Notes under the pieces: generated by a model | What the model saw: only the letters and a program-made list of their open reading frames with translations | Databases searched by the model: none | Told to the model about the DNA's origin: nothing | Assembly: GCA_964385285.1 (NCBI GenBank) | Contig: CAYLOJ010000001.1 | Location: 88,537-152,536, forward strand | Reading direction: 5' to 3' | Length of the DNA: 64,000 nt | Source of the DNA: an uncultured Gammaproteobacteria bacterium | GTDB lineage: Bacteria; Patescibacteriota; Patescibacteriia; UBA9570 | Shown: positions 1 to 64,000 of the stretch, in pieces | Layout of the letters: each line of letters starts with the position of its first letter | How positions within the stretch are numbered: the stretch's first letter is position 1 | Position numbers and translations under genes: made by a program

Positions 1-342
1 GAAGCCTCATTTAAAAATTGGTTGTTCATGATTGTTAAAAACCGAGTGGCGGATCACTGGAAGCAACACTACAGCCAACTCACCGTATCCCTCGAGGAAT
101 GGATAGGAAGTAATGACGAACCGATTGAGCTAGATGAGGCGCCACCCAACGTTGCCGCTGAAGACGCTGCCAAAGCCTTGCTCGCACAGTTACCACCGGA
201 CTATCGCTCAGTACTAGAATATCGCTTCCTCCATGGATATAGCATCAAGGAAACGGCCGAAGCACTACACATTAGCGAAAGCAACGCCAAAATTCGACAA
301 TACCGTGCACTACTACTGGCTAAACAACTCACTCACCTATGA
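1..342 (+). CDS. ECF-type sigma-70 family factor, C-terminal part (gene begins upstream of window)
   Basis: Translation carries a sigma-70 region 4 helix-turn-helix (LPPDYRSVLEYRFLHGYSIKETAEALHISESNAKIRQYRALLL). It is preceded by a region 2.4-like segment (IVKNRVADHWKQ). Only the distal ~105 aa lie in the window. Confidence 0.6.
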   Translation, partial: EASFKNWLFMIVKNRVADHWKQHYSQLTVSLEEWIGSNDEPIELDEAPPNVAAEDAAKALLAQLPPDYRSVLEYRFLHGYSIKETAEALHISESNAKIRQYRALLLAKQLTHL

Positions 343-764
343 ACCAAGATTACTCCCCAACTGAATTAGCCCAAGCCGAACGATTGGAACACTATCTTAG
401 CGAGTTAGCGCACAAAAAAATTGCTCCAAACGATGCTGCAGCTGAAGATAGCGATCTTTATCGATTAGCTCGTCGACTAGCGGTGAGTACCGTACAGCCG
501 CGACTTTTAATCCAACCTACAGTTAAACGCTTTAGTTTGCGTAAAGCACTGTTTGCTTTAACCCCTTTACCACTCATTGCTGCTGCCGCAGTTGGTTATC
601 TGATGTTGAGAACCGACTCGACGCCTCGCGCTGTAGATGTCAGCACTGATCTTGCCATGATCGATGACAGTACAGATGACTTATTAGCACTTGAACGTGA
701 TTTGGATCAATCCTTAAACGAGATTGACTTGCTAACCTCAACTGATTATCTAGACCAACTATGA
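339..764 (+). CDS. Putative membrane-anchored anti-sigma factor
   Basis: Overlaps the sigma factor stop by 4 bp (ATGA), giving operon coupling. It has one central transmembrane helix (ALFALTPLPLIAAAAVGYLML) and an acidic C-terminus. The call rests on position and topology only. Confidence 0.35.
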   Translation: MNQDYSPTELAQAERLEHYLSELAHKKIAPNDAAAEDSDLYRLARRLAVSTVQPRLLIQPTVKRFSLRKALFALTPLPLIAAAAVGYLMLRTDSTPRAVDVSTDLAMIDDSTDDLLALERDLDQSLNEIDLLTSTDYLDQL

Positions 765-1543
765 AATCTTTTCTCGTTACCCTCTCTCTTTTTGCCTTGC
801 CGTTGGTTACATCGGCGCAAGTGCAGACAGCAAATCAGCTATCGTCGTTAAAAAATCGCCCTCTGATTAATGCGACGGAGCGTGCAGAGCTACGCGCTGA
901 GCGCCGCGAGCAGTTGCAAAACCAGCGACCCATTGATCCCCAAGTTGCTACCGAGACTGATCATTCAACTGCACTGCAAGCCTTAAGATCACGGCGTCCA
1001 GCGAATGCCATTGAAGCAGTACAGATCCATGAAGAGGTGATTAATGAACGCATTCAGCAGTTGCAGGACAACGACCGTATACCAGAGGAGAAAAAAACTG
1101 AGTTAATCCAAAAATTGTCAGATGAGTTAGCTTGGATGCAAGACAAAAATACCGCCCTTCAAAATGCTGATACCATGGAAGAGCGCCAGGCAATTCGCAA
1201 GGAGATTGCGACACATGCCCATACTGAGCAACAAAATCGGCGTCAGACATTAGCCAAGGCCATTACGCTTCCGGAACAATCACCAGCAGTAATTGCGCAA
1301 CAGATCAATGATCGCTTCACTCAAATTAGTGATCGCTTAGAACGTACTGGAAAAGACACTACGGCACTTAATGCGGCTATTACGCAATACCAGACAGCGG
1401 TAACCAATCTCTCTAACAGCTATACTGCAGCGCAATCAGATCAAACTGTGGAGACGCTACAGCAATTGCGCGATAGCATTGAGGCGGTACGAACCTCTGG
1501 CGAGCAGGTGCGTAACGCCATACAGTCTTTACTTGAGTACTAA
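761..1543 (+). CDS. Secreted coiled-coil hypothetical protein
   Basis: N-terminal signal peptide (MKSFLVTLSLFALPLVTSAQ). The protein is Gln/Glu/Arg-rich with predicted coiled coil. It overlaps its neighbours by 4 bp. Confidence 0.4.
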   Translation: MKSFLVTLSLFALPLVTSAQVQTANQLSSLKNRPLINATERAELRAERREQLQNQRPIDPQVATETDHSTALQALRSRRPANAIEAVQIHEEVINERIQQLQDNDRIPEEKKTELIQKLSDELAWMQDKNTALQNADTMEERQAIRKEIATHAHTEQQNRRQTLAKAITLPEQSPAVIAQQINDRFTQISDRLERTGKDTTALNAAITQYQTAVTNLSNSYTAAQSDQTVETLQQLRDSIEAVRTSGEQVRNAIQSLLEY

Positions 1544-2640
1544 TGATTAAGCCACATACTATGAAAAAAATGTTTTGGTCGTTGCTCATCGCACCGACAG
1601 TCGCACTCGGACTTACGGGTTCGCTAGCAGCCCAGGCCAACAGCGGGGCACATGATCTGCAAGCTGAACTTGTACAGTCGTTGCCCGATTACGACTCTGC
1701 ACGATTATTTAAACACCATCGTCATTTATTTGCCGCTGTGAGCAATGCGGACAACACCATGAGTATCTACACCGCCAACAAACGCGGAAATCTTTGGGAG
1801 CTAATGGATACCGACGCTGATTCGATCGCTAATTTTGCATCCAACAACAGCGCAATCACCTCGTTTGCGGTTCATGGTCGAAACCTGTATGCCGGCACCA
1901 TCAGTAGTGATGGAGTTGCAGAAGTATGGTCCATCCCAACGAATGCCCGGCCAGCAACCTGGGAGCAAGTTGGCGCGACCGGATTAGGCGATGCCGATAA
2001 TACTAGTGTTATTGATCTATTCCAAATTCCTGGACAAGGCTTGTTTGCTGTCACGGCAAATCCAGCTGGTAATGGATTATTCCAATTGGTCGACGGAACA
2101 TGGGAGCAGATTGGAGAGTACGGATTCGGCGTAGAATTAACTGACGCATTGGCAGCCAGTGATGTTCGAGTAGTCGGTGATGTCGTCAATATTGCCAGCA
2201 GCGCTGGTATTGTTTATCAAGCAGATGCGTCGAATTTAGAGAGCTGGACTGCCATTCACGATTTCGGAGTTGAGATTACTGCCATGCGCGGACGCTTTGT
2301 AGCGACTACAGAAGATGGGGTAGCCAAAATTTATGAAAGTGATGCTGATAATCTCTACCAACAAGTCGGAGAGAACGATCTTGATCAAGCAACCAATGAG
2401 GAGGTAACACGGTTCGTGAATATCTCGCGTCACCCAGCAGTACTAGTTAAGAATTCAACCGATGGTGCTGCGTTGTACCAATACCAACCCGATACTGAAA
2501 CATGGGAAAGCCAAGTTTCTGATGGCTTTGGGAATGCAAATAATGCTAGTGCTACAGGTGTAATCTGGTATCATAGCGATCGCTTTATCGCTACAGTGAA
2601 TACCGAAGACGGATCAGAGATCTACCGTTTGGAACGGTAA
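1543..2640 (+). CDS. Secreted hypothetical protein (possible beta-propeller-like)
   Basis: Signal peptide (LLIAPTVALGLTGSLAAQA). The 365-aa product is Gly/Asp/Thr-rich with repeated motifs (VGDVVNIASSAG, IYESDADNLYQ). No recognisable catalytic motif. Confidence 0.4.
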   Translation: MIKPHTMKKMFWSLLIAPTVALGLTGSLAAQANSGAHDLQAELVQSLPDYDSARLFKHHRHLFAAVSNADNTMSIYTANKRGNLWELMDTDADSIANFASNNSAITSFAVHGRNLYAGTISSDGVAEVWSIPTNARPATWEQVGATGLGDADNTSVIDLFQIPGQGLFAVTANPAGNGLFQLVDGTWEQIGEYGFGVELTDALAASDVRVVGDVVNIASSAGIVYQADASNLESWTAIHDFGVEITAMRGRFVATTEDGVAKIYESDADNLYQQVGENDLDQATNEEVTRFVNISRHPAVLVKNSTDGAALYQYQPDTETWESQVSDGFGNANNASATGVIWYHSDRFIATVNTEDGSEIYRLER

Positions 2641-2672
2641 GCGATATACAGAAATAAAAACAGAAATCAGCC

Positions 2673-2706
2673 AGTAGAGACGCATTCCAATGCGTCTCTA
2701 CTTTTG
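2673..2706 (+). terminator. Rho-independent terminator hairpin
   Basis: AGTAGAGACGCAT-tcca-ATGCGTCTCTACT forms a 13-bp perfect stem followed by TTTT. It lies 30 nt after the stop of the 1543..2640 gene. Confidence 0.55.
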
Positions 2707-2728
2707 CATACGATAAGAATAGAGTAAA

Positions 2729-2757
2729 TTGACCTAAACCAAAAATTGTGAAACAAT
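2729..2757 (+). promoter_or_regulatory. Putative sigma70-like promoter for gatB (leaderless-type)
   Basis: TTGACC (2729-2734), a 17-bp spacer, AACAAT (2752-2757), then 9 nt to the ATG at 2767. No Shine-Dalgarno motif present. Confidence 0.3.
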
Positions 2758-2766
2758 AGTGCCCAT

Positions 2767-4272
2767 ATGGCACAAACCTATGAAGCAGTCATCGGCCTAG
2801 AAATTCATGTTCAGCTGAACACAAAGTCGAAGATGTTTTCTGCAGATTCGAATGCAGATTCCTTAGAACCCAATGTCCATGTGAATCCTACCTCCATGGG
2901 CCATCCTGGTACATTACCAGTTTTAAATGCAGCCGCCGTGGACATGGCCATCATGGCTGGCTTGGCACTGAATTGCAAAATTGCTGAATACACTAAGTTT
3001 GATCGTAAACAATATTTTTATCCTGACCTCCCAAAGGGTTATCAGATTTCCCAGCACGATCTACCCATCTGTCAGGACGGCCATCTCACGATCTACGAAG
3101 ATGATGTAACGCCGCTCACCATTGGCATTGAACGCATCCACATGGAAGAGGATGCTGCAAAAAATGTCCACATGGCAACTGCCACATTAGTAGACTTTAA
3201 CCGCGCGGGTTGTCCGTTAATTGAAATCGTGACTCGCCCTGATTTGCGCACTCCTAAACAAGCACGTGTATTTTTACAGGAGTTACAGATGTTGATTCGC
3301 TACTTAGGAATCTCAGATGCGGATATGGAAAAAGGTCATATGCGCATGGATGTAAATATTTCGTTGCGCCCCGTCGGTGATGACGCCTTGTATCCACGCA
3401 CAGAGATTAAAAATATGAACTCCTTCAAAGCAGCTGAACGGGCTTTGATCTACGAAATTGAGCATCAGACTGAATTATGGGAGAAACATCAGGCGCCTGA
3501 GCGACATCGTACCTGTGGGTGGGACGATGCTGCTGGAGTAACCTTAGAGCAGCGCACGAAGGAAGAAGCCGCGGATTACCGTTATTTCCCCGAACCCGAT
3601 ATTCCACCACTGCGGATTTCCCAAGAAAAAATTGACGGTATTTTTAAACGGTTACCAGAATTACCACAACAGCGCCGTGACCGCTTCCGTGAGGAGTACT
3701 TTTTATCCTATTACGATGCCAAGGTATTAACCGCCGACCCACGCGTAGCTGAATACTATGAGGATACCGTATCGGAATTGCGTAGCTGGCTGAGTTCATT
3801 AGATAACAGCGAAGGTAGTGACGATGAGATTTGGCAACGTGAAGGGGAGAAGTTGTGTCGCCAAGTATCCAATTGGATTACATCAGAATTATTTGGACAA
3901 CTTGCTAAGGCAAAGTTGGATTTTGCTAGTTTGAAGATTACTCCAGAAAATCTGGCTGAATTTATTAGCTTGCTCCATCAAAACAAAGTCAACTCATCAG
4001 CCGCGCAGACGATTTTGAAAGACATGTTTGAACGCGGCTCTGACCCTTCACAAGTGATGGCCGAATTAGATTTAGAACAGGTTCATGATACGGATGCGCT
4101 GGGTAAAGTCTGCGACGATGTGATTGCTACTAACCCACAAATTGTGGAACAATATAAAGCTGGTCGTGAGCGGGTATTAATGTTCTTAGTTGGTCAAGCC
4201 ATGAAAGCGATGAAAGGTAAAGCCAACCCAGAAAGTATCACAGCGCTACTGCGTGAAAAATTAAAGTCTTAA
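2767..4272 (+). CDS. gatB: Asp-tRNA(Asn)/Glu-tRNA(Gln) amidotransferase subunit B
   Basis: N-terminus MAQTYEAVIGLEIHVQLNTKSKMFS and overall length (501 aa) are characteristic of GatB. A C-terminal YqeY-like tail is present. Confidence 0.9.
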   Translation: MAQTYEAVIGLEIHVQLNTKSKMFSADSNADSLEPNVHVNPTSMGHPGTLPVLNAAAVDMAIMAGLALNCKIAEYTKFDRKQYFYPDLPKGYQISQHDLPICQDGHLTIYEDDVTPLTIGIERIHMEEDAAKNVHMATATLVDFNRAGCPLIEIVTRPDLRTPKQARVFLQELQMLIRYLGISDADMEKGHMRMDVNISLRPVGDDALYPRTEIKNMNSFKAAERALIYEIEHQTELWEKHQAPERHRTCGWDDAAGVTLEQRTKEEAADYRYFPEPDIPPLRISQEKIDGIFKRLPELPQQRRDRFREEYFLSYYDAKVLTADPRVAEYYEDTVSELRSWLSSLDNSEGSDDEIWQREGEKLCRQVSNWITSELFGQLAKAKLDFASLKITPENLAEFISLLHQNKVNSSAAQTILKDMFERGSDPSQVMAELDLEQVHDTDALGKVCDDVIATNPQIVEQYKAGRERVLMFLVGQAMKAMKGKANPESITALLREKLKS

Positions 4273-4285
4273 CTGTTAATTCACT

Positions 4286-4849
4286 TTGATTATGATTACA
4301 ATCGTTTCTGGTTTGCCACGCTCCGGGACATCACTGATGATGAAAATGCTTGAAGCAGGCGGTATTCCTGCTTTAATCGATGAGGTACGGACGGCTGATA
4401 TTGATAACCCCAAAGGTTACTATGAATACGAGCGGGTTAAGCAATTACCCAATGATGTTGCTTGGCTACCCGATGCTGAAGGTAAAGCTGTGAAAATGGT
4501 CTCAATGTTACTCTATGAATTACCGAAAGATCGCACCTACCAAGTTGTTTTCATGCGTCGCGCCATGCCAGAAATTTTGGCCTCCCAGAAAAAAATGCTG
4601 CTGCGTCGTAATAAAGATATGCACGTGGATGATGCCGAAATGAAGGAGCTCTTTGAGAGTCACCTGGGAAATATTCAAGCTTGGTTAAAGGAACAAACCC
4701 ACCTCCGTGTCCTAGAAATTTGGTACAACGATATGATGAAGCAACCAGCTGCTGAGGCTAAACGCATCAACGAATTTTTAGGTGGACAACTCAACGAAAG
4801 TGCAATGGCCGGCACCGTAGATGAGACCCTTTACAGAAATCGGGGATAG
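4286..4849 (+). CDS. Sulfotransferase-family protein (P-loop PAPS-binding type)
   Basis: LPRSGTSLMMKML matches the 5'-PSB motif of sulfotransferases. Size 187 aa. Confidence 0.5.
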   Translation: MIMITIVSGLPRSGTSLMMKMLEAGGIPALIDEVRTADIDNPKGYYEYERVKQLPNDVAWLPDAEGKAVKMVSMLLYELPKDRTYQVVFMRRAMPEILASQKKMLLRRNKDMHVDDAEMKELFESHLGNIQAWLKEQTHLRVLEIWYNDMMKQPAAEAKRINEFLGGQLNESAMAGTVDETLYRNRG

Positions 4850-4912
4850 GGTTATTATAGCTGGCGATGTACACAGCAAAACTCGCCTCATTCATCATCA
4901 CACATTAAGCCG

Positions 4913-4938
4913 ACGGGCCCCATTTGGGGTCCGTTTTT
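4913..4938 (+). terminator. Putative terminator hairpin
   Basis: ACGGGCCCC-attt-GGGGTCCGT is a 9-bp stem with one mismatch, followed by TTTTT. It sits between the sulfotransferase and the codA-like gene. Confidence 0.35.
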
Positions 4939-5935
4939 GAAAAACATTTATTTTATGCCTCAACCGTACGATCTCAAAACAATTTTTTTAGACAAAGTCA
5001 ACGCTAAAGGTGGCTTCGTCAATTGTCATGCGCATTTTGACAAAGCTTTTTTGATTAATGAGCAAAACCTTCTACAGTCACAGATGGACATGGAAGCAAA
5101 GTGGCATCTCTATAAAGAACTGAAGAAAAACTATACTCCTGAAGATCTCCGCACCCGCATTCGTGAAGGAATGAATCGGATGGTAGCGCAAAATGTAAAA
5201 TATGTCCGTTCATTTATCGATATCGATAGTACAGTCGGTTTGAAGTGCTTGGAAGCCGCTTTAGAGGTCAAAAAGGAGTTCGCGGGTAAATGTGAACTGA
5301 TTATCGTCTCTCAGACCCTAGAGGGAGTAGTGAAGCCGGAGAGTCGCAAATGGATCGAACAAGCCGCTCCGTTAGTGGATGTGATTGGAGGTCTACCGAG
5401 TTATGATCGTCCGCGCGAAGCAGAGCATTTAGATATTATCTTCGAGTTAGCCAAAAAATACGGTAAGCAAGTGGATGTGCATATTGATCAAGAAAACAAT
5501 CCAGGTGAGCGTGATACTGAACTGTTAGCTAAAAAGGTGATTGAGCACGGATTGCAAGGCAGAGTAAACGCTGTGCATGTCATTTCGTTATCTGCCCAAG
5601 ATGAAGATTACTTTCAACATGTCTTGAAATTAATGGTAGAAGCTAAGCTAAATGTGATCTGCTGCCCAGGAGCTGCTCTTGGCATGAAGCAGTTACGCGA
5701 AAAAACTGCACCGGTCCATAACTCCATCGCGCGTGTTCCTGAATTTTTGGAGGCCGGGCTAACTGTGGCCATCGGCACGGACAATATTCATGACTTCTTC
5801 CAGCCATTTATCGATGGTGATCTCTATACCGAAGCACGGATGCTGATGGAAGGCTGTCGCTTTTATAACTTAGATGCTTTAGTAGAAATCTGTACAACTA
5901 ACGGTTTGAAATTATGCCAAAATCTGCGCAGTTAA
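4937..5935 (+). CDS. Cytosine deaminase-like amidohydrolase
   Basis: HxH metal site (NCHAHFDK). Blocks VDVHIDQENNPGERDTELLA ... VAIGTDNIHDFFQPF align with the E. coli CodA blocks [20 protein letters not shown] ... VCFGHDDVFDPWYPL. Overlaps the carA start by 22 bp. Confidence 0.6.
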   Translation: MKNIYFMPQPYDLKTIFLDKVNAKGGFVNCHAHFDKAFLINEQNLLQSQMDMEAKWHLYKELKKNYTPEDLRTRIREGMNRMVAQNVKYVRSFIDIDSTVGLKCLEAALEVKKEFAGKCELIIVSQTLEGVVKPESRKWIEQAAPLVDVIGGLPSYDRPREAEHLDIIFELAKKYGKQVDVHIDQENNPGERDTELLAKKVIEHGLQGRVNAVHVISLSAQDEDYFQHVLKLMVEAKLNVICCPGAALGMKQLREKTAPVHNSIARVPEFLEAGLTVAIGTDNIHDFFQPFIDGDLYTEARMLMEGCRFYNLDALVEICTTNGLKLCQNLRS

Positions 5936-6966
5936 TTTTGAGTGATGGCACTGTATTTGCGGGAAGTTCGTTTGGCTTTGACGGCAATCGCGACGGCGAG
6001 GTTGTCTTTAATACCAGTATGGTGGGCTATCCTGAAACATTGACCGACCCATCTTATCGTGGTCAAATCTTAACGCTCACATACCCGTTAGTCGGTAGTT
6101 ATGGAGTACCGGATATTTCAACATTAGAATCAAATCAGATACAAGTCTCTGGTTTAATCGTCACTGAATACATTGATCATTATTCCCACTGGGAGGCCAA
6201 ACAATCCCTTGGCCAGTGGCTCATCAAAAATAAAGTACCAGCCATTACTGGAATCGATACACGAGCGCTCACCAAAAAGCTGCGCGATCATGGCGTCATG
6301 CTGGGACGCATCCAGGTTGGCAGTCATCGCACTACGGGTCCATTAATTGATCCAAATACAACGAACCTAGTCGCTCAGGTGAGTTGCACAAAACCGAAAA
6401 TGTATGGTCGTGGCAAAAAAACAGTTATGGTGGTGGATTGCGGGGTTAAAGAAAGTATTATTCGCAATTTTGTCGACCGTGGTGTTAAAGTTAAACGCGT
6501 TCCCTGGGATTATAATTTTGTACCAGAGTTACCCAAAGTAGACGGCTTATTTATCTCTAACGGACCAGGTGACCCCACGCAATGCGTTCCGACCATTCAG
6601 CATCTCAAGGAGGCGTTCAAAACGAATTTACCAATTTTTGGAATCTGCTTAGGCAGTCAAATTCAAGGGCTAGCAGCTGGTGCCAAAACCTATAAATTGA
6701 AATTTGGCCATCGTGCTCAAAATCAGCCCTGCGTGATTGAAGGAACCCAACATTGTTTATTGACCTCACAAAATCACGGATTTGCTGTGGATGAGGCAAC
6801 TCTACCCAGTAGTTGGAAAGTGTGGTTTCGCAATGCCAATGATCATTCTGTAGAGGGAATAAAACATCGCACTAAACCCTGGTGGTCTGTACAGTTTCAT
6901 CCGGAAGCCACGCCGGGGCCAAATGATGCCAACCTATTATTCGATGAATTTGTTAGTATTTTATGA
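5914..6966 (+). CDS. carA: Carbamoyl-phosphate synthase small (glutaminase) subunit
   Basis: N-terminus LILSDGTVFAGSSFGF is typical of CarA. Glutamine amidotransferase class I with the catalytic Cys in GICLGSQ, and His/Glu near the C-terminus. Confidence 0.9.
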   Translation: MPKSAQLILSDGTVFAGSSFGFDGNRDGEVVFNTSMVGYPETLTDPSYRGQILTLTYPLVGSYGVPDISTLESNQIQVSGLIVTEYIDHYSHWEAKQSLGQWLIKNKVPAITGIDTRALTKKLRDHGVMLGRIQVGSHRTTGPLIDPNTTNLVAQVSCTKPKMYGRGKKTVMVVDCGVKESIIRNFVDRGVKVKRVPWDYNFVPELPKVDGLFISNGPGDPTQCVPTIQHLKEAFKTNLPIFGICLGSQIQGLAAGAKTYKLKFGHRAQNQPCVIEGTQHCLLTSQNHGFAVDEATLPSSWKVWFRNANDHSVEGIKHRTKPWWSVQFHPEATPGPNDANLLFDEFVSIL

Positions 6967-9900
6967 AACGTATCTCTAAACCGAAACGCATCTTAATTCT
7001 TGGTTCTGGCGGCTTACGCATTGGGCAAGCTGGAGAGTTTGATTACTCGGGTTCGCAAGCGATTAAAGCCTTTAAGAGCGAGGGGATTAAAACCATCTTA
7101 ATCAATCCCAATATCGCGACAGTGCAGACTGATCCTGATATGGCTGACGTGGTCTATTTTTTGCCATTAACCGTGCCATTTGTCGAAAAAGTTATTGCTA
7201 AAGAGCGCCCAGATGCCATTGCACTCAGCTTCGGCGGCCAAACAGCGTTAAATGTGGGCTTAGCATTAGAGGATGCTGGCATCCTAAAGAAGTACCATGT
7301 GCGTGTATTAGGAACTCCCACGAAGAGTATTCGGCTCACTGAAGATCGCGACCTATTTGCAAATGCCCTGAGAGCCATCGACATTACAGTGGCACGTAGC
7401 TATGCCGTCACCACTTTGGCCCAGGCACTAAAGGCTGCAAAAAAAATTGGCTATCCAATTATGATCCGTTCAGCCTTTGCCTTAGGTGGTGAGGGCTCTG
7501 CCAAAATCAAAGATGAAAAAATGTTGAAGTCTCGCGCAGCGGAAGCGTTGGCGAACGTACCGCAAATTTTGATCGAAGAATATTTAGGCGGCTGGAAGGA
7601 AGTTGAATATGAAGTGGTGCGCGACAATCAGGATAACTGCATTACAGTTTGCAACATGGAAAACTTGGATCCGATGGGGATTCACACGGGTGAAAGTATT
7701 GTAGTGGCGCCCTCACAAACATTGTCGAATGCGGAGTATCACATGCTACGCTCGGTTGCACAAACCGTCGTACGACATTTAGGCATCGTGGGTGAATGCA
7801 ATATTCAATATGCACTTGATCCACACTCCCATCGTTATCGTGTGATTGAGGTGAATGCACGCTTATCACGGAGTTCTGCGCTCGCTTCGAAAGCCACGGG
7901 CTACCCACTAGCTTATGTGGCGGCAAAATTAGCATTAGGATATGGATTGTTGGATCTCCAAAATTCTGTCACCAAATCCACAACCAGTTGCTTTGAGCCT
8001 GCCTTGGATTATGTCGCTATTAAAATTCCACGCTGGGATCTGAAAAAATTTAAATCTGCGGATCGCACCATTTCCACAGAGATGAAATCCGTGGGTGAGG
8101 TGATGGCCATCGGCCGCACCTTTGCTGAGGCACTGCAAAAGGGTATTCGCATGCTTGGATCCGGCGATGATGGTTTAGTGGCCAATGTACGTAAAAGTTA
8201 CGATTACATGTCCGATATTCAATTACCGACCGATCGTCGGCTGTTTGCCCTAGCCACCGCCCTGGAAGAAGGGGTGACCGTAAAACGTTTGCATGAAATA
8301 ACCAAGATCGACTACTGGTTCCTGTATCACTTCGAGACCATTGTGACCGCCGCCAAGCAGCTGAAACGCACAAAAACGTTAACTGCTGAGCATTTACGTG
8401 AGTTAAAGCGTTTGGGCTTTTCGGATGATCAAATCGCGCATCTGACTAAACAAACTTCCACACAGGTCCGACGACTACGCAAACGCTACGGCATTCAGCC
8501 AGTCGTTAAACAGATTGATACTTTAGCTGGTGAGTACCCTGCCCAAACCAATTATCTGTACTTCACTTACCATGGTACGGAACATGATGTTGCACCTACC
8601 CAAAATAGTACGATCGTGTTAGGCAGTGGGCCTTACCGGATCGGTTCAAGTGTGGAATTCGATTGGTGTTGTGTACAAGCGGTTAAAACGATTCGCGCAG
8701 AGAAACGCACTAGCATCATGGTGAATTGCAATCCTGAAACCGTATCCACCGACTACGATATTTCTGACCGCTTGTATTTTGAGGAGCTATCGCTCGAACG
8801 GGTATTAGATATTGTAGATTTTGAAACTCCGGAAGGTGTGATTATCTCGATGGGTGGCCAGGCTCCAAATAATTTAGCCATGGCACTGCAAGCCGCCAAA
8901 GTTCCCATTCTAGGAACTTCACCAAATGATATTGATCGTGCGGAAAATCGCTACATCTTTTCACAATTGCTTGATCAAATTGGTTTAGATCAGCCGAAGT
9001 GGAAAGAGGTCACGACAATCAAAGCAGCTAAGGAATTTGCAAAATCGGTTGGCTACCCAGTACTCATCCGACCATCTTACGTATTGTCCGGTGCTGCCAT
9101 GAACGTAGCAGTCACGCCAGAACATCTAGTGCATTACCTGGCTGAAGCCGCTGAAGTATCAAATCAATATCCAGTCGTGATCTCTAAATTTATCGAGGGA
9201 GCGCGCGAGATTGAATATGATGGTGTCGCTAAAGGTGGACAGTTAAAACTGTATGCGATGACCGAACATATCGAAAATGCTGGTGTACATTCGGGTGATG
9301 CCCATGCCGTTTTTCCACCCCAGCGTACCTATTTGGAAACCATCCGTCGCACCAAGCAACGTATGAAGCAGGTCGTCGAGGCACTGAACATCACCGGACC
9401 ATTCAATATTCAGTTCCTAGCTAAAGATAATGAGATTAAAATTATCGAATTAAACCTGCGTGCCTCCCGCAGCTTCCCGTTTGTTTCTAAATCCGCCAAA
9501 ATCAATTTCGCTGCCAAGGCAACTGAGGTGATGTTGGGTAAGGATATTGCAGTCGATTTCAAACGGTTTGATCTGGATTACGTCACCGTAAAAGCCCCTC
9601 AATTCTCCTATAGCCGCATCAAAGGAGCTGATCCGGTACTGTATGTCGAAATGGGCTCAACGGGTGAGGCAGCCGCCTTTGGGAATGGTTATCAAGAAGC
9701 AGTCATGAAGGCGATGTTGGCGACTGGCCACGTCATGCCAGAAAATAAAAAACTGTTGATTTCGGTAGGGAAGGATCTGCATAAAGCAATGCTTATTCCG
9801 TTCATGAAAAAACTGGCTAAACATGGTTTTACACTATACGCTACTGAAGGCACTGCTAAGTTTTATCGTAAACAGGGAATTAAAACGCTATTGGTAAAAA

Positions 9901-10130
9901 AAGGTAAGCCGGTCTTGAAGCTAATTGAAAAGAAAGGCATTGATTGCGTCATCAACATTCCGCGCCAATACACTCATCGAGAACTGACCGATGGCTTCCG
10001 GATACGTCGCGCCGCAGTGGATTGGCACATTCCACTGATCAGTAATGTCCAGATTGCCAAAATTTATAGTAATGCGATCTGTAACTTAACCTTTGATGAT
10101 CTTTTGATCAAAGCCTGGCATGAATACTAA
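6963..10130 (+). CDS. carB: Carbamoyl-phosphate synthase large subunit
   Basis: 1055 aa with two ATP-grasp halves (ILILGSGGLRIGQAGEFDYSG ; IVLGSGPYRIGSSVEFDWC) and an MGS-like C-terminal domain. Confidence 0.95.
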   Translation: MKRISKPKRILILGSGGLRIGQAGEFDYSGSQAIKAFKSEGIKTILINPNIATVQTDPDMADVVYFLPLTVPFVEKVIAKERPDAIALSFGGQTALNVGLALEDAGILKKYHVRVLGTPTKSIRLTEDRDLFANALRAIDITVARSYAVTTLAQALKAAKKIGYPIMIRSAFALGGEGSAKIKDEKMLKSRAAEALANVPQILIEEYLGGWKEVEYEVVRDNQDNCITVCNMENLDPMGIHTGESIVVAPSQTLSNAEYHMLRSVAQTVVRHLGIVGECNIQYALDPHSHRYRVIEVNARLSRSSALASKATGYPLAYVAAKLALGYGLLDLQNSVTKSTTSCFEPALDYVAIKIPRWDLKKFKSADRTISTEMKSVGEVMAIGRTFAEALQKGIRMLGSGDDGLVANVRKSYDYMSDIQLPTDRRLFALATALEEGVTVKRLHEITKIDYWFLYHFETIVTAAKQLKRTKTLTAEHLRELKRLGFSDDQIAHLTKQTSTQVRRLRKRYGIQPVVKQIDTLAGEYPAQTNYLYFTYHGTEHDVAPTQNSTIVLGSGPYRIGSSVEFDWCCVQAVKTIRAEKRTSIMVNCNPETVSTDYDISDRLYFEELSLERVLDIVDFETPEGVIISMGGQAPNNLAMALQAAKVPILGTSPNDIDRAENRYIFSQLLDQIGLDQPKWKEVTTIKAAKEFAKSVGYPVLIRPSYVLSGAAMNVAVTPEHLVHYLAEAAEVSNQYPVVISKFIEGAREIEYDGVAKGGQLKLYAMTEHIENAGVHSGDAHAVFPPQRTYLETIRRTKQRMKQVVEALNITGPFNIQFLAKDNEIKIIELNLRASRSFPFVSKSAKINFAAKATEVMLGKDIAVDFKRFDLDYVTVKAPQFSYSRIKGADPVLYVEMGSTGEAAAFGNGYQEAVMKAMLATGHVMPENKKLLISVGKDLHKAMLIPFMKKLAKHGFTLYATEGTAKFYRKQGIKTLLVKKGKPVLKLIEKKGIDCVINIPRQYTHRELTDGFRIRRAAVDWHIPLISNVQIAKIYSNAICNLTFDDLLIKAWHEY

Positions 10131-10977
10131 ACCTCTTCATCTCTTAGACACAACGCAGTTCGATCGTGCTTGGTTGGAACGCTGTTTTAATCGCGCGGCT
10201 GAATTCACTAGCAAAGGTTATGTGCATACCTTAACCGACAAAACGATCGCAACCTGCTTCTTTGAACCGTCTACACGTACCCGATTATCATTCACCGCTG
10301 CTGCCTATAAACTAGGTGCGAATGTGTTGGGCTTCGACAATAGCACCAGCACCTCATCTGCCAAAGGAGAATCTCTCGAAGACACAATTCGCATGGTGGC
10401 AAATTACAGTGACTTAATTGTAATGCGCCACCCAGAGGCCGGCAGTACTGAGCGCGCCGCCGCTGTATCGAACATACCGATTATCAATGCGGGCGATGGT
10501 GCGCACGCACATCCTTCGCAAACGGTCTTGGATTTATTTGCGATTCAACAGGGGATTGGCCGCTTGGATAATTTCACTATTGTCATGATCGGTGATCTGG
10601 AACATTCACGCGTCATTCATTCCTTGGTAGAGGCCCTCAAGTTATTTAAACGAGTGACCGTACAGCTCGTGGATCCGCGCACGCAAGATTACAAACCACT
10701 TCTACCCGAGGCCGATATTGTTCTGGTGACGCGCGTCCAACAAGAACGCTATGCTGACCCTGCAGAGGCAGAAGCATTCCAAAGGTCGTACGTGATTTCC
10801 TTGGAAGATGTCTTAAATATGAAACCGGAAGCAAAAATTATTAGTCCATTACCTCGCTTGTCTGAACTACCCACCACGATTGATGCACAACCTCAAGCCT
10901 ATTACTTTACACAAGCAGCCTTAGGCGTACCCGTGCGAGCAGCGCTATTAGAATATTATCTTGGCATATGGCAGTAA
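10120..10977 (+). CDS. pyrB: Aspartate carbamoyltransferase catalytic subunit
   Basis: STRTR carbamoyl-phosphate binding motif (FFEPSTRTRLSF) and the HPSQ / HxLP region. Confidence 0.85.
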   Translation: MNTKPLHLLDTTQFDRAWLERCFNRAAEFTSKGYVHTLTDKTIATCFFEPSTRTRLSFTAAAYKLGANVLGFDNSTSTSSAKGESLEDTIRMVANYSDLIVMRHPEAGSTERAAAVSNIPIINAGDGAHAHPSQTVLDLFAIQQGIGRLDNFTIVMIGDLEHSRVIHSLVEALKLFKRVTVQLVDPRTQDYKPLLPEADIVLVTRVQQERYADPAEAEAFQRSYVISLEDVLNMKPEAKIISPLPRLSELPTTIDAQPQAYYFTQAALGVPVRAALLEYYLGIWQ

Positions 10978-11951
10978 TTACACTGCCCGGCCTAATCGAT
11001 AGCCACGTCCATTTTCGCATTCCTGGCCAAGCCTATAAAGAAGATTGGATCACCGGATCGGCAGCCGCCTTGGCTGGTGGAGTAACCGGTGTGGTTGATA
11101 TGCCGAGTAATGTACCACCGGTGTTGACCGCAGACGATCTAGCCTCGAAACAGGCTTTAATTAAACCGAATGCAACAATTGAATACCGCTTGCCAATTGG
11201 TGTATCCGATGCCTCCATTGATGCCGCTTTAAATGGTCAGCACGCTGCCTGCGGCTTTAAAGTTTTTTTGCAGCCACACTCTACAGGCATGTACGTGGAG
11301 CAAGACGCTACCTTGCATACGCTATTTCAAAAGGCAGTAAAGCCGATCATGATTCACGATCACACTGGTGTCGATCGGATCCTTCCGTTTGTACGACAAT
11401 ATAAAAAACCAACGTACATCTGCCACGTTTCAACAGCTAGAGAGCTGACCCAAATCGCTCAAGCTAAGGCCGAGGGTTTACCGATTTATGCGGAGGTCAC
11501 TCTACACCATTTGTGGTTGGATCTGTGCAACCAAACTCTGGGGCACCGCGCGCAAGTGAATCCACCGCTGCGTACCGCGGCTGATCGAGCCGCGCTTTGG
11601 GCAGGAATTCGCAACGGGACAGTGGATACGATTGCCACCGACCATGCCCCACATCTGTTATCAGAAAAAGATTCTCCAGCCGGTGCAGCTGGTTTTCCCA
11701 GTATCGAACTCTTCTTGCCATTATTGCTCACCGGGGTAGCCCAAGGCCGCTTAACACTCACAGACATTGAGCGCTGTTGCGTAACCAATCCGACTCAGTT
11801 GTTTGGGTTCACTGGTCCGCGTGGCACGGTGACCGCGGATGACGCAGTTGTCTGGACCGTCACGGAAGCAGATATCAAAAGTAAATGTGCCTGGTCACCC
11901 TATTTAGGCATGGAATTGACTGGCAAGGTGCTACAAACTGCCTTGACGTAA
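10968..11951 (+). CDS. pyrC: Dihydroorotase
   Basis: LPGLIDSHVHFR HxH motif and DHAPH motif (TDHAPHLLSEKD). Overlaps pyrB by 10 nt. Confidence 0.8.
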   Translation: MAVITLPGLIDSHVHFRIPGQAYKEDWITGSAAALAGGVTGVVDMPSNVPPVLTADDLASKQALIKPNATIEYRLPIGVSDASIDAALNGQHAACGFKVFLQPHSTGMYVEQDATLHTLFQKAVKPIMIHDHTGVDRILPFVRQYKKPTYICHVSTARELTQIAQAKAEGLPIYAEVTLHHLWLDLCNQTLGHRAQVNPPLRTAADRAALWAGIRNGTVDTIATDHAPHLLSEKDSPAGAAGFPSIELFLPLLLTGVAQGRLTLTDIERCCVTNPTQLFGFTGPRGTVTADDAVVWTVTEADIKSKCAWSPYLGMELTGKVLQTALT

Positions 11952-12017
11952 CTACTGTTGTCTGAAAAAATCTTCCCACTAGCAACACTCCTGTTCGCTA
12001 GCACGGAGGATCCTACT

Positions 12018-12185
12018 ATGGATCACGACAGAGCCACGCGCATACCCGTTACACCACACACTGCCTCCACCACCACGGACGATCCTGATCACCCTGCCGC
12101 CATGAGCCTGCCACCGGGCAAGCGCAGCGCACAGGTGCCGGAACGGGCCTGTGGAGAGGTCGCCCTCCCGGTTTGGGAGTGGTAG
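12018..12185 (+). CDS. Small ORF (55 aa) inside GC-rich insert, preceded by a strong Shine-Dalgarno motif
   Basis: GGAGGA at 12005-12010, 7 nt before the ATG at 12018. Product MDHDRATRIPVTPHTASTTTDDPDHPAAMSLPPGKRSAQVPERACGEVALPVWEW has no recognisable family. The ORF track extends it 5' to 11958, but no Shine-Dalgarno motif lies there. Confidence 0.2.
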   Translation: MDHDRATRIPVTPHTASTTTDDPDHPAAMSLPPGKRSAQVPERACGEVALPVWEW

Positions 12186-12297
12186 CGGATTCGTAGTCGG
12201 AAGGGCAGGGCGGTGGTCTCAACCCCACTGCCCGCCCACACCCATCCCGCCGTTCAAACGGTATTTTTTATTTACCTGGTTTTCGTGTATACTGGCA

Positions 12298-12303
12298 ATA
12301 ATT
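12298..12303 (+). promoter_or_regulatory. Possible -10 box (TATACT) upstream of argH
   Basis: TATACT lies 26 nt before the argH ATG. No clean -35 at 17-bp spacing, so this is weak. Confidence 0.2.
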
Positions 12304-12329
12304 TGAATTATTAAGTAAGTGCACTCTGT

Positions 12330-13670
12330 ATGGCTCAACTTTGGAATAAAGGCTATAACATCAACCAAGAAATCCTTGAGTTTACGGTTGGAAATGATTA
12401 TGAGCTGGATCAGCTAATGATCAAGCACGATGTCTATGGCAGCATTGCACAAGCCGCCATGTTAACAAAAATTGGAGTACTAACGGCCGCGGAGTTCAAA
12501 AAAGTTCAGGATGCTTTACGCAATATCATTGCACTCTGGGAAGCTGGGAAATTTACCGTCCAGATGGAAGACGAAGATGGTCATACGGCTATTGAAAATC
12601 ATCTTGTCAAAACGTTAGGGGATCTCGGTAAAAAAATTCATACCGCCCGCAGTCGGAACGATCAAGTGGTCACAATGACACGCTTGTACACCAAAGAGAA
12701 GCTGATGAATGTCTACGGCCACAGCTTAACACTGGCTCAACACTTTCTAGATCTCGCCAAACGCTATCAAGCTGTCCCGATGCCAGGCTACACACATATG
12801 CAACGTGCCATGCCGACCTCTGGCGGTGTTTGGTTCAGTCAATATGCCGAAGCCATCCTGGATGATCTCGCGTTCTTGAAGACTGCCTTTGAATATAATG
12901 ATATGAGTCCGCTAGGCAGTGCAGCTGGCTTTGGAGTGAACTTCCCAATCGATCGCGCCTATACTGCCAAACTACTGGGTTTCAAAAAAGTGCAAAATAA
13001 TACGATGTACGTTTCTTACACCCGTGGAAAAGTGGAGGCAACAATCTTGTTCGCCTTAAATCAACTCATGCAGACCATGGCAAAATTTGCTAATGACGTG
13101 TTGATGTTCTCCATGTCCGAAACGGGCTTTGTGGAATTGCCGAAAGAGTACTGCACGGGGTCATCTCTGATGCCACAAAAACGAAACGGAGATGTCTTCG
13201 AGCTCACCCGCGGCAAAGCCAATATTATGCTAGGTCATCTGATTTCCAGTATTGAATTGCAAAATGTCCTGCTCTCTGGCTACAACCGTGATTCGCAGCT
13301 AACCAAAGATCTCCTAGTGAAAGCATTGCATCTCTACAGTAATACTGTAAAAGTGATGAGCACAGTAACCAGCGGCATTACGTTGAATGAGAAAAAATGT
13401 ATTGCCGCCTGCAGCCCCGAAATTTATGCGACTGACAAAGCCTTGGACCTAGTTAAACAGGGCATGCCTTTCCGCGATGCCTATCGCCACGTCGCAGCGC
13501 ATCTTGATGAATTAGAGGCGATTGATCCTGTTAAAAATATTAAACAGAAGCAGATTAATTTAAAACCCGCTACCGCTGCCTGGGCCAAACAATCACATTG
13601 GCTGACCACCGAACAAACCCATTGGAAGAAGACGATTCAAGCTTTACTGAAGTTGTCAAAACCCCAGTAA
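12330..13670 (+). CDS. argH: Argininosuccinate lyase
   Basis: Fumarate-lyase signature GSSLMPQKRNGDVFE, plus HTARSRNDQV and PGYTHMQRAMP blocks. These match ArgH rather than PurB. Confidence 0.85.
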   Translation: MAQLWNKGYNINQEILEFTVGNDYELDQLMIKHDVYGSIAQAAMLTKIGVLTAAEFKKVQDALRNIIALWEAGKFTVQMEDEDGHTAIENHLVKTLGDLGKKIHTARSRNDQVVTMTRLYTKEKLMNVYGHSLTLAQHFLDLAKRYQAVPMPGYTHMQRAMPTSGGVWFSQYAEAILDDLAFLKTAFEYNDMSPLGSAAGFGVNFPIDRAYTAKLLGFKKVQNNTMYVSYTRGKVEATILFALNQLMQTMAKFANDVLMFSMSETGFVELPKEYCTGSSLMPQKRNGDVFELTRGKANIMLGHLISSIELQNVLLSGYNRDSQLTKDLLVKALHLYSNTVKVMSTVTSGITLNEKKCIAACSPEIYATDKALDLVKQGMPFRDAYRHVAAHLDELEAIDPVKNIKQKQINLKPATAAWAKQSHWLTTEQTHWKKTIQALLKLSKPQ

Positions 13671-14612
13671 ATGGGTATAGTATTGCCAATGTCTACTGCT
13701 GTTACATTCCTCGGCAAGCGTTTTAAAAATCCGATCGTGCTAGCATCTGGCATTCTTGGTGTCACTGCTGCTTCCCTGAAACGCTGTGTCGATTTAGGTG
13801 CGGGCGGAGTGACGGTTAAATCGCTATCACTACAACCTCGTACTGGGCATGTGAATCCCACCATGGCCGGGCATGATTATTTTTTTATCAACGCCGTCGG
13901 ATTATCTAATCCCGGAATTGAGGAAGGGATTAAAGAATTAAAGAAATTCAAAACAATTTGTTCAGCACCACTCATTGGGAGTGTCTTTGCCGGCACCGTT
14001 CAAGAATTTGCGGATGTGACGAAACGGATTGTCACTGCACCGATTGATATTCTCGAAGTCGATATCTCTTGTCCAAATGTCGGAGACGAATTTGGTTCAC
14101 CCTTCGCCTATAGTGTAGATGCTGCCGTTGCCATTACGAAAGCGGTGAAGCGACAAGCCAAGCGCGTCCCCATCAGTGTAAAACTCTCACCCAATGCCTG
14201 GAATATTGGAGAAATTGCTGCCGCTTGTGAAGCGGCCGGTGCTGATGCCATTACTGCTATCAATACTGCCTCCGGAATGACCATTGATGCCACCTTCCAA
14301 GCCCCATTTTTGAGCAATAAGGTCGGTGGAATGTCTGGCCCAGCTCTCAAGCCCATTGCCTTAAAAGCGGTCTGGGATGTCCATTCTAGGCTCAAAAAAG
14401 CTCCAATCATTGCCACTGGTGGCGTGACCTCCGGCGAAGATGCTATTGAGATGATTCTAGCCGGCGGAACGTTGGTAGGTGTCGGTTCTGCAGCTTTCTG
14501 GCGTGGCGCTGAAGTGTTTGGCACAATTGTGAAGGAGATGGAGCAGTATATGAAAGCCAACAACATCAAAGAGATCAAAAGCTTGATTGGTAAAGCTCAT
14601 AAAGCCAAGTAG
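13671..14612 (+). CDS. pyrD: Dihydroorotate dehydrogenase catalytic subunit (class 1B)
   Basis: NPIVLASGILGVT...GAGGVTVKSLSL and the catalytic Cys in DISCPNV. Start overlaps the argH stop (TAAATG). Confidence 0.9.
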   Translation: MGIVLPMSTAVTFLGKRFKNPIVLASGILGVTAASLKRCVDLGAGGVTVKSLSLQPRTGHVNPTMAGHDYFFINAVGLSNPGIEEGIKELKKFKTICSAPLIGSVFAGTVQEFADVTKRIVTAPIDILEVDISCPNVGDEFGSPFAYSVDAAVAITKAVKRQAKRVPISVKLSPNAWNIGEIAAACEAAGADAITAINTASGMTIDATFQAPFLSNKVGGMSGPALKPIALKAVWDVHSRLKKAPIIATGGVTSGEDAIEMILAGGTLVGVGSAAFWRGAEVFGTIVKEMEQYMKANNIKEIKSLIGKAHKAK

Positions 14613-14614
14613 AT

Positions 14615-15418
14615 ATGAAACCCCGAGTTGCTGTACTAAAAAAAGTCACGAACGAAGCCAAGGATGTCAAAGGGTTTACCTTTGAGTTTGCGAACCTAAA
14701 CTCTCAGCCTGGTCAATTTGTCATGTTATGGATTCCAGGGGTGGATCAGAAACCGTTTTCCATCGCTGCCGATGATGGCAAGAGTTTTACGACCGTCGTC
14801 TTTAAACTGAAAAATTTTACCGAGCATCTCTTTAAGCTGAAACCAGGGGATAAGGTCGGTGTCACTGGACCATTTGGCAACCCCTACCATTGGAAACCCA
14901 AAAGCCATGTGATTGCGATCGGTGGTGGGTATGGGGCTGCGCCGTTAGCCTATCTCATTAATCGAGCCAAAGCCGATAACTGCAGTTATGAGCTATTGGT
15001 AGGAGCGCGCAATAAAGCCTTATTGCTTTATACAAATCATTTCCCGAAACATACTTATTTATCGACGAATGATGGATCGGCTGGGCACAAAGGGTTTATC
15101 ACAGAAGTGTTAGCTGAGCGTTTAGAACGACTGTCAAAAACCGAACGGAAAAATACGGTTGTCTACATGTGTGGTCCGGAGCCGATGGAATATGCTGCTG
15201 CTTTAGTCTGCAAACAATACGGGGTAGATAGTCAGATTAGTGTGGAGCGTTATATGAAATGTGGATTCGGGGTCTGCGGACAATGTTGCATCGACGATAC
15301 GGGTGAACGGATGTGCATCGAAGGACCCGTCTTAACTGGTAAGCACGCATTAACTCTTAAAGAATTCGGTCAGTATCATCGTGATAAATCTGGCCAAGCG
15401 CACACCTATGGTTCATAA
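14615..15418 (+). CDS. pyrK: Dihydroorotate dehydrogenase electron-transfer subunit
   Basis: FAD/NAD-binding fold followed by a C-terminal [2Fe-2S] Cys cluster (CGFGVCGQCC). Confidence 0.85.
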   Translation: MKPRVAVLKKVTNEAKDVKGFTFEFANLNSQPGQFVMLWIPGVDQKPFSIAADDGKSFTTVVFKLKNFTEHLFKLKPGDKVGVTGPFGNPYHWKPKSHVIAIGGGYGAAPLAYLINRAKADNCSYELLVGARNKALLLYTNHFPKHTYLSTNDGSAGHKGFITEVLAERLERLSKTERKNTVVYMCGPEPMEYAAALVCKQYGVDSQISVERYMKCGFGVCGQCCIDDTGERMCIEGPVLTGKHALTLKEFGQYHRDKSGQAHTYGS

Positions 15419-16013
15419 GGATCTTATCGACGCACTTTATCGTATTAACGCCGTCAAATTTGGTGAGTTCACTTTGAAGAACGGCATGCAATCGCCAATC
15501 TATATTGATTTGCGTGTAATCATCTCGTATCCAGATGTCTTGAAAATGATTGCCGGAGCCATGACGGAGCTGATTAAACATCACAAATTAGAATATAACG
15601 TTTTAGCTGGAATCCCATATACTGCATTGCCGATTACAACTGCGTTATCCTTGGAGCTAAACCAGCCAATGATCTACGCCCGCAAAGAAGCGAAAGCCTA
15701 TGGCACCAAAAAGAAGATCGAAGGCGCTTATACCGCCGGTCAAATCTGTTTGGTAGTGGATGATCTGATCACCACTGGTGAATCCAAGTTTGAAACGATC
15801 CAACCCTTTGAAGCTGAAGGGTTGATGATTCGTGATATCGTTGTACTGATTGATCGCGAACAAGGGGGCAGCAAAAAATTAGCCGATAACGGCTATCATC
15901 TCTATAGCGTGCTCACGCTAAATGATATCGTAAAACACTTAGTCAGCAACGGAACCATTCCGCCAGATTTAGAAAAAAAGATTCGAGATTTCTTAGCTGC
16001 TAATCATCTGTAA
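15408..16013 (+). CDS. pyrE: Orotate phosphoribosyltransferase
   Basis: PRPP-binding motif LVVDDLITTGESK. Start chosen at MVHKDLIDAL (KFGEFTLK follows). The ORF track starts at 15381. Confidence 0.85.
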   Translation: MVHKDLIDALYRINAVKFGEFTLKNGMQSPIYIDLRVIISYPDVLKMIAGAMTELIKHHKLEYNVLAGIPYTALPITTALSLELNQPMIYARKEAKAYGTKKKIEGAYTAGQICLVVDDLITTGESKFETIQPFEAEGLMIRDIVVLIDREQGGSKKLADNGYHLYSVLTLNDIVKHLVSNGTIPPDLEKKIRDFLAANHL

Positions 16014-16778
16014 TTGTGTATGACCTACGAAGCTAAATTACAAGCGGCAGTGAATCCAGCGGCGCGAGCGTTGCTCAAAACCGTTCTGGAAAAGGAATCC
16101 AATTTATCCGTGGCCGCAGACGTGACTACTTGTAATGAATTGATCACATTGATCCAGCAAACCGGGGATCAGATCGCTCTGCTCAAAACCCATATTGATG
16201 TATTGAGTGATTTCACTCCAGATTTAATCCCGACTTTGCTGGATCTAAAAAAACAATATAATTTTGTGATTTTTGAAGATCGGAAGTTTGCTGATATCGG
16301 CAACACGGTAAAACTGCAATACAGTGGTGGTGTCTATAAAATGGCTGACTGGGCAGATATTATTAATGCCCATGTGGTGCCAGGCCCAGGTATTATTGAA
16401 GGTTTATGGTCCATCGCTAAAGATAAAGGCGCTGGTTTGTTGCTCTTAGCGGAAATGAGTTCTGCTGGAAATTTGGCTAAAGGGGATTACACCAAAACCG
16501 CTGTACAGTGGGCTGAACAATACAGTGAATTTGTCATGGGTTTTATTGGCATGAAATCGCTCAGTAATAATCCACGTTTCATCACTATGACTCCAGGTGT
16601 GAACTTAGCTGATACCGGTGACGGCATGAAGCAGCAATACGTTACTCCTGAACAGGCAGTTCAAGGTGGTTCTGATATCATCATTGTCGGTCGCGGCATC
16701 TATGGTGCCAGTAACCCTGCTGAGGCCGCCAAACAGTACCGTGAAGCGGGTTGGAAAGCATACGCAACATTGCGATAA
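16014..16778 (+). CDS. pyrF: Orotidine-5'-phosphate decarboxylase
   Basis: FEDRKFADIGNTV, including the catalytic Lys, and the DxKxxD-type active site. Confidence 0.85.
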   Translation: MCMTYEAKLQAAVNPAARALLKTVLEKESNLSVAADVTTCNELITLIQQTGDQIALLKTHIDVLSDFTPDLIPTLLDLKKQYNFVIFEDRKFADIGNTVKLQYSGGVYKMADWADIINAHVVPGPGIIEGLWSIAKDKGAGLLLLAEMSSAGNLAKGDYTKTAVQWAEQYSEFVMGFIGMKSLSNNPRFITMTPGVNLADTGDGMKQQYVTPEQAVQGGSDIIIVGRGIYGASNPAEAAKQYREAGWKAYATLR

Positions 16779-16781
16779 ATC

Positions 16782-17558
16782 ATGCATAAGGAATACACAG
16801 ACCATATAGTCTTCGAAAAATTGTTGGTGTATTCAAATTATTATAAAAACTTGTCCGGTTTGATTCTAGGCTTTGCCTCTTTAGGTACTAGCAAGGTATA
16901 TAATATTGATACCTATACCTATTCTTCTATACAAGGTACTTTGGAATCAATACATGATATTTTAAAAAAAGGGCGGATCAATGATAGTTACGCTCTATTA
17001 AGAAAGTACTATGATTCGATCATTATTAATATCTATACTGTTTTATATCTTAAAGATCATGTGAGTGCTGAAGAGTTTATTGTCGAAAAAATTGATAATT
17101 GGCTTCAAGGAAGTGAAGCTTTACCAGAATATAGAGTAATGAATAATTACGTTCGTTCTTCAAATGATCTCAAGTCTCTTAATCATTTACTCTTTAAAGA
17201 CGATACGTATAAAAATATACGGGATCGTTGTAATAATCACGTACATTACAACTTTTTTCGCTACGTGCTTTTAAATGATAATGAAATAAACTTTGGCAAC
17301 AGAACTAAATCTTTAGATATTTTTTTAAAGGATTTAGATAATATATTTGTACTCCACTTTTGCTACTTATTTACAGTAAATCCACATTATATGGCATCTA
17401 CAGATTATGTGGATAGTCTAGATCTAGGCCTTATTGCTGATGAGAATTCACAATATTATGTAGCCCCATTTATACAAACAGCATTCAATGATATAAAAGT
17501 AAATCGACCCGACTTAGCAGAGGAAATAAAAAACAACTCTATAATGTACTTAGAATAA
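16782..17558 (+). CDS. AT-rich orphan hypothetical protein (possible HEPN-like Rx5H motif)
   Basis: 258-aa ORF with very low GC (roughly 28-30%) in a ~45% GC context. The product is rich in N/Y/K/I. It contains RDRCNNH (R-x5-H). No other recognisable motif. Confidence 0.45.
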   Translation: MHKEYTDHIVFEKLLVYSNYYKNLSGLILGFASLGTSKVYNIDTYTYSSIQGTLESIHDILKKGRINDSYALLRKYYDSIIINIYTVLYLKDHVSAEEFIVEKIDNWLQGSEALPEYRVMNNYVRSSNDLKSLNHLLFKDDTYKNIRDRCNNHVHYNFFRYVLLNDNEINFGNRTKSLDIFLKDLDNIFVLHFCYLFTVNPHYMASTDYVDSLDLGLIADENSQYYVAPFIQTAFNDIKVNRPDLAEEIKNNSIMYLE

Positions 17559-17562
17559 ACAA

Positions 17563-18867
17563 CTAAGCCAACTCGGCATCAAAGCGGAAAGGTTCAACGC
17601 GTGTCAATTTCACTTGTTGGAATGTTCCAACTAAATTGGCGTCTTCGGGGGCTTGGAAGGCGACGGTGACCTGGTGTTGATTACGACCTAACCAGTGATC
17701 TTTAGTAAACTTTTCTACTAAGATGGTATCCGTACTGCCAATACGAGGTTCTTGATTTAACATGAACGTCCGCTCTAACACGCGGGTAAGCTCTTCAAAG
17801 CGGCGCTTCTTTTCTTCGTGCGTAACATCATCAGTGAAACGACGGGCGGCGACGGTGCCAGGGCGAACCGAATATTGAGCGATGAAGGCCATGTCGTACT
17901 GCACGTATTCCATTAAGGTTTTTGAATCTTGAAAATCCTCTTCGGTTTCACCGGAGAAACCCACAATTACATCGGTGGAAAGAGAGACATTCGGAATACC
18001 GGCTTTGATATCATCAATCAGTTTCATATATTGCTCACGCGTATATGGCCGATTCATGCGGCGCAACACTTTGGAACTACCCGATTGAGCCGGTAAGTTA
18101 ATTTGTTTGCAAAGTTTCGGATATTTGGCGATGACCTCAATTACATCTGCGGTAAAGTCGCGAGGATGAGGCGCATGAAAACGGACCCAGAAGTCGCCAG
18201 GCAATTCGGCAATGGTGGCCATCAGTTGAGCAAAGTTTAATTCGGCTAATGTACCATCAGGATTCTTTTTATCCATGCCATATGAATTCACATTCTGACC
18301 CAACAGATGAATATCTTTATAACCTTTAGCAATTAAGTCTTTGACTTCCCGAATAATATCAGCCGAATCACGCGATCGCTCACGACCACGGGTATAAGGC
18401 ACAGCACAATAGGTACAGAACTTATCACAGCCTTTGGCAATCGGCACCCACGCCCGGAAGGTAGAATTATGAATCGGTTGAATATCAAAATACTTCATCT
18501 GATCACGCAGATTAACCGTTTCTTCTACGTTGGTTTGGGCCATCAGCAATGGCAACTTTGGCAACTCTTCAATATCAAACACTAGATCAAACTTCGGAGT
18601 CAGTTTCTGTTTATCATGTGGCAGCACACACCCTGTCAAAATCGTGGTGAGATCGCCGGATTGCTGACGTTTTTCCCAACCTTTGAACTTACCATAAATA
18701 CGATCCACAGCAGATTGTCGAATGGCGCAGGCAATCACCGCAATCACATTGGCTTGATCTTCATCTTCGACACGGGAATAGCCTAATTTTTCCAAGACCG
18801 TAGCCACGCGTTCTCCATCGGATTTATTGGTTTGGCAACCTAATGGCCAGACAAAATAGGTTTTCAT
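17563..18867 (-). CDS. miaB: MiaB/RimO-family radical-SAM methylthiotransferase
   Basis: MTTase N-terminal domain (MKTYFVWPLGCQTNKSDGE), radical-SAM CxxxCxxC (CDKFCTYC) and a TRAM-like C-terminus. Start set at MKTYF; the ORF track extends 13 codons further upstream over the fbp promoter. Confidence 0.8.
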   Translation of the reverse strand: MKTYFVWPLGCQTNKSDGERVATVLEKLGYSRVEDEDQANVIAVIACAIRQSAVDRIYGKFKGWEKRQQSGDLTTILTGCVLPHDKQKLTPKFDLVFDIEELPKLPLLMAQTNVEETVNLRDQMKYFDIQPIHNSTFRAWVPIAKGCDKFCTYCAVPYTRGRERSRDSADIIREVKDLIAKGYKDIHLLGQNVNSYGMDKKNPDGTLAELNFAQLMATIAELPGDFWVRFHAPHPRDFTADVIEVIAKYPKLCKQINLPAQSGSSKVLRRMNRPYTREQYMKLIDDIKAGIPNVSLSTDVIVGFSGETEEDFQDSKTLMEYVQYDMAFIAQYSVRPGTVAARRFTDDVTHEEKKRRFEELTRVLERTFMLNQEPRIGSTDTILVEKFTKDHWLGRNQHQVTVAFQAPEDANLVGTFQQVKLTRVEPFRFDAELA

Positions 18868-18896
18868 AGGCCGGGGGATTATAGAGGAAATGTGCC

Positions 18897-18925
18897 TTGA
18901 AATCAAGTGGCGGCAATGTTATAAT
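18897..18925 (+). promoter_or_regulatory. Sigma70-type promoter for fbp, leaderless-type
   Basis: TTGAAA (18897-18902), a 17-bp spacer, TATAAT (18920-18925), then only 8 nt to the ATG at 18934. No Shine-Dalgarno motif. Confidence 0.55.
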
Positions 18926-18933
18926 CCAGACAT

Positions 18934-19914
18934 ATGTTAAAACATCCTACATTATCTCAGTTTGTCTTAGAGCAGGAACGCGAATTCGGTGGATCTGGAG
19001 AATTTTCACAAATTTTGCTGGATATTGGAGTAGTCGGAAAAGTAATCTCTCATCAGGTCAATAAAGCAGGTTTAGTGGATATTCTCGGTGAGGCTGGAGT
19101 AGAGAACAGTTCTGGCGATACCGTTAAAAAACTCGATGTCCTCTCCAATGAACTATTTGTGAACTACCTATCTAGAGCAGGTCACTTTGCGGCACTGGCA
19201 TCTGAAGAAGAGACAGATATTGTGGTGGTGCCAGGCGCAGAGCAGGCCAAATATGTAATTGCCTTTGATCCCTTAGATGGTTCGTCTAATGTCGATTACA
19301 ATGTCTCGGTTGGTAGTATTTTTTCGGTGCATCGTCGCGTAACTGAACTGGGCACTCCTGCTACGATCGAGGATTTTCTACAAAAGGGTAAAGATCAAGT
19401 AGCGGCTGGATATATTTTATATGGCTCTAGCACAATGTTAGTGTATACAACGGGTCACAAAGTGCACGGATTCACCTTGGACCCAACCATTGGTGAATGG
19501 CTATTATCCCATGAAGATATCCAAATTCCTAAAACCTGTGATGTCTATTCCGCTAATGAAGCTTACATGCCGACTTGGTCCGAAGCAGCGCGCAAGTTTA
19601 TGGCTGATTTCAAAGCTAACAATCCAAAGGCCACTTCTCGCCATATTGGCTCCTTAGTAGCAGACCTCCATCGCAACTTATTGAAAGGTGGTTTGTACTT
19701 CCGTCCTTATGATAATAATGAAAAGCAATCCGCTAAGTTACGCTTGAACTACGAGCTAAAACCGTTAGCGATGATTGTAGAGCAAGCTGGTGGTTATACT
19801 ACAGCGGGCAAAGGTTCGATTCTCGATATCAAACCCGAAGCACTGCATTCTAAAAGCCCAATGGTGGCCGGCAATGCAGAGTTTGTGAAGCAATGGGAGA
19901 GTCTGCAATCCTAG
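18934..19914 (+). CDS. fbp: Fructose-1,6-bisphosphatase class 1
   Basis: FBPase class I blocks VDPLDGSSN-like (FDPLDGSSNVDYNVSVGSIF) and GKLRLNYE-like (AKLRLNYELKP). Confidence 0.85.
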   Translation: MLKHPTLSQFVLEQEREFGGSGEFSQILLDIGVVGKVISHQVNKAGLVDILGEAGVENSSGDTVKKLDVLSNELFVNYLSRAGHFAALASEEETDIVVVPGAEQAKYVIAFDPLDGSSNVDYNVSVGSIFSVHRRVTELGTPATIEDFLQKGKDQVAAGYILYGSSTMLVYTTGHKVHGFTLDPTIGEWLLSHEDIQIPKTCDVYSANEAYMPTWSEAARKFMADFKANNPKATSRHIGSLVADLHRNLLKGGLYFRPYDNNEKQSAKLRLNYELKPLAMIVEQAGGYTTAGKGSILDIKPEALHSKSPMVAGNAEFVKQWESLQS

Positions 19915-19939
19915 CCCTATAGAATCCTATGATCACAAA

Positions 19940-19961
19940 GCCCGGCGTCAGCCGGGTTTTT
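19940..19961 (+). terminator. Rho-independent terminator of fbp
   Basis: CCCGGC-gtca-GCCGGG followed by TTTTTT. Confidence 0.6.
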
Positions 19962-19987
19962 TGTCGATCACGGTATTGACAGCTGGC

Positions 19988-20395
19988 ATGAAAACATTTA
20001 TACAGTGTGCGCTTCCCACAAGCAAGGAGTGCCGGAAGAAGCTACTACTGATAGAAGACGAACCGCTGGTCGTCCGCGGTCTGAAGCGCTCACTCGAACG
20101 GGCTGGGTACGGTGTCCTCGTGGCAATGTCCCTGGCTGAAGCAAGAGAGCAGATTCAAGACCCCGACATCCGCTGGGTGTTGTGTGACACAAACCTCCCG
20201 GACGGCTCAGGGAATGAGCTGCACCATGAGTGGACTGTCACTGGACGGCTCAACAGCGAGACCCAGTTCATCGCCATGAGCGGTGACTGGATCTCCAATC
20301 ACAAAGCCGCGGCCTACTACCGGAGCACAGCCGTGCTCATGGTGGAAAAGCCGTTCCGCGACTTTAGAACGGAGGTGCTCAACAAGCTGAGCTAA
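19988..20395 (+). CDS. Stand-alone response-regulator receiver (CheY-like) domain protein, GC-rich
   Basis: REC domain with KKLLLIEDEP, the phospho-acceptor Asp in VLCDTNLPDGSG, and the conserved Lys in VEKPF. About 58% GC against ~45% in the flanks. The start is uncertain: the ORF track starts at 19961, and an AAGGAG lies inside the ORF. Confidence 0.55.
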   Translation: MKTFIQCALPTSKECRKKLLLIEDEPLVVRGLKRSLERAGYGVLVAMSLAEAREQIQDPDIRWVLCDTNLPDGSGNELHHEWTVTGRLNSETQFIAMSGDWISNHKAAAYYRSTAVLMVEKPFRDFRTEVLNKLS

Positions 20396-20462
20396 CCGGA
20401 GGAAGACGGGGCAGGGATCGTACACCACGATTCCTGCCTCGCTTCATTTTAATTAATCCAAT

Positions 20463-22226
20463 TTACCAAATAGCCTTAGTGCTGATATCAGTTTTAAGCT
20501 GCTCGACAAAAGCCGTTAGATCCACTGTGACAGTATCTTTACTGCCACGTTTTCGGACTGCCACTTGTTTAGCTTCAATTTCTTTATCGCCCACAACAAC
20601 TAAGTAAGGAACTTTTTCCGCGACGGCTTTGCGGATCTTATTGCCAACCGTTTCACTGGCCTCATCAATTTCTACGCGCACACCAGCGGCGTGTAACGCT
20701 GCCTTCACAGTTTTTGCATACTCAATATGAGTATCAGCTACCGGTAATAATTTCACTTGTACTGGAGCCAACCAAGTAGGGAAGTTACCAGCGAAGTGTT
20801 CAATAATGACACCCATGAACCGTTCAACAGAACCCATTACTGCGACGTGGATCATCACTGGGCGCTCTTCCTTGCCTTCTGCGGAAGTATAAGACAATGT
20901 AAAGCGTTCAGGCTGGTTCACGTCTAATTGAATCGTCGCTAACTGCCACTCACGACCAAGGGAGTCCACGGCCATATAATCGATTTTCGGACCATAAAAT
21001 GCCGCTTCACCTAGACCAATCACATACTCCAAGCCCTTGCTTTCCATCACGGAACGCAGTGCTTGTTCCGAAGCCTGCCAGGTTTCTTCCGTGCCAAGAT
21101 AGTTTTCCATATGAGCAGGATCATGTACCGAGAACCGTGGACGTAGTTCTAAACCAAATTTACTATAGAGTTCTGTAATAATATCCTGGGCTAATTCAGC
21201 TTCTTGTTGAATCTGATCTTTACGCGCAAACACATGAGAATCATCTTGTGTCAGTGAACGCACGCGCGTTAACCCCTGGATCTGACCAGTATTTTCATCA
21301 CGATAGTTGGTCGTAGTTTCAAAATAACGAATCGGGAGATCTTTGTAACTCCGCATTTGCGAAGCATAAATTTGCGTATGATGTGGACAGTTCATCGGCT
21401 TCATTACAAACGTGGCATCTGTTTTCTTACTGCTAACATGAAAGAGATCATCTTCAAATTTATCCCAGTGTCCCGAGGTCTTGTACAATTCAGCTTTAGC
21501 CATGTGGGGAATCCAAACGCGTTGAAAGCCACGTTGTTCGCGCAATTCACCAATGTAATTTTCTAACTCCCGACGAATCGTAGTACCTTTGGGTGTAAAT
21601 AATGGTAAACCAGCACCGACTAAATCTGAGAAGGTAAACAGATCAAGTTCTTTACCGAGTTTGCGATGATCGCGTTTTTTGGCTTCTTCAATTTGATGCA
21701 AGTACTGCTTGAGGACTTTAGGAGTAGGGAAGAGTAGACCGTAAATGCGCGTCATTTGCGGACGAGTACTGTCGGCCTGCCAATACGCACCGGCTAATTT
21801 AGATAGTTGCAAGCCAACGCTCTGGAGTTCCTGAGTATTATTAATGTGGCCACCTTCACATAAGTCAGTGAACGGTCCGGATTGATACAATGTCAAATCG
21901 CGACCATCTGCCGAAAACTTATCTATCAACTCTTGCTTAAAAGGCTGATCATGGAAGAACGCTTTGGCCTCAGCGGCCGTAACTGCTTTACGAACAAAAT
22001 CATGCTGACCAGCAATAATCTGTCGCATTTTCGCCTCGATCTTTTCTAGATCATCGGGCGTGATCGGTTGGGGTGGTAAGAGATCATAATAAAACCCGTT
22101 ATCGACCACTGGGCCAGTACCTAGTTGGGTGCCAGGAAATAATTCCAACACCGCTGCAGCCAACATGTGAGCAGCCGAGTGACGTAAACCATAAAGGGCA
22201 TCGTGTTCAGATTCAGCGGAAGCCAT
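20463..22226 (-). CDS. thrS: Threonyl-tRNA synthetase (lacking N-terminal TGS domain)
   Basis: Second-domain motif RHSAAHMLAAAV, class II catalytic core and a C-terminal anticodon-binding domain. 587 aa. Confidence 0.9.
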   Translation of the reverse strand: MASAESEHDALYGLRHSAAHMLAAAVLELFPGTQLGTGPVVDNGFYYDLLPPQPITPDDLEKIEAKMRQIIAGQHDFVRKAVTAAEAKAFFHDQPFKQELIDKFSADGRDLTLYQSGPFTDLCEGGHINNTQELQSVGLQLSKLAGAYWQADSTRPQMTRIYGLLFPTPKVLKQYLHQIEEAKKRDHRKLGKELDLFTFSDLVGAGLPLFTPKGTTIRRELENYIGELREQRGFQRVWIPHMAKAELYKTSGHWDKFEDDLFHVSSKKTDATFVMKPMNCPHHTQIYASQMRSYKDLPIRYFETTTNYRDENTGQIQGLTRVRSLTQDDSHVFARKDQIQQEAELAQDIITELYSKFGLELRPRFSVHDPAHMENYLGTEETWQASEQALRSVMESKGLEYVIGLGEAAFYGPKIDYMAVDSLGREWQLATIQLDVNQPERFTLSYTSAEGKEERPVMIHVAVMGSVERFMGVIIEHFAGNFPTWLAPVQVKLLPVADTHIEYAKTVKAALHAAGVRVEIDEASETVGNKIRKAVAEKVPYLVVVGDKEIEAKQVAVRKRGSKDTVTVDLTAFVEQLKTDISTKAIW

Positions 22227-22233
22227 AGTGTTT

Positions 22234-23298
22234 CTACTTTGAGATAATTAATTTAATTTGCTGAGGTAATTTTGGCGTACGCTCCATCCAGAACGGAACG
22301 AATCGCACCGAGACGCTGGACACTTGTTCAAAATCGGCCAGATACTCTTTCACCTGCTGTTCAGTTTTGCCGGTTAGATCAGCCACATCCACAAAATCTA
22401 GCGATTGTTCAACGGCGGTAGTCTCGGCTTCGCCAGAGATGATCCAATCTGTCCCATCGGTGGTGAGAGTGTAGGTGATCGCACCATCGGTGACAGGCTC
22501 ATCTGCTGCTTGCAACTGCGTGCGAATAGTTTCAGGATCAACCGGTAGGTAAGTGGCCACCCCTTTGGTCTGTACAGTAATGGCTTCAACCAAACTACCC
22601 ACTTGGCCTGCAACAGTTTGCTCGGTAATCTCCATTTGCCAATTGGCTGAATCAAAATCCGCAGTTTGGACTGTTTGGTTTACAGTGGCTTTTGCTGCCG
22701 TCTCTGCTTCGATTCGTGCCGCTTCTTCTGCTGCAGTAACGAGATCATCTGTTAAAGTCACTTTCTTAATCAACCCGCCAGTCATTGCCTCTGTACTTTC
22801 ACCATAGATCTTATCTTTTAAACTATCGGCTAACGCCACAATTTCGAATTTACTAGCGGCAATATTTCCCACAGCACCTGCTTGATCTGCATAGACAGGC
22901 ACATCAATTGTGCCGCCTGCAGGAACAGTTACCGTTTCATCCGTACGGAAGAGCACGCCCCCATCAGATAGTAAACGCGTAGTGCGGACTAATGGTTGAT
23001 CGCCACTATACGTATTCACCAGTGTTATTGTACCTCTGGCTACTGCATCTTCTGAACTATCCGCTGCATAATCTGTAAATGTATAGGTGGTATCAATCGA
23101 CACAACGACCGGTTCAACACCCAAGTCGGCTGCGCTGTACTGAAAATTAGTAGTCGCTGGAAGGTCATGTAAAGTAATGGCGATAGTAGTTTTACTGAAA
23201 GCCACATAAAGGACTGCGCCAACTAATACTACGACGATCGCGATGAAGGCGATTAAGAGGGGTGAAAAATAACGCTGTAGGCGCTGGGTTTGATTCAT
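22234..23298 (-). CDS. Membrane-anchored hypothetical protein
   Basis: Single N-terminal transmembrane helix (LLIAFIAIVVVLVGAVLYVAF), then an extracytoplasmic Thr/Ala/Val-rich domain. Tightly packed between dnaE and thrS. Confidence 0.4.
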   Translation of the reverse strand: MNQTQRLQRYFSPLLIAFIAIVVVLVGAVLYVAFSKTTIAITLHDLPATTNFQYSAADLGVEPVVVSIDTTYTFTDYAADSSEDAVARGTITLVNTYSGDQPLVRTTRLLSDGGVLFRTDETVTVPAGGTIDVPVYADQAGAVGNIAASKFEIVALADSLKDKIYGESTEAMTGGLIKKVTLTDDLVTAAEEAARIEAETAAKATVNQTVQTADFDSANWQMEITEQTVAGQVGSLVEAITVQTKGVATYLPVDPETIRTQLQAADEPVTDGAITYTLTTDGTDWIISGEAETTAVEQSLDFVDVADLTGKTEQQVKEYLADFEQVSSVSVRFVPFWMERTPKLPQQIKLIISK

Positions 23299-23306
23299 GC
23301 GGGCTA

Positions 23307-26300
23307 TTATACCAAAATCACACGTTCTTGGCCAAACAATCCGACCAAGTTGGGAACGGCACCGGGTGCCACTAAACTTTGGGTTTTTAATAGTTTTTCT
23401 TTGGCTAAGACATAAAGTGGCAGGTCACCAGGAAATTGCTCCACGACCTGTTTCATTTGCGCTAAGTCCGCTGGCTTAGTTTCGGCACTCAAATGCACAA
23501 ATACGAACTGATCAGGCCATGGCATCACTTCTTCAGCAATCAGCTTAATCTCTCCGTCCCGCTTACTGGTTTTCCCTTTCACCGACACGCATTGGCCATC
23601 GCTTAAGACGGTTTTAAGCGTTTGCAAAGTTCTCGCAAACAGCACTACCTCCATCTGATCAGTGGCGTCACCCAGCTGAAAAAACTGCATCACATCTCCC
23701 GATTTTGTGTAGACTCGCTTCAGTTGCTGGACCAAGCCTAATATCTGTACTGGACTATTACTACGTAGCGCTTTGGCCGCTTCAATCGACTGCATATTTG
23801 GCAGTTGTAATTTATGCATCTTCGTCAGCGGATGCTCGGAAACGTATAATCCTAACAAGGTGCGTTCCCATTCCAGTTGGGTACGCCGCGGAATCGGTAA
23901 TGCGGAAACCATATGTAATTTGGGAGCGGGTAGCATCCCTCCGCCAAACAAATTTGCTTGGCCAGATTGTTTTTCTTGTTGTGTCGTCTTGTTGTACTGC
24001 AACAGCGTTTCCATATTGGCCAGGAGTACATTGGATTCACCAAACTGTGCCATGGCACCGCACATAATTAGGCTTTCTAACGATTTTTTATTCAGATCAC
24101 GGTGTTGAATGCGCTGCAAAAAGTCTTCCATGTCTTTAAACGGTCCGTTGGCTTTGCGCTCTGTAATCACTGTAGTCACTAAATTCTGACCAACATTTTT
24201 GACAGCCGCTAATCCAAATCGAATTCGTGGCTTATCGTCTAAGGATTCACGCACCACGGTAAATGTAGAGTAACTTTCGTTAATATCGGGTGGCATCACA
24301 TCAATACCCATCATGCGAGCCTCGTGCACCTCAATGGCAATGCGATCAGAATCATCGCGGTCTGAGGTTAATAAACTTGCCATGAACTGGGCAGGATAGT
24401 TGGCTTTTAAATAGGCCGTTTGATAGGCAATTAAGGCGTACCCGGTAGAATGTGACTTGTTAAACCCATAATGCGCAAATGGCTCAATAAATTCCCAGAG
24501 CTGCTCTGCAATTCTGCGCGAGACCTGATTGCGGATACAGCCCTGAATAAACTTTTCCTTTTGTTCGTCCAACAAGCGTTGAATTTTTTTAGCTACCGCC
24601 TTAATTAATAGATAGCCTTCACCTGCAGTGAAGCCAGCGATATCACGCGCCATCGCCATCACTTGTTCTTGATATACTAAAATTCCATAGGTCTTCTCCA
24701 GAATGGGTTGCAGATTAGGTAGTAGGTAAGTCACTGTCCGTTTTTTGTGTTTACCAGCAATGTAATCCGGAATCCGCTCCATAGGACCAGGGCGATACAA
24801 CGCCACCATGGCGATGATATCATCAAACTCAGTTGGCTTCAGCTCTCGCAAATACCGTTTCATCCCCGCGCTTTCTAATTGGAAGATACCAGTCGTTTGG
24901 GCCTTCTGCAGTAGTCGGTAGGTTTTTTTATCGGTTAATGGCAAATGATCAATATCCACCACTTCGCCCGTTGTCTTGGAAATTAATTCTAAAGTTTGTT
25001 CGATGATCGTTAAGTTTTTCAGTCCCAAGAAGTCCATCTTCAATAACCCTAGCCGCTCGATCGGATGTAATGAATACTGAGTGACAATGTCGTTCTCACC
25101 GGTAGACGAATATTGTACCGGCGTATAATGCTGCAGCGGTTCTTTCGTAATCACCACGCCACACGCATGCGTGGAAGTATGTCGAACCACCCCTTCTAAT
25201 TTCAATGCAGCATCCAACAACCGAGTGGCATCGGCGTCAGAGTTATACAGTTGCTTTAATTCGGGCACGGTATCCAATGCTTCTTGCAAACTGGTGAACA
25301 TCGGAATCAATTTTGCGATCATATCACAAAATCCGTACGTTAAACCGAGAGCCCGTCCCACATCACGCACGGCAGCGCGCGCTGCCATTGTTCCGAAGGT
25401 AATGATTTGCGCCACGTGATCTTTGCCATATTTAGATTCCACATAGCGAATAACCTCGGCACGTCTGGTATCGGCAAAATCTAAATCAATATCCGGCATA
25501 CTGACACGCTCCGGGTTCAAAAACCGTTCGAATAGAAGATCGTATCTCAGCGGATCAATACCAGTAATGCCGGCGAGATAGGCCACAATACTACCAGCCG
25601 CACTGCCGCGCCCGGGGCCAACCACAATTTTTTGTTGCCGCGCCCAATTCACGAAATCTTGGACGATTAAAAAGTAGGAGGCGTAACCCGTTTTTCGAAT
25701 CACCTCAAGTTCGTAATCCAAACGCTCAATCGCTGCTGCATGTTGTTCTACTGGATAATGCGCCGATAAATTACTTAGACACAATTCACGTAACGCTTCA
25801 TTATCTGTTCTGCCCTCAGGTAGGGCATAGTAGGGTAACTGAATCACTCCCAATGGAATCTCTACATTGCACCTTTCAGCGATGCGTTGCGTGTTGGCTA
25901 TGGCTTCCGGCAGGTCGGCAAATAAGTGTTCAAGTTCAGCAGCTGTCCCCATGGAAAAATCATCATGGCGCATCGATAAGCGGTCTGTATCGGACACAGA
26001 TTTTTTAGTTTGGATGCAGACAAGAATATCCTGCGCTTCTGCATCTTGAGGTTGCAAATAATGAGTATCGGCAGTAGCTACAAGTGGGGCAGCGGTTTGC
26101 GCAGCTAAACGAATCAAAGCTGCATTAACAGTTTGCTGTTCAGGTGTATTCGCGTGCCGCTGAATCTCCAAGAAAAAACTCTGATCGCCAAAAATTTTCT
26201 GGTAACGCTTAATCATCTCTACGGCATGAGCATCATCTTGTTGCAGAATCGATCGTGAGATAGGACCGCTTAAGCAAGCTGATAAAGCAATTAAGCCCTC

Positions 26301-26684
26301 ATGATGTTGCTCGAGTAAATCTAAATCCACTCGCGGTTTATAGTAGTAGCCGTTTAAGTTGGCCTCACTAATTAATTTAATTAAGTTGTAATAGCCTTGT
26401 AAGGTTTCAGCCAACAAAATTAAATGGTATGGTCGGTCATCTTGCCGCGGCTGACGATCAAAGCGACTACGCTGTGCTACATACACCTCGGCACCGATAA
26501 TCGGTTGGATCCCAGCGGCTTTACAGGCTTCAAAAAATTCAATGGCACCATATAACACACCATGGTCAGTCAACGCTAAATGCGTGAACCCCTGTTGCTT
26601 AGCATGATCAACCAACTGATCGATCTTAGGTAAGCCATCGAGCAGTGAATAGTGACTGTGAACGTGTAGGTGAGTGAAAGCCAT
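23307..26684 (-). CDS. dnaE: DNA polymerase III alpha subunit
   Basis: PHP domain start MAFTHLHVHSHYSLLDG, polymerase core, and an OB-fold at the C-terminus. Start set at MAFTH; the ORF track extends 23 codons upstream. Confidence 0.9.
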   Translation of the reverse strand: MAFTHLHVHSHYSLLDGLPKIDQLVDHAKQQGFTHLALTDHGVLYGAIEFFEACKAAGIQPIIGAEVYVAQRSRFDRQPRQDDRPYHLILLAETLQGYYNLIKLISEANLNGYYYKPRVDLDLLEQHHEGLIALSACLSGPISRSILQQDDAHAVEMIKRYQKIFGDQSFFLEIQRHANTPEQQTVNAALIRLAAQTAAPLVATADTHYLQPQDAEAQDILVCIQTKKSVSDTDRLSMRHDDFSMGTAAELEHLFADLPEAIANTQRIAERCNVEIPLGVIQLPYYALPEGRTDNEALRELCLSNLSAHYPVEQHAAAIERLDYELEVIRKTGYASYFLIVQDFVNWARQQKIVVGPGRGSAAGSIVAYLAGITGIDPLRYDLLFERFLNPERVSMPDIDLDFADTRRAEVIRYVESKYGKDHVAQIITFGTMAARAAVRDVGRALGLTYGFCDMIAKLIPMFTSLQEALDTVPELKQLYNSDADATRLLDAALKLEGVVRHTSTHACGVVITKEPLQHYTPVQYSSTGENDIVTQYSLHPIERLGLLKMDFLGLKNLTIIEQTLELISKTTGEVVDIDHLPLTDKKTYRLLQKAQTTGIFQLESAGMKRYLRELKPTEFDDIIAMVALYRPGPMERIPDYIAGKHKKRTVTYLLPNLQPILEKTYGILVYQEQVMAMARDIAGFTAGEGYLLIKAVAKKIQRLLDEQKEKFIQGCIRNQVSRRIAEQLWEFIEPFAHYGFNKSHSTGYALIAYQTAYLKANYPAQFMASLLTSDRDDSDRIAIEVHEARMMGIDVMPPDINESYSTFTVVRESLDDKPRIRFGLAAVKNVGQNLVTTVITERKANGPFKDMEDFLQRIQHRDLNKKSLESLIMCGAMAQFGESNVLLANMETLLQYNKTTQQEKQSGQANLFGGGMLPAPKLHMVSALPIPRRTQLEWERTLLGLYVSEHPLTKMHKLQLPNMQSIEAAKALRSNSPVQILGLVQQLKRVYTKSGDVMQFFQLGDATDQMEVVLFARTLQTLKTVLSDGQCVSVKGKTSKRDGEIKLIAEEVMPWPDQFVFVHLSAETKPADLAQMKQVVEQFPGDLPLYVLAKEKLLKTQSLVAPGAVPNLVGLFGQERVILV

Positions 26685-26721
26685 AATGGATGTGGCAGCA
26701 TTATAACAACTGTGATATAGT

Positions 26722-27264
26722 ATGGCTAATATGCCTACAAAACACACATCCAAATCAATCTCTAAATCCTCCTCTATGGCAAATACGATGCCGCTGCGTC
26801 AACCGCGCACCCCGCGTAACTGGCCGCACATGATGGCCCAACTGGCTTATCTGTGTGCCGGACTCGCTATCATTCTGGTCTTTGTTCAGATGAACTTATA
26901 TTGTCTCCGGTACAATCGCGTCTATGATTCGAATGTAGTCACTGCGGTCATGATGAGTAATGGACAGACCTACTTTGGACGCTTAGAAAAATTTGGTCCA
27001 CATACGCTTGTGTTATTTGATGTGTACTACTTGCAAGTTAACGACGCAGAAGCGACCACAGACGACACCACTGAAACAAGTGATTTAACGGATGCTGCTA
27101 ATGAATCCAATATCAAATTAGTGAAGTTGAGTCAGGATTTCTATCAACCAAATGATTACTTGATTATCAATCGTGATCAAGTTTTGTACTGGCAACAACT
27201 AAATGCTAGCTCTCCCATTATTGAGGCTATGCAGCAGTATCAAGACCAAGCCAAGACTGAATAG
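26722..27264 (+). CDS. Hypothetical membrane protein
   Basis: One transmembrane helix (LAYLCAGLAIILVFVQ). No motifs. The true start may be an internal Met at 26776 or 26830. Confidence 0.3.
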   Translation: MANMPTKHTSKSISKSSSMANTMPLRQPRTPRNWPHMMAQLAYLCAGLAIILVFVQMNLYCLRYNRVYDSNVVTAVMMSNGQTYFGRLEKFGPHTLVLFDVYYLQVNDAEATTDDTTETSDLTDAANESNIKLVKLSQDFYQPNDYLIINRDQVLYWQQLNASSPIIEAMQQYQDQAKTE

Positions 27265-27293
27265 GAATAGGTAAACCATTGATCTAAACGAAC

Positions 27294-27329
27294 AGTAGAG
27301 TCGCATTATAATGCGACTCTACTTGTTTT
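27294..27329. terminator. Bidirectional terminator hairpin between convergent genes
   Basis: AGTAGAGTCGCAT-tata-ATGCGACTCTACT, a 13-bp stem. A T-run follows on the + strand (TGTTTTC) and an A-run precedes it. Confidence 0.55.
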
Positions 27330-27365
27330 CGGATTTAATGTTGTATTTGAACTACCCTCTGAAGA

Positions 27366-27680
27366 TTAATCTTCATCGTCGGCAGCGCGGCGTTTGGAGG
27401 AACGCTTGCCCTTGCCGGTAAAGCTACGTACTAGGTCAAGGATGGTGGTGATTTGTGTACTAACAGTCGAAAGTGAATCCACGGAATCTTGTACCTTGGA
27501 CTTAATGACTTTCATACTTGCGTCTAATTCCTCTAACTTACCACGAAAATCTGTGATCATCTCGTTGCTTTGTCGGGTAATCTGGACAATATAATACATG
27601 ATCCAAACCAAGAAGACGGTAAACAATGCGATAGAGGCTGCAACCGTGATGTAGAGGATGTCCTGCGAAGTAGAGAACAT
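27366..27680 (-). CDS. Small membrane protein (DUF948/YtxG-like topology)
   Basis: 104 aa with an N-terminal transmembrane helix followed by a coiled-coil segment and an acidic tail. Family assignment is tentative. Confidence 0.35.
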   Translation of the reverse strand: MFSTSQDILYITVAASIALFTVFLVWIMYYIVQITRQSNEMITDFRGKLEELDASMKVIKSKVQDSVDSLSTVSTQITTILDLVRSFTGKGKRSSKRRAADDED

Positions 27681-27750
27681 AGTGGGTTTTTATTTTAACG
27701 ATTTAAAAATGAAGTTGACTTTAGTATAACACACCTTTAGACTAGATTCT

Positions 27751-28725
27751 ATGGATGACTTCAACCAGGGCCTACAAGGAAAAGATTTGCAGCGCGCCTA
27801 CTGGTATAACACGCACCAATCCCAAGTACGACGGGTCGCTTATGGTATTGCCATTGGTATCGTCGGAGTAATCTGGTTAATTAACGCAGTCATCTTTATT
27901 CGGTACCTAATGAATCGAGGCGCCACCCAACGTGCGGTTGAGGATTTGGCAAATACACAAGTCATTTATGATTCCATCCAGGCACCCGTTGATCTGATCG
28001 TGGATAGTGTTGATGCCGTCAGTCATACCGCAGACACGGTTGATGCATTCGCTATTGTTAGTAATCCCAATCGGTATCACGTGGCGCACTTTGATTACGT
28101 CATGTCTGTGAACGGGGCGAACTACAGTTTCAGCGACGGAGTGATTATGCCGAATAGTAAAAGTTATCTAGTCGTCTCTGCCTTGGCCGGAACTGCTACC
28201 AGCCCTGCTGATCTCACCATCTCGAATGTCACTTGGGAGCGCGTCCGTGGGCCAGAAATTAAAACCCAATTCTTGACTAAAGATCTACTGGTACAACGCA
28301 GTAATCTTAACTCTGAAACCACTCATACGAATACAGGCACCCTACAAAATGGTAATACCAATAGTAATGTCAACAGTGCCAATACTAATGCGAATAATGA
28401 TAATACTAATTTTGTTACTCCCGATGCGCTCAACACGAATACCACAACCGAACCGAGCGGCGCGACCATCACCCAATTAGGTGGACTACTTACCAACGCC
28501 AGTGCGTATGGTTTTCGTCGCGTGGCCGTCACTGCGATACTCAAAAGTGCTTCCGGCACAGTACTCGGAGTGCAGCAACAAGTCTTTACCAATATGGGAT
28601 CATTCAGTGATTACAATTTGGTCTTTAATTGGCAACGTCAATTCGATTTTAATGTAGCACCAGAGATTGTGGTGGAAACGAATATTTGGGATGACGCCAA
28701 TTTGATTCTACCAGGCCAAGACTAA
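27751..28725 (+). CDS. Hypothetical membrane protein with Asn/Thr-rich low-complexity insert
   Basis: Transmembrane helix VAYGIAIGIVGVIWLINAVIFI. Low-complexity NTGTLQNGNTNSNVNSANTNANNDNTNF at about 28320-28440. Confidence 0.35.
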   Translation: MDDFNQGLQGKDLQRAYWYNTHQSQVRRVAYGIAIGIVGVIWLINAVIFIRYLMNRGATQRAVEDLANTQVIYDSIQAPVDLIVDSVDAVSHTADTVDAFAIVSNPNRYHVAHFDYVMSVNGANYSFSDGVIMPNSKSYLVVSALAGTATSPADLTISNVTWERVRGPEIKTQFLTKDLLVQRSNLNSETTHTNTGTLQNGNTNSNVNSANTNANNDNTNFVTPDALNTNTTTEPSGATITQLGGLLTNASAYGFRRVAVTAILKSASGTVLGVQQQVFTNMGSFSDYNLVFNWQRQFDFNVAPEIVVETNIWDDANLILPGQD

Positions 28726-28726
28726 T

Positions 28727-29815
28727 ATGAATCGTTTACTTCGCTGGAAGCCGCTTGATTGGTGGCTGATTGGTGCCGTATTGCTACTGATGACGGTCAG
28801 CAGTGTCATTTTGTTTAGTTTAAATGCCCAAGCTGAGAGTTTATCCGCTCGTTTTGAAAAACAATTGGCGTTCATCACGCTGAGTATTATCACTCTGTTC
28901 GTGGTGAGTCAGATTAACTATCGGCGTTTTTTGCAATACGCTTATATCATCTACATGCTTGGACTCGTCGTCCTGGTTGCAGTGCTTTTTCTAGGCACCA
29001 CAGTCAATGGCACGACGGGTTGGTTTCAATTTGCTGGCATCAGCATTCAACCTGTAGAGTTCGCTAAAATTGCATTTATATTAGCGGCGGCACGATTTTT
29101 AGCTGACCGCAGTTTCGAGATGGAAAAGTGGGGGACAGTGATGCGCTATGGGCTTCTACTGCTGCTCTATCTCGGACTTGTCCTAGTTCAGCCGGATCTC
29201 GGTTCAGCGGTGATTCTAGGAGGTATCGCCGTTGTCATGGGCCTGGCCACATCCATTCGACCACGCCAATTAGCACTGATTGGCATTGTGGCGGTCGCAC
29301 TCGGGATTATCTCCTGGTTTACCGTTCTAGATACCTATCAACAAAACCGTTTACTAACCTTTGTCGATCCACAGCGCGATCCTATGCGCTCTGGTTACAA
29401 CGTCACTCAGGCTGTCATTTCTGTTGGATCCGGTGAATGGTTTGGCCGTGGGCTTGGTCTTGGACCACAAAGTCAATTGCGATTCTTGCCTGAGCGCGAA
29501 ACAGATTTTATTTTTGCGGTGATCGGTGAAGAACTGGGATTCGTAGGGGCAGGGACGGTGATTAGCGTCTTTGCATTGATCATTTGGCGTCTGTGGAGAC
29601 TAAGCCGCTCACTCAGCGACGATACGGCCCGATATGTGGTCGTTGGATATTGCGCATTGCTCTTTGGCCAGGTGATGATCAACATTGGTATGAACATTGG
29701 TATCATGCCTGTCACTGGTATTCCACTGCCATTTGTGAGCGCGGGTGGCAGCTCACTATTGGCGATGGCCCTAGGTCTAGGAATGGTGATTAATGCCTTG
29801 TCTGCCCGTAAATAG
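28727..29815 (+). CDS. SEDS-family peptidoglycan glycosyltransferase (RodA/FtsW)
   Basis: Ten-transmembrane topology and conserved blocks (PVEFAKIAFIL, ETDFIFAVIGEELGFVG, LPFVSAGGSS). Confidence 0.8.
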   Translation: MNRLLRWKPLDWWLIGAVLLLMTVSSVILFSLNAQAESLSARFEKQLAFITLSIITLFVVSQINYRRFLQYAYIIYMLGLVVLVAVLFLGTTVNGTTGWFQFAGISIQPVEFAKIAFILAAARFLADRSFEMEKWGTVMRYGLLLLLYLGLVLVQPDLGSAVILGGIAVVMGLATSIRPRQLALIGIVAVALGIISWFTVLDTYQQNRLLTFVDPQRDPMRSGYNVTQAVISVGSGEWFGRGLGLGPQSQLRFLPERETDFIFAVIGEELGFVGAGTVISVFALIIWRLWRLSRSLSDDTARYVVVGYCALLFGQVMINIGMNIGIMPVTGIPLPFVSAGGSSLLAMALGLGMVINALSARK

Positions 29816-29820
29816 TATAA

Positions 29821-29849
29821 TTGACAATCCGTCGTTTTTTTTGTATTCT
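29821..29849 (+). promoter_or_regulatory. Sigma70-type promoter, leaderless-type
   Basis: TTGACA (29821-29826), a 17-bp spacer, TATTCT (29844-29849), then 9 nt to the ATG at 29859. Confidence 0.4.
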
Positions 29850-29858
29850 AGCTGAGCT

Positions 29859-30224
29859 ATGTCTAGCCAACATCTAACCCCATCATTAAAGCAAGAAGCG
29901 CTCCAAAAACTGCTCTCTGTTTGCCCGCATTGTCGAGCAAAATACGAGCAATTGGATACAGCGATCATTACTGAGAGTAAAGACGCTGAATTAGTGCATG
30001 TAAAGTGCCGCTCTTGCCAGGGTTCCTTAGTTGCTCTATTATTTAGCACCGGACCATTAATTAGCTCAATTGGGCTAGTTACGGACCTTTCCCAAGAGGA
30101 TGTTGTGCGTTTTCAGCAAGCCAAAGAGGTTTCAGAGGATGACCTATTGGCCTGCCACGAGTGGCTGCGACAACCCAGGGTGGTGGCTGATATGATTAAT
30201 TATCGAGCCAATCAGAAAAAGTAA
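29859..30224 (+). CDS. Zinc-ribbon hypothetical protein
   Basis: CPHCRAKY...VKCRSCQGS gives CxxC-(N)-CxxC. 121 aa. Confidence 0.4.
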   Translation: MSSQHLTPSLKQEALQKLLSVCPHCRAKYEQLDTAIITESKDAELVHVKCRSCQGSLVALLFSTGPLISSIGLVTDLSQEDVVRFQQAKEVSEDDLLACHEWLRQPRVVADMINYRANQKK

Positions 30225-30238
30225 ATAACTTAACTTTA

Positions 30239-30934
30239 TTGTATTGTATGGTGCAGAATCAGAATCTTTCACTACAAGCTACAACCCGTAGCATTACCGG
30301 CAAGAAGGTCGCTTCGTTACGCAAAGAAGGGATCACTCCGGGCGTCGTTTATGGACACGGCATCAACACTACTAGTATTCAAATGAACCAGGCCGCATTA
30401 GACAAAATCTATGCGCAAGCTGGCCGCGGTAGTTTGATCGATTTGAGTATTGATGAAAAAGCAGCAGTGCCAGTGGTAATCGAATCTATCTCCTACAACC
30501 GTCTGACCGACGTCGTTGAACACGTGGATTTCCATGCCGTACGCATGGATCAAGAAATCACATCACAGGTAGCCTTAATCTTTACAGGTGAGTCTGCTGC
30601 TGTGAAATCACTTGGCGGAACCTTTGTAAAAAACAAAGATCACATTACTATAAAATGTTTACCTAGTAAGTTGATCAAAGAATTGACCATTGATATTAGT
30701 GTCTTGGCAACTTTTGAAGACAATATTAAAATCCGTAGTTTGAAATTGCCAGACGGTATTCAGATTATGGATCAAGCGGATGACATCATCGCGCTCGTAG
30801 CACAACCACGCAGTGATGCTGAACTTGCTGCCTTAAATGAATCCGTCAATGAAGATGTCACCAAAGTTCAGGGCGTCATCAAAGAAACTCCTGCTGCTGA
30901 AGAAAAGGAGAAAGACAAGGCCAAAAAAGCATAG
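30239..30934 (+). CDS. rplY: 50S ribosomal protein L25 / general stress protein Ctc
   Basis: LQATTRSITGKKVASLRKEGITPGVVYGHG is the L25 N-terminal domain. A C-terminal Ctc-type extension with an acidic/K-rich tail follows. Confidence 0.8.
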   Translation: MYCMVQNQNLSLQATTRSITGKKVASLRKEGITPGVVYGHGINTTSIQMNQAALDKIYAQAGRGSLIDLSIDEKAAVPVVIESISYNRLTDVVEHVDFHAVRMDQEITSQVALIFTGESAAVKSLGGTFVKNKDHITIKCLPSKLIKELTIDISVLATFEDNIKIRSLKLPDGIQIMDQADDIIALVAQPRSDAELAALNESVNEDVTKVQGVIKETPAAEEKEKDKAKKA

Positions 30935-30938
30935 TACT

Positions 30939-32066
30939 ATGGACCAGTCTTGGTCAGAAAAAGTGAAAGACGCTTGGTGGGCGGTACGAAGAAATCGTGC
31001 CGCTCGCATTGTAGCTGTTGTCATTGTTTCGTTAGTAGCTGTTTTGAGTATCTTATATGGCGTTTTAGCATATTACGGTCGCTTGCCCGGGAAGCAAAAC
31101 TCATCTGATACATTGACGGACACCTCTAACACCAATACGAATACAACCGTAGATCTCACCGGTACAACCACGCGTCAACTCGACGGTGCGACTGTCGATG
31201 CGGCCGTCAGTAATCGTTTTCCGGTGGCAGTGATGATTGAGAATCTAGTGGATATTCGACCACAAGCCGGTTTAAGCTCTGCAGGGGTTGTTTATGAAGC
31301 CTTAGCAGAAGGCGGCATTACCAGGTTTATGGCTGTCTATGCGACCACGGATTCCATAGAAAATATTGGGCCAGTACGCAGTGCTCGGCATTACTTTGTC
31401 GATTGGGCAGAGGAGTATCATGGAGTTTACGCCTATGTTGGTGGTAGCCCACAGGCGCTTGGTGTAACAGGTTCATCCAATTACATCACGGACTTAAATC
31501 AATTCTATAACTCAGAGTATTTCTATCGGTCGACAGATCGAGAGGCTCCACATAATTTGTTTTCTTCCTCCGAATTATTAGATTACGCATTACGAGACCT
31601 TGAATTAGATGCCAAAGCAGGGGATTACACACCCTATACCTTCAAGACTCCGGCTACTGAGGCTGAACGCCCCGGAGCAGTTGCACCAATCACCATCAAT
31701 TACTCAAACAGTGATTACCAAGTGGAATGGCGATACGATGAAGGCACCAATCAATATTTGCGTTGGAATGGCGGAGAGGAACATACGGATGCAAATACAG
31801 GCAAACAATTAGCCGCCAGTAACGTGCTGATTCAACGCGTCGATACGACAGTACTAGAAGCAGCTACTGGGCGTTTAGATATGGAAACGATTGGCAGTGG
31901 CGAGGCAGTATTATTTCAAGATGGAGCGGCAACCATAGGTAGTTGGAAAAAATCGGATCGTGGTGAGCGAACCTTATTTTACGATGCCACTGGTGTAGAA
32001 TTAACCTTTAACCCTGGGCCGACTTGGATTGAGGTTGTGCCAGTGGAAACAGCAGTTACCTACTAA
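30939..32066 (+). CDS. Membrane-anchored extracytoplasmic protein, paralog A (possibly DUF3048/YerB-like)
   Basis: N-terminal transmembrane anchor. Block FPVAVMIENLVDIRPQAGLSSAGVVYEALAEGGITRFMAVY. Start moved to MDQSW; the ORF track starts at 30837, overlapping rplY. Confidence 0.4.
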   Translation: MDQSWSEKVKDAWWAVRRNRAARIVAVVIVSLVAVLSILYGVLAYYGRLPGKQNSSDTLTDTSNTNTNTTVDLTGTTTRQLDGATVDAAVSNRFPVAVMIENLVDIRPQAGLSSAGVVYEALAEGGITRFMAVYATTDSIENIGPVRSARHYFVDWAEEYHGVYAYVGGSPQALGVTGSSNYITDLNQFYNSEYFYRSTDREAPHNLFSSSELLDYALRDLELDAKAGDYTPYTFKTPATEAERPGAVAPITINYSNSDYQVEWRYDEGTNQYLRWNGGEEHTDANTGKQLAASNVLIQRVDTTVLEAATGRLDMETIGSGEAVLFQDGAATIGSWKKSDRGERTLFYDATGVELTFNPGPTWIEVVPVETAVTY

Positions 32067-32073
32067 AACACAT

Positions 32074-33189
32074 ATGACACTCAATACAAAACTAGGAATT
32101 GTCGCAGGTAGTTTAAGTTTAGCGGCGGCAACGATTTGGGGAGGAATTCTGTGGGCCAGTACTCAGAACGACATTGCACTACAATCACCCAAAGTGATTG
32201 CACAAGTAACTCCAGTTGCGAATACGAATAGTGCTGTAGATCTCGTGACAGATTTAGTCGAACGACGCATCGATGGAACACTTGTTCAGTCTGATCAAGC
32301 GAATCTTTGGCCAATTGCAGTCATGATTGAAAATGCTGCCTTCGGTGGAGTGCGCCCGCAATCCGGACTGAGTTTTGCGCAAGTCGTATACGAATTGCCC
32401 GTAGAAGGGGGTATTACACGATTTTTAGCGGTGTTCGCAGGGGATATGCCAGAAAAAATTGGGCCAGTGCGTAGTGCCAGACCTACTTATCTTGAATTTA
32501 CCGGTGAATTAGACGCCCTCTATGCGCATGCAGGTGGTAGTCCTGAAGCTCTAGCAGCAGTAGATGGACTTGCAGTGCGCGATCTATCTGCTCTGGCAGC
32601 CGATTCTAAATATTTCTTTCGTGATAATACCTTAGTGGCTCCGCACAATCTCTTTACAACACAAGAACTCTTAACCACAGCGCGACGCGACAAGGGTTTG
32701 GCCGAACAATCACCAGCGTATGATCCTTGGCTATTTAAAGATGATGAACCCACGACTGAGACTGTGTCTACGGATCCATTGATCTTCGATTTTGGTTCTG
32801 GCCCCCTCTATCAGATCGTCTATACCTATAACCGCACAACCAATAGCTATGATCGTAAAGATGGTGGCGATGATCATCTCGATGCAGTGACCGGAAAAGT
32901 AATCTCTCCCAAGGTCGTTATTGCCCAGATGATTCCAGCAGGCACACCCACGGGAACTGAAGGACGTATTAATTATGACGTCACGGGTAGTGGATTAGCC
33001 TATATTGCTCAAGATGGTAAAGTGATTGAAGGAATTTGGTCCAAGACGGATCGACAAAGCAGAACCGTATTTCGTGATAGTGAAGGCAATCGAATTGAAT
33101 TTGATCGCGGCTCAATCTGGATTAGTTTAATTCCAGCAACAGGCTCCGTTACGTTGCCAACTGCATTGCCAAATACCACTACGAATTGA
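32074..33189 (+). CDS. Membrane-anchored extracytoplasmic protein, paralog B (possibly DUF3048/YerB-like)
   Basis: Same architecture as paralog A. Conserved block WPIAVMIENAAFGGVRPQSGLSFAQVVYELPVEGGITRFLAVF. Start set at MTLNTK. Confidence 0.4.
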   Translation: MTLNTKLGIVAGSLSLAAATIWGGILWASTQNDIALQSPKVIAQVTPVANTNSAVDLVTDLVERRIDGTLVQSDQANLWPIAVMIENAAFGGVRPQSGLSFAQVVYELPVEGGITRFLAVFAGDMPEKIGPVRSARPTYLEFTGELDALYAHAGGSPEALAAVDGLAVRDLSALAADSKYFFRDNTLVAPHNLFTTQELLTTARRDKGLAEQSPAYDPWLFKDDEPTTETVSTDPLIFDFGSGPLYQIVYTYNRTTNSYDRKDGGDDHLDAVTGKVISPKVVIAQMIPAGTPTGTEGRINYDVTGSGLAYIAQDGKVIEGIWSKTDRQSRTVFRDSEGNRIEFDRGSIWISLIPATGSVTLPTALPNTTTN

Positions 33190-33231
33190 TATACTATACC
33201 GTATAAGTGGACCATTATTAATATTGAAAGC

Positions 33232-33714
33232 ATGAAACTTATTTTCAAATTTGCATTAAGCCTGACAGTCGTAACACTACTAACGACTGGAGCTGGCTGC
33301 ACGAAGCCAAATGACAACGCGAATAGTAATGCAAATGAGACGGTAGTATTGGACGATGAAGCCATTGCCGTAGAAACATCGGATGTATATGGCAAAGACC
33401 TTACTGACGTTACACGCTATCCCGATTCTGTGCGCAGTTACTACTCAAGCAATGAATATGAGACCGATGTCACGTACCAGACCACTGGATCCATCGAGCA
33501 AGTCCGCCAATATTTCAACGATCAACTGACTGCAGCTGGCTGGACGAATTCAGAGGAGGCGACAGACTATATGGAGTATACAAAAGGGGATGATAGCAAC
33601 CCAGAAATCATGACTGTCTATTTTACTGAATACGACGCACAATCCATTTTAGAATACGAATTAGTCTACGAACCTGCCCTGAGTGAAGAGCAGTTAAACG
33701 AGATAGACGAATAA
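33232..33714 (+). CDS. Lipoprotein, hypothetical
   Basis: Signal peptide with lipobox LTTGAGC. Acidic 160-aa product. Confidence 0.45.
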   Translation: MKLIFKFALSLTVVTLLTTGAGCTKPNDNANSNANETVVLDDEAIAVETSDVYGKDLTDVTRYPDSVRSYYSSNEYETDVTYQTTGSIEQVRQYFNDQLTAAGWTNSEEATDYMEYTKGDDSNPEIMTVYFTEYDAQSILEYELVYEPALSEEQLNEIDE

Positions 33715-33732
33715 ACGATAGACCAAACTGAC

Positions 33733-34899
33733 ATGTTAACGCGTGATGCGCTCCGACCAAACTCGTTTTTTGGAGCAGTAGCCCTAATGGTGGGTACGGC
33801 GGTAGGGGCAGGGATTTTTGCATTGCCTTACACATTTGCTAAAGCGGGTACGGTTGTGGGCCTCGGCTATTTAGTGGCACTGGGAGCAATTTTGACCCTC
33901 GTTAATTTAGCCTATGGCGAAGTAGTGTCTGGTACCGAAGGTAATCATCAGTATACTGCCTATGTAGAACGCTATCTCGGGAAAAAATGGAAACGGGTAG
34001 CCCTGCTCTCCATGTGTTTGAGTTTTTATGGCGCCCTCAGTGCCTATACCGTTGAAGTGAGTACGCTACTAGAGAGTCTACTGGGTGAGTGGGTAGCACT
34101 CACACGCGTTCAGTTTGGCTTAATCTATTTTGTTTTAGTATCCAGCGCCTTGTTCATTGGTTTACGCGCAGTGACTGCTGTCGATAAAATTCTAATGATC
34201 GCAATGCTAGGGCTCATCGCCACCTTTGTGATCATTGGTATACCACATGTCCAACTAGCTAATCTAGAAATAGCACATAGTGAGGCATTATTCTTGCCCT
34301 ATGGAGTGGTATTATTCGCACTTACAGCCGCATCTGCTGTACCAGATATGAAGCGGGTGTTGCACGATCAAACTCATCGCCTAAAAAAAGCAATTCTCTA
34401 TGGCTCGCTTATTCCCGTGATCGTCTATGTGGTGTTCACATTAGTGGCTGTCGGAATTACAGGACAGGCTACAACTGAGAGTTCTATTCTTGGCCTAGGT
34501 GAGATACTTGGCCCAACGGCATTAGTCTTAGGAGCAATCTTTGGTTGTATCACCATGACCACCGCCTTCTTAGTGCTAGGGCTAGCATTACGTGAAATGT
34601 ATCAATTTGATATGAAGCTGCACCCCAGCGTATCCTGGTTGTTAGTAGTCGTACCACCACTCCTGACCCTACTGCTCAATTGGCTTAGTTTTGTAGAGAT
34701 TTTAGGAATTTCTGGGGCCATCGTCGGCGGTGTGGACGGAATCTTGATCATGCATATGCATCGTAAATTTAGATTGGCACAGCATCAGCCCTCTGCATTT
34801 ACAGTTAGCCAATCACTGGTGATTCATGCATTAGCGTATTTAGTATTTGCTGGCGGCATTGCCTATGAAACGTGGATCGTTCTTCAACGATTATCATAA
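33733..34899 (+). CDS. Amino-acid permease (APC/HAAAP-like)
   Basis: About 11 transmembrane helices. N-terminal GAGIFALP motif is typical of aromatic/hydroxy amino-acid permeases. Confidence 0.5.
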   Translation: MLTRDALRPNSFFGAVALMVGTAVGAGIFALPYTFAKAGTVVGLGYLVALGAILTLVNLAYGEVVSGTEGNHQYTAYVERYLGKKWKRVALLSMCLSFYGALSAYTVEVSTLLESLLGEWVALTRVQFGLIYFVLVSSALFIGLRAVTAVDKILMIAMLGLIATFVIIGIPHVQLANLEIAHSEALFLPYGVVLFALTAASAVPDMKRVLHDQTHRLKKAILYGSLIPVIVYVVFTLVAVGITGQATTESSILGLGEILGPTALVLGAIFGCITMTTAFLVLGLALREMYQFDMKLHPSVSWLLVVVPPLLTLLLNWLSFVEILGISGAIVGGVDGILIMHMHRKFRLAQHQPSAFTVSQSLVIHALAYLVFAGGIAYETWIVLQRLS

Positions 34900-36361
34900 A
34901 TATCGCTTACTCGAAGCTATTCCAGCATTGCTGTCTTGGGGTACACTCATCGGAGCTGTTGTCTTAACGTTCATTACACCTCTCACCATGGTGTACGTAA
35001 TTATTGCGTACGATTTTTACTGGATGGTTAAAGTGATCTACGTAAGTACATTCATGGTGATCTCTTTCTTCAAATATAAAAAAACCATGCGGACTGATTG
35101 GGTGTCCTTGCTACGTGATCTACCCGCTGCTCAGCACATTCGTCATTTAGTGTTTATTCCCAATGCCTCCGAAAGCCGAACAGTTGTTGAATCTACATTT
35201 AAAGCTCTGGCAAACACTACCTATCCGGCTGAACAAATTTGGATTATTTTTTGTGCCGAAGCCCGCTTCCCATCTAGTATCGAGAATGGGCACGCCATGC
35301 AAGAAAAGTATGGAAATCGATTTGGAGAAATTATTGTTACCACTCATCCCGACCACATCCCAGGTGAAATTGCGGCCAAAGGTGCGAACTTAGCTTACGC
35401 TGGTAAACTCGTCAAAACAATGATTGATGAACGTAGCATTCCCTATGACGAACTCCTCGTGACCGTTCTGGATGTCGACTCGTGTGTAGAGCGACAATAT
35501 TTTGACTATCTAACTTACACTTTTTTAACTCATCCGGATCGTTTACATACGAGTTATCAGCCCATTCCAATGTTTAATAATAACATCTGGGATTCGCCAG
35601 CCATTATGCGCGTGGCTGCCAGTGGAACCACGTTTTGGTCGATGTCTGAACAAGTCCGACCGGAACGTTTGCTGACATTTTCATCACATAGCATGCCTTG
35701 GCAAGCATTGGTAGATGTCGGGTTTTGGCAGGTAGATGTCGTCTCCGATGACTCGCGCATTTTTTTGCAATGTTTTTTGCAGTATGACGGCAACTACAGT
35801 GTAACGCCGTTACACATGCCTATTTACATGGATACGGTATTGTCCGATAACCTAAGAAAGAGTTTGCGCAATCTATTTAAGCAACAACAACGTTGGGGCT
35901 GGGGGAGTGAAAATATACCGTTTATGATCTGGCAATTCCGTAAGGCCAAACAGATTCCATTGCGTGCTCGTTTACACCATATCTTTATTCAATTGGAGGG
36001 GCACTGGTCTTGGGCCACCGCTTCAATTATCATTTTCTTTTTAGGCTACGTTCCACTGCGTCTCGCCACTTGGGAACAGGCGACAGCACAGGTGGCAACC
36101 ATTGCTCCTCGCTTGCTGCAAATCATGCTGACGATCGCTAATGTTGGGTTGATTTTATCAGTCATCCTTGGTACGCTCATCCTACCACGCAGACCAGCCC
36201 ATTACTCAGCCGGGCGCTACCTGTTCATGATTCTGCAATGGCTATTGCTGCCAATCTCCACGATTGCGTTCGGATCGATTCCTGCCCTTAGCGCCCAAAC
36301 TCGATTATTACTAGGCAAATATCTTGGTTTTTATGTCACAGAAAAATCCCGCCGCTCTTAA
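34865..36361 (+). CDS. Membrane-embedded processive family-2 glycosyltransferase (cellulose/chitin-synthase-like)
   Basis: N- and C-terminal transmembrane segments flank a cytoplasmic GT-A domain. DxD (LDVDS) and QQQRWGWG (Q-x-x-R-W) motifs are present. Confidence 0.6.
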   Translation: MKRGSFFNDYHKYRLLEAIPALLSWGTLIGAVVLTFITPLTMVYVIIAYDFYWMVKVIYVSTFMVISFFKYKKTMRTDWVSLLRDLPAAQHIRHLVFIPNASESRTVVESTFKALANTTYPAEQIWIIFCAEARFPSSIENGHAMQEKYGNRFGEIIVTTHPDHIPGEIAAKGANLAYAGKLVKTMIDERSIPYDELLVTVLDVDSCVERQYFDYLTYTFLTHPDRLHTSYQPIPMFNNNIWDSPAIMRVAASGTTFWSMSEQVRPERLLTFSSHSMPWQALVDVGFWQVDVVSDDSRIFLQCFLQYDGNYSVTPLHMPIYMDTVLSDNLRKSLRNLFKQQQRWGWGSENIPFMIWQFRKAKQIPLRARLHHIFIQLEGHWSWATASIIIFFLGYVPLRLATWEQATAQVATIAPRLLQIMLTIANVGLILSVILGTLILPRRPAHYSAGRYLFMILQWLLLPISTIAFGSIPALSAQTRLLLGKYLGFYVTEKSRRS

Positions 36362-37073
36362 GGTGTCAGTGGTCGTTCCGGCCTATAACGAAGAACTAAC
36401 AATCGCGCGCTGTTTACGCAGTCTGATTGAACAATCGTTACCGGCGGATCAATTTGAAATTATTTTGGTCGATAATAATTGCACGGACAACACAGTCAAA
36501 ATTGCTCAAACCTTCGAGCGCGTGACCATTATCAAAGAAACCACACCAGGGGTTAGCGCGGCACGCTCTGCCGGATGGAAAGCGGCACGTGGTAGCATCA
36601 TTGCTTCAACGGATTCCGACTGTGAATTGCCAAAGCATTGGCTAAAGAAAATTGTTGGCTACTTTGATAACCATAGTGAAGTGGTGGCCATTTCCAGTGG
36701 CTATCTATTTTATGATCGCGACTTTTTCGTCAATTGGATCGTGCGTATTTTTGAACGTAGTCTGGTATCATTGTCCTGGTTTTTGGCTGGTGGCGTTATG
36801 GCGATGACGGCGAACAACATGGCTGTGCGACGCTCCGTCTATGAGCAAACCACTGGATTAGATCGTAGTTTGCAATTTGGTGAAGATCTAAATTTAGCCA
36901 AAAAACTCCACCAATTCGGCAGTATCAAATGGTTATTTAATAATCGCGTACGCACCTCTGCACGCCGTTTTCAAGACATGGATCTTTCCTTCGTTCCATA
37001 CTTTCTAAACTTTTTATCGATGTCCGCGCGTGATAAGGTGGTCAGTAACCGCCTAGATAATATCCGCAAATAA
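36333..37073 (+). CDS. Family-2 glycosyltransferase
   Basis: VSVVVPAYNEE...LVDNNCTDNT plus a DxD-type (TDSDCE) motif. Overlaps the previous gene. Confidence 0.7.
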   Translation: MSQKNPAALKVSVVVPAYNEELTIARCLRSLIEQSLPADQFEIILVDNNCTDNTVKIAQTFERVTIIKETTPGVSAARSAGWKAARGSIIASTDSDCELPKHWLKKIVGYFDNHSEVVAISSGYLFYDRDFFVNWIVRIFERSLVSLSWFLAGGVMAMTANNMAVRRSVYEQTTGLDRSLQFGEDLNLAKKLHQFGSIKWLFNNRVRTSARRFQDMDLSFVPYFLNFLSMSARDKVVSNRLDNIRK

Positions 37074-37883
37074 AACTGAAGGATAACCGCGTTTAAAATC
37101 AGCCAAAGCCATCGGTTGTTTTCCTTCCGGTTGAATACGATCAAAATACAGACGATCATTCTCCCAACGTGCATCGGTAATTTTATACCGCTTGCCATCT
37201 TGTTTAAAAAACACACCTGGCCATGGTTGCATTGCGCGATAAGAGTTCCACATGGCTTGATGCGTCATTGTGGGATGCAACTCTCCATCCGCTTTGCGCA
37301 CCATTTTTGAAAGCGTGACACCCTCCGTAGCTTGAGCGATCGGTTGGATATGACCAGCCACATAGCCTGGCAGCGTTTCCATTAAGAGTTCGGCACCGCG
37401 CTCTGCCAAGCGCTGCTCTAAGGTAATATTCGTGTCTTGTAACTGCAATGGGATAGCCTGTTGTTTCAAAATCGGACCCGTATCCATACCAGCATCCAGG
37501 CGCATCACAGTCACTCCGGTCAACGTATCGTTAGCAAGAATGGCAGATCGAATCGGAGAAGGACCACGCCAACGTGGGAGAAGGGAAGGGTGAATATTTA
37601 ACATGCCCAGCGGAAAATGCTGCAATACAGACTGGGTCAAAATGACGCCATAGTAAACAACTACCGCCAAGTCTGCCTCTGGCAGTTGTTCCGTAGTATG
37701 CGTTACGGGTAGCTTAAGTTGTAAGGCGAGTTGTTTAACTGGCGTAGCTTGTAGAAGCTGGCTACGACCAGCTGGACGATCGGGTTGGGTAACCACTTGC
37801 ACTAAATTTTGTCCGTAGTGCTGATACAAGGCACGTAGGGTTGGCAGGGCAAATTCACCACTGCCAAAAAAAATAATTTTCAT
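37053..37883 (-). CDS. fmt: Methionyl-tRNA formyltransferase
   Basis: MKIIFFGSGEFALPTL and the formyltransferase core HPSLLPRWRG. 276 aa, so somewhat short. Confidence 0.85.
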   Translation of the reverse strand: MKIIFFGSGEFALPTLRALYQHYGQNLVQVVTQPDRPAGRSQLLQATPVKQLALQLKLPVTHTTEQLPEADLAVVVYYGVILTQSVLQHFPLGMLNIHPSLLPRWRGPSPIRSAILANDTLTGVTVMRLDAGMDTGPILKQQAIPLQLQDTNITLEQRLAERGAELLMETLPGYVAGHIQPIAQATEGVTLSKMVRKADGELHPTMTHQAMWNSYRAMQPWPGVFFKQDGKRYKITDARWENDRLYFDRIQPEGKQPMALADFKRGYPSVLFADII

Positions 37884-38338
37884 TCCTCAAATTTGTCGAT
37901 AATCAAGGTGCCGCGGAGATGATCAATTTCATGTTGAAATACCTTCGCCAACATGGCCTTAGCCTTAAAGGTATGTTTTTTCCCATCCAGCGTGTAAGCC
38001 TTCACTCGAATTTTTTCCGGACGGCGCACATCTCCAAATAACTTAGGGCAGGATAAACAACCTTCTTCCATTAAATGCGTGGCTTTAGAGCTATAGATAA
38101 TCTCTGGATTCGCTAGCATCAGATGGTAGGGAGTTTCAGCAACGTCCTTGTGAATGACAAACAGATTAATATTCTCGCCAATCTGCACTGCGGCCAAACC
38201 AATTCCATTAGCCGCCTCCATCGTCTCCGCCATGTCATTGGCTAGCGATTGATAGTTACTCAAATCCGCCAATGGTAAATCCACTGAGGGTGTGTGCAAC
38301 TTAGGATTAGGTTGGATTGTTAACGGTAGAACGCTCAT
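37880..38338 (-). CDS. def: Peptide deformylase
   Basis: Motifs GIGLAAVQIG, EGCLS and QHEIDHL. Confidence 0.85.
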   Translation of the reverse strand: MSVLPLTIQPNPKLHTPSVDLPLADLSNYQSLANDMAETMEAANGIGLAAVQIGENINLFVIHKDVAETPYHLMLANPEIIYSSKATHLMEEGCLSCPKLFGDVRRPEKIRVKAYTLDGKKHTFKAKAMLAKVFQHEIDHLRGTLIIDKFEE

Positions 38339-38356
38339 TATAGCTAGACTAACATG

Positions 38357-39937
38357 TTAGCATTCTCTGTCAATTATCCAGTCTGTGGATGCAGGCATTT
38401 CCTCTAAATTCGTTAGCAATCGCTCCTCTTTAGTGACTGTATTCATTGCTCGATAATACTCACCACGTGGGGGGTAGTGAAATTTGCGTCGCTCACTCAA
38501 TGTCGTACGATACCATGCAGTGGGAAAGGGTTGCATCAGAGCTTGAAGCACAGGATGCTCAGCCGCGTACGTTTGCACGATCAATTTGGAAACATGATTG
38601 CGCAACCAGATCAATTGCTGCAGTGCGAATTCATGACTGCGAAAATCTGGCCAAGCCAGTTGCGCATCAAGGCTAGTAGCTACTACCAAATCGACCGAAG
38701 ACCAAGGCAGTCGATTAAATGCAGCCGTTGTACCTACATAAATTGGTCGATCGGCGGAGGTGAGGTCGGGGATAGGAGTGGCCGCAGTCACCTCAATCAC
38801 GGGACGATCTGGATACCATTGCGCCAATTGTCGTTTCAACATACCAGTACCGAATCCCGCTACACGTAAGGTTTGGCTATGACACTGCGGACAAGCAGTC
38901 GCTTGCAGATCTGGAATCCAGTGGTGACAGGTCTTACAGACCAAACTGCGTCCTAGCCCAGTACGCTGATGCCAAACCACTACTGTGGTTGCCGCAGCCA
39001 CTTGGTCTTGGACGGCGGGCGTGAATATTTGATTAAATACCGGCCGGACTACAGTTAACTCTGGCAAATAGTCTGGGGTAAGAAGCAGGTCTAAACAAGG
39101 GTGTTGAGCATACTGCTCTAACCGTGGCGCGTAACTAAAAAAAATCGGATTAGTTTGTTGTTCCGTTACCCGCTGCACATGATAACGGGGATTCTGATCC
39201 CATTGTTTGTGGGCGGTATGTTCTGGATCCATGACCATCACTTTAGCTGCTTCTGTTAGCGGTAATAGCGCTAAGCGTTTAGTACCCAAGATCACTCTGG
39301 ATTGTCGTTGCAATAACGCATACCAAGCTTCGCGCACACTACTGCTGCGTTTAGCTTCCACCACCAAGGGACGATAACTAGCTAATACTCCTTGCCAATA
39401 CCGTAACTGAACTTCTTCCGGACAGATCAGCACAATGGGGCCAGTAGTCCCTTTGACTATCCCTAGCATCACCGCAGCTACTTCATTTAAACGCTGGTAG
39501 AGTACAGTAATGGGTTGAGTGCGTGTTAGTGTTTGCGCTACGACTTGCTGAATCAACTCGAGGCGTTTCTGATTAGCAATACCAACCCTTAATTTTACTA
39601 CTGTCTCTTGTGAAACTTGGGCACGCGGTTTGCGCACGAAATCTGGTAACATGGCATGCAGCGCTGAGGCTAAGCTAAGGTAATAGTAATCCTGAAACCA
39701 CAGCGCAAACTTCCAATAGGCCGCAGGCAAAACCAACTGCAAACGATCTGTAATCGTTTTGCTGTTCGGGTAGGAAGCTACATTGAGCTCCGTCACTACA
39801 CCAACCACCGCGCGACTCCGCCAAGGAGTCCAGACTAGCTCACCGACGCGTAGTGAGAGTTCAGTTTGGTAAGTAAAGCGATCCTTGCCGCGAATGACGC
39901 GAATCAAGGGGACGACAGTAACAAACTGCTTCATCAA
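38357..39937 (-). CDS. priA: PriA-like primosomal protein N' with degenerate ATPase motifs
   Basis: N-terminal 3'-DNA-binding domain (RVGELVWTPWRSRAVVGVVTEL). The Cys-rich zinc region (CKTCHHWIPDLQATACPQCHSQ) is intact. The PriA DEEH box reads MDPEH, and no GxGKT Walker A was found. Confidence 0.6.
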   Translation of the reverse strand: MMKQFVTVVPLIRVIRGKDRFTYQTELSLRVGELVWTPWRSRAVVGVVTELNVASYPNSKTITDRLQLVLPAAYWKFALWFQDYYYLSLASALHAMLPDFVRKPRAQVSQETVVKLRVGIANQKRLELIQQVVAQTLTRTQPITVLYQRLNEVAAVMLGIVKGTTGPIVLICPEEVQLRYWQGVLASYRPLVVEAKRSSSVREAWYALLQRQSRVILGTKRLALLPLTEAAKVMVMDPEHTAHKQWDQNPRYHVQRVTEQQTNPIFFSYAPRLEQYAQHPCLDLLLTPDYLPELTVVRPVFNQIFTPAVQDQVAAATTVVVWHQRTGLGRSLVCKTCHHWIPDLQATACPQCHSQTLRVAGFGTGMLKRQLAQWYPDRPVIEVTAATPIPDLTSADRPIYVGTTAAFNRLPWSSVDLVVATSLDAQLAWPDFRSHEFALQQLIWLRNHVSKLIVQTYAAEHPVLQALMQPFPTAWYRTTLSERRKFHYPPRGEYYRAMNTVTKEERLLTNLEEMPASTDWIIDREC

Positions 39938-40728
39938 ATTAAACTAAATTGTGCTACTAATAACCCTGAGCCGTGATCTACTTCGTAAGATAGTACAGAC
40001 GCCTGCACACGGGCACCACCCAAGGCACCAGATAATAAGACAAATGTTCGAAATTCATTCACCGATTGTGCCGATTCTGCTAATTCTAGATTAAACGACT
40101 GAAGCTGTGTGAGATCGCCACCGCGAATACAATCCAGAATAGTTTTATTGAACGCTTCACCAGCTGGATGATAACCATGCACAGAATCGGCTGACAACGT
40201 ATGCCCGAGCTCTGCCGAGCTAATCAAAGCGATACGTTTATTGCTTTGTAAGGCTACTGAGCGTAAGAGTTGTCCAAAGGCGTAATGATCTTCTACACCT
40301 AATTGAGCCAAACTAATCGGAACAATTTTTACAGTTGGCAAATGCTGTGTCAAATGATACAACGCTACTGCCGAACCGTAATCTAATTCCGGTTGGGTGA
40401 TGACATTCACGGATTGTGAGTGCTGATCAGCGTATTCTCGAATCTTGGAAACGAGTTCAATATCACCATGCAATCGTAGCGATGTATTGGCATCCCCAAA
40501 ATCTTCATAGGTACAGATAAACTCAGGTGATAAATTCACACTAAAAGCTGCCTCACTCATTGGGGCATGGGGTGAGATCAAGAAAATAGTATCCGGTTGC
40601 ATCACATACAACTCACCTTCTAACTCTTTCATTGCTGCCAATGTACTTTGTAGTTGTTCACCGTTACCACGCACAGTGGGTAATGTACTAGGCGAGTGGG
40701 GAACGATGGCAGCGAAAACGAGTGACAT
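39934..40728 (-). CDS. Class III extradiol dioxygenase-like protein (LigB/YgiD family)
   Basis: N-terminal AAIVPHSPS and FLISPHAPM blocks resemble the YgiD/DODA blocks GHGSP and SAHW. Family-level call only. Confidence 0.4.
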   Translation of the reverse strand: MSLVFAAIVPHSPSTLPTVRGNGEQLQSTLAAMKELEGELYVMQPDTIFLISPHAPMSEAAFSVNLSPEFICTYEDFGDANTSLRLHGDIELVSKIREYADQHSQSVNVITQPELDYGSAVALYHLTQHLPTVKIVPISLAQLGVEDHYAFGQLLRSVALQSNKRIALISSAELGHTLSADSVHGYHPAGEAFNKTILDCIRGGDLTQLQSFNLELAESAQSVNEFRTFVLLSGALGGARVQASVLSYEVDHGSGLLVAQFSLI

Positions 40729-40740
40729 AAGGGGTAGTAA

Positions 40741-42234
40741 TTAGTGGTTGCGATGCTTAGACTTCTGTGTAGTCTGGGCACCAGAATTAGTTGTCGAATT
40801 GGCCTGAGTTTTTTTGGTAGTCTTGGACTTCGTAATACGTAATGGTTTGCCGGTTTCATGTAGTTTAAGCTCAACTTTGCTGGCGGTAACTACATTCCCA
40901 AAGCCACCTAATCGGTCGAGTACTTCCCCCGAAACGACCGGACGTTTCTTACCCTCATCGATGACATAAATTGTATCGCGTTCTGGAATTTTTAGTAAAG
41001 TGCCATCTGCATACTTTACTGGATTACCTGCATCATAGTGATCTAACTCAGATGCGCTCTGACTATGAATCGCATAACCTTTGAATCGATTCTCTAAGAT
41101 ATTGCGCGACCAGATCGGATGCAGCCGTGCAGCATCATCCAAATACACCACTGCTCCGGTACTGCTATTTTGTAAGATCGCACCCAATGGATACTGGTCA
41201 GCTGCGGTGATCGGAGGATTGTCGGCAATCTGATCTAAATCTGCTTGGTTCATTGGCAAGACCTCCTCCGGATTATAACCTAACTGCCGGAAGACTTCAG
41301 CAGAAGTAATAGCTCGTTTTTTGTGATCACTGTCGATCAAATAGATTCCACCCGTTGGGGCCTGAACCAAAATAAACTTAGGAACAAGAATGGGATCGCC
41401 TTCATCATAGCGATCAATCACTGAACTATCGACGACTACAATTTGATTAGGGTTGTAATTCGCCAATAACGCGGCGTACGAAGTAATCGGTCGTAATTCT
41501 CCATTGTCCAATTTATACACGGCACCCGTGAGCGAGTCCTGCATTAATGTGAGGTTGGGGTACTTGAGAATTTCAGAGGCCCGATTAGGGAAAAATCGCT
41601 CCATCAGATCAAAGAAGAGGGAATTGCCGCCAACCGTAGCATCACCACCGTGATAACCTAGCCACGGTGTGTAGGTATATAAGACAGCCGTGGCTTTGTT
41701 TTGTGGAGTAATTGAGATGCCATCCAATGTTGTTTTGGTAATACCAACACCCCAACCAGAAACGGTGCTGTTGCGACTGGCAAGATCAGTGAGATAGGAA
41801 TCACGAATACGACTACCCGCAGCATCCAGTTGCTTTGCAAAGCCCTTGTATTGAATGACGCGCGGATCATCTTTGCTGCAACTATCGCAAACTCCGTAGC
41901 CTAACACCCAATCCAATAAACGACTATTGCTGCCAGTGACTAAACTGGATTCTTTTTGAATGGTCGACAAAATAAACTGCGGGTTTAGCTGATAGCGATT
42001 TGCCGTATTGTAGACAATCTCCGCTGCCGATCGTTGCACACCATCAACATCGGTCGTTGAATAGTCGGCCAAAATTCCGCCTTCGCGGTCTAGGAACGTC
42101 TGAATCCCACTCAAGGACATTCTCGAATAATCAGTCAAATCATCATCACTGATGATTTTATGAGGATTAAACGTGGCGGCTTGTCCAACGACTGGAAATA
42201 AAATTGCTAATGTTAGGGCTATTTTTTTGAACAT
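40741..42234 (-). CDS. Secreted hypothetical protein
   Basis: Signal peptide MFKKIALTLAILFPVVGQA. 497 aa with a Lys/Thr-rich basic C-terminal tail. Confidence 0.4.
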   Translation of the reverse strand: MFKKIALTLAILFPVVGQAATFNPHKIISDDDLTDYSRMSLSGIQTFLDREGGILADYSTTDVDGVQRSAAEIVYNTANRYQLNPQFILSTIQKESSLVTGSNSRLLDWVLGYGVCDSCSKDDPRVIQYKGFAKQLDAAGSRIRDSYLTDLASRNSTVSGWGVGITKTTLDGISITPQNKATAVLYTYTPWLGYHGGDATVGGNSLFFDLMERFFPNRASEILKYPNLTLMQDSLTGAVYKLDNGELRPITSYAALLANYNPNQIVVVDSSVIDRYDEGDPILVPKFILVQAPTGGIYLIDSDHKKRAITSAEVFRQLGYNPEEVLPMNQADLDQIADNPPITAADQYPLGAILQNSSTGAVVYLDDAARLHPIWSRNILENRFKGYAIHSQSASELDHYDAGNPVKYADGTLLKIPERDTIYVIDEGKKRPVVSGEVLDRLGGFGNVVTASKVELKLHETGKPLRITKSKTTKKTQANSTTNSGAQTTQKSKHRNH

Positions 42235-42278
42235 ATCTCTTTCATTATAGACGACTTTATGATACAGTTCAACCCGTT

Positions 42279-42974
42279 ATGGCAGATCTTGTCCGCCCAA
42301 AGGTATTGGGTGTTGAAATTAATCCAACTACACTAGCTGAAGCTGCTCATACCGCACTCCAGTGGTTGGGTCAATCCACGCTCCAGCCTAAATTGATTTT
42401 TACTCCTAATCCCGAAATGCTGGTTTATGGGCAACGTCATCCGGAATTTCGGACATTACTTAATCAAGGTGATCTAAATTTGCCAGATGGCACAGGTGTA
42501 GTCTGGTTCAGCCATGGACGCATTCCCACTCGCGTCACGGGCACAGACCTAGTGCAACAACTGATCTCAACTTCGGCATCAATAGGTTGCGTGATCGATC
42601 CGAATGGACTATCAAGTAAAGCAGAGATTCAACGAGCACTACCCCAAGCGGAAATTATTACTCCTCAGGAACTTTTCCGCACTCAACCACAACTCATCTT
42701 AGTTGCCTTAGGTAATCCAAAACAAGAACAGTGGATGCTTGAGCATCGCCAAATGGCAGGGTGCCGTGTCATGATGGGAGTAGGGAGTAGCTTGGATCAT
42801 CTCACTGGTAAACAGCGCCGTGCCCCATTGATTTTTCAGCATCTTCGGTTAGAATGGCTATGGCGTCTCTGCACACAACCACGCCGCTTCAAACGCATCG
42901 TGACAGCTATTATTATCTTTCCATATTTAGTCTTAACGAGTTCTGATTCAACTAACCCAGTATCCCATGACTGA
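42279..42974 (+). CDS. WecB/TagA/CpsF-family glycosyltransferase
   Basis: VLGVEINPTTLAEAA N-terminus, an LNLPDGTGVVW block and typical length (231 aa). Confidence 0.7.
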   Translation: MADLVRPKVLGVEINPTTLAEAAHTALQWLGQSTLQPKLIFTPNPEMLVYGQRHPEFRTLLNQGDLNLPDGTGVVWFSHGRIPTRVTGTDLVQQLISTSASIGCVIDPNGLSSKAEIQRALPQAEIITPQELFRTQPQLILVALGNPKQEQWMLEHRQMAGCRVMMGVGSSLDHLTGKQRRAPLIFQHLRLEWLWRLCTQPRRFKRIVTAIIIFPYLVLTSSDSTNPVSHD

Positions 42975-44373
42975 AGTTCGCACACGTTTCGCACCCTCGC
43001 CAACCGGCAACCTACATATCGGCGGAGCCCGCACTGCTCTGTATTCATATTTGTGGGCCAAAAAAAATCAGGGGAAATTTTATTTGCGCATTGAAGATAC
43101 AGATCGCACACGTTATCAAGCTGGTGCAGAAGCAAGTATTTACGATGGATTAAAATGGATTGGCTTAACCTGGGAGCCTGAGGTCATTAAACAATCTACT
43201 CGCACAGAGATTTATCGTACGCATGCGGCACAACTAGTGGAAGCTGGTAAAGCCTACTACTGTTTTTGTACGGCCGAACGCTTAGAGATGATGCGCGAAA
43301 TACAGATGAAGAAAGGGCGCGCTCCAAAGTATGACAAAACTTGCTTACGACTAAGCGCTGAAGAAGTCAAAGCCAAGCTGGAAAATCAAGAGCGTCATGT
43401 CGTTCGCCTGAATATCGCCGAGCAAGGCACAGTACGCGTCAACGACTTAGTGCGCGGAGCGATTGATTTTCGCTGCGAGGAACTGGATGATCAAATCCTA
43501 TTAAAATCTGACGGCTTTCCTACCTATCATCTTGCTGTAGTAATTGATGATCACGCCCTAGGAATTACACATGTCATTCGTGGCGAAGAATGGATTCCAT
43601 CCACCCCCAAACACGTTTTGCTTTACCAAGCATTCGGCTGGGATGCACCAACGTTTGCCCATCTTTCTCTATTCATCAACAAAGGGGGAGGGAAGCTATC
43701 CAAACGTGAAGGAGCGACTTCATTGTTAGAATATCGCACTCAAGGGTATTTGCCAGAAGCGGTAGTCAATTTTATTGCCTTTTTGGGATGGAATCCAAAA
43801 TCAACTGAAGAATTTTTTAGCTTAGAACAATTAGCTGCTGCCTTTGAATTGAATCAGATCAATACGGCAAATCCTATCTTCGATACCGAGAAACTGGATT
43901 GGTATAACGGACAGTACCTACGACGCTTGACACTCGATGAATTATTAAAGCTCTGCCGACCCTATCTGCCTGCAGCCGAGGATGACTATCTGAAACAAGT
44001 ACTAGCTCTTGAGCAAGATCGCCTAAAAAAACTGACCGACATTACTGAGCTGACCAGTTTCTTTTTCGCGGATAATTTAAAGTATGAACCGAGTTTGCTC
44101 GTCTGGAAAAAATCAACTCCAGCACAATCGAAAGAAGCGTTACAACGCGTAGCAGATTTCTTGAAGACACTTGAAGATTGGAGTGCAACCAACCTAGAGG
44201 CGCAAGTCTTGCCTTGGATTAAGGATCAAGGTTTACAAAATGGCGACGTCTTATGGCCATTGCGCGCAGCTTTGTCCGGACAAAAATTTTCTCCACCACC
44301 GTTCGCAATTGCAGCCATTCTGGGTAAAACCCGTAGTCTGTCCCGTGTCCAAGCGGCGATTGATCTGCTATAA
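42967..44373 (+). CDS. gltX: Glutamyl-tRNA synthetase
   Basis: RTRFAPSPTGNLHIGGARTALY contains the HIGH motif. KLSKR is present (GGGKLSKREG). Confidence 0.9.
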   Translation: MTEVRTRFAPSPTGNLHIGGARTALYSYLWAKKNQGKFYLRIEDTDRTRYQAGAEASIYDGLKWIGLTWEPEVIKQSTRTEIYRTHAAQLVEAGKAYYCFCTAERLEMMREIQMKKGRAPKYDKTCLRLSAEEVKAKLENQERHVVRLNIAEQGTVRVNDLVRGAIDFRCEELDDQILLKSDGFPTYHLAVVIDDHALGITHVIRGEEWIPSTPKHVLLYQAFGWDAPTFAHLSLFINKGGGKLSKREGATSLLEYRTQGYLPEAVVNFIAFLGWNPKSTEEFFSLEQLAAAFELNQINTANPIFDTEKLDWYNGQYLRRLTLDELLKLCRPYLPAAEDDYLKQVLALEQDRLKKLTDITELTSFFFADNLKYEPSLLVWKKSTPAQSKEALQRVADFLKTLEDWSATNLEAQVLPWIKDQGLQNGDVLWPLRAALSGQKFSPPPFAIAAILGKTRSLSRVQAAIDLL

Positions 44374-45606
44374 TTGAGTTCTATGAAAAAAATCGCCCTA
44401 TTGTTCGCTGTGTCCGTGCTTTTCCCAGCTACGTTAGTGCGTGCGGCCGACAAGGCGGACTTAGCTGACATCCAGGCTAAATTAAAAGAGAAGCAGCAGG
44501 CCTATGATGACCTCCAATCCAAAATTGATGTCTACGAAGAAAACTTAAAGTCAAAGCAGCAAGAAAAAACTACCCTGAACAGTCAGGTGGAGGTATTGGA
44601 TCAAAATATTGATCTCACCAAATCAGAGATGGAGCAGACGGAAATTGAAATTGATAGTTTGGGCTTAGAGATCGACACGCTGCAGATTACTCTCAATGAT
44701 ACACAAGACACGATTGAATCGCATCAAGGTCATATGGAAGACCTCATTCGTGATCTGTATGATTACGACCAGCGCACCTATTTAGAGATTGCCTTATCCC
44801 ATTCGACATTATCAGATTTTTCCACTCAGGTAGAGTACACAGAAAGTGTGAATGATCAGTTCCGCAGTGCTGTCGATAGTTTAAAGCAACTAAAAAAACA
44901 ATTAAAAGAAGATAAAGAAGACCTTTCTGCAAAGCAAGATGCCGAGGAACAGAAAAAAGTGGAATTGACGACTCGCCAAGAGACGTTACAAGGCGAAATT
45001 GATTACAAAACTGGTTTGCTCGCCACAGTCGAAAACGATGAGAGTAAATTTCAACAGCTGATCAAAGATATTCAGCAAGAACAGGAAGGTTACAATGCTG
45101 AGATCTCACAATTGGAAAAATCGGCTCGTGCTACGTATGATGAAATCAATGCTGGAAAAACGGACGACAGTGGCAATGTGACCGATACCTTACCCAGTGA
45201 ATTTGATCCTATCTGGCCTGCGAGTTGTATTGTGACGACCACCTTTCATGATCCTAACTACATTTTTCGTGCTTCCTTTGAGCACGACGCCATTGATTGC
45301 GCCGCTCCACAAGGCACACCACTAAAAGCTGCTGATAGTGGGGTAGTGAGTGTGACGCGTTTTGATGGAACTTCCAATTACGCCTACGTCTTGATTGTAC
45401 ATGCTGATAATTTTTCAACTGTGTATGGTCATGTGAGCGCCATCTATGTCGAGCCTGGTGAAGTGGTACAAAAAGGTCAGATTATTGGAGCAATGGGTGG
45501 CTTGCCCGGCACCCCTGGCTCTGGTGCCTACACAACCGGACCACATGTACATTTTGGTGTACGCTTGAATGGCATTCCTGTGGATCCGTTGTTGTACTTA
45601 CCATAA
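44374..45606 (+). CDS. M23-family peptidase with N-terminal coiled coil (EnvC-like)
   Basis: Signal peptide, a long coiled coil, and a C-terminal LytM domain carrying HVHFGVRLNG. Confidence 0.75.
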   Translation: MSSMKKIALLFAVSVLFPATLVRAADKADLADIQAKLKEKQQAYDDLQSKIDVYEENLKSKQQEKTTLNSQVEVLDQNIDLTKSEMEQTEIEIDSLGLEIDTLQITLNDTQDTIESHQGHMEDLIRDLYDYDQRTYLEIALSHSTLSDFSTQVEYTESVNDQFRSAVDSLKQLKKQLKEDKEDLSAKQDAEEQKKVELTTRQETLQGEIDYKTGLLATVENDESKFQQLIKDIQQEQEGYNAEISQLEKSARATYDEINAGKTDDSGNVTDTLPSEFDPIWPASCIVTTTFHDPNYIFRASFEHDAIDCAAPQGTPLKAADSGVVSVTRFDGTSNYAYVLIVHADNFSTVYGHVSAIYVEPGEVVQKGQIIGAMGGLPGTPGSGAYTTGPHVHFGVRLNGIPVDPLLYLP

Positions 45607-45627
45607 ACAGATCCATATAAAGCGAAA

Positions 45628-45693
45628 GACCCTGAAAGACTGTCGTTGAATGGCACCAAGTTACGGTGCAATTCACACTAGTCTTTCAGGGTC
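45628..45693. repeat. 14-bp perfect inverted repeat with 38-nt spacer at the island boundary (possible terminator for the minus-strand gene)
   Basis: GACCCTGAAAGACT (45628-45641) pairs with AGTCTTTCAGGGTC (45680-45693). On the minus strand it is followed by TTTCGCTTTATAT. Confidence 0.4.
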
Positions 45694-45711
45694 ATCGCAT
45701 TCATTGCAGCA

Positions 45712-47169
45712 TCACCACCAGCGGAGCGTGACGTACGGTCCGACTCGCCCCACCAGCTGGAAGCCGACGGGAGTCTGGAACGTTGCCTCCACCTCACCGG
45801 CTTTGGTGTACAGCGTCGTGGGCAGAGAGGCGCCGTTGGTGTAGCGCATCTCCAAAGCTCCGAAGACGCCGACGTTCCAGCCGTAGCGCTCGCCCGTGTG
45901 TTGACCAACACCAGCACGCAGGCCAGGACCATACCAAGGCATCATCTGCACCTGGGTGAATTGATTGTGGTTTGAGCCACAAAGCATATTCAGGTCCGAG
46001 CCCTCTTCACAGTTGAACACAGTCGGACCGAAGCCCGCCATGATCAGCGGATTGATCCGGTACTCCCACGACTTGCCGAGATCGTGGTGGAGCACCGGTC
46101 CGAAGCCCACGTAAACATCTGGCACGATGGTGCCTGCCGCCTTGTCCTCGTTGATCAAGGCCCCGGCGAGAGCTACGTAGATCTGCTGGCTGTACTGCAG
46201 CTGGAGGAGATCGAACTGGAGACCGGAGCTTGCCCAACCCAGCCGGTTGCCGTTGGCACTGATCGTGACGACCGGGATTGGCAAAGTCACCGCACCGAAC
46301 GGGTGCACCTGCAGCGCGGGAGCGGCGGAGGCAACAGGAGCCGTGGCAGTGAACAGCACGTTGTCCGGCAGTTTGGGCGCGTACGTGCCCTTGCCGTCGA
46401 ATCCCACCACTTCATAGAATTGGCAGCTTCCGCTGACCAACTCGTAGGTCGTTTTGGGAGTGCTGACTCCACGCTGATTGGGATCGCTCACGCTCTTGGT
46501 CACCGTCTTGTAGACGGCGACGAACCAGCGACCAGCCCCGTACAGGGTGTCACTGGTCGCCTTGCCCGAGATCCCGAGCGGGCTGACGGCAGCATCCAAT
46601 TTCTTGGGGCACTGCTTCGCCGTCGCTTCAGCGAGGTCGCGGATGCGAACGTACCCAGGCTGCACCTGTGGAATCTGGATATCCAAATCCAAGAAGTACA
46701 GCTTCTTGTCTGGCGCCCAGCTGATTACAGGCTTGTAAACCTGGTCAACCTGATGCTCGACGACCTGGCGGGGCTGGCAACTGTCGGGTTCGAGAACCCA
46801 GCTGTTACGATCCACCCGATGGTAGACCCCTACATAGTAGGTGTCACCGGGGGTGAGGACGTAGTCATCGCTGGAGTACCGGACGTCCGCGAGTGACCGC
46901 TTCCAGGGATGGAAGAGGTTGCCGTTGATGTCGACCGGGTCTGGAGCAGCCGGACAACTCCGGTTGATGTAGACCGCGACCAGGTAGTTCGCCGGAATGT
47001 AGTCCGCCTTGTTGATCCTCAAGTCGGGCTCCGAGAACCGGAGGTTGATCTCCTGGTTCGTTCGGTCGATAGCGGTCGCATCCTGGGCCCGAGCCACCGG
47101 CATGGTGACGAGAAGGGTAAGGAGGCAAGCCGCCAGCACGAGCAGGGAGCGGGTGAGAGAGAGCAGCAC
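45712..47169 (-). CDS. GC-rich secreted protein, possible outer-membrane beta-barrel
   Basis: GTG start preceded by GAGGTG. Signal peptide (LLVLAACLLTLLVTMPVARA). The C-terminal half is Gly/aromatic-rich with alternating hydrophobics and ends ...TLRWW. About 65% GC. Confidence 0.5.
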   Translation of the reverse strand: MLLSLTRSLLVLAACLLTLLVTMPVARAQDATAIDRTNQEINLRFSEPDLRINKADYIPANYLVAVYINRSCPAAPDPVDINGNLFHPWKRSLADVRYSSDDYVLTPGDTYYVGVYHRVDRNSWVLEPDSCQPRQVVEHQVDQVYKPVISWAPDKKLYFLDLDIQIPQVQPGYVRIRDLAEATAKQCPKKLDAAVSPLGISGKATSDTLYGAGRWFVAVYKTVTKSVSDPNQRGVSTPKTTYELVSGSCQFYEVVGFDGKGTYAPKLPDNVLFTATAPVASAAPALQVHPFGAVTLPIPVVTISANGNRLGWASSGLQFDLLQLQYSQQIYVALAGALINEDKAAGTIVPDVYVGFGPVLHHDLGKSWEYRINPLIMAGFGPTVFNCEEGSDLNMLCGSNHNQFTQVQMMPWYGPGLRAGVGQHTGERYGWNVGVFGALEMRYTNGASLPTTLYTKAGEVEATFQTPVGFQLVGRVGPYVTLRWW

Positions 47170-47374
47170 GAAGCACCTCGTTTCGCTTGGGTTATTGCTG
47201 ATGGAACACTTTCAATGAACGCAATGGACGAACTATTCGCCCAAACGAACTGATCATGAATGGAATCATGCTCAACTCATTTGGGTGGGCCGGCAGGGGA
47301 ATGCAGAACAAGTCATACACGCCCCCACCGACCGATTCCTCCTCAGGAACCCTTAGATACAGACACCCAGTCGG

Positions 47375-49417
47375 TTAGGGACGACGGCGGCGCAACGAGA
47401 GCAGCAGAATCGCGACCCAACTCCCGCTCGAGGCGAACCCCAAACGGTTGTTGCAGCCACAGCCAGTGCCGTAGAGAACAACACCCTTGCTGCTCCCCGT
47501 GTCATCCATTCCGGAATCCACGATTCCAGTGTCGTCGGTGTCACCCGAATCGCCAGAGTCACCGCTGTCGCCGGAATCTCCCGTGTCGGACTGATGGGCA
47601 TCACTCCCATCACAATCCTGGTCGATCCCGTCGTCCGGAACCTCTTCGGCACCGGGGTTGATGGTGGGGTCGGCGTCGTCACAGTCTCCTGCATACTCGC
47701 TGTAGCCGTCACCGTCAGAGTCGTCACACTCCGTGGAATCGTCTGCCACGCCCGAGCAATCCTGGTCCACACCGTCGCACGTTTCCGTAGCTCCGGGATG
47801 GATGGACGCATCCGTGTCGTTGCAGTCATCCGTGGTGTAGCTGTCGCCATCCACGTCATCCTCCAAGCAGTCGAGGATGCCGTTGCCGTCCACGTCATCT
47901 ACCCAATCTTCATCGGTGTAGCTGTCGCAGTCGTCGTCGATGCCGTTGCAGGCTTCGATGATCGCAGGGGACTGGGCCGAGTTTGCGTCGTTGCAGTCGC
48001 CCGCATCTTCGCTGTAGCCGTCGGAGTCGTCGTCGTAGCAGCTCGTGCCCTCGTCGATCGTGCCGTCACAGTCCTGGTCCACACCGTCGCACACTTCCGT
48101 AGCGCCGGGGAAGATGTCAGACCGCGTGTCGTCACAATCGGAGCTCAGGTCGTAGCCATCTGCGTCGATGTCGTCGTCGTCCGTGAGACCATCACAGTCC
48201 TGGTCCACACCGTCGTAGGCGATTTCGCTGGCGCCGGGGTTGGTACCGGCGGCGTTGTCGTCGCAGTCCGTGGTGTAGTCGTACCCGTCACCGTCCACGT
48301 CGGTCAGGTCGCTGCCGGAGCAGTCCTGGTCGATCCCGTCGTAGGCCGTTTCCGGCGCGCCCGGGTAGGTGGAAGGAGCACTATCATCACACTCCTCACA
48401 GCCCATGTAACCGTCACCGTCCACGTCGTCCTCGTCGCCGAGGCCGTCGCAGTTGGAGTCCACACCGTCGCAGCTCTCGCTGGCGCCGGGGAGGATGGTC
48501 GCATCGGTATCGTCACAGTCGCCCTCGTCCTCCTGGTAGCCGTCACCGTCGTCGTCGTAGGCGATCGTGCCCTCATCGATGATGCCGTCACAGTCGTTGT
48601 CCACCCCGTCGTAGTTCTCGTAGGCGCCGGGGTAGGCGTCCGCGTTGGCGTCGTTGCAGTCGTCACAGGCCAGGTAGGTGTCACCGTCGGCGTCGACCTC
48701 GTCGCCAAGGCCGTCGCAGTTGGAGTCCACACCGTCGCAGCTCTCGCTGGCGCCGGGGAGGATGGTCGCATCGGTATCGTCACAGTCGCCCTCGTCCTCC
48801 TGGTAGCCGTCACCGTCGTCGTCGTAGGCGATCGTGCCCTCATCGATGATGCCGTCACAGTCGTTGTCCACCCCGTCGTAGTTCTCGTAGGCGCCGGGGT
48901 AGGCGTCCGCGTTGGCGTCGTTGCAGTCGGTCCCACCCACGTCAGTGGAGTCGTAGCCGTCACCGTCGACATCGGTCAGGTCGCTGCCGGAGCAGTCCTG
49001 GTCGATCCCGTCGTAGGCGATCTCGACTTCGGCGAAACCATCGGCATGACCGTTGCAGTCATTGTCGATGCCGTCACCGCAGACCTCCGTCGCCGCAGGG
49101 TTAACCGCAGCATCGGTGTCGTTGCAATCGTCGGACCCGCTGTATCCATCACCGTCGTTCTCATCGGTGGTGCACAGCGCTGCAGGCTCCCAATCTTCAT
49201 CGTAGAGCCCGTCGCAGTCTTCGTCCTCGGCGTCACCACACTGCTCGGTGGCACCGGGGTAGATGGTGGGGTCGTAGTCGTTGCAGTCGACGGAGTCGTC
49301 GAAACCGTCGAGATCCACATCCGCCGCCATGGCGAAGTGGGGGAAGAGGGTGGCGATCATGACCAGCAGGGCGCAAAGCGCTCGACAGGTCGACTTCTGG
49401 TTGAGATTGAACCGCAT
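47375..49417 (-). CDS. Cys/Asp-rich secreted repeat protein with MopE-type metal-binding repeats and a MYXO-CTERM-like tail
   Basis: GGAGG Shine-Dalgarno motif 5 nt before the ATG. Signal peptide. About ten repeats of DGDGY..DCDDxDAxxxPGAxExCDGxDxDCDG. C-terminus is DSGDSGDSGDSG...GCGCNNRLGFASSGSWVAILLLSLRRRRP. About 68-70% GC. Confidence 0.6.
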   Translation of the reverse strand: MRFNLNQKSTCRALCALLVMIATLFPHFAMAADVDLDGFDDSVDCNDYDPTIYPGATEQCGDAEDEDCDGLYDEDWEPAALCTTDENDGDGYSGSDDCNDTDAAVNPAATEVCGDGIDNDCNGHADGFAEVEIAYDGIDQDCSGSDLTDVDGDGYDSTDVGGTDCNDANADAYPGAYENYDGVDNDCDGIIDEGTIAYDDDGDGYQEDEGDCDDTDATILPGASESCDGVDSNCDGLGDEVDADGDTYLACDDCNDANADAYPGAYENYDGVDNDCDGIIDEGTIAYDDDGDGYQEDEGDCDDTDATILPGASESCDGVDSNCDGLGDEDDVDGDGYMGCEECDDSAPSTYPGAPETAYDGIDQDCSGSDLTDVDGDGYDYTTDCDDNAAGTNPGASEIAYDGVDQDCDGLTDDDDIDADGYDLSSDCDDTRSDIFPGATEVCDGVDQDCDGTIDEGTSCYDDDSDGYSEDAGDCNDANSAQSPAIIEACNGIDDDCDSYTDEDWVDDVDGNGILDCLEDDVDGDSYTTDDCNDTDASIHPGATETCDGVDQDCSGVADDSTECDDSDGDGYSEYAGDCDDADPTINPGAEEVPDDGIDQDCDGSDAHQSDTGDSGDSGDSGDSGDTDDTGIVDSGMDDTGSSKGVVLYGTGCGCNNRLGFASSGSWVAILLLSLRRRRP
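48440..48930. repeat. Near-perfect tandem duplication (~267-bp period, ~221 bp identical per copy) inside the repeat-protein gene
   Basis: The string ggccgtcgcagttggagtccacaccgtcgcagctctcgctggcgccggggaggatggtcgc...gcgttggcgtcgttgcagt occurs at about 48442 and again at about 48708. It encodes the duplicated 89-aa block DCNDANADAY...CDGLGDE. Confidence 0.7.
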
Positions 49418-49677
49418 GAAACCTCCGCGGTGTTAGCGTGAACCGAATTCACTAGACGAATCGGATCTGTAGTTATCTGTATCTTTTTTTGGGAAAGAAC
49501 ATTCAAACACAGCCCGCACCAATGATCTAAACTAATCACTCGTGTGAACTGTATTTTTGCCGTTAGACGGCTCGGCACAATACTAGATTTTAACCAAAAA
49601 GTCAAGCCATCATTGAGCAGGACTATAGACCTGCGGATGGCACGTAATTACAAAGGGGATGGAATAGAAAGAATATA

Positions 49678-49709
49678 ATGCGTCGCACAATCATTCTTAT
49701 ACGACGCAT
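49678..49709. terminator. Inverted repeat / putative terminator downstream of ftsQ
   Basis: ATGCGTCG, a 16-nt loop, then CGACGCAT. A T-rich run follows on the minus strand. Confidence 0.3.
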
Positions 49710-49761
49710 GATTGGGGGAAGAGCCAATAGAATAGCCCAATAGCGCTTGATAGTAGATCTA

Positions 49762-50913
49762 CTATCGATAATACACTCTGTCAGTGAAACGCAGATCAAT
49801 ATACTCTAATCCAGTAACATCCTCGATGTCTGAACTTAATATCTGCTTGAGATGATCTAATTGCTGTTGTAAATCTAGACTCGTATCAAAATAAATTGCG
49901 ACACCTTGTTGTGTGATCACACTAATATCTCTGGTCACTGTCGGATAATCACACTTCACATCTACAAACTCGGCTTCATATTGGATAAATGCATCGGATC
50001 CAGAGGTGTTCTTATCCCCTTCGGCATGTTTAATTTCTTCCAAGAGGTCTAAACTTTGATCCACGGTAATTTCATTGTTGCGCAGTTGATCTAAGACAGC
50101 TCGTTTTTGTGATTTTGAAGATTCGGATTTTGAATCGGCGATTTCATCTGCAAAGATTTTTTCTGTCACATACTGTTTTTCCTGACAGGTCACCGGCATA
50201 ATTGCATACTCTGCGATATCCAAACCACTTTGTGCGGTAAAGCGATCATGTAGACCGCTGATAAAATCTACTACTGTCGGTCGCACGATATTTTCTCCCA
50301 CTGTCACTTTGCGCTTCTTATTCTCTTCGCGAATGTGTGGAAAATGCGGATCGGCTTCCCCTTCAGTTGTGATTTGAGTAATTGTTCCTTGAATATCTAA
50401 ATAGTAATACTGCTTGTTGTTGATATAGACATATCCCGGAACTCGTTCCGAGACGGTCACATTAACTGTTTTCGGCCAATCTGCACTAACGACAACCGAA
50501 CGTAACTGAATTTTTTGACTGAGGGTTGCAGAGATATCGGCTGCTAACTGCGTTTCATCTAAGACAGGTAAAAAGCGTTGTTTAAAGATTAGCCAACGTC
50601 TACGTTGTAAGGCGGAACGCGTCGCCTCTGCAATATCGTCAACGGTTAGATACTGTTCTCCACCAATGGTAATCCATTGCGCAGACAAAAACTGCCAGCG
50701 ACTAAACACTAGCCACAGTAATGCAATCAACAGAACTAGCGAACCCAAAATAGCCAAGCCATCACGTTTAATGCGGGCTGGTGTTGGGTCTTCGTGCTTA
50801 AAATACGGGTTGTGAAAACGACCTGCTGGCATGAGGTTGAGTATAGACGAAATCAATAAAATCAGCCATACTAAGACAGTTCTATGCGCCCATTTGATCA
50901 CTGGTGGCAGCAA
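49762..50913 (-). CDS. ftsQ: Cell division protein FtsQ/DivIB
   Basis: Single transmembrane helix, then a POTRA-like block (ITIGGEQYLTVDDIAEATRSAL) and a beta-domain. The true start may be the internal Met at 50832. Confidence 0.6.
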   Translation of the reverse strand: MLPPVIKWAHRTVLVWLILLISSILNLMPAGRFHNPYFKHEDPTPARIKRDGLAILGSLVLLIALLWLVFSRWQFLSAQWITIGGEQYLTVDDIAEATRSALQRRRWLIFKQRFLPVLDETQLAADISATLSQKIQLRSVVVSADWPKTVNVTVSERVPGYVYINNKQYYYLDIQGTITQITTEGEADPHFPHIREENKKRKVTVGENIVRPTVVDFISGLHDRFTAQSGLDIAEYAIMPVTCQEKQYVTEKIFADEIADSKSESSKSQKRAVLDQLRNNEITVDQSLDLLEEIKHAEGDKNTSGSDAFIQYEAEFVDVKCDYPTVTRDISVITQQGVAIYFDTSLDLQQQLDHLKQILSSDIEDVTGLEYIDLRFTDRVYYR

Positions 50914-50949
50914 TATCGCTCAAACCGACCACAGCGGTTTAGTTTAACT

Positions 50950-51774
50950 ATGGAGATTGGTCCATGGCCGCAAGATCAGATCATGGCTATCCCATATCCG
51001 ATCTCACATCAGCAACAAGTGGTTCAAAATTTTTCCTATCAGAGTGATGGCGTAGTGAGTGATCACAACGGTTGTTTAGTCATCACCGGTGGTACGTTTG
51101 CTACGCTGACAGCAGATATTACAGTGCGGCCGTTTCAGCGTATTTTGCCGCACACTGATTACTCATGGCAGCCCATTGGCTTGGCCGATCATGTCTACAC
51201 GACACCAGATGCATTCATACACTCCAACGATCCTGAAATTCATGCGATTGCAGCTCGTTTAAAACCAGACGGCACTCCAGACAGCCTAGAGATTCTGTCA
51301 GCGCTTTATCACCACACCTTAGAACGATTAAACTACGGCAATCCAATACCTGGCCTTTATACTACCTTAGAGGCACTGCGCCTCGGTTGTGTAGATTGTG
51401 GTGGGTTCAGCACCTACTTAGGAGCTCTAGCGCAAGCCTGTGGCATTCCTAGCCGTATCGTGGCTGGTTTCTGGGCGGGCTATCCTGACAATACCATGCA
51501 TGCCTGGGTGGAGGCATTATTGCCAGATGGCACTTGGTGGCCAATGGACGCCTCAGTGGAATGGATGCGCTTACGCCGCCGCTCTTACAAACATGGTGCC
51601 TTTGGCCATATTGGCAGTGATCGCATCGTCATTAGTGTCGGCACTAATCATCTCATTCGCCATCAGAATCAAGAGTACCCCGTAGGCATGCTACAGTTGC
51701 CAATGCTATTAAACGCAGATGGTACGGTTACACATCAACAAGCCATTACCAAAATTTTGACACAACGCCAATGA
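50950..51774 (+). CDS. Transglutaminase-like cysteine protease domain protein
   Basis: Transglutaminase core triad context: Cys in VDCGGFSTY, His in MHAWVEALL, Asp in WWPMDAS. The ORF track starts at 50884, overlapping ftsQ. Confidence 0.6.
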   Translation: MEIGPWPQDQIMAIPYPISHQQQVVQNFSYQSDGVVSDHNGCLVITGGTFATLTADITVRPFQRILPHTDYSWQPIGLADHVYTTPDAFIHSNDPEIHAIAARLKPDGTPDSLEILSALYHHTLERLNYGNPIPGLYTTLEALRLGCVDCGGFSTYLGALAQACGIPSRIVAGFWAGYPDNTMHAWVEALLPDGTWWPMDASVEWMRLRRRSYKHGAFGHIGSDRIVISVGTNHLIRHQNQEYPVGMLQLPMLLNADGTVTHQQAITKILTQRQ

Positions 51775-53000
51775 TCACCACTGCGTTATCGCCAAATTTG
51801 GAATCGAACGACCTACAACTCAGTCTTCGTTTATTGCTTCAACCCTGGCGCTGGCAACACGGCGCGGCGGAAGCAAACCTTGATCGTACCTTGCAGAATT
51901 ATTTTAGAACAAAACAGATCTGGTCTGTCAACTCCGGCCGCACTGCGTTACTAACCATTTTGCAAGCCCTACAACTGAAGACTGGTGATGAGGTGCTCAT
52001 GCAAGCTTTTACCTGTAATGCAGTTTGTAATCCGGTACGGTGGGCAGGTGGCCAACCCGTATATGTGGACATTGATGCCAACAGTTATAATCTATCACTC
52101 ACAGATCTTGAAAAAAAAATCACAGACCGATCCAGGGTGTTAATCATTCAGCACACATTTGGACGACCAGCCGAACTGACTCCCCTCTTGGCACTAGCAA
52201 AAAAACACCACCTGTTTGTGATTGAAGATTGTGCACATGCCTTAGGTGCACGTTATCACGATCAATTGGTTGGAACATTTGGTGATGCTGCTATCTTTAG
52301 CTTTGGTCGCGACAAAGTGATCTCCTCAATTTATGGCGGGGCGCTACTACTGAATAATACTGCCCTGCTCAAAACAGTTACTACCAGACTCTCCCTTCTC
52401 CCCTATCCCAAAACCCGTTGGACACTACAACAACTATTGCATCCCATTATTACCACGCTGGGACGTTCGATTCCCGGAGTGTTAGCACTAGCGCAAAAAT
52501 TAAAAATCATCTCCCTAGCAGTCAGTCGTGCTGAACGACAAGGCATACAACCCGACTATTTCCCAGCGCGTCTACCGAATGGCTTAGCTGCTCTGGCGCT
52601 GCAACAATTCCAGAAGCTGGAGCCCTTTAATTTGCATCGCCTACAACTGGCACAGCAATATCATGATGCATTACAGCCATCCACACCACTTCCAGACAGC
52701 ATCTGGTTGCGTTATAGTGTGCGGGTAAAGGATCCGCAAGCTGTCTTTACGCAAGCGAAACGGGCCGGTATGATATTAGGCGATTGGTATTGGTCAGTGA
52801 TTGTGCCGGACAGCACTGACCCAGCGGTATATGGCTATCACAGTGGTAGCTGCCCAGTCGCAGAAGAACTCGCCAGTCATGTAATAAACTTACCCACTCA
52901 TCCCCGTTTGTCTGTGGCTCAAGCCCATCAGATTATTGATTTCATTAAACCATTCGTTCAATCGACTGCTAGCTATGGCTCTAACCGTTCAAACCATTAA
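51771..53000 (+). CDS. DegT/DnrJ/EryC1/StrS-family PLP-dependent aminotransferase
   Basis: GDEVLMQAFTCNAVCNPV ... FSFGRDKVISS (PLP Lys) blocks. Confidence 0.8.
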   Translation: MITTALSPNLESNDLQLSLRLLLQPWRWQHGAAEANLDRTLQNYFRTKQIWSVNSGRTALLTILQALQLKTGDEVLMQAFTCNAVCNPVRWAGGQPVYVDIDANSYNLSLTDLEKKITDRSRVLIIQHTFGRPAELTPLLALAKKHHLFVIEDCAHALGARYHDQLVGTFGDAAIFSFGRDKVISSIYGGALLLNNTALLKTVTTRLSLLPYPKTRWTLQQLLHPIITTLGRSIPGVLALAQKLKIISLAVSRAERQGIQPDYFPARLPNGLAALALQQFQKLEPFNLHRLQLAQQYHDALQPSTPLPDSIWLRYSVRVKDPQAVFTQAKRAGMILGDWYWSVIVPDSTDPAVYGYHSGSCPVAEELASHVINLPTHPRLSVAQAHQIIDFIKPFVQSTASYGSNRSNH

Positions 53001-53985
53001 CGATCGTTCCGCTTGGGAACAATTTATTCAGCAACAGCAGCCCGACACGTTTTTGCATAGTTGGGCTTGGGGAGAATTTCAAACTCATCCAATTGAGCGC
53101 ATAGCTGCCTACGAAGATGGCCAAATCGTCGGTTTAGCTCTACTGATTATCACGAAAGCTAAACGCGGGACATTCCTACTGTGCCCACATGGTCCTGTAA
53201 TCCTGCCAGAACGTTTAGATGCGATTCGTGCCTTATTAGCTTACATGGTAGAAGCAGGAAAAAAAGCAAAAGCGGATTGGGTGCGCATCGCTCCAATTCT
53301 TCCTGATGAGCCACGCTATGGCACGCCACTGGCTGCTTATAACTTTGTACGCGCGCCCATTCACGTTCATCCTGAACTCAGTTGGATCCTTGACTTAGCG
53401 CCAGACGAAGCAACGCTATTGGCGAACATGCGTAAAACTACTCGCTATTCGATTAAGAAGGCCGAGAAGGAAGGTGTGACTGTGCGTATCTCGACTGACC
53501 CAGCAGACCTAAAGATTTTTTATGATCTGTATCTAGTAACAGTGAGCCGGCAAAAGTTCCAGCCATTCTCTTGGGAATATCTGCAACGCGAATTTGAGCT
53601 GTTCTCGAAATACAGCATGCTAAAAATTGGTATTGCCGAAGAAAATGGCAAACCAGTTTCTGGTGCCATGATTGTCACCACTCCCTATGAAGCTTTTTAT
53701 CACCAAGGAGCATCCGTTACTGGATCTAAGTCCGTTGCCTCGTATCTATTGCAATGGCGCATGATTCAAATGGCCAAACAATCTGGCTGCAAAAAATATA
53801 ATTTCTGGGGAATTAGTCCTGATGAAAAACCTAACCATCCCTGGGCAGGATTAAGCCTCTTTAAGAAAGGGTTTGGTGGTAAGGCCTACCAATATGTTCC
53901 GACTGCGGATGCTGCACTGACTTGGAAATACAAAGTAAACACCTGGATTGAGCGCCGTCGAGCAAAAAAACGCGGCTACGCTTAA
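52978..53985 (+). CDS. FemAB-family aminoacyl-tRNA-dependent peptidyltransferase
   Basis: FLHSWAWGEFQ N-terminal block and typical length. GNAT-like duplicated fold. Start chosen at MALTVQ. Confidence 0.6.
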   Translation, partial: ALTVQTINDRSAWEQFIQQQQPDTFLHSWAWGEFQTHPIERIAAYEDGQIVGLALLIITKAKRGTFLLCPHGPVILPERLDAIRALLAYMVEAGKKAKADWVRIAPILPDEPRYGTPLAAYNFVRAPIHVHPELSWILDLAPDEATLLANMRKTTRYSIKKAEKEGVTVRISTDPADLKIFYDLYLVTVSRQKFQPFSWEYLQREFELFSKYSMLKIGIAEENGKPVSGAMIVTTPYEAFYHQGASVTGSKSVASYLLQWRMIQMAKQSGCKKYNFWGISPDEKPNHPWAGLSLFKKGFGGKAYQYVPTADAALTWKYKVNTWIERRRAKKRGYA

Positions 53986-55205
53986 CGCTTAGGTATAATC
54001 TCTGTCACGCCCATCATCATGGGTAGTAACACCTCTGGGATGCGAACCGTACCTTCTGCCGTCTGATAGTTTTCCATAATTGCGGCAATAATCCGACCAA
54101 TCGCTAAAGCCGTAGCGTCATTCATGTGGACAAACTCCAGACTACCATCTACTTTACGGACTTTTGTATTTAAACGACGAGCTTGGTAATCGCTCATGTA
54201 ATCGGCAGTGTGGGTTTCGCGATAAACGCCTTGGCCCGGCATCCAGGTATTGATATCCATTCCACGTGCATTCGGATCGCCAATATCACCGGTGCATTTT
54301 AATAGCAATTGATACGGCAGATTCAATTTTTGAAGCAATTCTTCTTCGATCGAAACCAACAACTGATGTTCGGCTAAGGCTTGTTCACCGGTACTGAAGA
54401 CTTCCATCTCTACTTTATGAAATTGGTGTAAGCGAATGATACCACGCGTATCTTTACCGGCGGCACCTGCTTCGCGCCGTAAGGCCGGTGAAAAAGCGAT
54501 ATAACGTTTTGGTAATTGCTCTTCGGGAATAATTTCATCCATATGGATCGGACCCAGCGTATGTTCAGCACTCCCGATTAAATAGAGATCATCTGCAGGC
54601 AAATAGTAGCGTTCGTCTGTGGGATGCAAGCGTGCCATCTTTTCAAAGACAGCTGGCTTAATAAAGATTGGTGGAATTATCGGGGTAAAACCTTTGCGCA
54701 CAGCCACACTTAAGGCCAAATTGACTAAGGCGTATTCCATCAAGGCCAGATCCCCTTTTAAATAAGTAAACCGAGCGCCGGAGACTTCAGCGGCTTTTTC
54801 ATTATCAATCACATCTAACGCCCTCCCTAATTCCCAATGAGGCTTTGGTTGAAAATCAAACTTGGGCTGTTTGCCCCACTCTTTCACAATTTGATTACCG
54901 GATTCATCTGGACCAACCGGGGTGTCGCTAGTGGGAATATTGGGAACAGTCCAAAGCAATACACGTAGCTGTTCTTCGACGTCCGTTAGTTCTTTTTGGA
55001 TCCCTTTGACTTTCACGGATAATTCTTTGGCACCATCCTTGCCTAACTTACGTTGCTCAGCGCGCAAGGTATCGTGCTCCCCTTGCAGATCTTTACGTTT
55101 TTGGTCTAGAGCTAATAACGCATCAATATCCGCAGTTGATTTTTTATTCGTCACCGCTTGTTTCACTAAGTCCGTGTGTTGGCGAATGAATTTAATATCG
55201 ATCAT
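53982..55205 (-). CDS. serS: Seryl-tRNA synthetase
   Basis: N-terminal coiled-coil arm (MIDIKFIRQH...) and class II motifs. Confidence 0.9.
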   Translation of the reverse strand: MIDIKFIRQHTDLVKQAVTNKKSTADIDALLALDQKRKDLQGEHDTLRAEQRKLGKDGAKELSVKVKGIQKELTDVEEQLRVLLWTVPNIPTSDTPVGPDESGNQIVKEWGKQPKFDFQPKPHWELGRALDVIDNEKAAEVSGARFTYLKGDLALMEYALVNLALSVAVRKGFTPIIPPIFIKPAVFEKMARLHPTDERYYLPADDLYLIGSAEHTLGPIHMDEIIPEEQLPKRYIAFSPALRREAGAAGKDTRGIIRLHQFHKVEMEVFSTGEQALAEHQLLVSIEEELLQKLNLPYQLLLKCTGDIGDPNARGMDINTWMPGQGVYRETHTADYMSDYQARRLNTKVRKVDGSLEFVHMNDATALAIGRIIAAIMENYQTAEGTVRIPEVLLPMMMGVTEIIPKR

Positions 55206-57240
55206 AGGCAGCTTGCATAGCTTCTAAACAAATCTTTAAACCATCTTCAATTGTCATGCCCACTAATTCTGGAGCGCGCTCAGTAATCGTGCGATCAATG
55301 GCTTTTGCGAAACTTTTATCTTTGAATTTTTTCACTAGGCTTTTTAACTCCAAATTCCGAACATCCTTATCTGGGCGAACAGCCGTTGCGGCCATCACCA
55401 AACCCGTAGACTGCTCAAAACAATACATCACTTTTGACATTAGAGATTGGGGTTCCAGTTTATGCATTTTGCCATTATGTTCTTTGACTGCAGCCACGAT
55501 TAATGGATGAATCCCTTTTTTCTCCAACCACTCCGCACCTACTAACGAATGTTGTTCAGGAGTGACTTGCGTATAATCAATGTCGTGTAACAAACCAGTG
55601 ATTCCCCAAGCCTCTGGATTGGCAGCCTGAAAATGTTCAGCAAATTTCTGCATGATTATTTCCGTAGCCAACATATGGCGGCGCAATTGCGGATCCAACA
55701 CCTCTTGCTGCATCCATTCTAGTGCTGCCGCACGCGTTATACCTGGTTCAAACTGGGTTAATGACTGATCAGATCCCGTGGCACCGGGAGCCTGCTTAGG
55801 ACGCAATAATGGAAACATGACGCACTCTCGAATCGGCTTATCCATCAAGAATGAGAATAAGCGTTCACTAACTCCAAACCCTGATGTGGGTGGCATGCCG
55901 TATTCTAAAGCCTCCACAAAATCTTGATCATGCATTTGGGCCTCTTCGTCCCCCGCTGCTCGCATATCTGCCTGATGCTCAAAGCGTTCGGCTTGGTCGA
56001 TCGGATCATTCAACTCAGTGTAGCCGTTACCTAATTCACTCCCAGCAATAATCACCTGATAGCGCTCCACTAATTCTGGATTACTTTCCATGCGTTTAGC
56101 CAAGGGTGACACGGCTACAGGATGATTAATCAAAAAGACCGGCCCGGCAATCGTTTTACGACATTGTTTCCAGAGCAGATCAGTTAAACGACCACGGCCA
56201 ACTTCAGCATCGATTTTTAAGCCCAGGCTCAGACATTTCGCTTTTAATTCTGCATCCGTTGCGGTTAACACATTGATTCCTAATTGATCGTTAACAGCGG
56301 TCACATAATCTAACTTAGGCCAGGGTTGAGCAAAGTCCACTGCAAACCCTTTAATGGTGAACTGCAAGGTACCAAACGTAGCCTGAATGACCTGTTTATA
56401 AAGTCGTTCCACCAATTCCATCGTATCTTGATAATTGGCAAAGGCCCAATAAAATTCCATTTGGGTATAGTCTTGCAAATGTTCCGGACTAATACCCTCA
56501 TTACGAAATTGTCGACCAATTTCAAATGTCTTTTCAAACCCGCCTACCATTAAGCGTTTCTGCCATAATTCTCCCATGGAAATACGTAAGAAGAGATCAA
56601 TATCTAGGGCATTGTGATGCGTAACAAATGGTTTGGCGTCTGCTCCACCCGGCGTTGATTCTAAAACAGGGGTTTCCACTTCAAGAAATCCTTCTGCCAT
56701 TAAAAATTGTCTGATGCTATTCCAGAAGGTTGCTTTCTTTAAAAACATCTCACGCAATTCCGGTGACAACAACATATCAACATAACGCCGCCGATAGCGC
56801 TGCTCCTCATCTTGCAAGCCAAACCATTCAGCTGGCAGAGGCTGTACGGCTTTGGTCAACATACTGATACGTTCTACTAAAATGGATTGCTCACCTTTAT
56901 GTGTGACGAAGGGCTTGCCAACGATCTCAACAATATCACTCACATCAAAATAACGCAGGTCAGCGTAGCTTGGCTGCTGCAACTCTTCTTTGGATAGCGC
57001 AATTTGCATGCGCCCAGTACTATCTTCCAAATGCGCAAACGTCAATTTACCATGCTCACGCCATTGGCGGAGTCGCCCGGCTAACGTAACAGTGGTGTTA
57101 GTCAATTCCTCAAAGTGACGCAACACAGCACCCACAGTGTGCGTGCGGTGACTAGCAGAAGGATAGATGGGTCCGATATTGGCGCGGTAAGCTTTGGCTT
57201 TCTCAATGCGTCCGGACCGTTCGTCGTGCGATTCGGCCAT
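55192..57240 (-). CDS. lysS: Lysyl-tRNA synthetase (class II) fused to a C-terminal HD-domain
   Basis: OB anticodon domain, class II motif 2 (FRNEGIS) and motif 3 (GFGVSERL) occupy roughly the first 490 aa. A ~190-aa extension follows with an H...HD signature (AEHF ... GLLHDIDY). Confidence 0.8.
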   Translation of the reverse strand: MAESHDERSGRIEKAKAYRANIGPIYPSASHRTHTVGAVLRHFEELTNTTVTLAGRLRQWREHGKLTFAHLEDSTGRMQIALSKEELQQPSYADLRYFDVSDIVEIVGKPFVTHKGEQSILVERISMLTKAVQPLPAEWFGLQDEEQRYRRRYVDMLLSPELREMFLKKATFWNSIRQFLMAEGFLEVETPVLESTPGGADAKPFVTHHNALDIDLFLRISMGELWQKRLMVGGFEKTFEIGRQFRNEGISPEHLQDYTQMEFYWAFANYQDTMELVERLYKQVIQATFGTLQFTIKGFAVDFAQPWPKLDYVTAVNDQLGINVLTATDAELKAKCLSLGLKIDAEVGRGRLTDLLWKQCRKTIAGPVFLINHPVAVSPLAKRMESNPELVERYQVIIAGSELGNGYTELNDPIDQAERFEHQADMRAAGDEEAQMHDQDFVEALEYGMPPTSGFGVSERLFSFLMDKPIRECVMFPLLRPKQAPGATGSDQSLTQFEPGITRAAALEWMQQEVLDPQLRRHMLATEIIMQKFAEHFQAANPEAWGITGLLHDIDYTQVTPEQHSLVGAEWLEKKGIHPLIVAAVKEHNGKMHKLEPQSLMSKVMYCFEQSTGLVMAATAVRPDKDVRNLELKSLVKKFKDKSFAKAIDRTITERAPELVGMTIEDGLKICLEAMQAAYDRY

Positions 57241-57247
57241 AGCAGGA

Positions 57248-57715
57248 TTAGGATACCTTTTTCAAGGTGTAGATGACTGCTCCTTTAGGAACGTTTACAG
57301 TGACTTTGTCACCAGCTGAGTGCCCTAAAAATGCCTTACCTAAAGGTGACTCATTTGAAATTTTACCGTTCGCAGGATCAGCCTCATTTGAACCGACTAA
57401 ATCAAACTCGTGCGTTTTTCCAGCAGGATCAACAACCGTCATGTGCGAGCCAATAACAACAGTTTTGGAACCTTTAGCCTTGGTAATTACTTTAGCATTA
57501 CGTAGACTTTCTTCCAACTCTAATACTTTGGTTTCCATTAAGGCTTGTTCCTCTTTCGCGTCACTGTATTCTGCGTTTTCAGATAAATCACCCAACTCTT
57601 TAGCACTGGCAATGCGATGGGCAATTTCCTTACGCTTGGTGGTTTTGAGATACTCTAAATCGCTTTTGAGTTTCTCTAAACCTTCTGGTGTTACGTAGAT
57701 CTCTTTTTCTGTCAT
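57248..57715 (-). CDS. greA: Transcription elongation factor GreA
   Basis: MTEKEIYVTPEGLEKLKSDLEYL coiled-coil finger with acidic tip residues, plus an FKBP-like C-terminus. Confidence 0.85.
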   Translation of the reverse strand: MTEKEIYVTPEGLEKLKSDLEYLKTTKRKEIAHRIASAKELGDLSENAEYSDAKEEQALMETKVLELEESLRNAKVITKAKGSKTVVIGSHMTVVDPAGKTHEFDLVGSNEADPANGKISNESPLGKAFLGHSAGDKVTVNVPKGAVIYTLKKVS

Positions 57716-57737
57716 AATCCACAGTATTGTACTTTGG

Positions 57738-59720
57738 CTAGTCTGTACTGTCAATACTGTATTGGCTCAATACAGCTTTAGCTACTGGAACAGCCGCTTC
57801 GGTGCCATCACCACCCTCTTCGATTAAAATGGATAGCACTAACTTGGGCTCCTCATAAGGAGCAAACGTGGTATACCAAGAATGCTTCTTGCCAGACTCT
57901 CCAATTTCAGCTGTGCCCGTTTTTCCGGCAGAGCTATAGGGTAAACCGCCTAAGCTGCGAGCACTGCCGCTCAAGACTGCTTCGCGCATACCTGCTCGCA
58001 CAACTGCCAGGTTGCTGGCATCAACAATATTCGCTCTTTTAATGACTGGCTCGGTTGCAGTTACTACCTGGCCCGTCTGATCAGCAATATGGTCTACTAA
58101 TTCCGGCTCGTAGAGCGTACCGCCGTTGGCAACCACCATGGTATACAGCGCTACTTGCAGAGGTGTAACCAGTAAATCACCTTGACCAATAGACACATGA
58201 TAGGTGTCCCCTAAATACCAATCTTCACCCTTAACGGTTTCCTTCCAAGTTGGATTAGGTACAAATCCATCGGCCTCACCCGTCAAATCAATACCACTCG
58301 TTTCTCCCAGCCCAAATAACTGTGCATAATGATCAATCCGATCAATTCCTAAGCCACCATTTATCTCCCGTGCTTCTTTATCATAGGTACCACCCCCAGC
58401 TAAATAGAAATAGGTATTCACCGATTCTGCAATCGCTTTATAGATATTGGTAACACCATGTCCACCCGCTTTCCAATCTGGAAAATCTGGATAAGTAGAG
58501 CAGTTAATACACAAACCACCCGTACTACTTACAGTCGTGCTCGGTGTCACCACACCTTCTTGCAGCGCTGCTGACGCTACTACTAATTTAAATGTGGAGC
58601 CGGATGGATATTCGCCAGAGATCGCCTTATCAAAGAGTGGTTTGCGAACATCATTTAATAAACTAGCATACGTTTCAGAGGTGATCCCTTGAATAAACAG
58701 ATTAGGATCATAGCTTGGGTAACTGACAAGCGCCCTCACCTTACCAGTGCGTGGATCCAAGGCAACGGCCGCACCACCGGGTAACCCTCGTGCATCCACC
58801 ACTTTTTTGATTTCATCATATAACAGCTGCTGTAAATGACCGTCGATACTTAGCACAATATTGCCACCCGGTATGGCCTGCTCTTCAGCAATGGTATTTA
58901 ACGCGCGTCCACCTGCGGTCATCTCTTTGGCAATACTACCTTTCTGACCACGCAAGACATCTTCATAGGTGGATTCTAATCCAGTCTTACCGATATGATC
59001 TGAGAGGTCATAATCATCGGATAATTCATCCTCTAGATCTTCAGGGCTAATACGACCCAAGTATCCAATGATGGGAGCGTATAACTCTGGTTTTAAATAA
59101 TGACGAGCGGCTTGTGCCTCAATATGCACGCCCGGAACCGCTTTAAATTTTGCCATTAAATTAATAGCCTGGTCATGGGGAATAAATTCTTTCAGCACTA
59201 GCGGTTGATTGTAATATAACTCAGCATGTTCGGCGACATCCGACTGCAGTTGATCAAACGGTAACTCTAACGTTGTGGCGATGGTAGCCAACGTTTGCAT
59301 ATAGGCACTGTCTGGAGGATACGGCAGAGTTTTGGGAGGATCAGGCAACTCAGTTGGAATAACGGTGGCAATAAAGTTTGGCTCATTTTTCACTAATGCT
59401 TCGCCCTGAAGATCATAGATAATTCCACGTGCGGCTGGAATGGCTGTGATCTGCAAACGATTATCATCAGCCTGCGATCGGTAATCGGCACCATGAATAA
59501 TCTGTAAATAACCAGCTCTAGCCAGTAACACAAGGCAACCAAAGACCATGACCGTACCCAACCAACGCACACGCCAACTGGGAAGTGCGCTGGTTAAATA
59601 GGAAGTTGGAACCGATGGGTCGATGGGAGCTTTATCCAACACATGAGAGCTGTAGTAGGAACCCAGCTTACTATCTTTAATTCTAGAACCACCTTCCCAG
59701 GGATTAAACAAATCGCTCAT
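57738..59720 (-). CDS. mrdA: Penicillin-binding protein 2 (peptidoglycan D,D-transpeptidase)
   Basis: N-terminal transmembrane anchor, dimerisation domain, SxxK (STFK), SxN and KTG motifs. Located immediately downstream of mreD. Confidence 0.8.
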   Translation of the reverse strand: MSDLFNPWEGGSRIKDSKLGSYYSSHVLDKAPIDPSVPTSYLTSALPSWRVRWLGTVMVFGCLVLLARAGYLQIIHGADYRSQADDNRLQITAIPAARGIIYDLQGEALVKNEPNFIATVIPTELPDPPKTLPYPPDSAYMQTLATIATTLELPFDQLQSDVAEHAELYYNQPLVLKEFIPHDQAINLMAKFKAVPGVHIEAQAARHYLKPELYAPIIGYLGRISPEDLEDELSDDYDLSDHIGKTGLESTYEDVLRGQKGSIAKEMTAGGRALNTIAEEQAIPGGNIVLSIDGHLQQLLYDEIKKVVDARGLPGGAAVALDPRTGKVRALVSYPSYDPNLFIQGITSETYASLLNDVRKPLFDKAISGEYPSGSTFKLVVASAALQEGVVTPSTTVSSTGGLCINCSTYPDFPDWKAGGHGVTNIYKAIAESVNTYFYLAGGGTYDKEAREINGGLGIDRIDHYAQLFGLGETSGIDLTGEADGFVPNPTWKETVKGEDWYLGDTYHVSIGQGDLLVTPLQVALYTMVVANGGTLYEPELVDHIADQTGQVVTATEPVIKRANIVDASNLAVVRAGMREAVLSGSARSLGGLPYSSAGKTGTAEIGESGKKHSWYTTFAPYEEPKLVLSILIEEGGDGTEAAVPVAKAVLSQYSIDSTD

Positions 59721-60207
59721 AGCGTGAAGGTAGAATGCGTATAAAAATCGCTGCCAGTAGACTCATGATAATCCAGCCCGCTGGCCAATGCCACCAAGAA
59801 ACTTGCAGAATCACACTGGAAATTGCAGAGCTGCGTAGTGCCATGATTTGCCAAATCCAAAATGGAATAGTGGCTGCAATCAGGCCACCAAAAATTGCAA
59901 TTAACACTGATAGCGCGGAAGCTTGTTTTAACCAGGTAGTGTGAATCCATTGATCAACTACAACTAATACAATCAGTGAAATAGTCCACAGTCCAAAGGG
60001 GGCGGGGGCATAGCAATCCACTAATACACCCAAGACAAAGGCTAGGTAGACAGAGCGTGGCCATGGGAGCAAGTGCATGACGACTGCTATATAAATCCAA
60101 CTAGGGAAAAACCAAAAGGCCAACGGCTGAATTGACCACATCACCACTTCCGATACTAAGATAACACCTGCTCCCAGGATCAAGATGAACCATTGCCATG
60201 TCTTCAT
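59704..60207 (-). CDS. mreD: Rod shape-determining protein MreD
   Basis: 167-aa polytopic membrane protein between mreC and PBP2. Positional and topological call. Confidence 0.6.
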   Translation of the reverse strand: MKTWQWFILILGAGVILVSEVVMWSIQPLAFWFFPSWIYIAVVMHLLPWPRSVYLAFVLGVLVDCYAPAPFGLWTISLIVLVVVDQWIHTTWLKQASALSVLIAIFGGLIAATIPFWIWQIMALRSSAISSVILQVSWWHWPAGWIIMSLLAAIFIRILPSRYERFV

Positions 60208-61013
60208 ATCCCGGTCGGAATCACGATTGAAACAATCGCATTATTACCGTAGCGCACCATCGGACTAATCGTGGCAGTTTTAAATAAATCGCTCGGCTCA
60301 TCGGCGATTGCCTCGACAGTGCCTATGATTAATCCAGCAGGGATAAAATGATCTTGTCCATTAGTGACGATTAAATCCCCCACTGCGATCTGCTGTTCCT
60401 TCAAAATATATTGCATTAAAAGACTAGTGCCAAATTGACCAATCACAACTCCGCTTGTATGCGCTTCGGTTTGTGTACGACCTTGTACACTACTAGCATC
60501 ATTCGTTAGTAAGCCAACTTCACTATACGATTCATGTACGTTAGTGATGATGCCCAATAACATCCCCGGACCATAAATAACCGCGTAGCCAGGTTGCAGC
60601 CCATCGAGTTGACCGACGTTAATGTAGAGGGTTTGACCGACTGCACCAGTGCCAATTCGCGTAGTGATCTTGGCCGGCTGTAGCGTATAATCAGATTGTT
60701 GAGCAAAATCTAACTCCTCTTTATATTCCGTATATTGTTGAAGCTCCGTTTGCAACGCACTATTCTGTTGAACCACACTCGATAACTGATCTTTCAACGT
60801 GCGATTTTCGGCAAGTAACGTAGTATCTGTTGTACTATACAACGGACTAAAAGAATCGATTGTTGCATATGCCAAACTCATTGCCGGCTGTGCAGCTGTG
60901 CTGACCCAATGCTCAAATGGACGCAACCAACCGGCGTAATACAGCACAATCGCTGCGGCAATCAGCCCAAGCAGCACGGCGAGTTGGCGTGCTTGGTCCT
61001 GAAAGAACTTCAT
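60204..61013 (-). CDS. mreC: Rod shape-determining protein MreC
   Basis: N-terminal transmembrane helix, coiled coil, and beta-rich C-terminal domains. Follows mreB with a 4-bp overlap. Confidence 0.7.
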   Translation of the reverse strand: MKFFQDQARQLAVLLGLIAAAIVLYYAGWLRPFEHWVSTAAQPAMSLAYATIDSFSPLYSTTDTTLLAENRTLKDQLSSVVQQNSALQTELQQYTEYKEELDFAQQSDYTLQPAKITTRIGTGAVGQTLYINVGQLDGLQPGYAVIYGPGMLLGIITNVHESYSEVGLLTNDASSVQGRTQTEAHTSGVVIGQFGTSLLMQYILKEQQIAVGDLIVTNGQDHFIPAGLIIGTVEAIADEPSDLFKTATISPMVRYGNNAIVSIVIPTGI

Positions 61014-62050
61014 GAGCCACTAGTAAATAATATCGTTTTTTTGAGATTATCAAGATCTTCCAATACCACACCCGTTCCACGCGCCACAGCCGTCAATGGA
61101 TCGTCTACCACATGCACTGGGATATTGGTCTCTTGGCTAATCCGTTCATCTAATCGTTTTAACAAAGCACCGCCACCGGTAATCATAATCCCCCGTTCAT
61201 AGATATCCGCCACCAACTCCGGCGGAGTAGTTTCAATCGTACTACGAATGTTTTCAATAATCATGTTCACTGTACGATCCAAAGCGGCGCGCACATGACG
61301 ACTAGTAAAGCCAAGTTCTTTCGGCAAACCGGTAATCAAATCCCGCCCACGAATACGAATCTCCAACTCCTCTTCCAATGGCAAGGCTGAGCCTAATTGC
61401 ACTTTCGCACTTTCAGCTGTGCGTTCACCAATTAAGAGATTAAACTCATCGCGGCAAAAGTTGATGATGTCTTGATTTAAATCATCACCAGCGGTCCGCA
61501 ATGAACGCCAATTCACAACGCCACCTAATGCAATAATCGCCATTTCAGTGGTGCCACCGCCAATATCTACAATCATTGTTCCGGTTGACTCCTGAACAGG
61601 TAAACGTGAACCGATCGCAGCTGCCATAGGCTCTTCAATTAAGATCACCTCTTTAGCACCTGCATTTTTAGCCGCATCTTCAACTGCCTTGCGTTCAACT
61701 TCTGTTACCCCTAGCGGGATGGCGATTACAACACGTGGTCGCGGAAAAATCGAAAACGATTCACGATGGACTTTATCAATAAAGTGCTTCAACATTTTTT
61801 CTGTGACTTCAAAATCAGAAACTACCCCATTGACCAATGGGCGCGTCGCAACAATGTGTGCCGGTGTTTTTCCGACCATGTCTTTAGCATCTTGACCCAC
61901 TGCCAAAATCTGATCTGTAATCGTATTCACTGCAACGACGGACGGCTCATTAATAACAATCCCTTTGTCGCGCACGTACACCAATGTATTGGCCGTTCCG
62001 AGGTCAATACCGATATCTTTGGAAACACTACCGAAAAAACGATTAAACAT
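61010..62050 (-). CDS. mreB: Rod shape-determining protein MreB (actin homolog)
   Basis: GIDLGTANTLVYV phosphate-1 motif and the actin/HSP70 fold. Confidence 0.9.
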   Translation of the reverse strand: MFNRFFGSVSKDIGIDLGTANTLVYVRDKGIVINEPSVVAVNTITDQILAVGQDAKDMVGKTPAHIVATRPLVNGVVSDFEVTEKMLKHFIDKVHRESFSIFPRPRVVIAIPLGVTEVERKAVEDAAKNAGAKEVILIEEPMAAAIGSRLPVQESTGTMIVDIGGGTTEMAIIALGGVVNWRSLRTAGDDLNQDIINFCRDEFNLLIGERTAESAKVQLGSALPLEEELEIRIRGRDLITGLPKELGFTSRHVRAALDRTVNMIIENIRSTIETTPPELVADIYERGIMITGGGALLKRLDERISQETNIPVHVVDDPLTAVARGTGVVLEDLDNLKKTILFTSGS

Positions 62051-63269
62051 GAGTAGAGAGATAGTCGTCTAATGAAATTAATTTTGCAGTATCACTATTA
62101 CGCTGTTTCCACTCTAATTTACCCTCTGTCTTTTGACCGATCACTAAACGATCAGGTAAACCGAGTAAATCTGCATCTGCGAGCTTAACTCCTGCAGAGA
62201 CTGTACGATCATCGTAGAGTACAGAAATTCCAGCCTTTTGTAAAGCCTGGTAGACAGCATCCGCTTGAACACTATCCTTACTCAGATTCACTAAATGCGC
62301 TTGATACGGAGCAACAACAGTCGGCCAAATTATACCCTTATCGTCGTGATACACCTCCACAATCGTACCTAATAGACGAGTCAATCCCATTCCATAGCAT
62401 CCCATCACTGGAATCTGGTGTTGACCTTGATCATCCGTAAATGCCATTCCAAATGGTTCGGAAAACTTTGTCATCAATTTAAAGATGTTGCCCACCTCAA
62501 TCGCCTTTTCCGTCTTAAATTCGGATCGACCACAGCCAGGACAGTTTGGGGTCTCGGCTTTAATTTCATGATTGATTGCTAAACGACAATCCGTACAAAT
62601 GTAGATCGTATCTTCACCCGCTGCAGTCACCGTCTGAAACTCGTGCGAGTATTTTGAAAACACGCCACCCGAAGCGTAGGTCAGATAAGTAACATCGCCA
62701 AGACCAAGCCGCTCAAATACACGATGATACGCCGCCTTCACTGTTTCGTAGTATGTATCCAGATCTGCTTCCGTTGCATGAAATGAATACATATCTTTCA
62801 TCAAAAACTCGCGTCCACGTAATATTCCCGATTTAGGACGTAATTCCTTACGAAATTTAAATTGGAACTGGTAAACGGAACGTGGTAGATCTTTATAGGA
62901 TTGCACATATTGTTGCACCAGTGGAACGACGATTTCTTCGTGGGTCGGGCCAAGGGTGTATTCATGACCAGCTTCGTCTTTCAATTTATATAGAATGTCT
63001 TGCATGGTGTCCCAACGACCGGTACGCGCCCAATTCTCTTTGGGTTGCAGTGCCGGCATAGCCACTTCTTGACCACTCACAAGATCCATCTCTTCTCGAA
63101 TGATTGTCTGAATGTGATCAACCACCCGCTTCCCTAATGGCAACAACGTATACACGCCTGCCATCAACTTACTAATGTATCCGCCACGCACTAGCAATTG
63201 TGCATTAGCACTGGTTTCCTCTTGATTGATCTGCTTGCTCGTTTTAGTGAAAAGCTGAGATTGGCGCAT
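62043..63269 (-). CDS. proS: Prolyl-tRNA synthetase (short form without editing insertion)
   Basis: Class II motifs and MRQSQLF start. About 408 aa. The ORF track starts at 63293. Confidence 0.8.
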   Translation of the reverse strand: MRQSQLFTKTSKQINQEETSANAQLLVRGGYISKLMAGVYTLLPLGKRVVDHIQTIIREEMDLVSGQEVAMPALQPKENWARTGRWDTMQDILYKLKDEAGHEYTLGPTHEEIVVPLVQQYVQSYKDLPRSVYQFQFKFRKELRPKSGILRGREFLMKDMYSFHATEADLDTYYETVKAAYHRVFERLGLGDVTYLTYASGGVFSKYSHEFQTVTAAGEDTIYICTDCRLAINHEIKAETPNCPGCGRSEFKTEKAIEVGNIFKLMTKFSEPFGMAFTDDQGQHQIPVMGCYGMGLTRLLGTIVEVYHDDKGIIWPTVVAPYQAHLVNLSKDSVQADAVYQALQKAGISVLYDDRTVSAGVKLADADLLGLPDRLVIGQKTEGKLEWKQRNSDTAKLISLDDYLSTHV

Positions 63270-63306
63270 ACGCAAATGAATGATAATAAACAAACTTAAC
63301 TGAAAT

Positions 63307-64000
63307 TTAACTAACTAATCCGAGTACATCTTTAACCGTAACGGCCATGATAAATAGCAGAAAGATCACAAAACCGACATTGTGTACTAAGATCTGCCAA
63401 CGCATTGGGACTGGCCGTCGTATTACTGCCTCAATAACGACAAAAATTAACTTACCACCATCTAATGGTGGGAATGGCAAAAAATTAAAGATGGCTAGAT
63501 TTAGAGATAACAATGCAGCGAACTGCAAGACATAGACAAATCCCATTTGAGTGACACGATAAGTGTCTGTGGCAATTCCAACTGGACCTGCCACAGCTGA
63601 TGAGACATCCTGACCTTGAAATGCACTCACAACGATTCCTCCTAGTGCCTGAACGAGAGCCACGCTAAGATAACCGGTTTGCTTTACACCTTGCACAATC
63701 GCTAAACCAAAGGGTAATTTTACTCGACCAGTTTCCGCAAAATAGGCACCAATACCAGCGGAACCATCTGCTAACGGAATAGTACGCGTAGTGAGTTCTG
63801 TGGTGCCTGACTCATGTTGGACACTCAGTGTGACTTCTTGATCAGCCGCAACTGTCGTTAAGAGCGTTTTAATATCTGTAACTGTACGAACTGCGGTACC
63901 ATTAATTGCAAGGATCTGATCGCCAGACTGCAAGCCTGCGGCAGCCGCTGGTACCTCCGGAGCGATCTGTTCAACAATCACCGACTGATCAAAAATCGTG
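63307..64000 (-). CDS. rseP: RseP-type site-2 zinc metalloprotease, C-terminal part (gene continues beyond window end)
   Basis: PDZ domain (GLQSGDQILAINGT) followed by C-terminal transmembrane segments. The ORF is open to the window edge. Confidence 0.6.
   Translation of the reverse strand, partial: TIFDQSVIVEQIAPEVPAAAAGLQSGDQILAINGTAVRTVTDIKTLLTTVAADQEVTLSVQHESGTTELTTRTIPLADGSAGIGAYFAETGRVKLPFGLAIVQGVKQTGYLSVALVQALGGIVVSAFQGQDVSSAVAGPVGIATDTYRVTQMGFVYVLQFAALLSLNLAIFNFLPFPPLDGGKLIFVVIEAVIRRPVPMRWQILVHNVGFVIFLLFIMAVTVKDVLGLVS

Follow-up and report, generated by a model that had tools for sequence, protein, structure and literature searches.

GC-rich, Shine-Dalgarno-led genes at intergenic sites of a Patescibacteria chromosome

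How genes of high GC content, preceded by strong Shine-Dalgarno (SD) motifs, come to lie in the gaps of a chromosome whose own genes lack such motifs is the question raised by the window, which is the whole stretch of 64,000 nucleotides analysed here (contig CAYLOJ010000001.1). A preliminary description had seen three compositionally matched foreign inserts in the span 12000-49450, and natural transfer from a myxobacterium-like donor, a metagenomic chimera and deliberate construction were all thought to fit. Judged by its gene content, the window is native core chromosome of an uncultivated, ultra-small member of the Patescibacteria (CPR) close to Kerfeldbacteria/Uhrbacteria: it encodes DnaE, FtsW, L25, Fmt, Def, PriA, aminoacyl-tRNA synthetases and a pyr operon, and the relatives of its ThrRS, GluRS and FtsQ are found in Patescibacteria, Kerfeldbacteria or Uhrbacteria MAGs.

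Composition and start signals of the pieces

Against a background GC of 45-46%, sustained runs of at least 58% GC (150-bp windows) occur only at 11967-12298, 20000-20450 and 45644-49471, with borderline exceptions within pyrC (11444-11877) and at 51421-51587. The three pieces reach a GC of 56-65% and a GC3 of 0.70-0.80 (0.34-0.53 in the host), and the first two codon positions of the island genes are raised as well (GC1 0.62-0.65 and GC2 0.44 versus 0.55 and 0.39). All three lie between host ORFs and break none, as first described, and the reported absence of mobility genes also holds: no transposase, integrase or recombinase domain was detected in the window ORFs scanned with Pfam, the window has no tRNA genes, and no flanking direct repeats were found. 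The span 12000-49450 is not a feature in itself, being mostly ordinary host DNA. The segment of piece 3 runs from 45607 to 49677 and does not end at 49450, because it takes in a 260-bp leader whose GC is like that of the host. After normalisation for GC, di- and trinucleotide signatures are alike between piece 2 and the P3a gene of piece 3 (r=0.96/0.71) and between piece 1 and the P3b gene (r=0.61/0.50), compared with -0.15 to 0.42 for pieces against host and 0.93-0.98 for host against host. Since pieces 1 and 2 are very short, this likeness is weak evidence. The three GC-rich pieces are real, but two of them, at 250 and 440 bp, are too small to demonstrate a single donor for all.

The contrast in start signals is sharp. 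GGAG, GAGG or AGGA at -18 to -4 precedes only 1 of the 52 host starts in the window, in agreement with the earlier claim, and the mean anti-SD duplex energy at host starts (-1.0 kcal/mol) is weaker than that of random host 20-mers (-2.1). The ORF of piece 1, P3a and P3b score -9.5, -7.2 and -10.2 kcal/mol, respectively. In the sister genomes, energies of -6 or below are seen in 0/19 and 0/8 host genes, and the majority of the cargo genes fall between -6 and -12. The SD signal of piece 2 is ambiguous: no canonical start codon comes after AAGGAG at 20023-20028, and no SD precedes the in-frame ATG at 19988. A -10-like hexamer lies approximately 9-17 nt before the start codon in about 8-12 host genes that stand first in their operons (three are exact TATAAT); leaderless transcription, previously suggested for host genes at large, is therefore plausible for that subset. 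Some Parcubacteria have lost SD/anti-SD usage (RNA 2022, PMC9297842), and the host genes of the window, nearly devoid of SD motifs, agree with a lineage in which SD pairing is not used, as judged here from start regions, the 3' end of the host 16S rRNA lying outside the window.

Genes carried by the three pieces

Pieces 1 and 2 comprise the following features:

11997..12245, plus strand: piece 1, GC-rich (65%) mini-gene in the gap that separates pyrC (10968-11951) from a Lyase_1/ASL-like gene (12330-13670)
12005-12009, plus strand: SD GGAGG of piece 1
12018-12185, plus strand: ORF of piece 1, 55 codons
about 12203-12237, plus strand: G+C-rich hairpin of piece 1, then a T-run
19961..20440, plus strand: piece 2, GC 56-58%, GC3 0.70, in the gap that separates FBPase (18934-19914) from the minus-strand ThrRS gene (20463-22226), whose 3' end faces it
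19976-20004, plus strand: promoter-like TTGACA-17-TATACA of piece 2
19988-20395, plus strand: ORF of piece 2, orphan response-regulator receiver (PF00072, E=4.9e-12, 46.4 bits against a cut-off of 30.2)
20023-20028, plus strand: AAGGAG of piece 2
about 20410-20439, plus strand: hairpin of piece 2

The ORF of piece 1 has no Pfam or NCBIfam match. A structured RNA or riboswitch was considered and rejected, with no Rfam family near its gathering score and folding z-scores of -0.3 and -0.5 versus shuffled sequence. No homolog was found in any locus fetched, and in the relative L014 pyrC adjoins pyrD, both piece 1 and the ASL-like gene being missing. Piece 1 appears to be an SD-led mini-gene of 55 codons with its own putative terminator; having no counterpart among the fetched loci, it is a candidate slot. 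The predicted product of piece 2 is a receiver of one domain whose phospho-acceptor pocket is intact. Besides the PF00072 match, the acidic pocket, the phospho-acceptor Asp, the Thr/Ser and the Lys are present, and the motifs IEDEP, LCDTNL, AMSG and EKPF are kept between piece 2 and the sister contig L001. No HisKA/HATPase domain of a histidine kinase partner was detected in the scanned window ORFs.

Piece 3 and its flanks are laid out as follows:

44374..45606, plus strand: M23 peptidase with coiled coil, host flank (GC3 0.43, no SD; 68-89% amino-acid identity to sisters)
45607..49677, minus strand: piece 3, whole inserted segment, from the M23 stop (45606) to the FtsQ terminator hairpin
45628..45693, no strand: perfect 14-bp inverted repeat, arms 38 nt apart, between the convergent M23 and P3a genes
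45712..47169, minus strand: P3a, 485-aa secreted protein (GC 61%, GC3 0.77, SD GAGGTG)
47268..47371, minus strand: conserved spacer of ~105 nt with a 23-bp hairpin, between P3a and P3b
47375..49417, minus strand: P3b, 680-aa secreted protein (GC 63%, GC3 0.80, SD GGAGG at 49422-49426)
49418..49677, minus strand: P3b leader and promoter, host-like GC (about 42%)
49488-49522, minus strand: conserved block TTGGTGCGGGCTGTGTTTGAATGTTCTTTCC in the P3b leader
49605-49577, minus strand: promoter-like TTGACT-17-TATTGT in the P3b leader
49762..50913, minus strand: FtsQ-like POTRA protein, host flank, with its terminator hairpin at 49678-49709

The inverted repeat is probably a bidirectional terminator, and a different long hairpin occupies the equivalent place in L170. 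No terminal repeats or target duplications were found around piece 3. An RNA structure in the P3b leader proved unconvincing (-8 kcal/mol). The spacer has no Rfam match and, among the fetched loci, is present only at the piece 3 locus; a phage origin was tried and gave no IMG/VR match.

P3b contains 12 MopE-type Cys-rich repeats (PF11617, E=1.7e-120, 393 bits against a cut-off of 27, 12 stretches), its sole PDB match is MopE (2VOV), and an internal 267-nt tandem duplication (48390-48923) has copies that are 96% identical. It ends in a tail of the form GCGC / hydrophobic helix / RRRR (...YGTGCGCNNRLGFASSGSWVAILLLSLRRRRP), and similar tails occur in L170, L171 and P0068. A MYXO-CTERM tail is defined by an extreme C-terminal Cys-containing motif, a hydrophobic helix and an Arg cluster, and the tail of P3b shows this tripartite layout (Cys / transmembrane / Arg). 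Like the Myxococcota MopE-related or 'putative metal-binding motif' (PF11617) proteins, P3b combines its 12 repeats with a signal peptide and a two-Cys/helix/Arg tail. Unlike those that carry MYXO-CTERM, its tail falls under the TIGR03901 and TIGR03382 cut-offs, giving no hit to either model, no myxosortase (CPBP/Rce1-type protease) was seen among the scanned window ORFs, and the gene lies in a CPR chromosome. Assignment of the tail to MYXO-CTERM was accordingly rejected, and the P0068 tail is also below both thresholds (13.3 bits versus 20 and 13.4 versus 15.85). The named MopE-repeat relatives are mostly Myxococcota, and the best matches outside the clade are only 42-48% identical. The myxobacterium-like donor proposed earlier is therefore reasonable for piece 3 in view of these relatives and of the tail layout, but no close donor emerged and the MYXO-CTERM models fail.

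P3a is modelled, at medium confidence and from an 8-sequence alignment, as an N-terminal beta domain of ~230 residues followed by a C-terminal beta-barrel of the outer-membrane type, with 8 strands and the final residues ...RWW, so that the predicted protein has both the barrel fold and the C-terminal aromatic residue of outer-membrane 8-stranded barrels. Compared with the small barrels NspA, OmpA/OprF N-domain, PagL and OmpW, P3a has the extra N-terminal beta domain and belongs to a host lineage not known for an outer membrane. No relative above 33% identity was found among about 15 billion proteins, nor any sequence similarity to a solved structure.

Sister genomes and the origin of the pieces

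The comparison of assemblies from different samples (JGI, ENA, Logan and NCBI) bears directly on origin. GC-rich sequence of the MopE/beta-barrel island occupies the FtsQ/M23 gap in seven contigs. In five of them (L163-L167) FtsQ is followed downstream by a GC-rich MopE-repeat gene with promoter and leader as in the window, and in L163 and L165 the protein begins as P3b does, with MRF(I/N)LN; in the other two (L170 and L171) the order is MopE C-terminus, P3a-family gene, M23. A more distant relative (L168/L169) has an empty site, a 69-bp FtsQ/M23 gap in which the same FtsQ hairpin stands 16 bp from the M23 stop. The Uhrbacteria contig L081 has a MopE gene of 67% GC in a 50% background, with the island at the contig end; it was rejected as a sister example of piece 3, the gene after its MopE gene not being a P3a homolog. 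In L001 a positional ortholog of piece 2 lies at 1995-2345 within the ThrRS/FBPase gap (GC 64%, GC3 0.81) and is led by AGGAG, 5 nt ahead of a TTG; the receivers share 34-35% amino-acid identity and the flanks 74-78%. A GC-rich ORF of a different kind, of 77 aa, fills the same gap in L014, so that no empty site for piece 2 was seen in the three genomes.

Island genes have diverged much more than their surroundings, with about 28-35% amino-acid identity versus 73-89% for the flanks. Against L171, blastn similarity (78% flank identity) ends exactly at 45605, and no DNA similarity is found over 45606-47267, between this flank and a spacer that is 95% identical. The spacer is also 81% identical to L170, though flank synonymous sites are saturated (pS 0.75-0.77 between the window and its closest sister). 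Identities within the P3a family are 27-33% and do not follow the flank tree, and by this comparison P3a is the hypervariable cassette of the piece 3 island. P3b is 78% identical to its L171 counterpart over residues 390-593, and the MopE gene, which apparently co-diverges with the flanks, has a 4-fold-site GC of 0.69-0.76 in the window and in the closest sister alike.

Judged by composition and gene type, the cargo genes are of foreign type, being rich in GC, led by SD motifs and of kinds that characterise bacteria with a double membrane. Because pieces 2 and 3 lie at the same gaps in the sisters and the distant relative has the piece 3 site empty, synteny indicates that their acquisition was natural and older than the present species; it had been stated beforehand that the same inserts in sister genomes would favour this outcome. 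The pieces are probably best explained as natural accessory-gene slots, that is, fixed intergenic positions holding foreign-type genes in an SD-less CPR chromosome, which is demonstrated for pieces 2 and 3. No donor sequence of the island genes was found. The preservation of 4-fold GC in the MopE gene despite flank saturation counts against a passive relic of one old transfer, which should drift hostward.

Among the alternatives, an unlikely one is that the island genes are native to the clade's own pool and are kept GC-rich by a locus-specific force, either GC-biased gene conversion at a recombination hotspot or codon/mRNA selection in an SD-dependent translation class. Positional conservation of the slots, conservation of promoter, leader and spacer, and a GC-richness that outlasts saturation of the flanks would all agree with it, as would the likewise GC-rich MopE gene of L081 and the tiny P3a family, whose two extra members traced both lie at the same CPR locus. 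However, GC1 and GC2 are raised too, as expected after equilibration in a genome of roughly 60-65% GC; the gene types are diderm-specific (outer-membrane beta-barrel, MYXO-CTERM-like tail), with named relatives mostly in Myxococcota; and the L168 site is empty. To our knowledge, no bacterium has been reported to show a conversion bias of about 40 GC3 points, which also counts against a native origin.

Somewhat more doubtful is the proposal that the island is a host-contact module re-acquired repeatedly by the CPR lineage from a partner organism with high GC and a double membrane, such as a Myxococcota-like host that the CPR cells live on, the Cys-rich repeat and polymorphic barrel proteins docking to, or inserting into, the partner's outer membrane. 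Ongoing gene flow from such a partner would explain why a foreign GC3 of about 0.8 and SD motifs are kept despite saturated flanks, and also the alleles of 27-33% identity whose relationships depart from the flank tree.

A recent one-off transfer from a single high-GC donor into this genome only is improbable. The matching oligonucleotide signatures, the retained SD motifs and the GC3 of 0.70-0.80 would suit it, but pieces 2 and 3 occupy the same sites in sisters whose flanking core genes are only 73-89% identical, and between sisters the island genes diverge more than the flanks, not less. The idea of recent, contig-specific inserts is thus abandoned for both.

A metagenomic chimera, in which GC-rich reads of another organism were joined into a CPR contig, is very improbable. 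The composition steps are sharp, the sister contigs L083 and L085 stop 35-40 bp past the M23 stop, and others stop within the MopE repeats, ends which we attribute to internal repeats. Nevertheless, both junction types of piece 3 (FtsQ-leader-MopE, and P3a-family gene with M23) recur in independent assemblies of different samples, and the piece 2 layout recurs in L001, bringing to 8 the other contigs in which junction types of these pieces are found again. Moreover, an internal block of 4 kb would need two precise false joins exactly where a relative has a 69-bp gap.

The chance of deliberate construction, with inserts cloned between restriction sites, is negligible: GCTAGC (11997), GGATCC (12008), GAATTC (49445), AGATCT (49755) and CCGCGG do lie close to some boundaries, but with 6-bp palindromes as frequent as 16 per kb, the counts within 40 bp of the six junctions (none at two, 1-2 at the rest) are at chance level, no plasmid or vector record is similar, no vector scars, selection markers or synthetic adaptors were seen at the junctions, and these same islands occur in environmental metagenomes from several projects. 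The sites once called weakly suggestive thus exist at chance density. Since pieces 2 and 3 are found at the same sites in sisters, chimera and construct are excluded for both.

Turnover, known systems and meaning of the slots

The content of the slots changes much faster than the flanks do, probably through homologous recombination in conserved anchors. In the case of the beta-barrel cassette, these would be the M23 gene at one end and the conserved ~105-nt spacer at the other. Piece 3, putatively transcribed from the conserved promoter and leader downstream of ftsQ, may constitute a cell-surface module of two proteins. One would be exported by Sec and consist of Cys-rich, Ca/metal-binding repeats with a C-terminal sorting tail of Cys type; the other would be highly polymorphic and carry an 8-stranded beta-barrel of outer-membrane type. 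Its role is likely cell-cell or host contact under diversifying selection.

TraA and TraB of Myxococcus xanthus offer an analogy. They form a two-gene operon for outer-membrane exchange and kin recognition, in which TraA is a polymorphic surface receptor with signal peptide, Cys-rich repeats and a Cys-type C-terminal tag, and the partner is an outer-membrane protein (PMC3325183). Piece 3 would resemble it as a two-gene unit with a Cys-rich repeat protein, an outer-membrane-type partner and hypervariable alleles, whereas the hypervariable part here is the barrel protein. Membership in this system was rejected, no PA14, TIGR04201 repeats or OmpA/PF00691 being found in P3b, P3a, P0068, P0169 or P0170.

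Genomic islands and transferred genes have been reported in Patescibacteria as compositionally deviant accessory DNA in streamlined CPR genomes (mSystems 2025, PMC12455944), the transfers being mostly not recent and the donors often not recovered. The pieces of the window are likewise deviant and of no recovered donor, and pieces 2 and 3 are older. Among the features by which genomic islands are recognised, they show deviant composition and codon usage and an empty-site polymorphism (for piece 3; piece 1 is absent in L014), but no mobility hallmarks. They differ from the reported islands (PMC12455944) in having no mobility genes, tRNA or repeats, in being fixed at the same intergenic positions across species, in genes that keep a GC3 near 0.8 and a strong SD in an SD-less host, and in that one of the slots acts like an exchangeable cassette flanked by conserved anchors.

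At least where pieces 2 and 3 lie, the contig can be relied on as natural chromosome of a CPR bacterium, and binning and decontamination tools should not trim such GC-rich pieces as contamination. A clade of SD-less Patescibacteria of 41-48% GC maintains fixed intergenic slots with SD-led genes of GC3 0.7-0.9, and those slot genes whose products are secreted or lie at the surface diverge far more quickly than core genes. Under simple amelioration after horizontal transfer, a foreign composition would not be expected to outlast the saturation of synonymous sites in the flanks. CPR cells are widely considered to have no outer membrane; the modelled outer-membrane-type barrel in such a lineage is a candidate symbiont-host interface. 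Should repeated re-acquisition from a partner prove true, the islands would hint, at the level of sequence, at the hosts of uncultivated CPR bacteria, which are as yet unknown.

GC-rich pieces and translation signals in the host chromosome

At the compositional level, the window has a background GC of 45-46%, and sustained runs of 150-bp windows with at least 58% GC are found only at 11967-12298, 20000-20450 and 45644-49471, with borderline exceptions within pyrC (11444-11877) and at 51421-51587. Combination of these GC windows with the ORF map places each of the three GC-rich pieces between host ORFs, as had been described from the sequence alone. The segments concerned are the following:

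11997-12245: piece 1, carrying a 55-codon ORF (P1 ORF)
19961-20440: piece 2, receiver gene between the ThrRS and FBPase genes
19988: in-frame ATG of piece 2, inside the promoter-like hexamer pair of the receiver gene
44374-45606 (+): M23 peptidase gene, host flank of piece 3
45607-49677: piece 3, carrying the barrel-protein gene P3a and the MopE-repeat gene P3b (both minus strand)
47268-47371 (-): spacer between P3a and P3b
49762-50913 (-): FtsQ gene, host flank of piece 3

The chromosome around them encodes the pyrimidine operon (carA, carB, pyrB, pyrC, pyrD, pyrK, pyrE, pyrF), further core functions (GatB, FBPase, ThrRS, DnaE, FtsW, ribosomal protein L25, Fmt, Def and PriA), GluRS, the M23 peptidase, an FtsQ-like protein and FemAB, as well as SerRS, GreA, PBP2 and MreBC, which were assigned by similarity to annotated sister-contig genes. 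ThrRS, GluRS and FtsQ have their relatives in Patescibacteria MAGs, Kerfeldbacteria and Uhrbacteria among them, and many of these MAGs carry a wrong 'Gammaproteobacteria' label in third-party assemblies. Neither tRNAs nor Rfam families were found in the window, and no transposase, integrase or recombinase domain among the window ORFs scanned.

The preliminary description had also set strong Shine-Dalgarno (SD) motifs in the pieces against their absence from the host genes. This contrast is strong for the P1 ORF, P3a and P3b (anti-SD duplex energies of -9.5, -7.2 and -10.2 kcal/mol, respectively) but ambiguous for piece 2. GGAG, GAGG or AGGA occurs at -18 to -4 in just 1 of 52 host starts, whose mean duplex energy (-1.0 kcal/mol) is weaker than that of random host 20-mers (-2.1). 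The idea that host genes are leaderless fits a subset of them, since some 8-12 operon-first genes have a -10-like hexamer roughly 9-17 nt before the start codon, three of these being exact TATAAT. In published work, the 16S rRNA 3' end showed an anti-SD motif for only about half of the Parcubacteria, and a subgroup is thought to be without it (PMC9297842). A compositional match among the pieces is seen in GC-normalised di- and trinucleotide signatures, which correlate among the pieces and not with the host, but pieces 1 and 2 are too short for much weight. Restriction sites near the boundaries, proposed as no more than a weak clue, are real but at chance level, with palindromic hexamers at 16 per kb and 0-2 of them within 40 bp of each of the six junctions.

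There is a second compositional anomaly of opposite sign, also conserved in position. A 258-aa ORF with a GC of only 30% and no Pfam match lies at 16782-17558, flanked by pyrF and by a radical-SAM (MiaB-like) gene, and an AT-rich stretch (29% GC) is syntenic to it in the Kerfeldbacteria locus L014 (14550-15000).

Small pieces between conserved host genes

Piece 2 encodes a single receiver domain (PF00072) with intact acidic pocket, acceptor Asp, Ser and Lys. In the stretch 20023-20040, its AAGGAG (20023-20028) is followed by AAG AAG instead of a start codon, whereas the ATG at 19988, although in frame, is without SD; a non-canonical start, a mutated start codon or use of the upstream ATG are all possible. 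In the related locus L001 the ortholog has AGGAG, 5 nt and then a TTG start, and it has its own promoter-like hexamers. The gap between ThrRS and FBPase was compared in two relatives:

L001: receiver homolog, 34-35% aa identity, GC 64%, GC3 0.81; ThrRS 78% and FBPase 74-75% aa identity to the window
L014: different ORF, 77 aa, GC-rich (56%), SD-led; synteny with the window covers 10968-26753

With a homologous receiver in one relative and a different ORF in the other, the slot is conserved and its content variable.

Piece 1 has a GC of 65%. An SD motif (GGAGG) with 8-nt spacing precedes its 55-codon ORF, and the piece also contains a strong hairpin and a T-run. Together with the Lyase_1/argininosuccinate-lyase-like gene that follows it directly (12330-13670, host-like composition), it breaks up the pyr operon; L014 has pyrC and pyrD side by side, and the lyase-like gene is missing at that position. 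A homolog search for piece 1 found none, and a structured RNA, considered as an alternative, left no sign; piece 1 may be a small gene or the relic of a former cargo gene. Elsewhere in this operon, pyrE (15381-16013) has no tblastn match in L014, whose syntenic position holds an uncharacterised 214-aa ORF.

Piece 3 and its sister loci

P3b is a genuine PF11617 repeat protein, with a signal peptide, twelve MopE-type repeats and a tail formed by GCGC, a hydrophobic helix and RRRR. This tail is laid out like the Cys-type sorting signals reported for MYXO-CTERM, but does not pass the curated models. Within the gene, a 267-nt tandem duplication that is 96% identical (48390-48923) indicates recent in-place repeat expansion, or possibly a site of assembly collapse or expansion. 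P3a also has a signal peptide and no sequence match in Pfam, NCBIfam or PDB; in its AlphaFold model (8-sequence alignment, pLDDT 73), a beta domain at the N-terminus is followed by a C-terminal barrel of eight strands. The two-gene layout recalls myxobacterial TraAB, a polymorphic surface receptor with an outer-membrane partner (PMC3325183), a resemblance that is analogy only because the PA14, TIGR04201 and OmpA domains are absent from the piece 3 proteins.

Sister loci were retrieved via FtsQ and P3a homologs, and are given with the identity of their flanking proteins to those of the window:

L168/L169 (FtsQ 60-61%): empty site, 69-bp gap, FtsQ terminator hairpin 16 bp from the M23 stop; GC-rich DNA absent from the gap
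L163-L165 (FtsQ 75%): FtsQ, host-GC membrane protein (weak, sub-threshold GT87 match), conserved leader, MopE gene of GC 62-65% starting MRFILNL after SD GGAGGG
L166/L167 (FtsQ 76-77%): FtsQ, promoter and leader as in the window, GC-rich MopE gene with an extra N-terminal domain
L170 (M23 73-74%, GluRS 81%): MopE C-terminus with tail GSGCGCSS...RRRV, P0169, M23, in order
L171 (M23 88-89%, GluRS 89%): MopE C-terminus (78% identical to P3b residues 390-593), P0170, M23, in order

P0169 and P0170 are P3a homologs (28-33% identity depending on alignment method) with GC3 of 0.84 and 0.82, against 0.36 in the adjoining M23 gene. The MopE N-terminus of L166/L167 resembles, by inspection, that of P0068, a protein with 65% identity to P3b over 40% of the latter. 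In blastn against L171, a flank identity of 78% stops exactly at the M23 stop, similarity is absent over 45606-47267, and it resumes at 95% in the 104-bp spacer and 78% in the MopE gene, which delimits the inserted segment as 45607-49677. On this sequence comparison, the P3a gene and its terminator behave as a cassette bounded by conserved DNA. The spacer (about 104-105 nt) is 81% identical to that of L170 and conserved to this degree despite saturated neutral sites in the flanking core genes. Of two hairpins in the spacer, one (23 bp) is invariant and the other shows compensatory changes. The spacer has no Rfam match; it might act as an RNA element or as the anchor at which the cassette recombines. 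Upstream of P3b (minus strand), a conserved block TTGGTGCGGGCTGTGTTTGAATGTTCTTTCC (49488-49522) is common to all sister loci L163-L167, including L163 with its extra membrane-protein gene between ftsQ and the leader, and the promoter-like TTGACT-17-TATTGT (49577-49605) has a clear match only in L166/L167. The P3b leader gave no convincing sign of RNA structure.

Some sister contigs end within the MopE repeats, which account for the breaks at piece 3. Two independent contigs of a separate metagenome assembly (AMFJ01 records; L083 end, 8960-8999, and L085 end, 2271-2305) stop 35-40 bp past the M23 stop codon, exactly where the window's island begins. At a contig end of Uhrbacteria PCYM01000003.1 (L081, 1-4132; context incomplete), a 1024-aa MopE-repeat gene and its neighbour have a GC of 63-67% and strong SD in a background of about 50%. 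The SerRS/FemAB junction is another variable slot of the clade: it is tight in the window, with overlapping genes (53982-53985), and holds a radical-SAM gene (GC 56-59%) with two small ORFs in L163 (5097-6610) and an IS200-like Y1 transposase in L167 (2655-3194). The SD-led, GC-rich intergenic pattern is also present in this radical-SAM island and in the Uhrbacteria MopE gene.

Origin and persistence of the foreign composition

Horizontal transfer, a metagenomic chimera and deliberate construction had all been left as options. The arrangement of piece 2 and the two kinds of junction at piece 3 were seen again in eight other contigs. These differ in sample and assembler (NCBI third-party co-assemblies, JGI, Logan), and one more relative, present in ENA and Logan assemblies, has a precise empty site at piece 3. 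A chimera or construct would not reproduce junctions across samples and assemblers, and no plasmid or vector similarity was found; neither is therefore supported for pieces 2 and 3, and natural, older acquisition is favored for them by the criterion set in the preliminary description, the occurrence of the same inserts in sister genomes, the argument being confined to these two pieces.

The island genes have diverged more than the core genes beside them:

Receiver, window vs L001: 34% aa identity; flanking core genes 74-78%
P3a vs P0170 / P0169: 28% / 33% aa identity; flanking core genes 74-89%
MopE segment, window vs L171: 78% aa identity; flanking core genes 89%

Within the P3a family, identities (window-L170 33%, window-L171 28%, L170-L171 27%) are all near noise level and at odds with the flank tree. 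Even when the window is compared with its closest sister, synonymous sites of the flanks are saturated (pS 0.75-0.77; 4-fold-site identity 0.31-0.40), while 4-fold GC is 0.69-0.76 for the MopE gene in the window and that sister against 0.44-0.52 in the flanks. On a simple two-state amelioration argument, a vertically inherited gene should have shed most of its excess GC3 over that time. GC1 and GC2 of the island genes are raised too, a pattern consistent with genes equilibrated in a genome of 60-65% GC or with a GC-biased process acting across the locus. There are three candidate explanations for the persistent GC: a high-GC gene pool may supply repeated imports or replacement alleles, recombination hotspots may undergo biased gene conversion, or selection linked to SD-dependent translation may be at work.

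Genomic islands are reported to be frequent in Patescibacteria, as are transfers, most of them old (PMC12455944). Overall, the pieces are a variant of this known phenomenon of horizontally acquired islands, unusual in their positional conservation, their lasting foreign composition and their use of SD motifs in an SD-less host.

Follow-up and report, generated by a model that had tools for sequence, protein, structure and literature searches.

The convergent gap between fbp and thrS in the 64-kb window, that is, the whole stretch of DNA that was analyzed, quite likely contains a complete, separately transcribed stand-alone receiver gene (here called REC) that is an old resident of this slot and works by the mechanism proposed below. 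As a gene, REC is ordinary, one more stand-alone receiver; its family is very rare, and its base composition is the main puzzle.

RESULTS

A GC-rich open reading frame occupies the gap between fbp and thrS

The gap spans positions 19915 to 20462 (548 bp) and is delimited by the stop codon of fbp at 19914 and the stop codon of thrS at 20463. The 5' neighbor, fbp (18934 to 19914, plus strand), encodes a class I fructose-1,6-bisphosphatase (Pfam FBPase and FBPase_C, E = 1.8e-72), and the convergent 3' neighbor, thrS (20463 to 22226, minus strand), encodes a threonyl-tRNA synthetase (Pfam tRNA-synt_2b, HGTP_anticodon, and tRNA_SAD). Both genes served as synteny anchors. The sole sizeable ORF of the gap runs from 19961 to 20395 on the plus strand. 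Within it, we assigned the REC coding region, 120 codons plus the stop codon, to 20033 to 20395 (plus strand), based on homology to the full proteins of the orthologues, the match to Pfam PF00072, the AlphaFold model, and an alignment of the start codons; the mechanical ORF reaches further upstream, to a TTG at 19961 that lies beyond the homologous start. Antisense ORFs of 47 to 73 amino acids, which differ between loci, lie opposite REC; such frames are expected in any GC3-rich gene.

The original prediction had described a GC-rich segment of about 500 bp in this gap, and we found the same. The GC content is 55.5% across 19962 to 20462 and 58.8% across 20005 to 20441, and it climbs from 42 to 49% in the flanks to 57 to 59% between approximately 20000 and 20400. 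REC has a GC3 of 0.73, compared with 0.425 ± 0.043 (standard deviation; maximum, 0.50) for the 52 other long ORFs of the window, which places it about 7 standard deviations out. The only genes of the window that resemble it are those of an island at 45.7 to 49.4 kb, with GC3 values of 0.77 and 0.80. The relative synonymous codon usage (RSCU) of REC correlates with that of the island genes, r being 0.61 when the window copy is used and 0.80 when the orthologues are pooled, whereas the correlation with the flanking genes is about −0.1.

By composition, REC resembles a recently acquired island, being a GC3 outlier with an RSCU that is uncorrelated with the flanks. Signatures of mobility were not found: flanking direct or inverted repeats at the REC segment were limited to chance-sized matches of 10 to 16 nt, the ORFs neighboring REC contained no integrase- or transposase-type Pfam domains, and the 64-kb window contained no RNA genes, including any tRNA that could act as a target.

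REC is predicted to be a complete receiver domain

The ORF at 19961 to 20395 matched the Pfam family Response_reg (PF00072) with an E value of 4.9e-12 and a score of 46.4 bits (cut-off, 30.2), covering profile positions 2 to 102 of 111. When given a 22-sequence alignment as input, AlphaFold2 modeled the 120-residue core (20033 to 20392) with a pLDDT of 96.4 and a pTM of 0.89 as a complete five-strand, five-helix receiver, with the elements E2-7, H11-23, E26-31, H34-40, E46-52, H60-70, E78-83, H90-98, E102-105, and H111-119. A Foldseek search with this model returned more than 500 PDB receivers, the best being CpxR, PhoP, KdpE, DivK, and Spo0F (TM scores of 0.75 to 0.82), and in line with this, receivers were again the top matches when PDB was searched with phmmer.

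The active-site quintet E8, D9, D52, S83, and K106 (numbering of the 120-residue core) is present in full in the window copy. Across the six members of the family described below, E8, D52, and K106/P107 are invariant, while D or N occurs at position 9 and S or T at position 83. Asp52, the predicted phospho-acceptor, is encoded by a GAC codon at 20186 to 20188 (plus strand); it is invariant in the family alignment and in the 22 receiver sequences, and strand E46-52 ends at this residue in the model. In place of the aromatic switch residue, three positions ahead of the Lys, the family has Met or Arg, and it has a conserved motif of its own, MSG-W...AAAYY...KPF, on the alpha4-beta5-alpha5 face, which includes the alpha4 signature W86...AAAYY. 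Profile score, complete modeled fold, and active-site quintet all place REC among PF00072 receivers, and the intact Asp/Lys set named in the original prediction was confirmed.

No output domain is fused to REC or split off beside it. The coding region is bounded by a Shine-Dalgarno (SD) motif and a terminator, ends before the latter, and has only fbp and thrS as neighbors. We also found no second receiver and no histidine kinase in the 64 kb when we used tblastn with 129 kinase and response-regulator proteins, and no partner kinase in Pfam scans of 25 ORFs of the window. The proposal of an orphan, single-domain CheY-like receiver with neither an output domain nor a cognate kinase is supported by these results. 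All 22 NCBIfam matches fell far below their cut-offs (the best reached 38 bits against 500, a DivK-like model 28.1 against 160, and CpdR 26.2 against 180). As no equivalog cut-off was approached, REC is not a named regulator type, and neither the equivalogs of CheY, DivK, CpdR, and Spo0F nor the gene neighborhood linked it to one of these single-domain regulators.

Orthologues of REC occupy the same slot in related genomes

We searched 5.8 billion proteins, using a word-indexed search and then an exhaustive HMMER search. The word-indexed search yielded one relative of REC, P0001, with 60% identity, and the exhaustive search added P0003, with 47% identity; beyond these, the matches were generic receivers with approximately 30 to 39% identity. 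At E < 1e-40, a family profile retrieved only its own six members from the 5.8 billion proteins, the next match being at 1e-18. An assignment of a donor phylum from the protein search was tried and rejected, because the matches beyond the six members were generic receivers from many phyla at E values of 1e-18 or weaker.

The locus that encodes P0001 (L001) has the order fbp, REC, and convergent thrS. At the locus of P0003 (L025/L030), fbp, REC, thrS, a baseplate-J-like gene, and dnaE follow one another as they do in the window. A third locus (L002), on a 3.8-kb GTDB MAG contig that was reached via its fbp (74 to 75% identity), carries miaB, fbp, a 116-aa receiver gene, and thrS. A contig of the AMFJ01 metagenome (L029; fbp, 77% identity) has the same neighbors with the receiver missing, and its fbp and thrS overlap by 12 bp. 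Since a metagenome scan with an fbp profile gave L029 only, the comparison set stayed at four REC-bearing loci, including the window, and one empty site.

The orthologue cores are one-domain proteins of 116 to 122 amino acids in the same slot in L001, L025, and L002, so that among these relatives REC is absent only from L029. The fbp product of the window is 94%, 89%, 74%, and 77% identical to those of L001, L025, L002, and L029, respectively. For thrS, the identities to L001, L025, and L002 are 94%, 87%, and 78%, but the identity to L029 is only 52%. The nearest match to the L029 fbp is the fbp of L002 (86%), a locus that does have the receiver, and the L029 thrS is 51 to 52% identical to all the others, which are 76 to 94% identical among themselves. 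These identities are most simply read as the replacement of the native thrS of L029 by a foreign one, with loss of the receiver in the same event. The L002 receiver is 31 to 35% identical to the other orthologues, no more than generic receivers are, and we call it an orthologue on the grounds of its synteny, its gene layout, and the C-terminal motif. Outside this slot, a paralogue, P0098, is found at locus L026 in a different context, upstream of a leaderless-looking polA, where it likewise forms a GC spike and has an SD motif, and a further family member is present in L027, a 73%-GC genome.

The original prediction had regarded the segment as an insert and had named best hits of similar GC content within the host lineage as the outcome that would speak against this. 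Such hits are what we found, the closest proteins among the 5.8 billion being syntenic orthologues from the host lineage that are likewise high in GC. REC is thus no recent insert. On the evidence of these searches, REC belongs to a lineage-restricted, very small, fast-evolving receiver family that has so far been unannotated.

Evolutionary rates are consistent with vertical inheritance

Between the window and L001, fbp has a dN of 0.033 and a pS of 0.65, with 57% of the fourfold sites differing, and thrS has a dN of 0.034 and a pS of 0.71. Both genes are under very strong constraint (dN/dS of approximately 0.02), with synonymous sites near saturation. The corresponding values for REC are a dN of 0.31, a pS of 0.68, and 51% of the fourfold sites. 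Over all pairs, 57 to 85% of the fourfold sites differ in the flanking genes and 51 to 70% in REC, which is about the same. The REC protein evolves roughly 10 times faster than fbp, and its dN/dS is 0.18 in comparison with L001 and 0.34 to 0.58 for the deeper pairs, all below 1.

A neighbor-joining tree of REC gave the topology (((window,L001)99,L025)75,L002)47, where the numbers are bootstrap percentages and the L026 paralogue falls outside. The branching order is the same as the order of the fbp identities. Bootstrap support in the deep part of the REC tree was just 47%. This pattern fits a vertically inherited, loosely constrained gene. Judged by synteny and synonymous divergence, REC had already settled between fbp and thrS before the split of at least four related lineages.

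REC has its own predicted expression signals

An intrinsic terminator of fbp, CCCGGC-GTCA-GCCGGG followed by TTTTTTG, was read from the sequence at 19941 to 19965 (plus strand), and its stem was also listed by the terminator scan. A counterpart hairpin with a T-run is present 3' of fbp in L001 and L025. This predicted terminator shields REC from fbp transcription. It is followed by a promoter-like motif at 19976 to 20004 (plus strand), which we recognized from sequence and conservation and which consists of a −35 element, TTGACA (19976 to 19981), a 17-nt spacer, and a −10 element, TATACA (19999 to 20004). TTGACA-N17-TATAYA has a single match in the 64 kb, against 0.02 expected, and in L001, L025, and L002, TTGACA or TTGACT, TATAYA, an SD motif, and the start codon occur in the same order and at the same spacing as in the window. 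A strict sigma-70 scan missed these promoter-like motifs in the window and in the orthologues, because the −10 element lacks the terminal T; as the generic scan misses the motif, the case for a REC promoter rests on conservation and not on consensus strength.

The leader of approximately 25 nt that follows TATACA carries the SD motif AAGGAG at 20024 to 20029 (plus strand). It was read from the sequence, and equivalents are found at the same place in the relatives (GAGGAAGG in L001, AAGGAG in L025, TAGGAG in L002, and GGAGG in L026). The conserved TTGACA-N17-TATACA arrangement and the AAGGAG motif contradict the original prediction, in which the segment had been credited with neither a credible promoter nor an SD motif. 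The hairpin that had been noted after the gene was recovered by the terminator scan and in the MFE fold. It lies at 20403 to 20445 (plus strand) and reads GAAG plus CGGGGCAGGGATCGT, a loop of ACACC, and ACGATTCCTGCCTCG plus CTTC, followed by ATTTTAATT. Its core at 20407 to 20441 has 15 pairs, 9 of them G-C, and is extendable to 20403 to 20445; the T-rich tail is on the plus strand, and 18 nt remain to the thrS stop codon. L001, L025, and L002 have hairpins of differing sequence at the same position after REC.

The host genes are organized differently. A TGnTATAAT motif that ends 7 to 10 nt before the ATG precedes fbp, miaB, the baseplate-J-like gene, and dnaE, none of which has an SD motif; this holds for the window as well as for the relatives. 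An SD-like tetramer was found upstream of only 3 of 54 long ORFs, two of which are the SD-led island genes; this count is rough, as the ORF starts are uncurated. Thus, unlike the SD-led REC, the host genes look leaderless. In all six family genes, AT is more frequent in roughly the first 10 codons than in the rest of the gene (GC3 of 0.22 to 0.67 compared with 0.72 to 0.86), as is usual in translated GC-rich genes.

Taken by its predicted signals, REC is a self-contained, separately transcribed expression unit. These signals, together with the complete AlphaFold fold and the syntenic orthologues of the same size, speak against the earlier suggestion that the segment is a fragment of a larger two-component gene; on the modeled structure, REC is a complete stand-alone receiver domain, not a fragment.

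The window copy lacks a canonical start codon

The codon at 20033 in the window is CGG. At this position, the orthologues start with GTG (L001) and ATG (L025), and L002 has TTG; these starts were located by counting back from the conserved GAA-GAC (Glu-Asp), seven codons in L001 and L025 and five in L002. No canonical start was found between the SD motif and the domain in the window copy, which agrees with the ambiguous start codon described in the original prediction. Two in-frame candidates, the ATG at 19988 and the TTG at 19976, sit inside the promoter-like motif, the TTG at 19961 is in the fbp terminator tail, and none of the three is SD-led. The REC protein of the window is absent in every form from the public protein collection, in which fbp, thrS, and a 485-aa island protein of the same 158-kb contig are present.

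Because the orthologous start is now CGG, the window copy is probably translated poorly or not at all. From its sequence, it may have undergone a recent loss of the start codon or have a very weak start, which would make it a poorly translated gene or a young pseudogene. The CGG could also be an assembly error, or translation could begin at the ATG at 19988 on read-through transcripts. That the window copy is a dead relic is a serious possibility, to which we give somewhat less than an even chance: CGG is two changes away from GTG or ATG, the in-frame canonical starts lie only inside or upstream of the promoter-like motif and are without an SD motif, and REC was left uncalled in the public gene set. 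However, the reading frame is uninterrupted and differs from that of L001 by no indel other than a single codon, all catalytic and family-invariant residues are retained, and the dN to L025 shows no acceleration (0.589 for the window copy and 0.580 for L001). Given the intact frame, the retained residues, and the normal rate, any inactivation would be recent, and it would concern the window copy alone and not the gene family.

GC richness persists despite synonymous turnover

The composition of REC sets it apart from its neighbors at synonymous sites. In the four orthologues, GC3 is 0.69 to 0.81, compared with 0.39 to 0.49 in the flanking genes; the GC content is 0.70 to 0.79 at twofold sites, compared with 0.28 to 0.33 (P = 1e-7 to 1e-11 per locus), and 0.66 to 0.82 at fourfold sites, compared with 0.52 to 0.60. 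The receiver gene is the only GC spike within 11.5 kb of L030, and the four orthologues and the paralogue P0098 are all GC3-rich despite synonymous turnover. G and C are both elevated at the third positions of REC, which argues against classical selection for optimal codons. We rejected a GC-rich neutral equilibrium as unlikely, since intergenic DNA has 45% GC and the 52 host genes are tightly clustered at a GC3 of 0.43.

According to the amelioration model of Lawrence and Ochman, acquired genes are said to decay toward the composition of the host. An ancient transfer followed by such decay predicts a host-like GC3, and since none is seen, this scenario does not account for the compositional history of REC. 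Passive decay toward host composition does not fit REC. Candidate causes of the persistent GC richness are selection on GC or mRNA properties, local biased conversion, and repeated replacement. We tentatively consider, as a minority view of about one chance in a few, that the GC-rich body and the SD-led, −35-type layout are actively maintained, with composition being part of the regulation, or that GC-biased conversion acts locally. Under active maintenance, REC would, for example, be translated only when SD-dependent initiation or the melting of a strongly folded mRNA is favored. In either case, and if true, REC would stand as a clear exception to passive decay, its signature recurring in five independent genomes.

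Alternatively, the junction of fbp and thrS could be a hot spot at which every lineage gained or exchanged related GC-rich receiver cassettes on its own; all copies would then be young, so that none would have decayed toward the host composition. This would account for the high GC3 in every lineage despite the saturated flanks. The locus appears prone to recombination, as thrS was swapped for a 51 to 52% identical allele in L029, where REC is gone, and family members also occur elsewhere, in another context in L026 and in the 73%-GC genome L027. Nevertheless, the REC branching matches the fbp order, with 99% and 75% bootstrap support at the two shallow nodes, the loci have in common an AT-rich promoter and leader as well as the place of the terminator, repeats and mobility genes were not found, and the 5.8 billion proteins included no donor candidate closer than the orthologues. 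We consider independent gains at this site unlikely.

We give still less weight to the idea that the segment acts mainly as a nucleic acid, with high GC being selected for this role and the ORF being secondary; examples would be an RNA that is structured or antisense, or a stretch of GC-rich DNA separating the convergent genes. High GC does persist at synonymous sites, the folds of the whole transcripts are more stable than those of shuffled sequences (z scores of −3.6 for the window, −3.3 for L002, and −5.1 for L025), and on the thrS strand the hairpin is not followed by a T-run, so that thrS transcripts might continue antisense into REC. But the terminator hairpin supplies most of the z score, and when the coding regions were compared with synonymous-codon shuffles, the z scores (−1.0, −0.2, −3.2, and −0.6) were inconsistent across the orthologues, for which reason a specific mRNA structure in REC was rejected. 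No Rfam family matched the segment at the gathering threshold or at E < 0.1; the whole window had no match at the gathering threshold, and 19850 to 20550 had one chance snoRNA match at E < 1. Constraint on the protein, in contrast, is clear, with dN/dS below 1, conserved catalytic residues, and an open frame in every copy.

REC and the island genes share a composition

The original prediction had suggested a common donor for REC and the island and had proposed a comparison of their codon usage. The similarity in codon usage is real (r = 0.61, or 0.80 for the pooled orthologues, with about −0.1 for the flanks), but a common donor is not supported. The 485-aa island protein had no homologue other than itself in the protein search, while REC is common to four lineages, which points to different histories. 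In composition, REC and the island genes fall into one class; that they stem from one donor or one event cannot be shown.

That REC is a recently inserted piece of some larger, high-GC two-component gene, derived from the island donor and lacking expression signals of its own, is the least probable reading and very improbable: its GC3 of about 7 standard deviations above the window genes, its codon usage correlating with the island genes (r = 0.61 to 0.80) and not with the flanks, the SD motifs that REC and the island genes have and the host genes lack, and the missing canonical start of the window copy are outweighed by the fold of a complete receiver, the same-size orthologues in the same slot of three relatives whose synonymous sites are saturated with respect to the window, the conserved promoter-like motif, SD motif, and terminator, the lack of flanking repeats beyond chance size, and the separate history suggested by the island protein without a homologue.

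DISCUSSION

We favor the reading in which REC is a complete, separately transcribed receiver gene of long standing between fbp and thrS. In the mechanism that we propose, Asp52 would be phosphorylated by a kinase, a phosphotransferase, or a small phosphodonor encoded outside the window, and the signal would be relayed when the receiver contacts a partner protein, probably via its alpha4-beta5-alpha5 face. Single-domain response regulators presumably act by phosphorylation-dependent protein contacts. The clade probably acquired REC long ago from a source that was GC-rich and used SD motifs, and the foreign-type layout of the gene, with GC-rich codons, a −35-type promoter, and an SD leader, would since have been kept in a mid-GC, leaderless-looking host. 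In the window copy, the change of the start to CGG would represent a recent loss of function through defective translation.

These findings illustrate that a GC-rich patch without a start codon can turn out to be a genuine and conserved gene, overlooked by automatic gene calling. Atypical GC content is usually taken as a sign of recent transfer, and this rule fails for REC. The gene therefore offers a compositional test case, in which 0.4 kb of coding sequence have a GC3 of approximately 0.75, compared with approximately 0.42 in the neighbors, in at least four lineages with overwritten synonymous sites. The coexistence of an SD-led REC and apparently leaderless host genes could also be used to study two modes of initiation in one organism.

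Like CheY, Spo0F, DivK, and CpdR, REC consists of one receiver of about 120 residues with the full fold, the acidic pocket, and the Asp, Ser/Thr, and Lys residues. Unlike them, it scores below every NCBIfam equivalog cut-off, has no chemotaxis, sporulation, or cell cycle partners nearby, lacks the aromatic switch residue, carries its own alpha4 signature (W86...AAAYY), and belongs to a family with only six detectable members among 5.8 billion proteins. Its best PDB matches are receivers of the OmpR/PhoB type (CpxR, PhoP, KdpE, TorR, and ArcA), with TM scores of about 0.8, 21 to 27% identity, and phmmer E values of 1e-5 to 1e-4. In contrast to these proteins, no winged-helix domain follows REC in the window or in any orthologue; the protein ends about 12 residues past the Lys-Pro pair, and the terminator comes next. 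With the islets described by Lawrence and Ochman, REC shares the atypical GC content and codon usage, foreign-type translation signals, and the form of a small segment between housekeeping genes. It differs from them in being accompanied by neither mobility genes nor a tRNA nor flanking repeats, and in occupying one and the same site in relatives with saturated synonymous positions, with no drift toward the composition of the host.

Translation start signals of host genes and the motif behind the receiver gene

Upstream of their ATG codons, fbp (the upstream neighbor of the GC-rich stand-alone receiver gene), miaB, a baseplate-J-like gene and dnaE each carry a TGnTATAAT box that ends 7 to 10 nt from the start codon. 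The window positions concerned are 18900-18934, about 18867 (minus strand), 23298 (minus strand) and about 26684 (minus strand). No Shine-Dalgarno motif was found upstream of these four genes in the window or in its relatives, and the box without a Shine-Dalgarno motif is kept in L001, L025/L030 and L002, the related loci with the gene order fbp-receiver-thrS, as well as in L029, a related locus. Within the window, a Shine-Dalgarno-like tetramer precedes only 3 of 54 long open reading frames (ORFs). Because this layout is conserved among the relatives, it seems that translation in the lineage depends largely on mRNAs that are leaderless or nearly so.

Immediately 3′ of the receiver stop codon lies the motif GGAGGAAG (window, 20397-20404; L001, about 2643-2650; L025, about 1521-1528), which is kept in three of four orthologues. 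Since the terminator stem has the GAAG of this motif at its base and the motif is not followed by a start codon, it probably has a structural role rather than serving as a ribosome-binding site.

The receiver gene itself (19961-20395, plus strand) has no entry in the public protein collection, which does hold fbp, thrS and a 485-aa protein from the same 158,272-bp NCBI contig; it was evidently passed over by gene callers.

Compositional outliers and a lysyl-tRNA synthetase with an extra domain

The 485-aa protein is encoded in the GC-rich island (45712-49417, minus strand), which consists of two Shine-Dalgarno-led genes with GC3 values of 0.77 and 0.80. Searches of Pfam and NCBIfam gave no match for this protein, and among 5.8 billion proteins its only homologue was itself. 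The other island gene encodes a secreted-looking protein of 680 aa that contains 12 repeats of the MopE type, which putatively bind metal.

At the other extreme, an AT-rich ORF of 258 aa (16782-17558, plus strand; about 30% GC) has the lowest GC3 in the window (0.26). Placed between a plus-strand gene block and miaB and without a match in Pfam or NCBIfam, it is possibly an insertion of low GC content. Among the GC-rich intergenic stretches of the window, the longest (11952-12329; 378 nt, 56% GC) contains no long ORF and gave no Rfam match at the gathering threshold. A lysyl-tRNA synthetase (55192-57240, minus strand; NCBIfam lysS, E = 1e-143 to 2e-159) has an additional HD/HDIG domain, about 200 residues long, at its C-terminus.

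thrS in the locus lacking the receiver

L029 (contig AMFJ01017188) has no receiver gene, and its fbp and thrS share a 12-bp overlap. Its thrS (2497-4248, minus strand) shares only 51 to 52% identity with those of the window, L025 and L002; identity to the window is 77% for fbp and 57% for the baseplate-J-like gene. From these comparisons, the native thrS of L029 looks to have been replaced by a foreign allele.

Follow-up and report, generated by a model that had tools for sequence, protein, structure and literature searches.

A GC-rich two-gene cassette that is probably a native, clade-wide cell-surface module of Kerfeldbacteria-like CPR bacteria

Introduction

Between an M23 peptidase gene and an ftsQ-like gene of a CPR genome lie two genes with a strikingly GC-rich composition, which the first-pass annotation took for a recent insertion from a Myxococcota-like donor. 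Is this gene pair foreign, or does it belong to the lineage that carries it? We analysed the locus in a stretch of 64,000 nucleotides, hereafter the window, from a Kerfeldbacteria-like host (its GluRS is 74% identical to that of Candidatus Kerfeldbacteria MAGs). With a probability of about 70%, the two genes form a cell-surface cassette that is native to this CPR (Patescibacteria) lineage and clade-wide in it, and no recent insertion.

Results

Anatomy of the locus

The island (window positions 45712-49417) consists of two minus-strand genes, in a slot that runs from the M23 stop codon (45606, + strand) to that of the ftsQ-like gene (49762, - strand). Both borders, and the convergent arrangement of the flanking genes, which face each other, are those given at first pass. 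The features are the following.

44374..45606, + strand: coiled-coil and M23 peptidase gene of host composition, forming the conserved right edge of the slot
45619..45703, no strand assigned: long hairpin in the gap where M23 and B converge (ΔG -50 kcal/mol, z -7.0)
45712..47169, - strand: gene 2 (B), 485 aa, GC 0.609, GC3 0.774
45715..46257, - strand: portion of B encoding the outer-membrane-type β-barrel (predicted structure; C-terminal 180 residues)
47174..47179, - strand: Shine-Dalgarno (SD) motif GAGGTG, 4 nt before the GTG start of B (anti-SD duplex -7.2 kcal/mol)
47236..47352, - strand: conserved structured intergenic element between gene 1 and B, three hairpins
47375..47470, - strand: MYXO-CTERM-type tripartite tail GTGCGCNNRLGFASSGSWVAILLLSLRRRRP, then the stop codon (read from the sequence)
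47375..49417, - strand: gene 1, 680 aa, MopE repeats, GC 0.631, GC3 0.796
48390..48923, - strand: 267-bp tandem duplication inside the MopE gene (2 copies, 96-98% identical)
49422..49426, - strand: SD motif GGAGG, 4 nt before the MopE ATG (anti-SD duplex -10.1 kcal/mol)
49577..49605, - strand: sigma-70-like promoter candidate TTGACT-17-TATTGT (consensus scan, 9/12 matches, pattern match only)
49678..49709, - strand: terminator-like hairpin with T-rich tail at the end of the ftsQ-like gene, which lies upstream of the cassette
49762..50913, - strand: ftsQ-like POTRA gene of host composition, forming the conserved left edge of the slot

Pfam scans of the window ORFs of at least 150 aa gave no integrase, transposase, sortase or CPBP protease domain, in agreement with the reported absence of mobility genes and of a cognate sorting enzyme. 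Flanking repeats, att-like repeats and tRNA genes are likewise missing at the cassette.

Composition and expression signals

In 300-nt windows, the flanks have a GC content of about 0.42-0.47 and the region 45700-49450 one of 0.56-0.66, while all other 1-kb bins of the window are at 0.51 or below. The compositional outlier noticed at first pass is therefore real, although the 65-70% GC then attributed to it is somewhat too high for the genes. The shift falls mainly on third codon positions: host genes have a GC3 of 0.428 ± 0.032 (range 0.35-0.50, n = 39 genes), from which the island genes are about 11 SD away. GC1 and GC2 are modestly raised, and the cassette spacers (GC 0.40-0.52) occupy the upper end of the intergenic range of the window (0.29-0.56).

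Such codon usage might reflect nothing more special than very high expression, that is translational selection as in S-layer and other abundant envelope proteins. The strong SD motifs of both genes and their apparent own promoter would suit such proteins, and NNY boxes strongly prefer C-ending codons (TTC 100%, ATC about 90%, TAC about 90%). However, G-ending codons are equally favoured (CAG 88-100%, AAG 76-100%, GAG about 70%) and A-ending four-fold codons are almost absent, which points to a general shift towards GC rather than to tRNA matching. The ordinary GC3 (0.42) of the ribosomal protein L25 gene, together with the GC1, GC2 and spacer values given above, also speaks against high expression as the cause, and we consider this explanation quite improbable.

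Both SD motifs are present as first annotated, with a spacing of 4 nt in each case instead of 5 nt. The near-absence of SD motifs from host genes holds as well, since 50 of 51 other ORFs of at least 150 aa have an anti-SD duplex energy weaker than -5.5 and one is strong, in a comparison that is approximate because ORF starts were taken mechanically. The same difference was observed in five relatives (L005 and L081-L084), where SD-like motifs stand before the cassette genes but are missing from the flanking ones. The promoter candidate lies about 160 nt before the MopE start, in spacer DNA that is AT-rich like the host. An arm of the hairpin that ends the ftsQ-like gene, ATGCGTCGTATAAG, is also found at the empty site of a relative (L089, see below). 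The hairpin between the M23 and B genes, whose perfect arms of 14 bp occupy 45628-45641 and 45680-45693, probably terminates transcription in both directions. A mir-7 match to this hairpin was spurious, being below threshold and reflecting only the hairpin shape.

The two products and the spacer between their genes

The product of gene 1 starts with a Sec-type signal peptide (about residues 1-31). Behind it come 12 MopE repeats rich in Cys and Asp, then an acidic linker of Ser, Gly, Asp and Thr, and finally, at the C-terminus, a tail for sorting or anchoring. The earlier MopE call and the Pfam match expected from it were both borne out (12 PF11617 repeats, E 1.8e-120), and the sole PDB relative is MopE 2vov (E 2e-5). 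The 267-bp duplication is a recent expansion of the repeat array. The protein ends in GCGC...WVAILLLSLRRRRP, and the tail comprises a Cys motif, a hydrophobic helix and an Arg cluster. The tripartite architecture thus agrees with the MYXO-CTERM-like tail first described. The expected TIGR match, however, was obtained for other members of the clade and not for the tail of the window, which has no NCBIfam match and fails the MYXO-CTERM HMM: TIGR03901 is matched by 7 of 9 clade tails at E<=10 (best 2.5e-6), that of L004 scoring 24.2 bits with respect to a cutoff of 20.

B has no Pfam, NCBIfam or PDB sequence match. After a signal peptide (about residues 1-28), it contains two β-rich modules with a conserved Cys pair each (about residues 40-265). 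In a structure model built on a 9-sequence alignment (mean pLDDT 73), a low-confidence linker is followed by a predicted 8-stranded β-barrel with a terminal Trp (about residues 305-485), which supports the signal-peptide barrel protein proposed at first pass. CPR bacteria are regarded as monoderm (PMC12102498), so that an outer-membrane-type barrel would have no obvious home, and this weakens a simple 'surface complex' model.

Of the three hairpins of the intergenic element (MFE z-score -3.85), one contains AGGAGG, one is a GC-rich stem and one a long CCCAAAUGAG...UUUGGG stem. No Rfam match was found for the element. With respect to L085, the nearest relative, the region at 47268-47371 has 95% DNA identity over 104 nt, as compared to about 78% in the flanking coding DNA. 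In the element, 86% of cells are paired, as compared to 30-54% in slid controls, and compensatory changes occur at 8 pairs.

The cassette in related genomes

Besides the window, the cassette lies between M23 and ftsQ in L004 (MopE only), L005, L006 and L081-L086. Overall, it recurs in the same slot in 10 other independent assemblies, whose flanks are 51-89% identical; NCBI, JGI and five separate SRA runs supplied the loci. The source contig of the window (158 kb), L004 (114 kb) and L081 (43 kb) show both junctions, and seven more assemblies, from different projects and assemblers, show the one on the M23 side.

This recurrence bears on the possibility, raised at first pass, of an assembly or binning chimera in which a GC-rich foreign fragment was mis-joined into a low-GC CPR contig. 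The abrupt composition switch at the gene boundaries would fit such an event, and several related contigs break exactly at the cassette (L001, L090 and L091 terminate at the M23 stop). Such contig ends are, however, also expected for a population-variable locus. Since both junctions recur in independent assemblies, a chimera can be excluded, and the coherent arrangement of promoter, terminator and intergenic element around the genes leaves it with a negligible probability.

The homologues tell against a foreign donor. Eight true homologues of B were found among 1.84 billion representative proteins; all are same-clade proteins, and 7 were shown to adjoin the same M23 gene. All eight family members with readable context (that of the window and 7 homologues) occupy the M23-ftsQ slot. 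The closest relatives of the MopE protein are syntenic orthologues, with up to 75% identity. For both proteins, the same clade thus takes the place of the Myxococcota top hits that had been expected. Myxococcota-labelled MAG proteins are 41-44% identical to MopE, no nearer than the distant clade orthologue in L005 (44-49%).

The two genes differ in how they diverged. Identity of MopE is correlated with that of M23 (rho 0.56, p 0.009). B is 24-45% identical in every pair, even where the flanks are 89% identical, and its identity is uncorrelated with that of M23 (51-89%; Spearman -0.05, 36 pairs). With respect to L085, identities are 89% for GluRS, 89% for M23, 75% for MopE and 30% for B. The empty site of L089 measures 68 bp from M23 stop to ftsQ stop, and L089 nests within the cassette-bearing clade in an M23 NJ tree. 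On this single-protein, midpoint-rooted tree, the common ancestor of the sampled genomes would already have carried the cassette.

In every locus the GC3 of the cassette is 0.73-0.86, as compared to 0.28-0.49 in the flanks. Four-fold sites are near saturation, with identities of 31-40% in the flanks (vs. 25-26% expected by chance), 35% in B (vs. 34%) and 48% in MopE (vs. 37%). Synonymous sites are thus saturated, yet GC3 stays near 0.8, which indicates that the composition is actively maintained; it does not fit the amelioration that had been suggested, as an alternative, for an ancient island.

Discussion

Origin of the cassette

Recent horizontal transfer of the two-gene island from a GC-rich Myxococcota-like donor into the site between M23 and ftsQ would account for a composition, codon usage and SD motifs resembling those of an organism of about 60-65% GC. 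MYXO-CTERM has otherwise been described only in Myxococcota and Bradymonadales (6-43 substrates per genome, singletons elsewhere being judged false), some high-scoring MopE matches bear a Myxococcota label, and the predicted barrel would suit a diderm donor. We nevertheless hold this scenario to be very unlikely. The relatives carry the same high-GC cassette in the same slot, MopE co-diverges with the genome while synonymous sites between cassettes are saturated, and B has no homologue outside the slot in the proteins searched (contexts of 7 of the 8 read). The Myxococcota-labelled MopE proteins are no closer than clade members, and integrase, att-like repeat and tRNA are all missing.

An ancient origin from a GC-rich diderm donor is possible. 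The clade ancestor may have acquired the cassette once, perhaps from the episymbiont's host, and its 'dialect' would then have been kept by continual re-homogenisation or replacement from the same external pool, for example by uptake of host DNA. Diderm-type traits do occur together (MYXO-CTERM-type tail, barrel with a terminal aromatic residue, SD motifs, GC-rich codons), B alleles are decoupled from the genome tree and may repeatedly be replaced from an unsampled GC-rich reservoir. The MopE gene of an Uhrbacteria MAG is likewise a GC3 outlier (0.91 vs. 0.43-0.55 in its neighbours), which suggests that CPR MopE genes in general may be imports. On the other hand, no external reservoir of B was detected among the 1.84 billion representative proteins, MopE follows genome divergence, and repeated import from different hosts would hardly leave spacer RNA and gene order conserved within the clade. 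The best MopE matches cannot point to a donor, because the repeats are too short and too conserved. Altogether, we regard this history as unlikely.

For a native cassette, the GC-rich C- and G-ending codons and SD-led initiation would be stable traits, at an equilibrium kept by a locus-specific force. Candidate forces are recombination-associated GC-biased gene conversion and selection on mRNA or translation; a GC-rich structured mRNA may need an SD in a genome without SD motifs. In our assessment, gene conversion alone may not suffice for a GC3 gap of about 0.35-0.5. Where symbiont populations are small, only weak selection on synonymous sites is expected.

Comparison with known systems

A close parallel is the traAB operon of Myxococcus xanthus, which mediates outer-membrane exchange and kin recognition (PMC3325183, PMC11980579, PMC6372800). 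Both are two-gene units in which the first product is secreted and combines Cys-rich tandem repeats with a MYXO-CTERM sorting tail (MYXO-CTERM-type here), the second is a secreted envelope partner, and one component is highly polymorphic, setting recognition specificity in traAB (same references). Unlike traAB, the cassette has PF11617 MopE repeats and lacks a PA14 domain, TIGR04201 repeats and an OmpA peptidoglycan-binding domain; its variable partner is the second gene and not the first; its genes do not overlap but are 205 nt apart, separated by the structured spacer; and its host is presumably monoderm, neither a myxosortase nor a T2SS being known from it. With the MYXO-CTERM/myxosortase systems (TIGR03901; MrtX, MrtC, MrtP) gene 1 shares the signal peptide and the tripartite tail with invariant Cys, TM helix and Arg cluster, but the 64 kb contain a single substrate, a CPBP protease is missing from its surroundings, and the tail of the window scores below detection.

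The Cys/Asp-rich motif, present here in 12 copies, and a surface association, which for gene 1 is inferred, recall MopE of Methylococcus capsulatus and other PF11617 proteins. MopE proper has one such motif and a copper-binding domain, whereas the product of gene 1 is almost entirely repeats plus a membrane-anchor tail, and copper binding is not implied. The barrel of B was compared with the small 8-stranded outer-membrane barrels NspA, OmpA-N, OmpX/Ail, OmpW, PagL and OpcA; it belongs to none of their sequence families, and differs in a 270-residue N-terminal β-rich extension with conserved disulfides and in a host lineage thought to have neither outer membrane nor BAM.

Hypervariable 'metagenomic islands' of the cell surface and replaceable surface-antigen loci are usually AT-rich or compositionally mixed, with variable gene content. 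This cassette differs in its fixed gene content and in a composition that is GC-rich throughout, comes with SD motifs and has been conserved over a deep clade. It resembles, on the other hand, the cell-wall island of Haloquadratum walsbyi (PMC4535781) and a hypervariable surface-protein gene of a Gracilibacterium, also a CPR bacterium (PMC6851277), in its fixed slot, conserved housekeeping flanks, extreme allelic divergence decoupled from the genome, assembly breaks at the locus and, presumably, surface-protein products.

A model for the native cassette

From architecture alone we infer that the cassette is likely a hypervariable surface adhesion or recognition module. Apparently driven by its own promoter, it would first encode a secreted, disulfide-rich MopE-repeat 'stalk', held at the membrane by its MYXO-CTERM-type tail (Cys motif, TM helix, Arg residues on the cytoplasmic side). 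After the structured RNA spacer would come B, secreted, with two β-rich modules and the predicted barrel, and the strong hairpin would end the unit against the convergent M23 gene. Since the common ancestor, MopE would have co-diverged with the genome, while B may be a swappable or ancient-polymorphic allele, for whose exchange the conserved spacer on one side and the 3' end of M23 on the other could serve as natural homology arms. The pattern of B is consistent with diversifying or frequency-dependent selection on a surface protein that serves recognition or adhesion, and this selection might be exerted by the episymbiont's partner or by phage. On this reading, the surface gene pair is old and has retained a GC-rich codon usage and ribosome-binding sites of its own through the turnover of the genome around it.

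Gene layout, composition and start signals of the cassette

Two adjacent minus-strand genes, the MopE gene and the downstream gene B, occupy the slot between an M23 peptidase gene and an ftsQ-like gene. The features of this region are the following:

44374-45606, + strand: coiled-coil/M23 peptidase gene, flank of the cassette
45619-45703: very stable hairpin downstream of B (z -7.0), separating convergent transcription units
45712-47169, - strand: B, 485 aa, GC 0.609, GC3 0.774
47236-47352, - strand: three-hairpin RNA-like element in the 205-nt MopE-B spacer, with homologous stretches in loci L081-L086 from other assemblies
47375-49417, - strand: MopE gene, 680 aa, GC 0.631, GC3 0.796
49605-49577, - strand: σ70-like promoter match, ~160 nt upstream of the MopE start
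49709-49678, - strand: terminator-like hairpin after the ftsQ-like gene
49762-50913, - strand: ftsQ-like POTRA gene, flank of the cassette

When measured in 300-nt windows, GC content goes from 0.42-0.47 to 0.56-0.66 across ~45,700-49,450 and drops again beyond, and every other 1-kb bin of the 64-kb window has a GC content of at most 0.51. The first-pass annotation had described a GC jump marking a GC-rich two-gene island; the composition outlier is indeed present, while the 65-70% GC proposed for it was slightly high with respect to the two genes (0.631 and 0.609). The excess is mostly in third positions, since the GC3 values of the cassette lie ~11 SD away from the 0.428 ± 0.032 of 39 host genes. 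Both C- and G-ending codons are preferred, and TTA, CTA, ATA, ACA and TTT are never used. The amino-acid composition is barely shifted with respect to the host. Because the shift is mainly at GC3 and the GARP and FYMINK fractions change only slightly, amino-acid composition was ruled out as the source of the high GC.

Both genes carry a Shine-Dalgarno (SD) motif 4 nt 5' of the start codon: GGAGG before the ATG of the MopE gene and GAGGTG before the GTG of B. The contrast with the host noticed at first pass was borne out, in that a comparable motif precedes only 1 of the 51 other ORFs of at least 150 aa. In the host genes of the window SD motifs are nearly always absent, and many TTG starts and few-base overlaps with neighbouring genes are seen; outside the cassette, a strong SD (AGGAGG) precedes only the mechanically called TTG start of dnaE, at 26753.

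The cassette in related loci

The host is a CPR/Patescibacteria bacterium; the window GluRS is 74% identical to that of Candidatus Kerfeldbacteria MAGs. The source contig, a 158-kb NCBI record, carries both host genes and B. The context of the cassette in relatives was reached through GluRS-anchored loci and look-ups of B homologues, and the cassette-bearing loci were drawn from NCBI MAGs, one JGI metagenome and five different SRA runs. The slot, arranged as M23 → ← B ← MopE ← ftsQ, is occupied by the same kind of cassette in L005 and L081-L086; in L004 it contains MopE only, without B, and in L006 the cassette is truncated at the contig end. Altogether, the cassette was found in 10 of the 11 related loci readable past M23. 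Its GC3 is 0.73-0.86 in every listed locus, as compared to 0.28-0.49 in the flanks, and across the loci SD-like motifs precede the cassette genes and not their neighbours. In more distant CPR loci there was no GC-rich block and no cluster of MopE motifs, with a few isolated single motif matches.

As both junctions recur in the window, in L004 and in L081, an assembly chimera is excluded. Three independent Kerfeldbacteria-like contigs, L001 (9143 bp), L090 (8999 bp) and L091 (2305 bp), stop within ~40 nt of the M23 stop codon, which is the behaviour expected of a population-variable locus. The fact that they end where the cassette would start suggests that assemblies regularly break at this locus or that composition-based binning discards it. 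An empty site was found in L089 (9213-9280), a 211-kb contig of a relative (M23 identity 68%); here only 68 bp separate the stops of M23 and ftsQ, and one arm of the window's ftsQ terminator hairpin is still present. A neighbour-joining tree of the M23 proteins alone, with midpoint rooting, places L089 among cassette-bearing lineages, so that a loss of the cassette would be the simplest reading.

No integrase or transposase came up in the window ORFs of at least 150 aa, all of which were scanned against Pfam; this agrees with the absence of mobility genes reported at first pass. Direct repeats flanking the cassette, a tRNA target, terminal repeats of the transposon type and target duplications were likewise not found. 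Among the features that define a genomic island, therefore, the atypical composition is present, and mobility features, absence from relatives and donor-lineage homologues are not. The earlier interpretation as a recent foreign island from a Myxococcota-like donor is contradicted by the presence of the cassette in nearly all readable relatives and by the fact that the closest homologues of its proteins are the syntenic ones. An ancient diderm origin is possible. A literature search on GC-rich islands in CPR found nothing relevant.

Persistence of the GC-rich composition

Within the clade that carries the cassette, GluRS identity falls as low as 64%. Even the comparison of the window with its nearest relative, L085, shows four-fold degenerate sites that are nearly saturated.

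Identity at four-fold degenerate sites, window versus L085 (observed; expected by chance)
Flanking genes: 31-40%; 25-26%
B: 35%; 34%
MopE: 48%; 37%

The synonymous sites of the cassette have thus turned over, yet they are still ~80% G+C in hosts with a GC3 of 0.28-0.49. This contradicts the view of the cassette as an unameliorated relic, and indicates that its composition is at or near a locus-specific equilibrium, upheld by a biased process or by selection. One candidate is GC-biased gene conversion linked to recombination, which has been documented as a hypothesis for bacteria (PMC4450053). It suits a locus where alleles are exchanged and repeats within a gene are converted; in our assessment the effect seen here may be too large for this process alone. 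Simple translational selection for GC-rich codons is unlikely, because the preference for G-ending codons is as strong as that for C-ending ones and the GC3 of the gene for ribosomal protein L25 is ordinary. The SD-led starts may be a corollary of the composition, in that a GC-rich, structured mRNA in an otherwise SD-less genome may need an SD.

Other GC-rich stretches were observed. A stand-alone response regulator (receiver domain PF00072, E 4.9e-12; 19961-20395, + strand) is a second, smaller outlier with a GC3 of 0.70, and directly follows the clean GC-hairpin and T-run terminator of the FBPase gene. A 378-nt intergenic patch (11952-12329, GC 0.56-0.62), between an amidohydrolase (dihydroorotase-like) gene and a lyase gene, contains a 75-aa ORF without Pfam match, and no tRNA or Rfam family was found in it. 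Outside the window, locus L087 (positions 1-4132 of Candidatus Uhrbacteria MAG contig PCYM01000003.1) holds a 1024-aa MopE-repeat gene with a GC3 of 0.91, as compared to 0.43-0.55 in its neighbours, and upstream of it a partial MopE-like gene with a GC3 of 0.82; these MopE genes have neither a MYXO-CTERM-type tail nor a B-like partner. Given this Uhrbacteria outlier, GC-rich MopE genes may be a wider phenomenon in CPR.

The MopE-repeat protein and its C-terminal tail

The product of the MopE gene consists of a signal peptide (N-terminus MRFNL...FAMA/ADVD), 12 PF11617 MopE repeats (E 1.8e-120; 393 bits as compared to a cutoff of 27), an acidic low-complexity linker and the tail GTGCGCNNRLGFASSGSWVAILLLSLRRRRP, the C-terminal end of the protein reading ...GTGCGCNN...WVAILLLSLRRRRP. 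Its sole PDB relative is MopE itself. Within the gene there is a 267-bp tandem duplication, whose copies are 96-98% identical. The MopE proteins of two more distant relatives, L004 (12787-14028) and L005 (14872-17136), have an extra non-repeat N-terminal domain of ~165 aa, which is absent from the window protein. No relevant literature was found on MopE together with Patescibacteria.

The tripartite MYXO-CTERM design, made of a Cys-containing motif, a hydrophobic helix and an Arg-rich end in a protein with an N-terminal signal peptide, is present, and the G-C motif and the Arg cluster are unchanged across nine clade tails. The window tail gave no match to the MYXO-CTERM HMMs (TIGR03901/TIGR03382) at E<=10, and no NCBIfam match when isolated. 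Full-length NCBIfam scans also gave nothing; matches came from isolated orthologous tails only. TIGR03901 is matched by seven of the nine clade tails at E<=10, the best E value being 2.5e-6; with 24.2 bits, the tail of the L004 orthologue passes the cutoff of 20. On the strength of the L004 score and of these seven matches, the clade appears to carry the MYXO-CTERM family, with the window copy as a putative divergent member.

Members of the MYXO-CTERM system are published as confined to Myxococcota and Bradymonadales, lone matches elsewhere being dismissed as false. Here, the host is a Kerfeldbacteria-like CPR bacterium, and one substrate, rather than multiple unrelated ones, is found in the 64-kb window. 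Among the window ORFs of at least 150 aa, in the 64 kb of genome visible, there was no match to PF02517 (CPBP), the family expected for a cognate myxosortase. The series of orthologous tails in a CPR clade extends the MYXO-CTERM range, or at least shows a convergent Cys/transmembrane/Arg anchor.

Predicted fold, family and divergence of B

No Pfam, NCBIfam or PDB sequence match was obtained for B, even though the PDB was searched with the family profile. The AlphaFold model of B (mean pLDDT 73), for which 9 family sequences were aligned, starts with a signal helix; two β-rich modules (~residues 40-265) come next, and a disordered linker leads to eight long antiparallel strands (309-484). In this predicted structure the eight strands, of transmembrane length, form a closed barrel, and their hydrophobic and polar faces alternate. 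The figures listed with the comparison of the barrel are 16.9 for NspA, 15.7 for PagL, 14.8 for OmpA, 14.3 for OprF-N and 14.3 for OmpW; Foldseek concurs, with matches to OpcA, NspA, Ail and OmpA. In 10 out of 10 sequences the C-terminus has an aromatic residue (W or F, last or at most 2 residues from the end), W484 being nearly invariant. B therefore shares the 8-strand barrel and the C-terminal aromatic with the OmpA-N/OmpX/NspA class, but does not belong to a known OMP sequence family. No BamA-type protein is encoded within the 64-kb window. The product calls made at first pass, namely the MopE repeats, the MYXO-CTERM-like tail and the β-barrel partner, are supported.

A word-indexed homology search with B returned the query alone, and the use of a profile added only protein P0140; for this reason an exhaustive phmmer search was required, which yielded only 8 true homologues out of 1.84 billion representative proteins. 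One further entry of the phmmer list, P0139, was rejected as a low-complexity false positive. Seven of the 8 homologues are located in the same M23-ftsQ slot, and the eighth is on a 1.7-kb contig. Direct BLASTP of window B against L005 B was not significant; homology is established by transitive links and the family alignment.

Identity between the window and L085
GluRS (protein): 89%
M23 (protein): 89%
MopE, C-terminal part (protein): 75%
MopE-B spacer, 104 nt, window 47268-47371 (DNA): 95%
B (protein): 30%

B identity is 24-45% regardless of a flank identity of 51-89% (Spearman rho -0.05, 36 pairs), and MopE identity tracks the flanks (rho 0.56, p 0.009). The small number of homologues, their position and the independence of B identity from the flanks indicate that B is a previously undescribed, tiny, clade-restricted family, whose alleles either evolve extremely fast or are old and reshuffled by recombination, for which the conserved spacer and the 3' end of M23 would be natural homology arms. 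A diversity-generating retroelement was rejected as the origin of the hypervariation, as no reverse transcriptase domain was found in the window ORFs and the variation involves the whole protein.

The candidate structured element of the spacer

The spacer element has an MFE z-score of -3.85. In the alignment 86% of the cells are paired, as compared to 30-54% in slid controls, and across seven loci 8 pairs show compensatory changes. Rfam contains no family for this element or for the terminator hairpin; a match to mir-7 was spurious (26 bits as compared to a cutoff of 51.8). A 43-codon ORF in the spacer was rejected, because the alignment indels are not multiples of three and the covariation is of the RNA type. 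The element would mark the left breakpoint of B replacement and is a candidate for a new cis-regulatory or processing motif and recombination anchor; it may act in the processing, stability or translation of the B message.

Other genes of the window

An apparently near-complete cluster for de novo pyrimidine synthesis spans 4937-16778 and comprises an amidohydrolase, carA, carB, pyrB, a second amidohydrolase, a PF00206 lyase of the adenylosuccinate/argininosuccinate type, pyrD, a pyrK-like partner, a pyrE-like gene and pyrF; nucleotide synthesis is unusual in CPR genomes. A 354-aa protein (22234-23298, - strand) with a weak Baseplate_J-like match (E 1.2e-5) is encoded between dnaE and the thrS-like gene, where a domain of the phage-baseplate type is surprising. 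Two tandem paralogous DUF3048 proteins, with N- and C-domains, follow the L25 ribosomal protein gene (30837-33189, + strand).

Proposed role and implications

Taken together, these results reveal a putative surface cassette that had not been described before, is conserved across a clade and keeps an atypical composition; it comprises a new hypervariable β-barrel family and a candidate structured RNA. We infer its surface location and adhesion role from architecture and evolutionary pattern. MopE would be exported and stay attached to the cytoplasmic membrane through its C-terminal helix, the Arg cluster facing the cytoplasm; a myxosortase-like enzyme, if there is one, may cleave the protein and allow a lipid anchor at the Cys. 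MopE would make a rigid, disulfide-rich stalk, which, in our own reading of Asp-rich DxDxDG-like motifs such as DVDGDGY, may be calcium-stabilised too. B would also be exported, and its variable β-modules and barrel would confer specificity on a surface device for adhesion or recognition; the partner of the episymbiont, or phage, would exert diversifying selection on it.

Patescibacteria are treated as monoderm (PMC12102498), and an outer-membrane-type barrel is an awkward fact in such a lineage. The predicted barrel may be soluble or wall-embedded or, more speculatively, may be delivered into the outer membrane of a diderm partner. It is a long shot, in our judgement, that the cassette is a contact apparatus by which a monoderm episymbiont reaches a diderm partner. 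In this reading B would be secreted and its BAM-signal barrel inserted in the host-cell outer membrane, the membrane-anchored MopE stalk would bind the β-rich modules of B and so tether the two cells, B alleles would set host or strain specificity, and the diderm dialect of GC-rich codons, SD starts, MYXO-CTERM tail and β-signal would be maintained and not a fading relic. If true, it would be functionally analogous to TraAB outer-membrane contact and could supply a lipid-auxotrophic CPR cell with membrane material from its host; it would also mean that a locus passed on vertically can withstand amelioration indefinitely.

In functional terms the cassette comes closest to the traAB operon of myxobacteria, which combines a Cys-rich-repeat receptor with a MYXO-CTERM tail and an envelope partner, one component being polymorphic (PMC3325183, PMC11980579). 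However, the TraA PA14 domain, the TIGR04201 repeats, the TraB OmpA domain and the overlapping bicistronic operon are absent here; PF11617 is the only Pfam match of the cassette, there are no NCBIfam matches, and the genes are separated by 205 nt. Since none of the defining domains of TraAB is present, the likeness is one of resemblance and not of membership. In its evolutionary behaviour the cassette is similar to hypervariable islands of the cell surface, for example the cell-wall island of Haloquadratum (PMC4535781) and the hypervariable surface gene of a Gracilibacterium (PMC6851277), but it differs from them in its fixed gene content and conserved GC-rich, SD-bearing dialect.

The cassette is a clean counter-example to the rule that atypical GC, codon usage and translation signals mean recent horizontal transfer. 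A defined locus is now available on which to test the mechanism of its GC bias, be it gene conversion at a recombination hotspot or selection acting on a separately tuned translation regime. Considering that assemblies break at the locus and that composition-based filters would remove it from bins, it is probably under-reported. A MYXO-CTERM-type tail and an outer-membrane-type barrel in a presumed monoderm CPR bacterium bear on envelope biology and on attachment to the partner, and the extreme, genome-independent allelic diversity of B makes it a candidate specificity determinant, of host range or of phage susceptibility, in an uncultured group.
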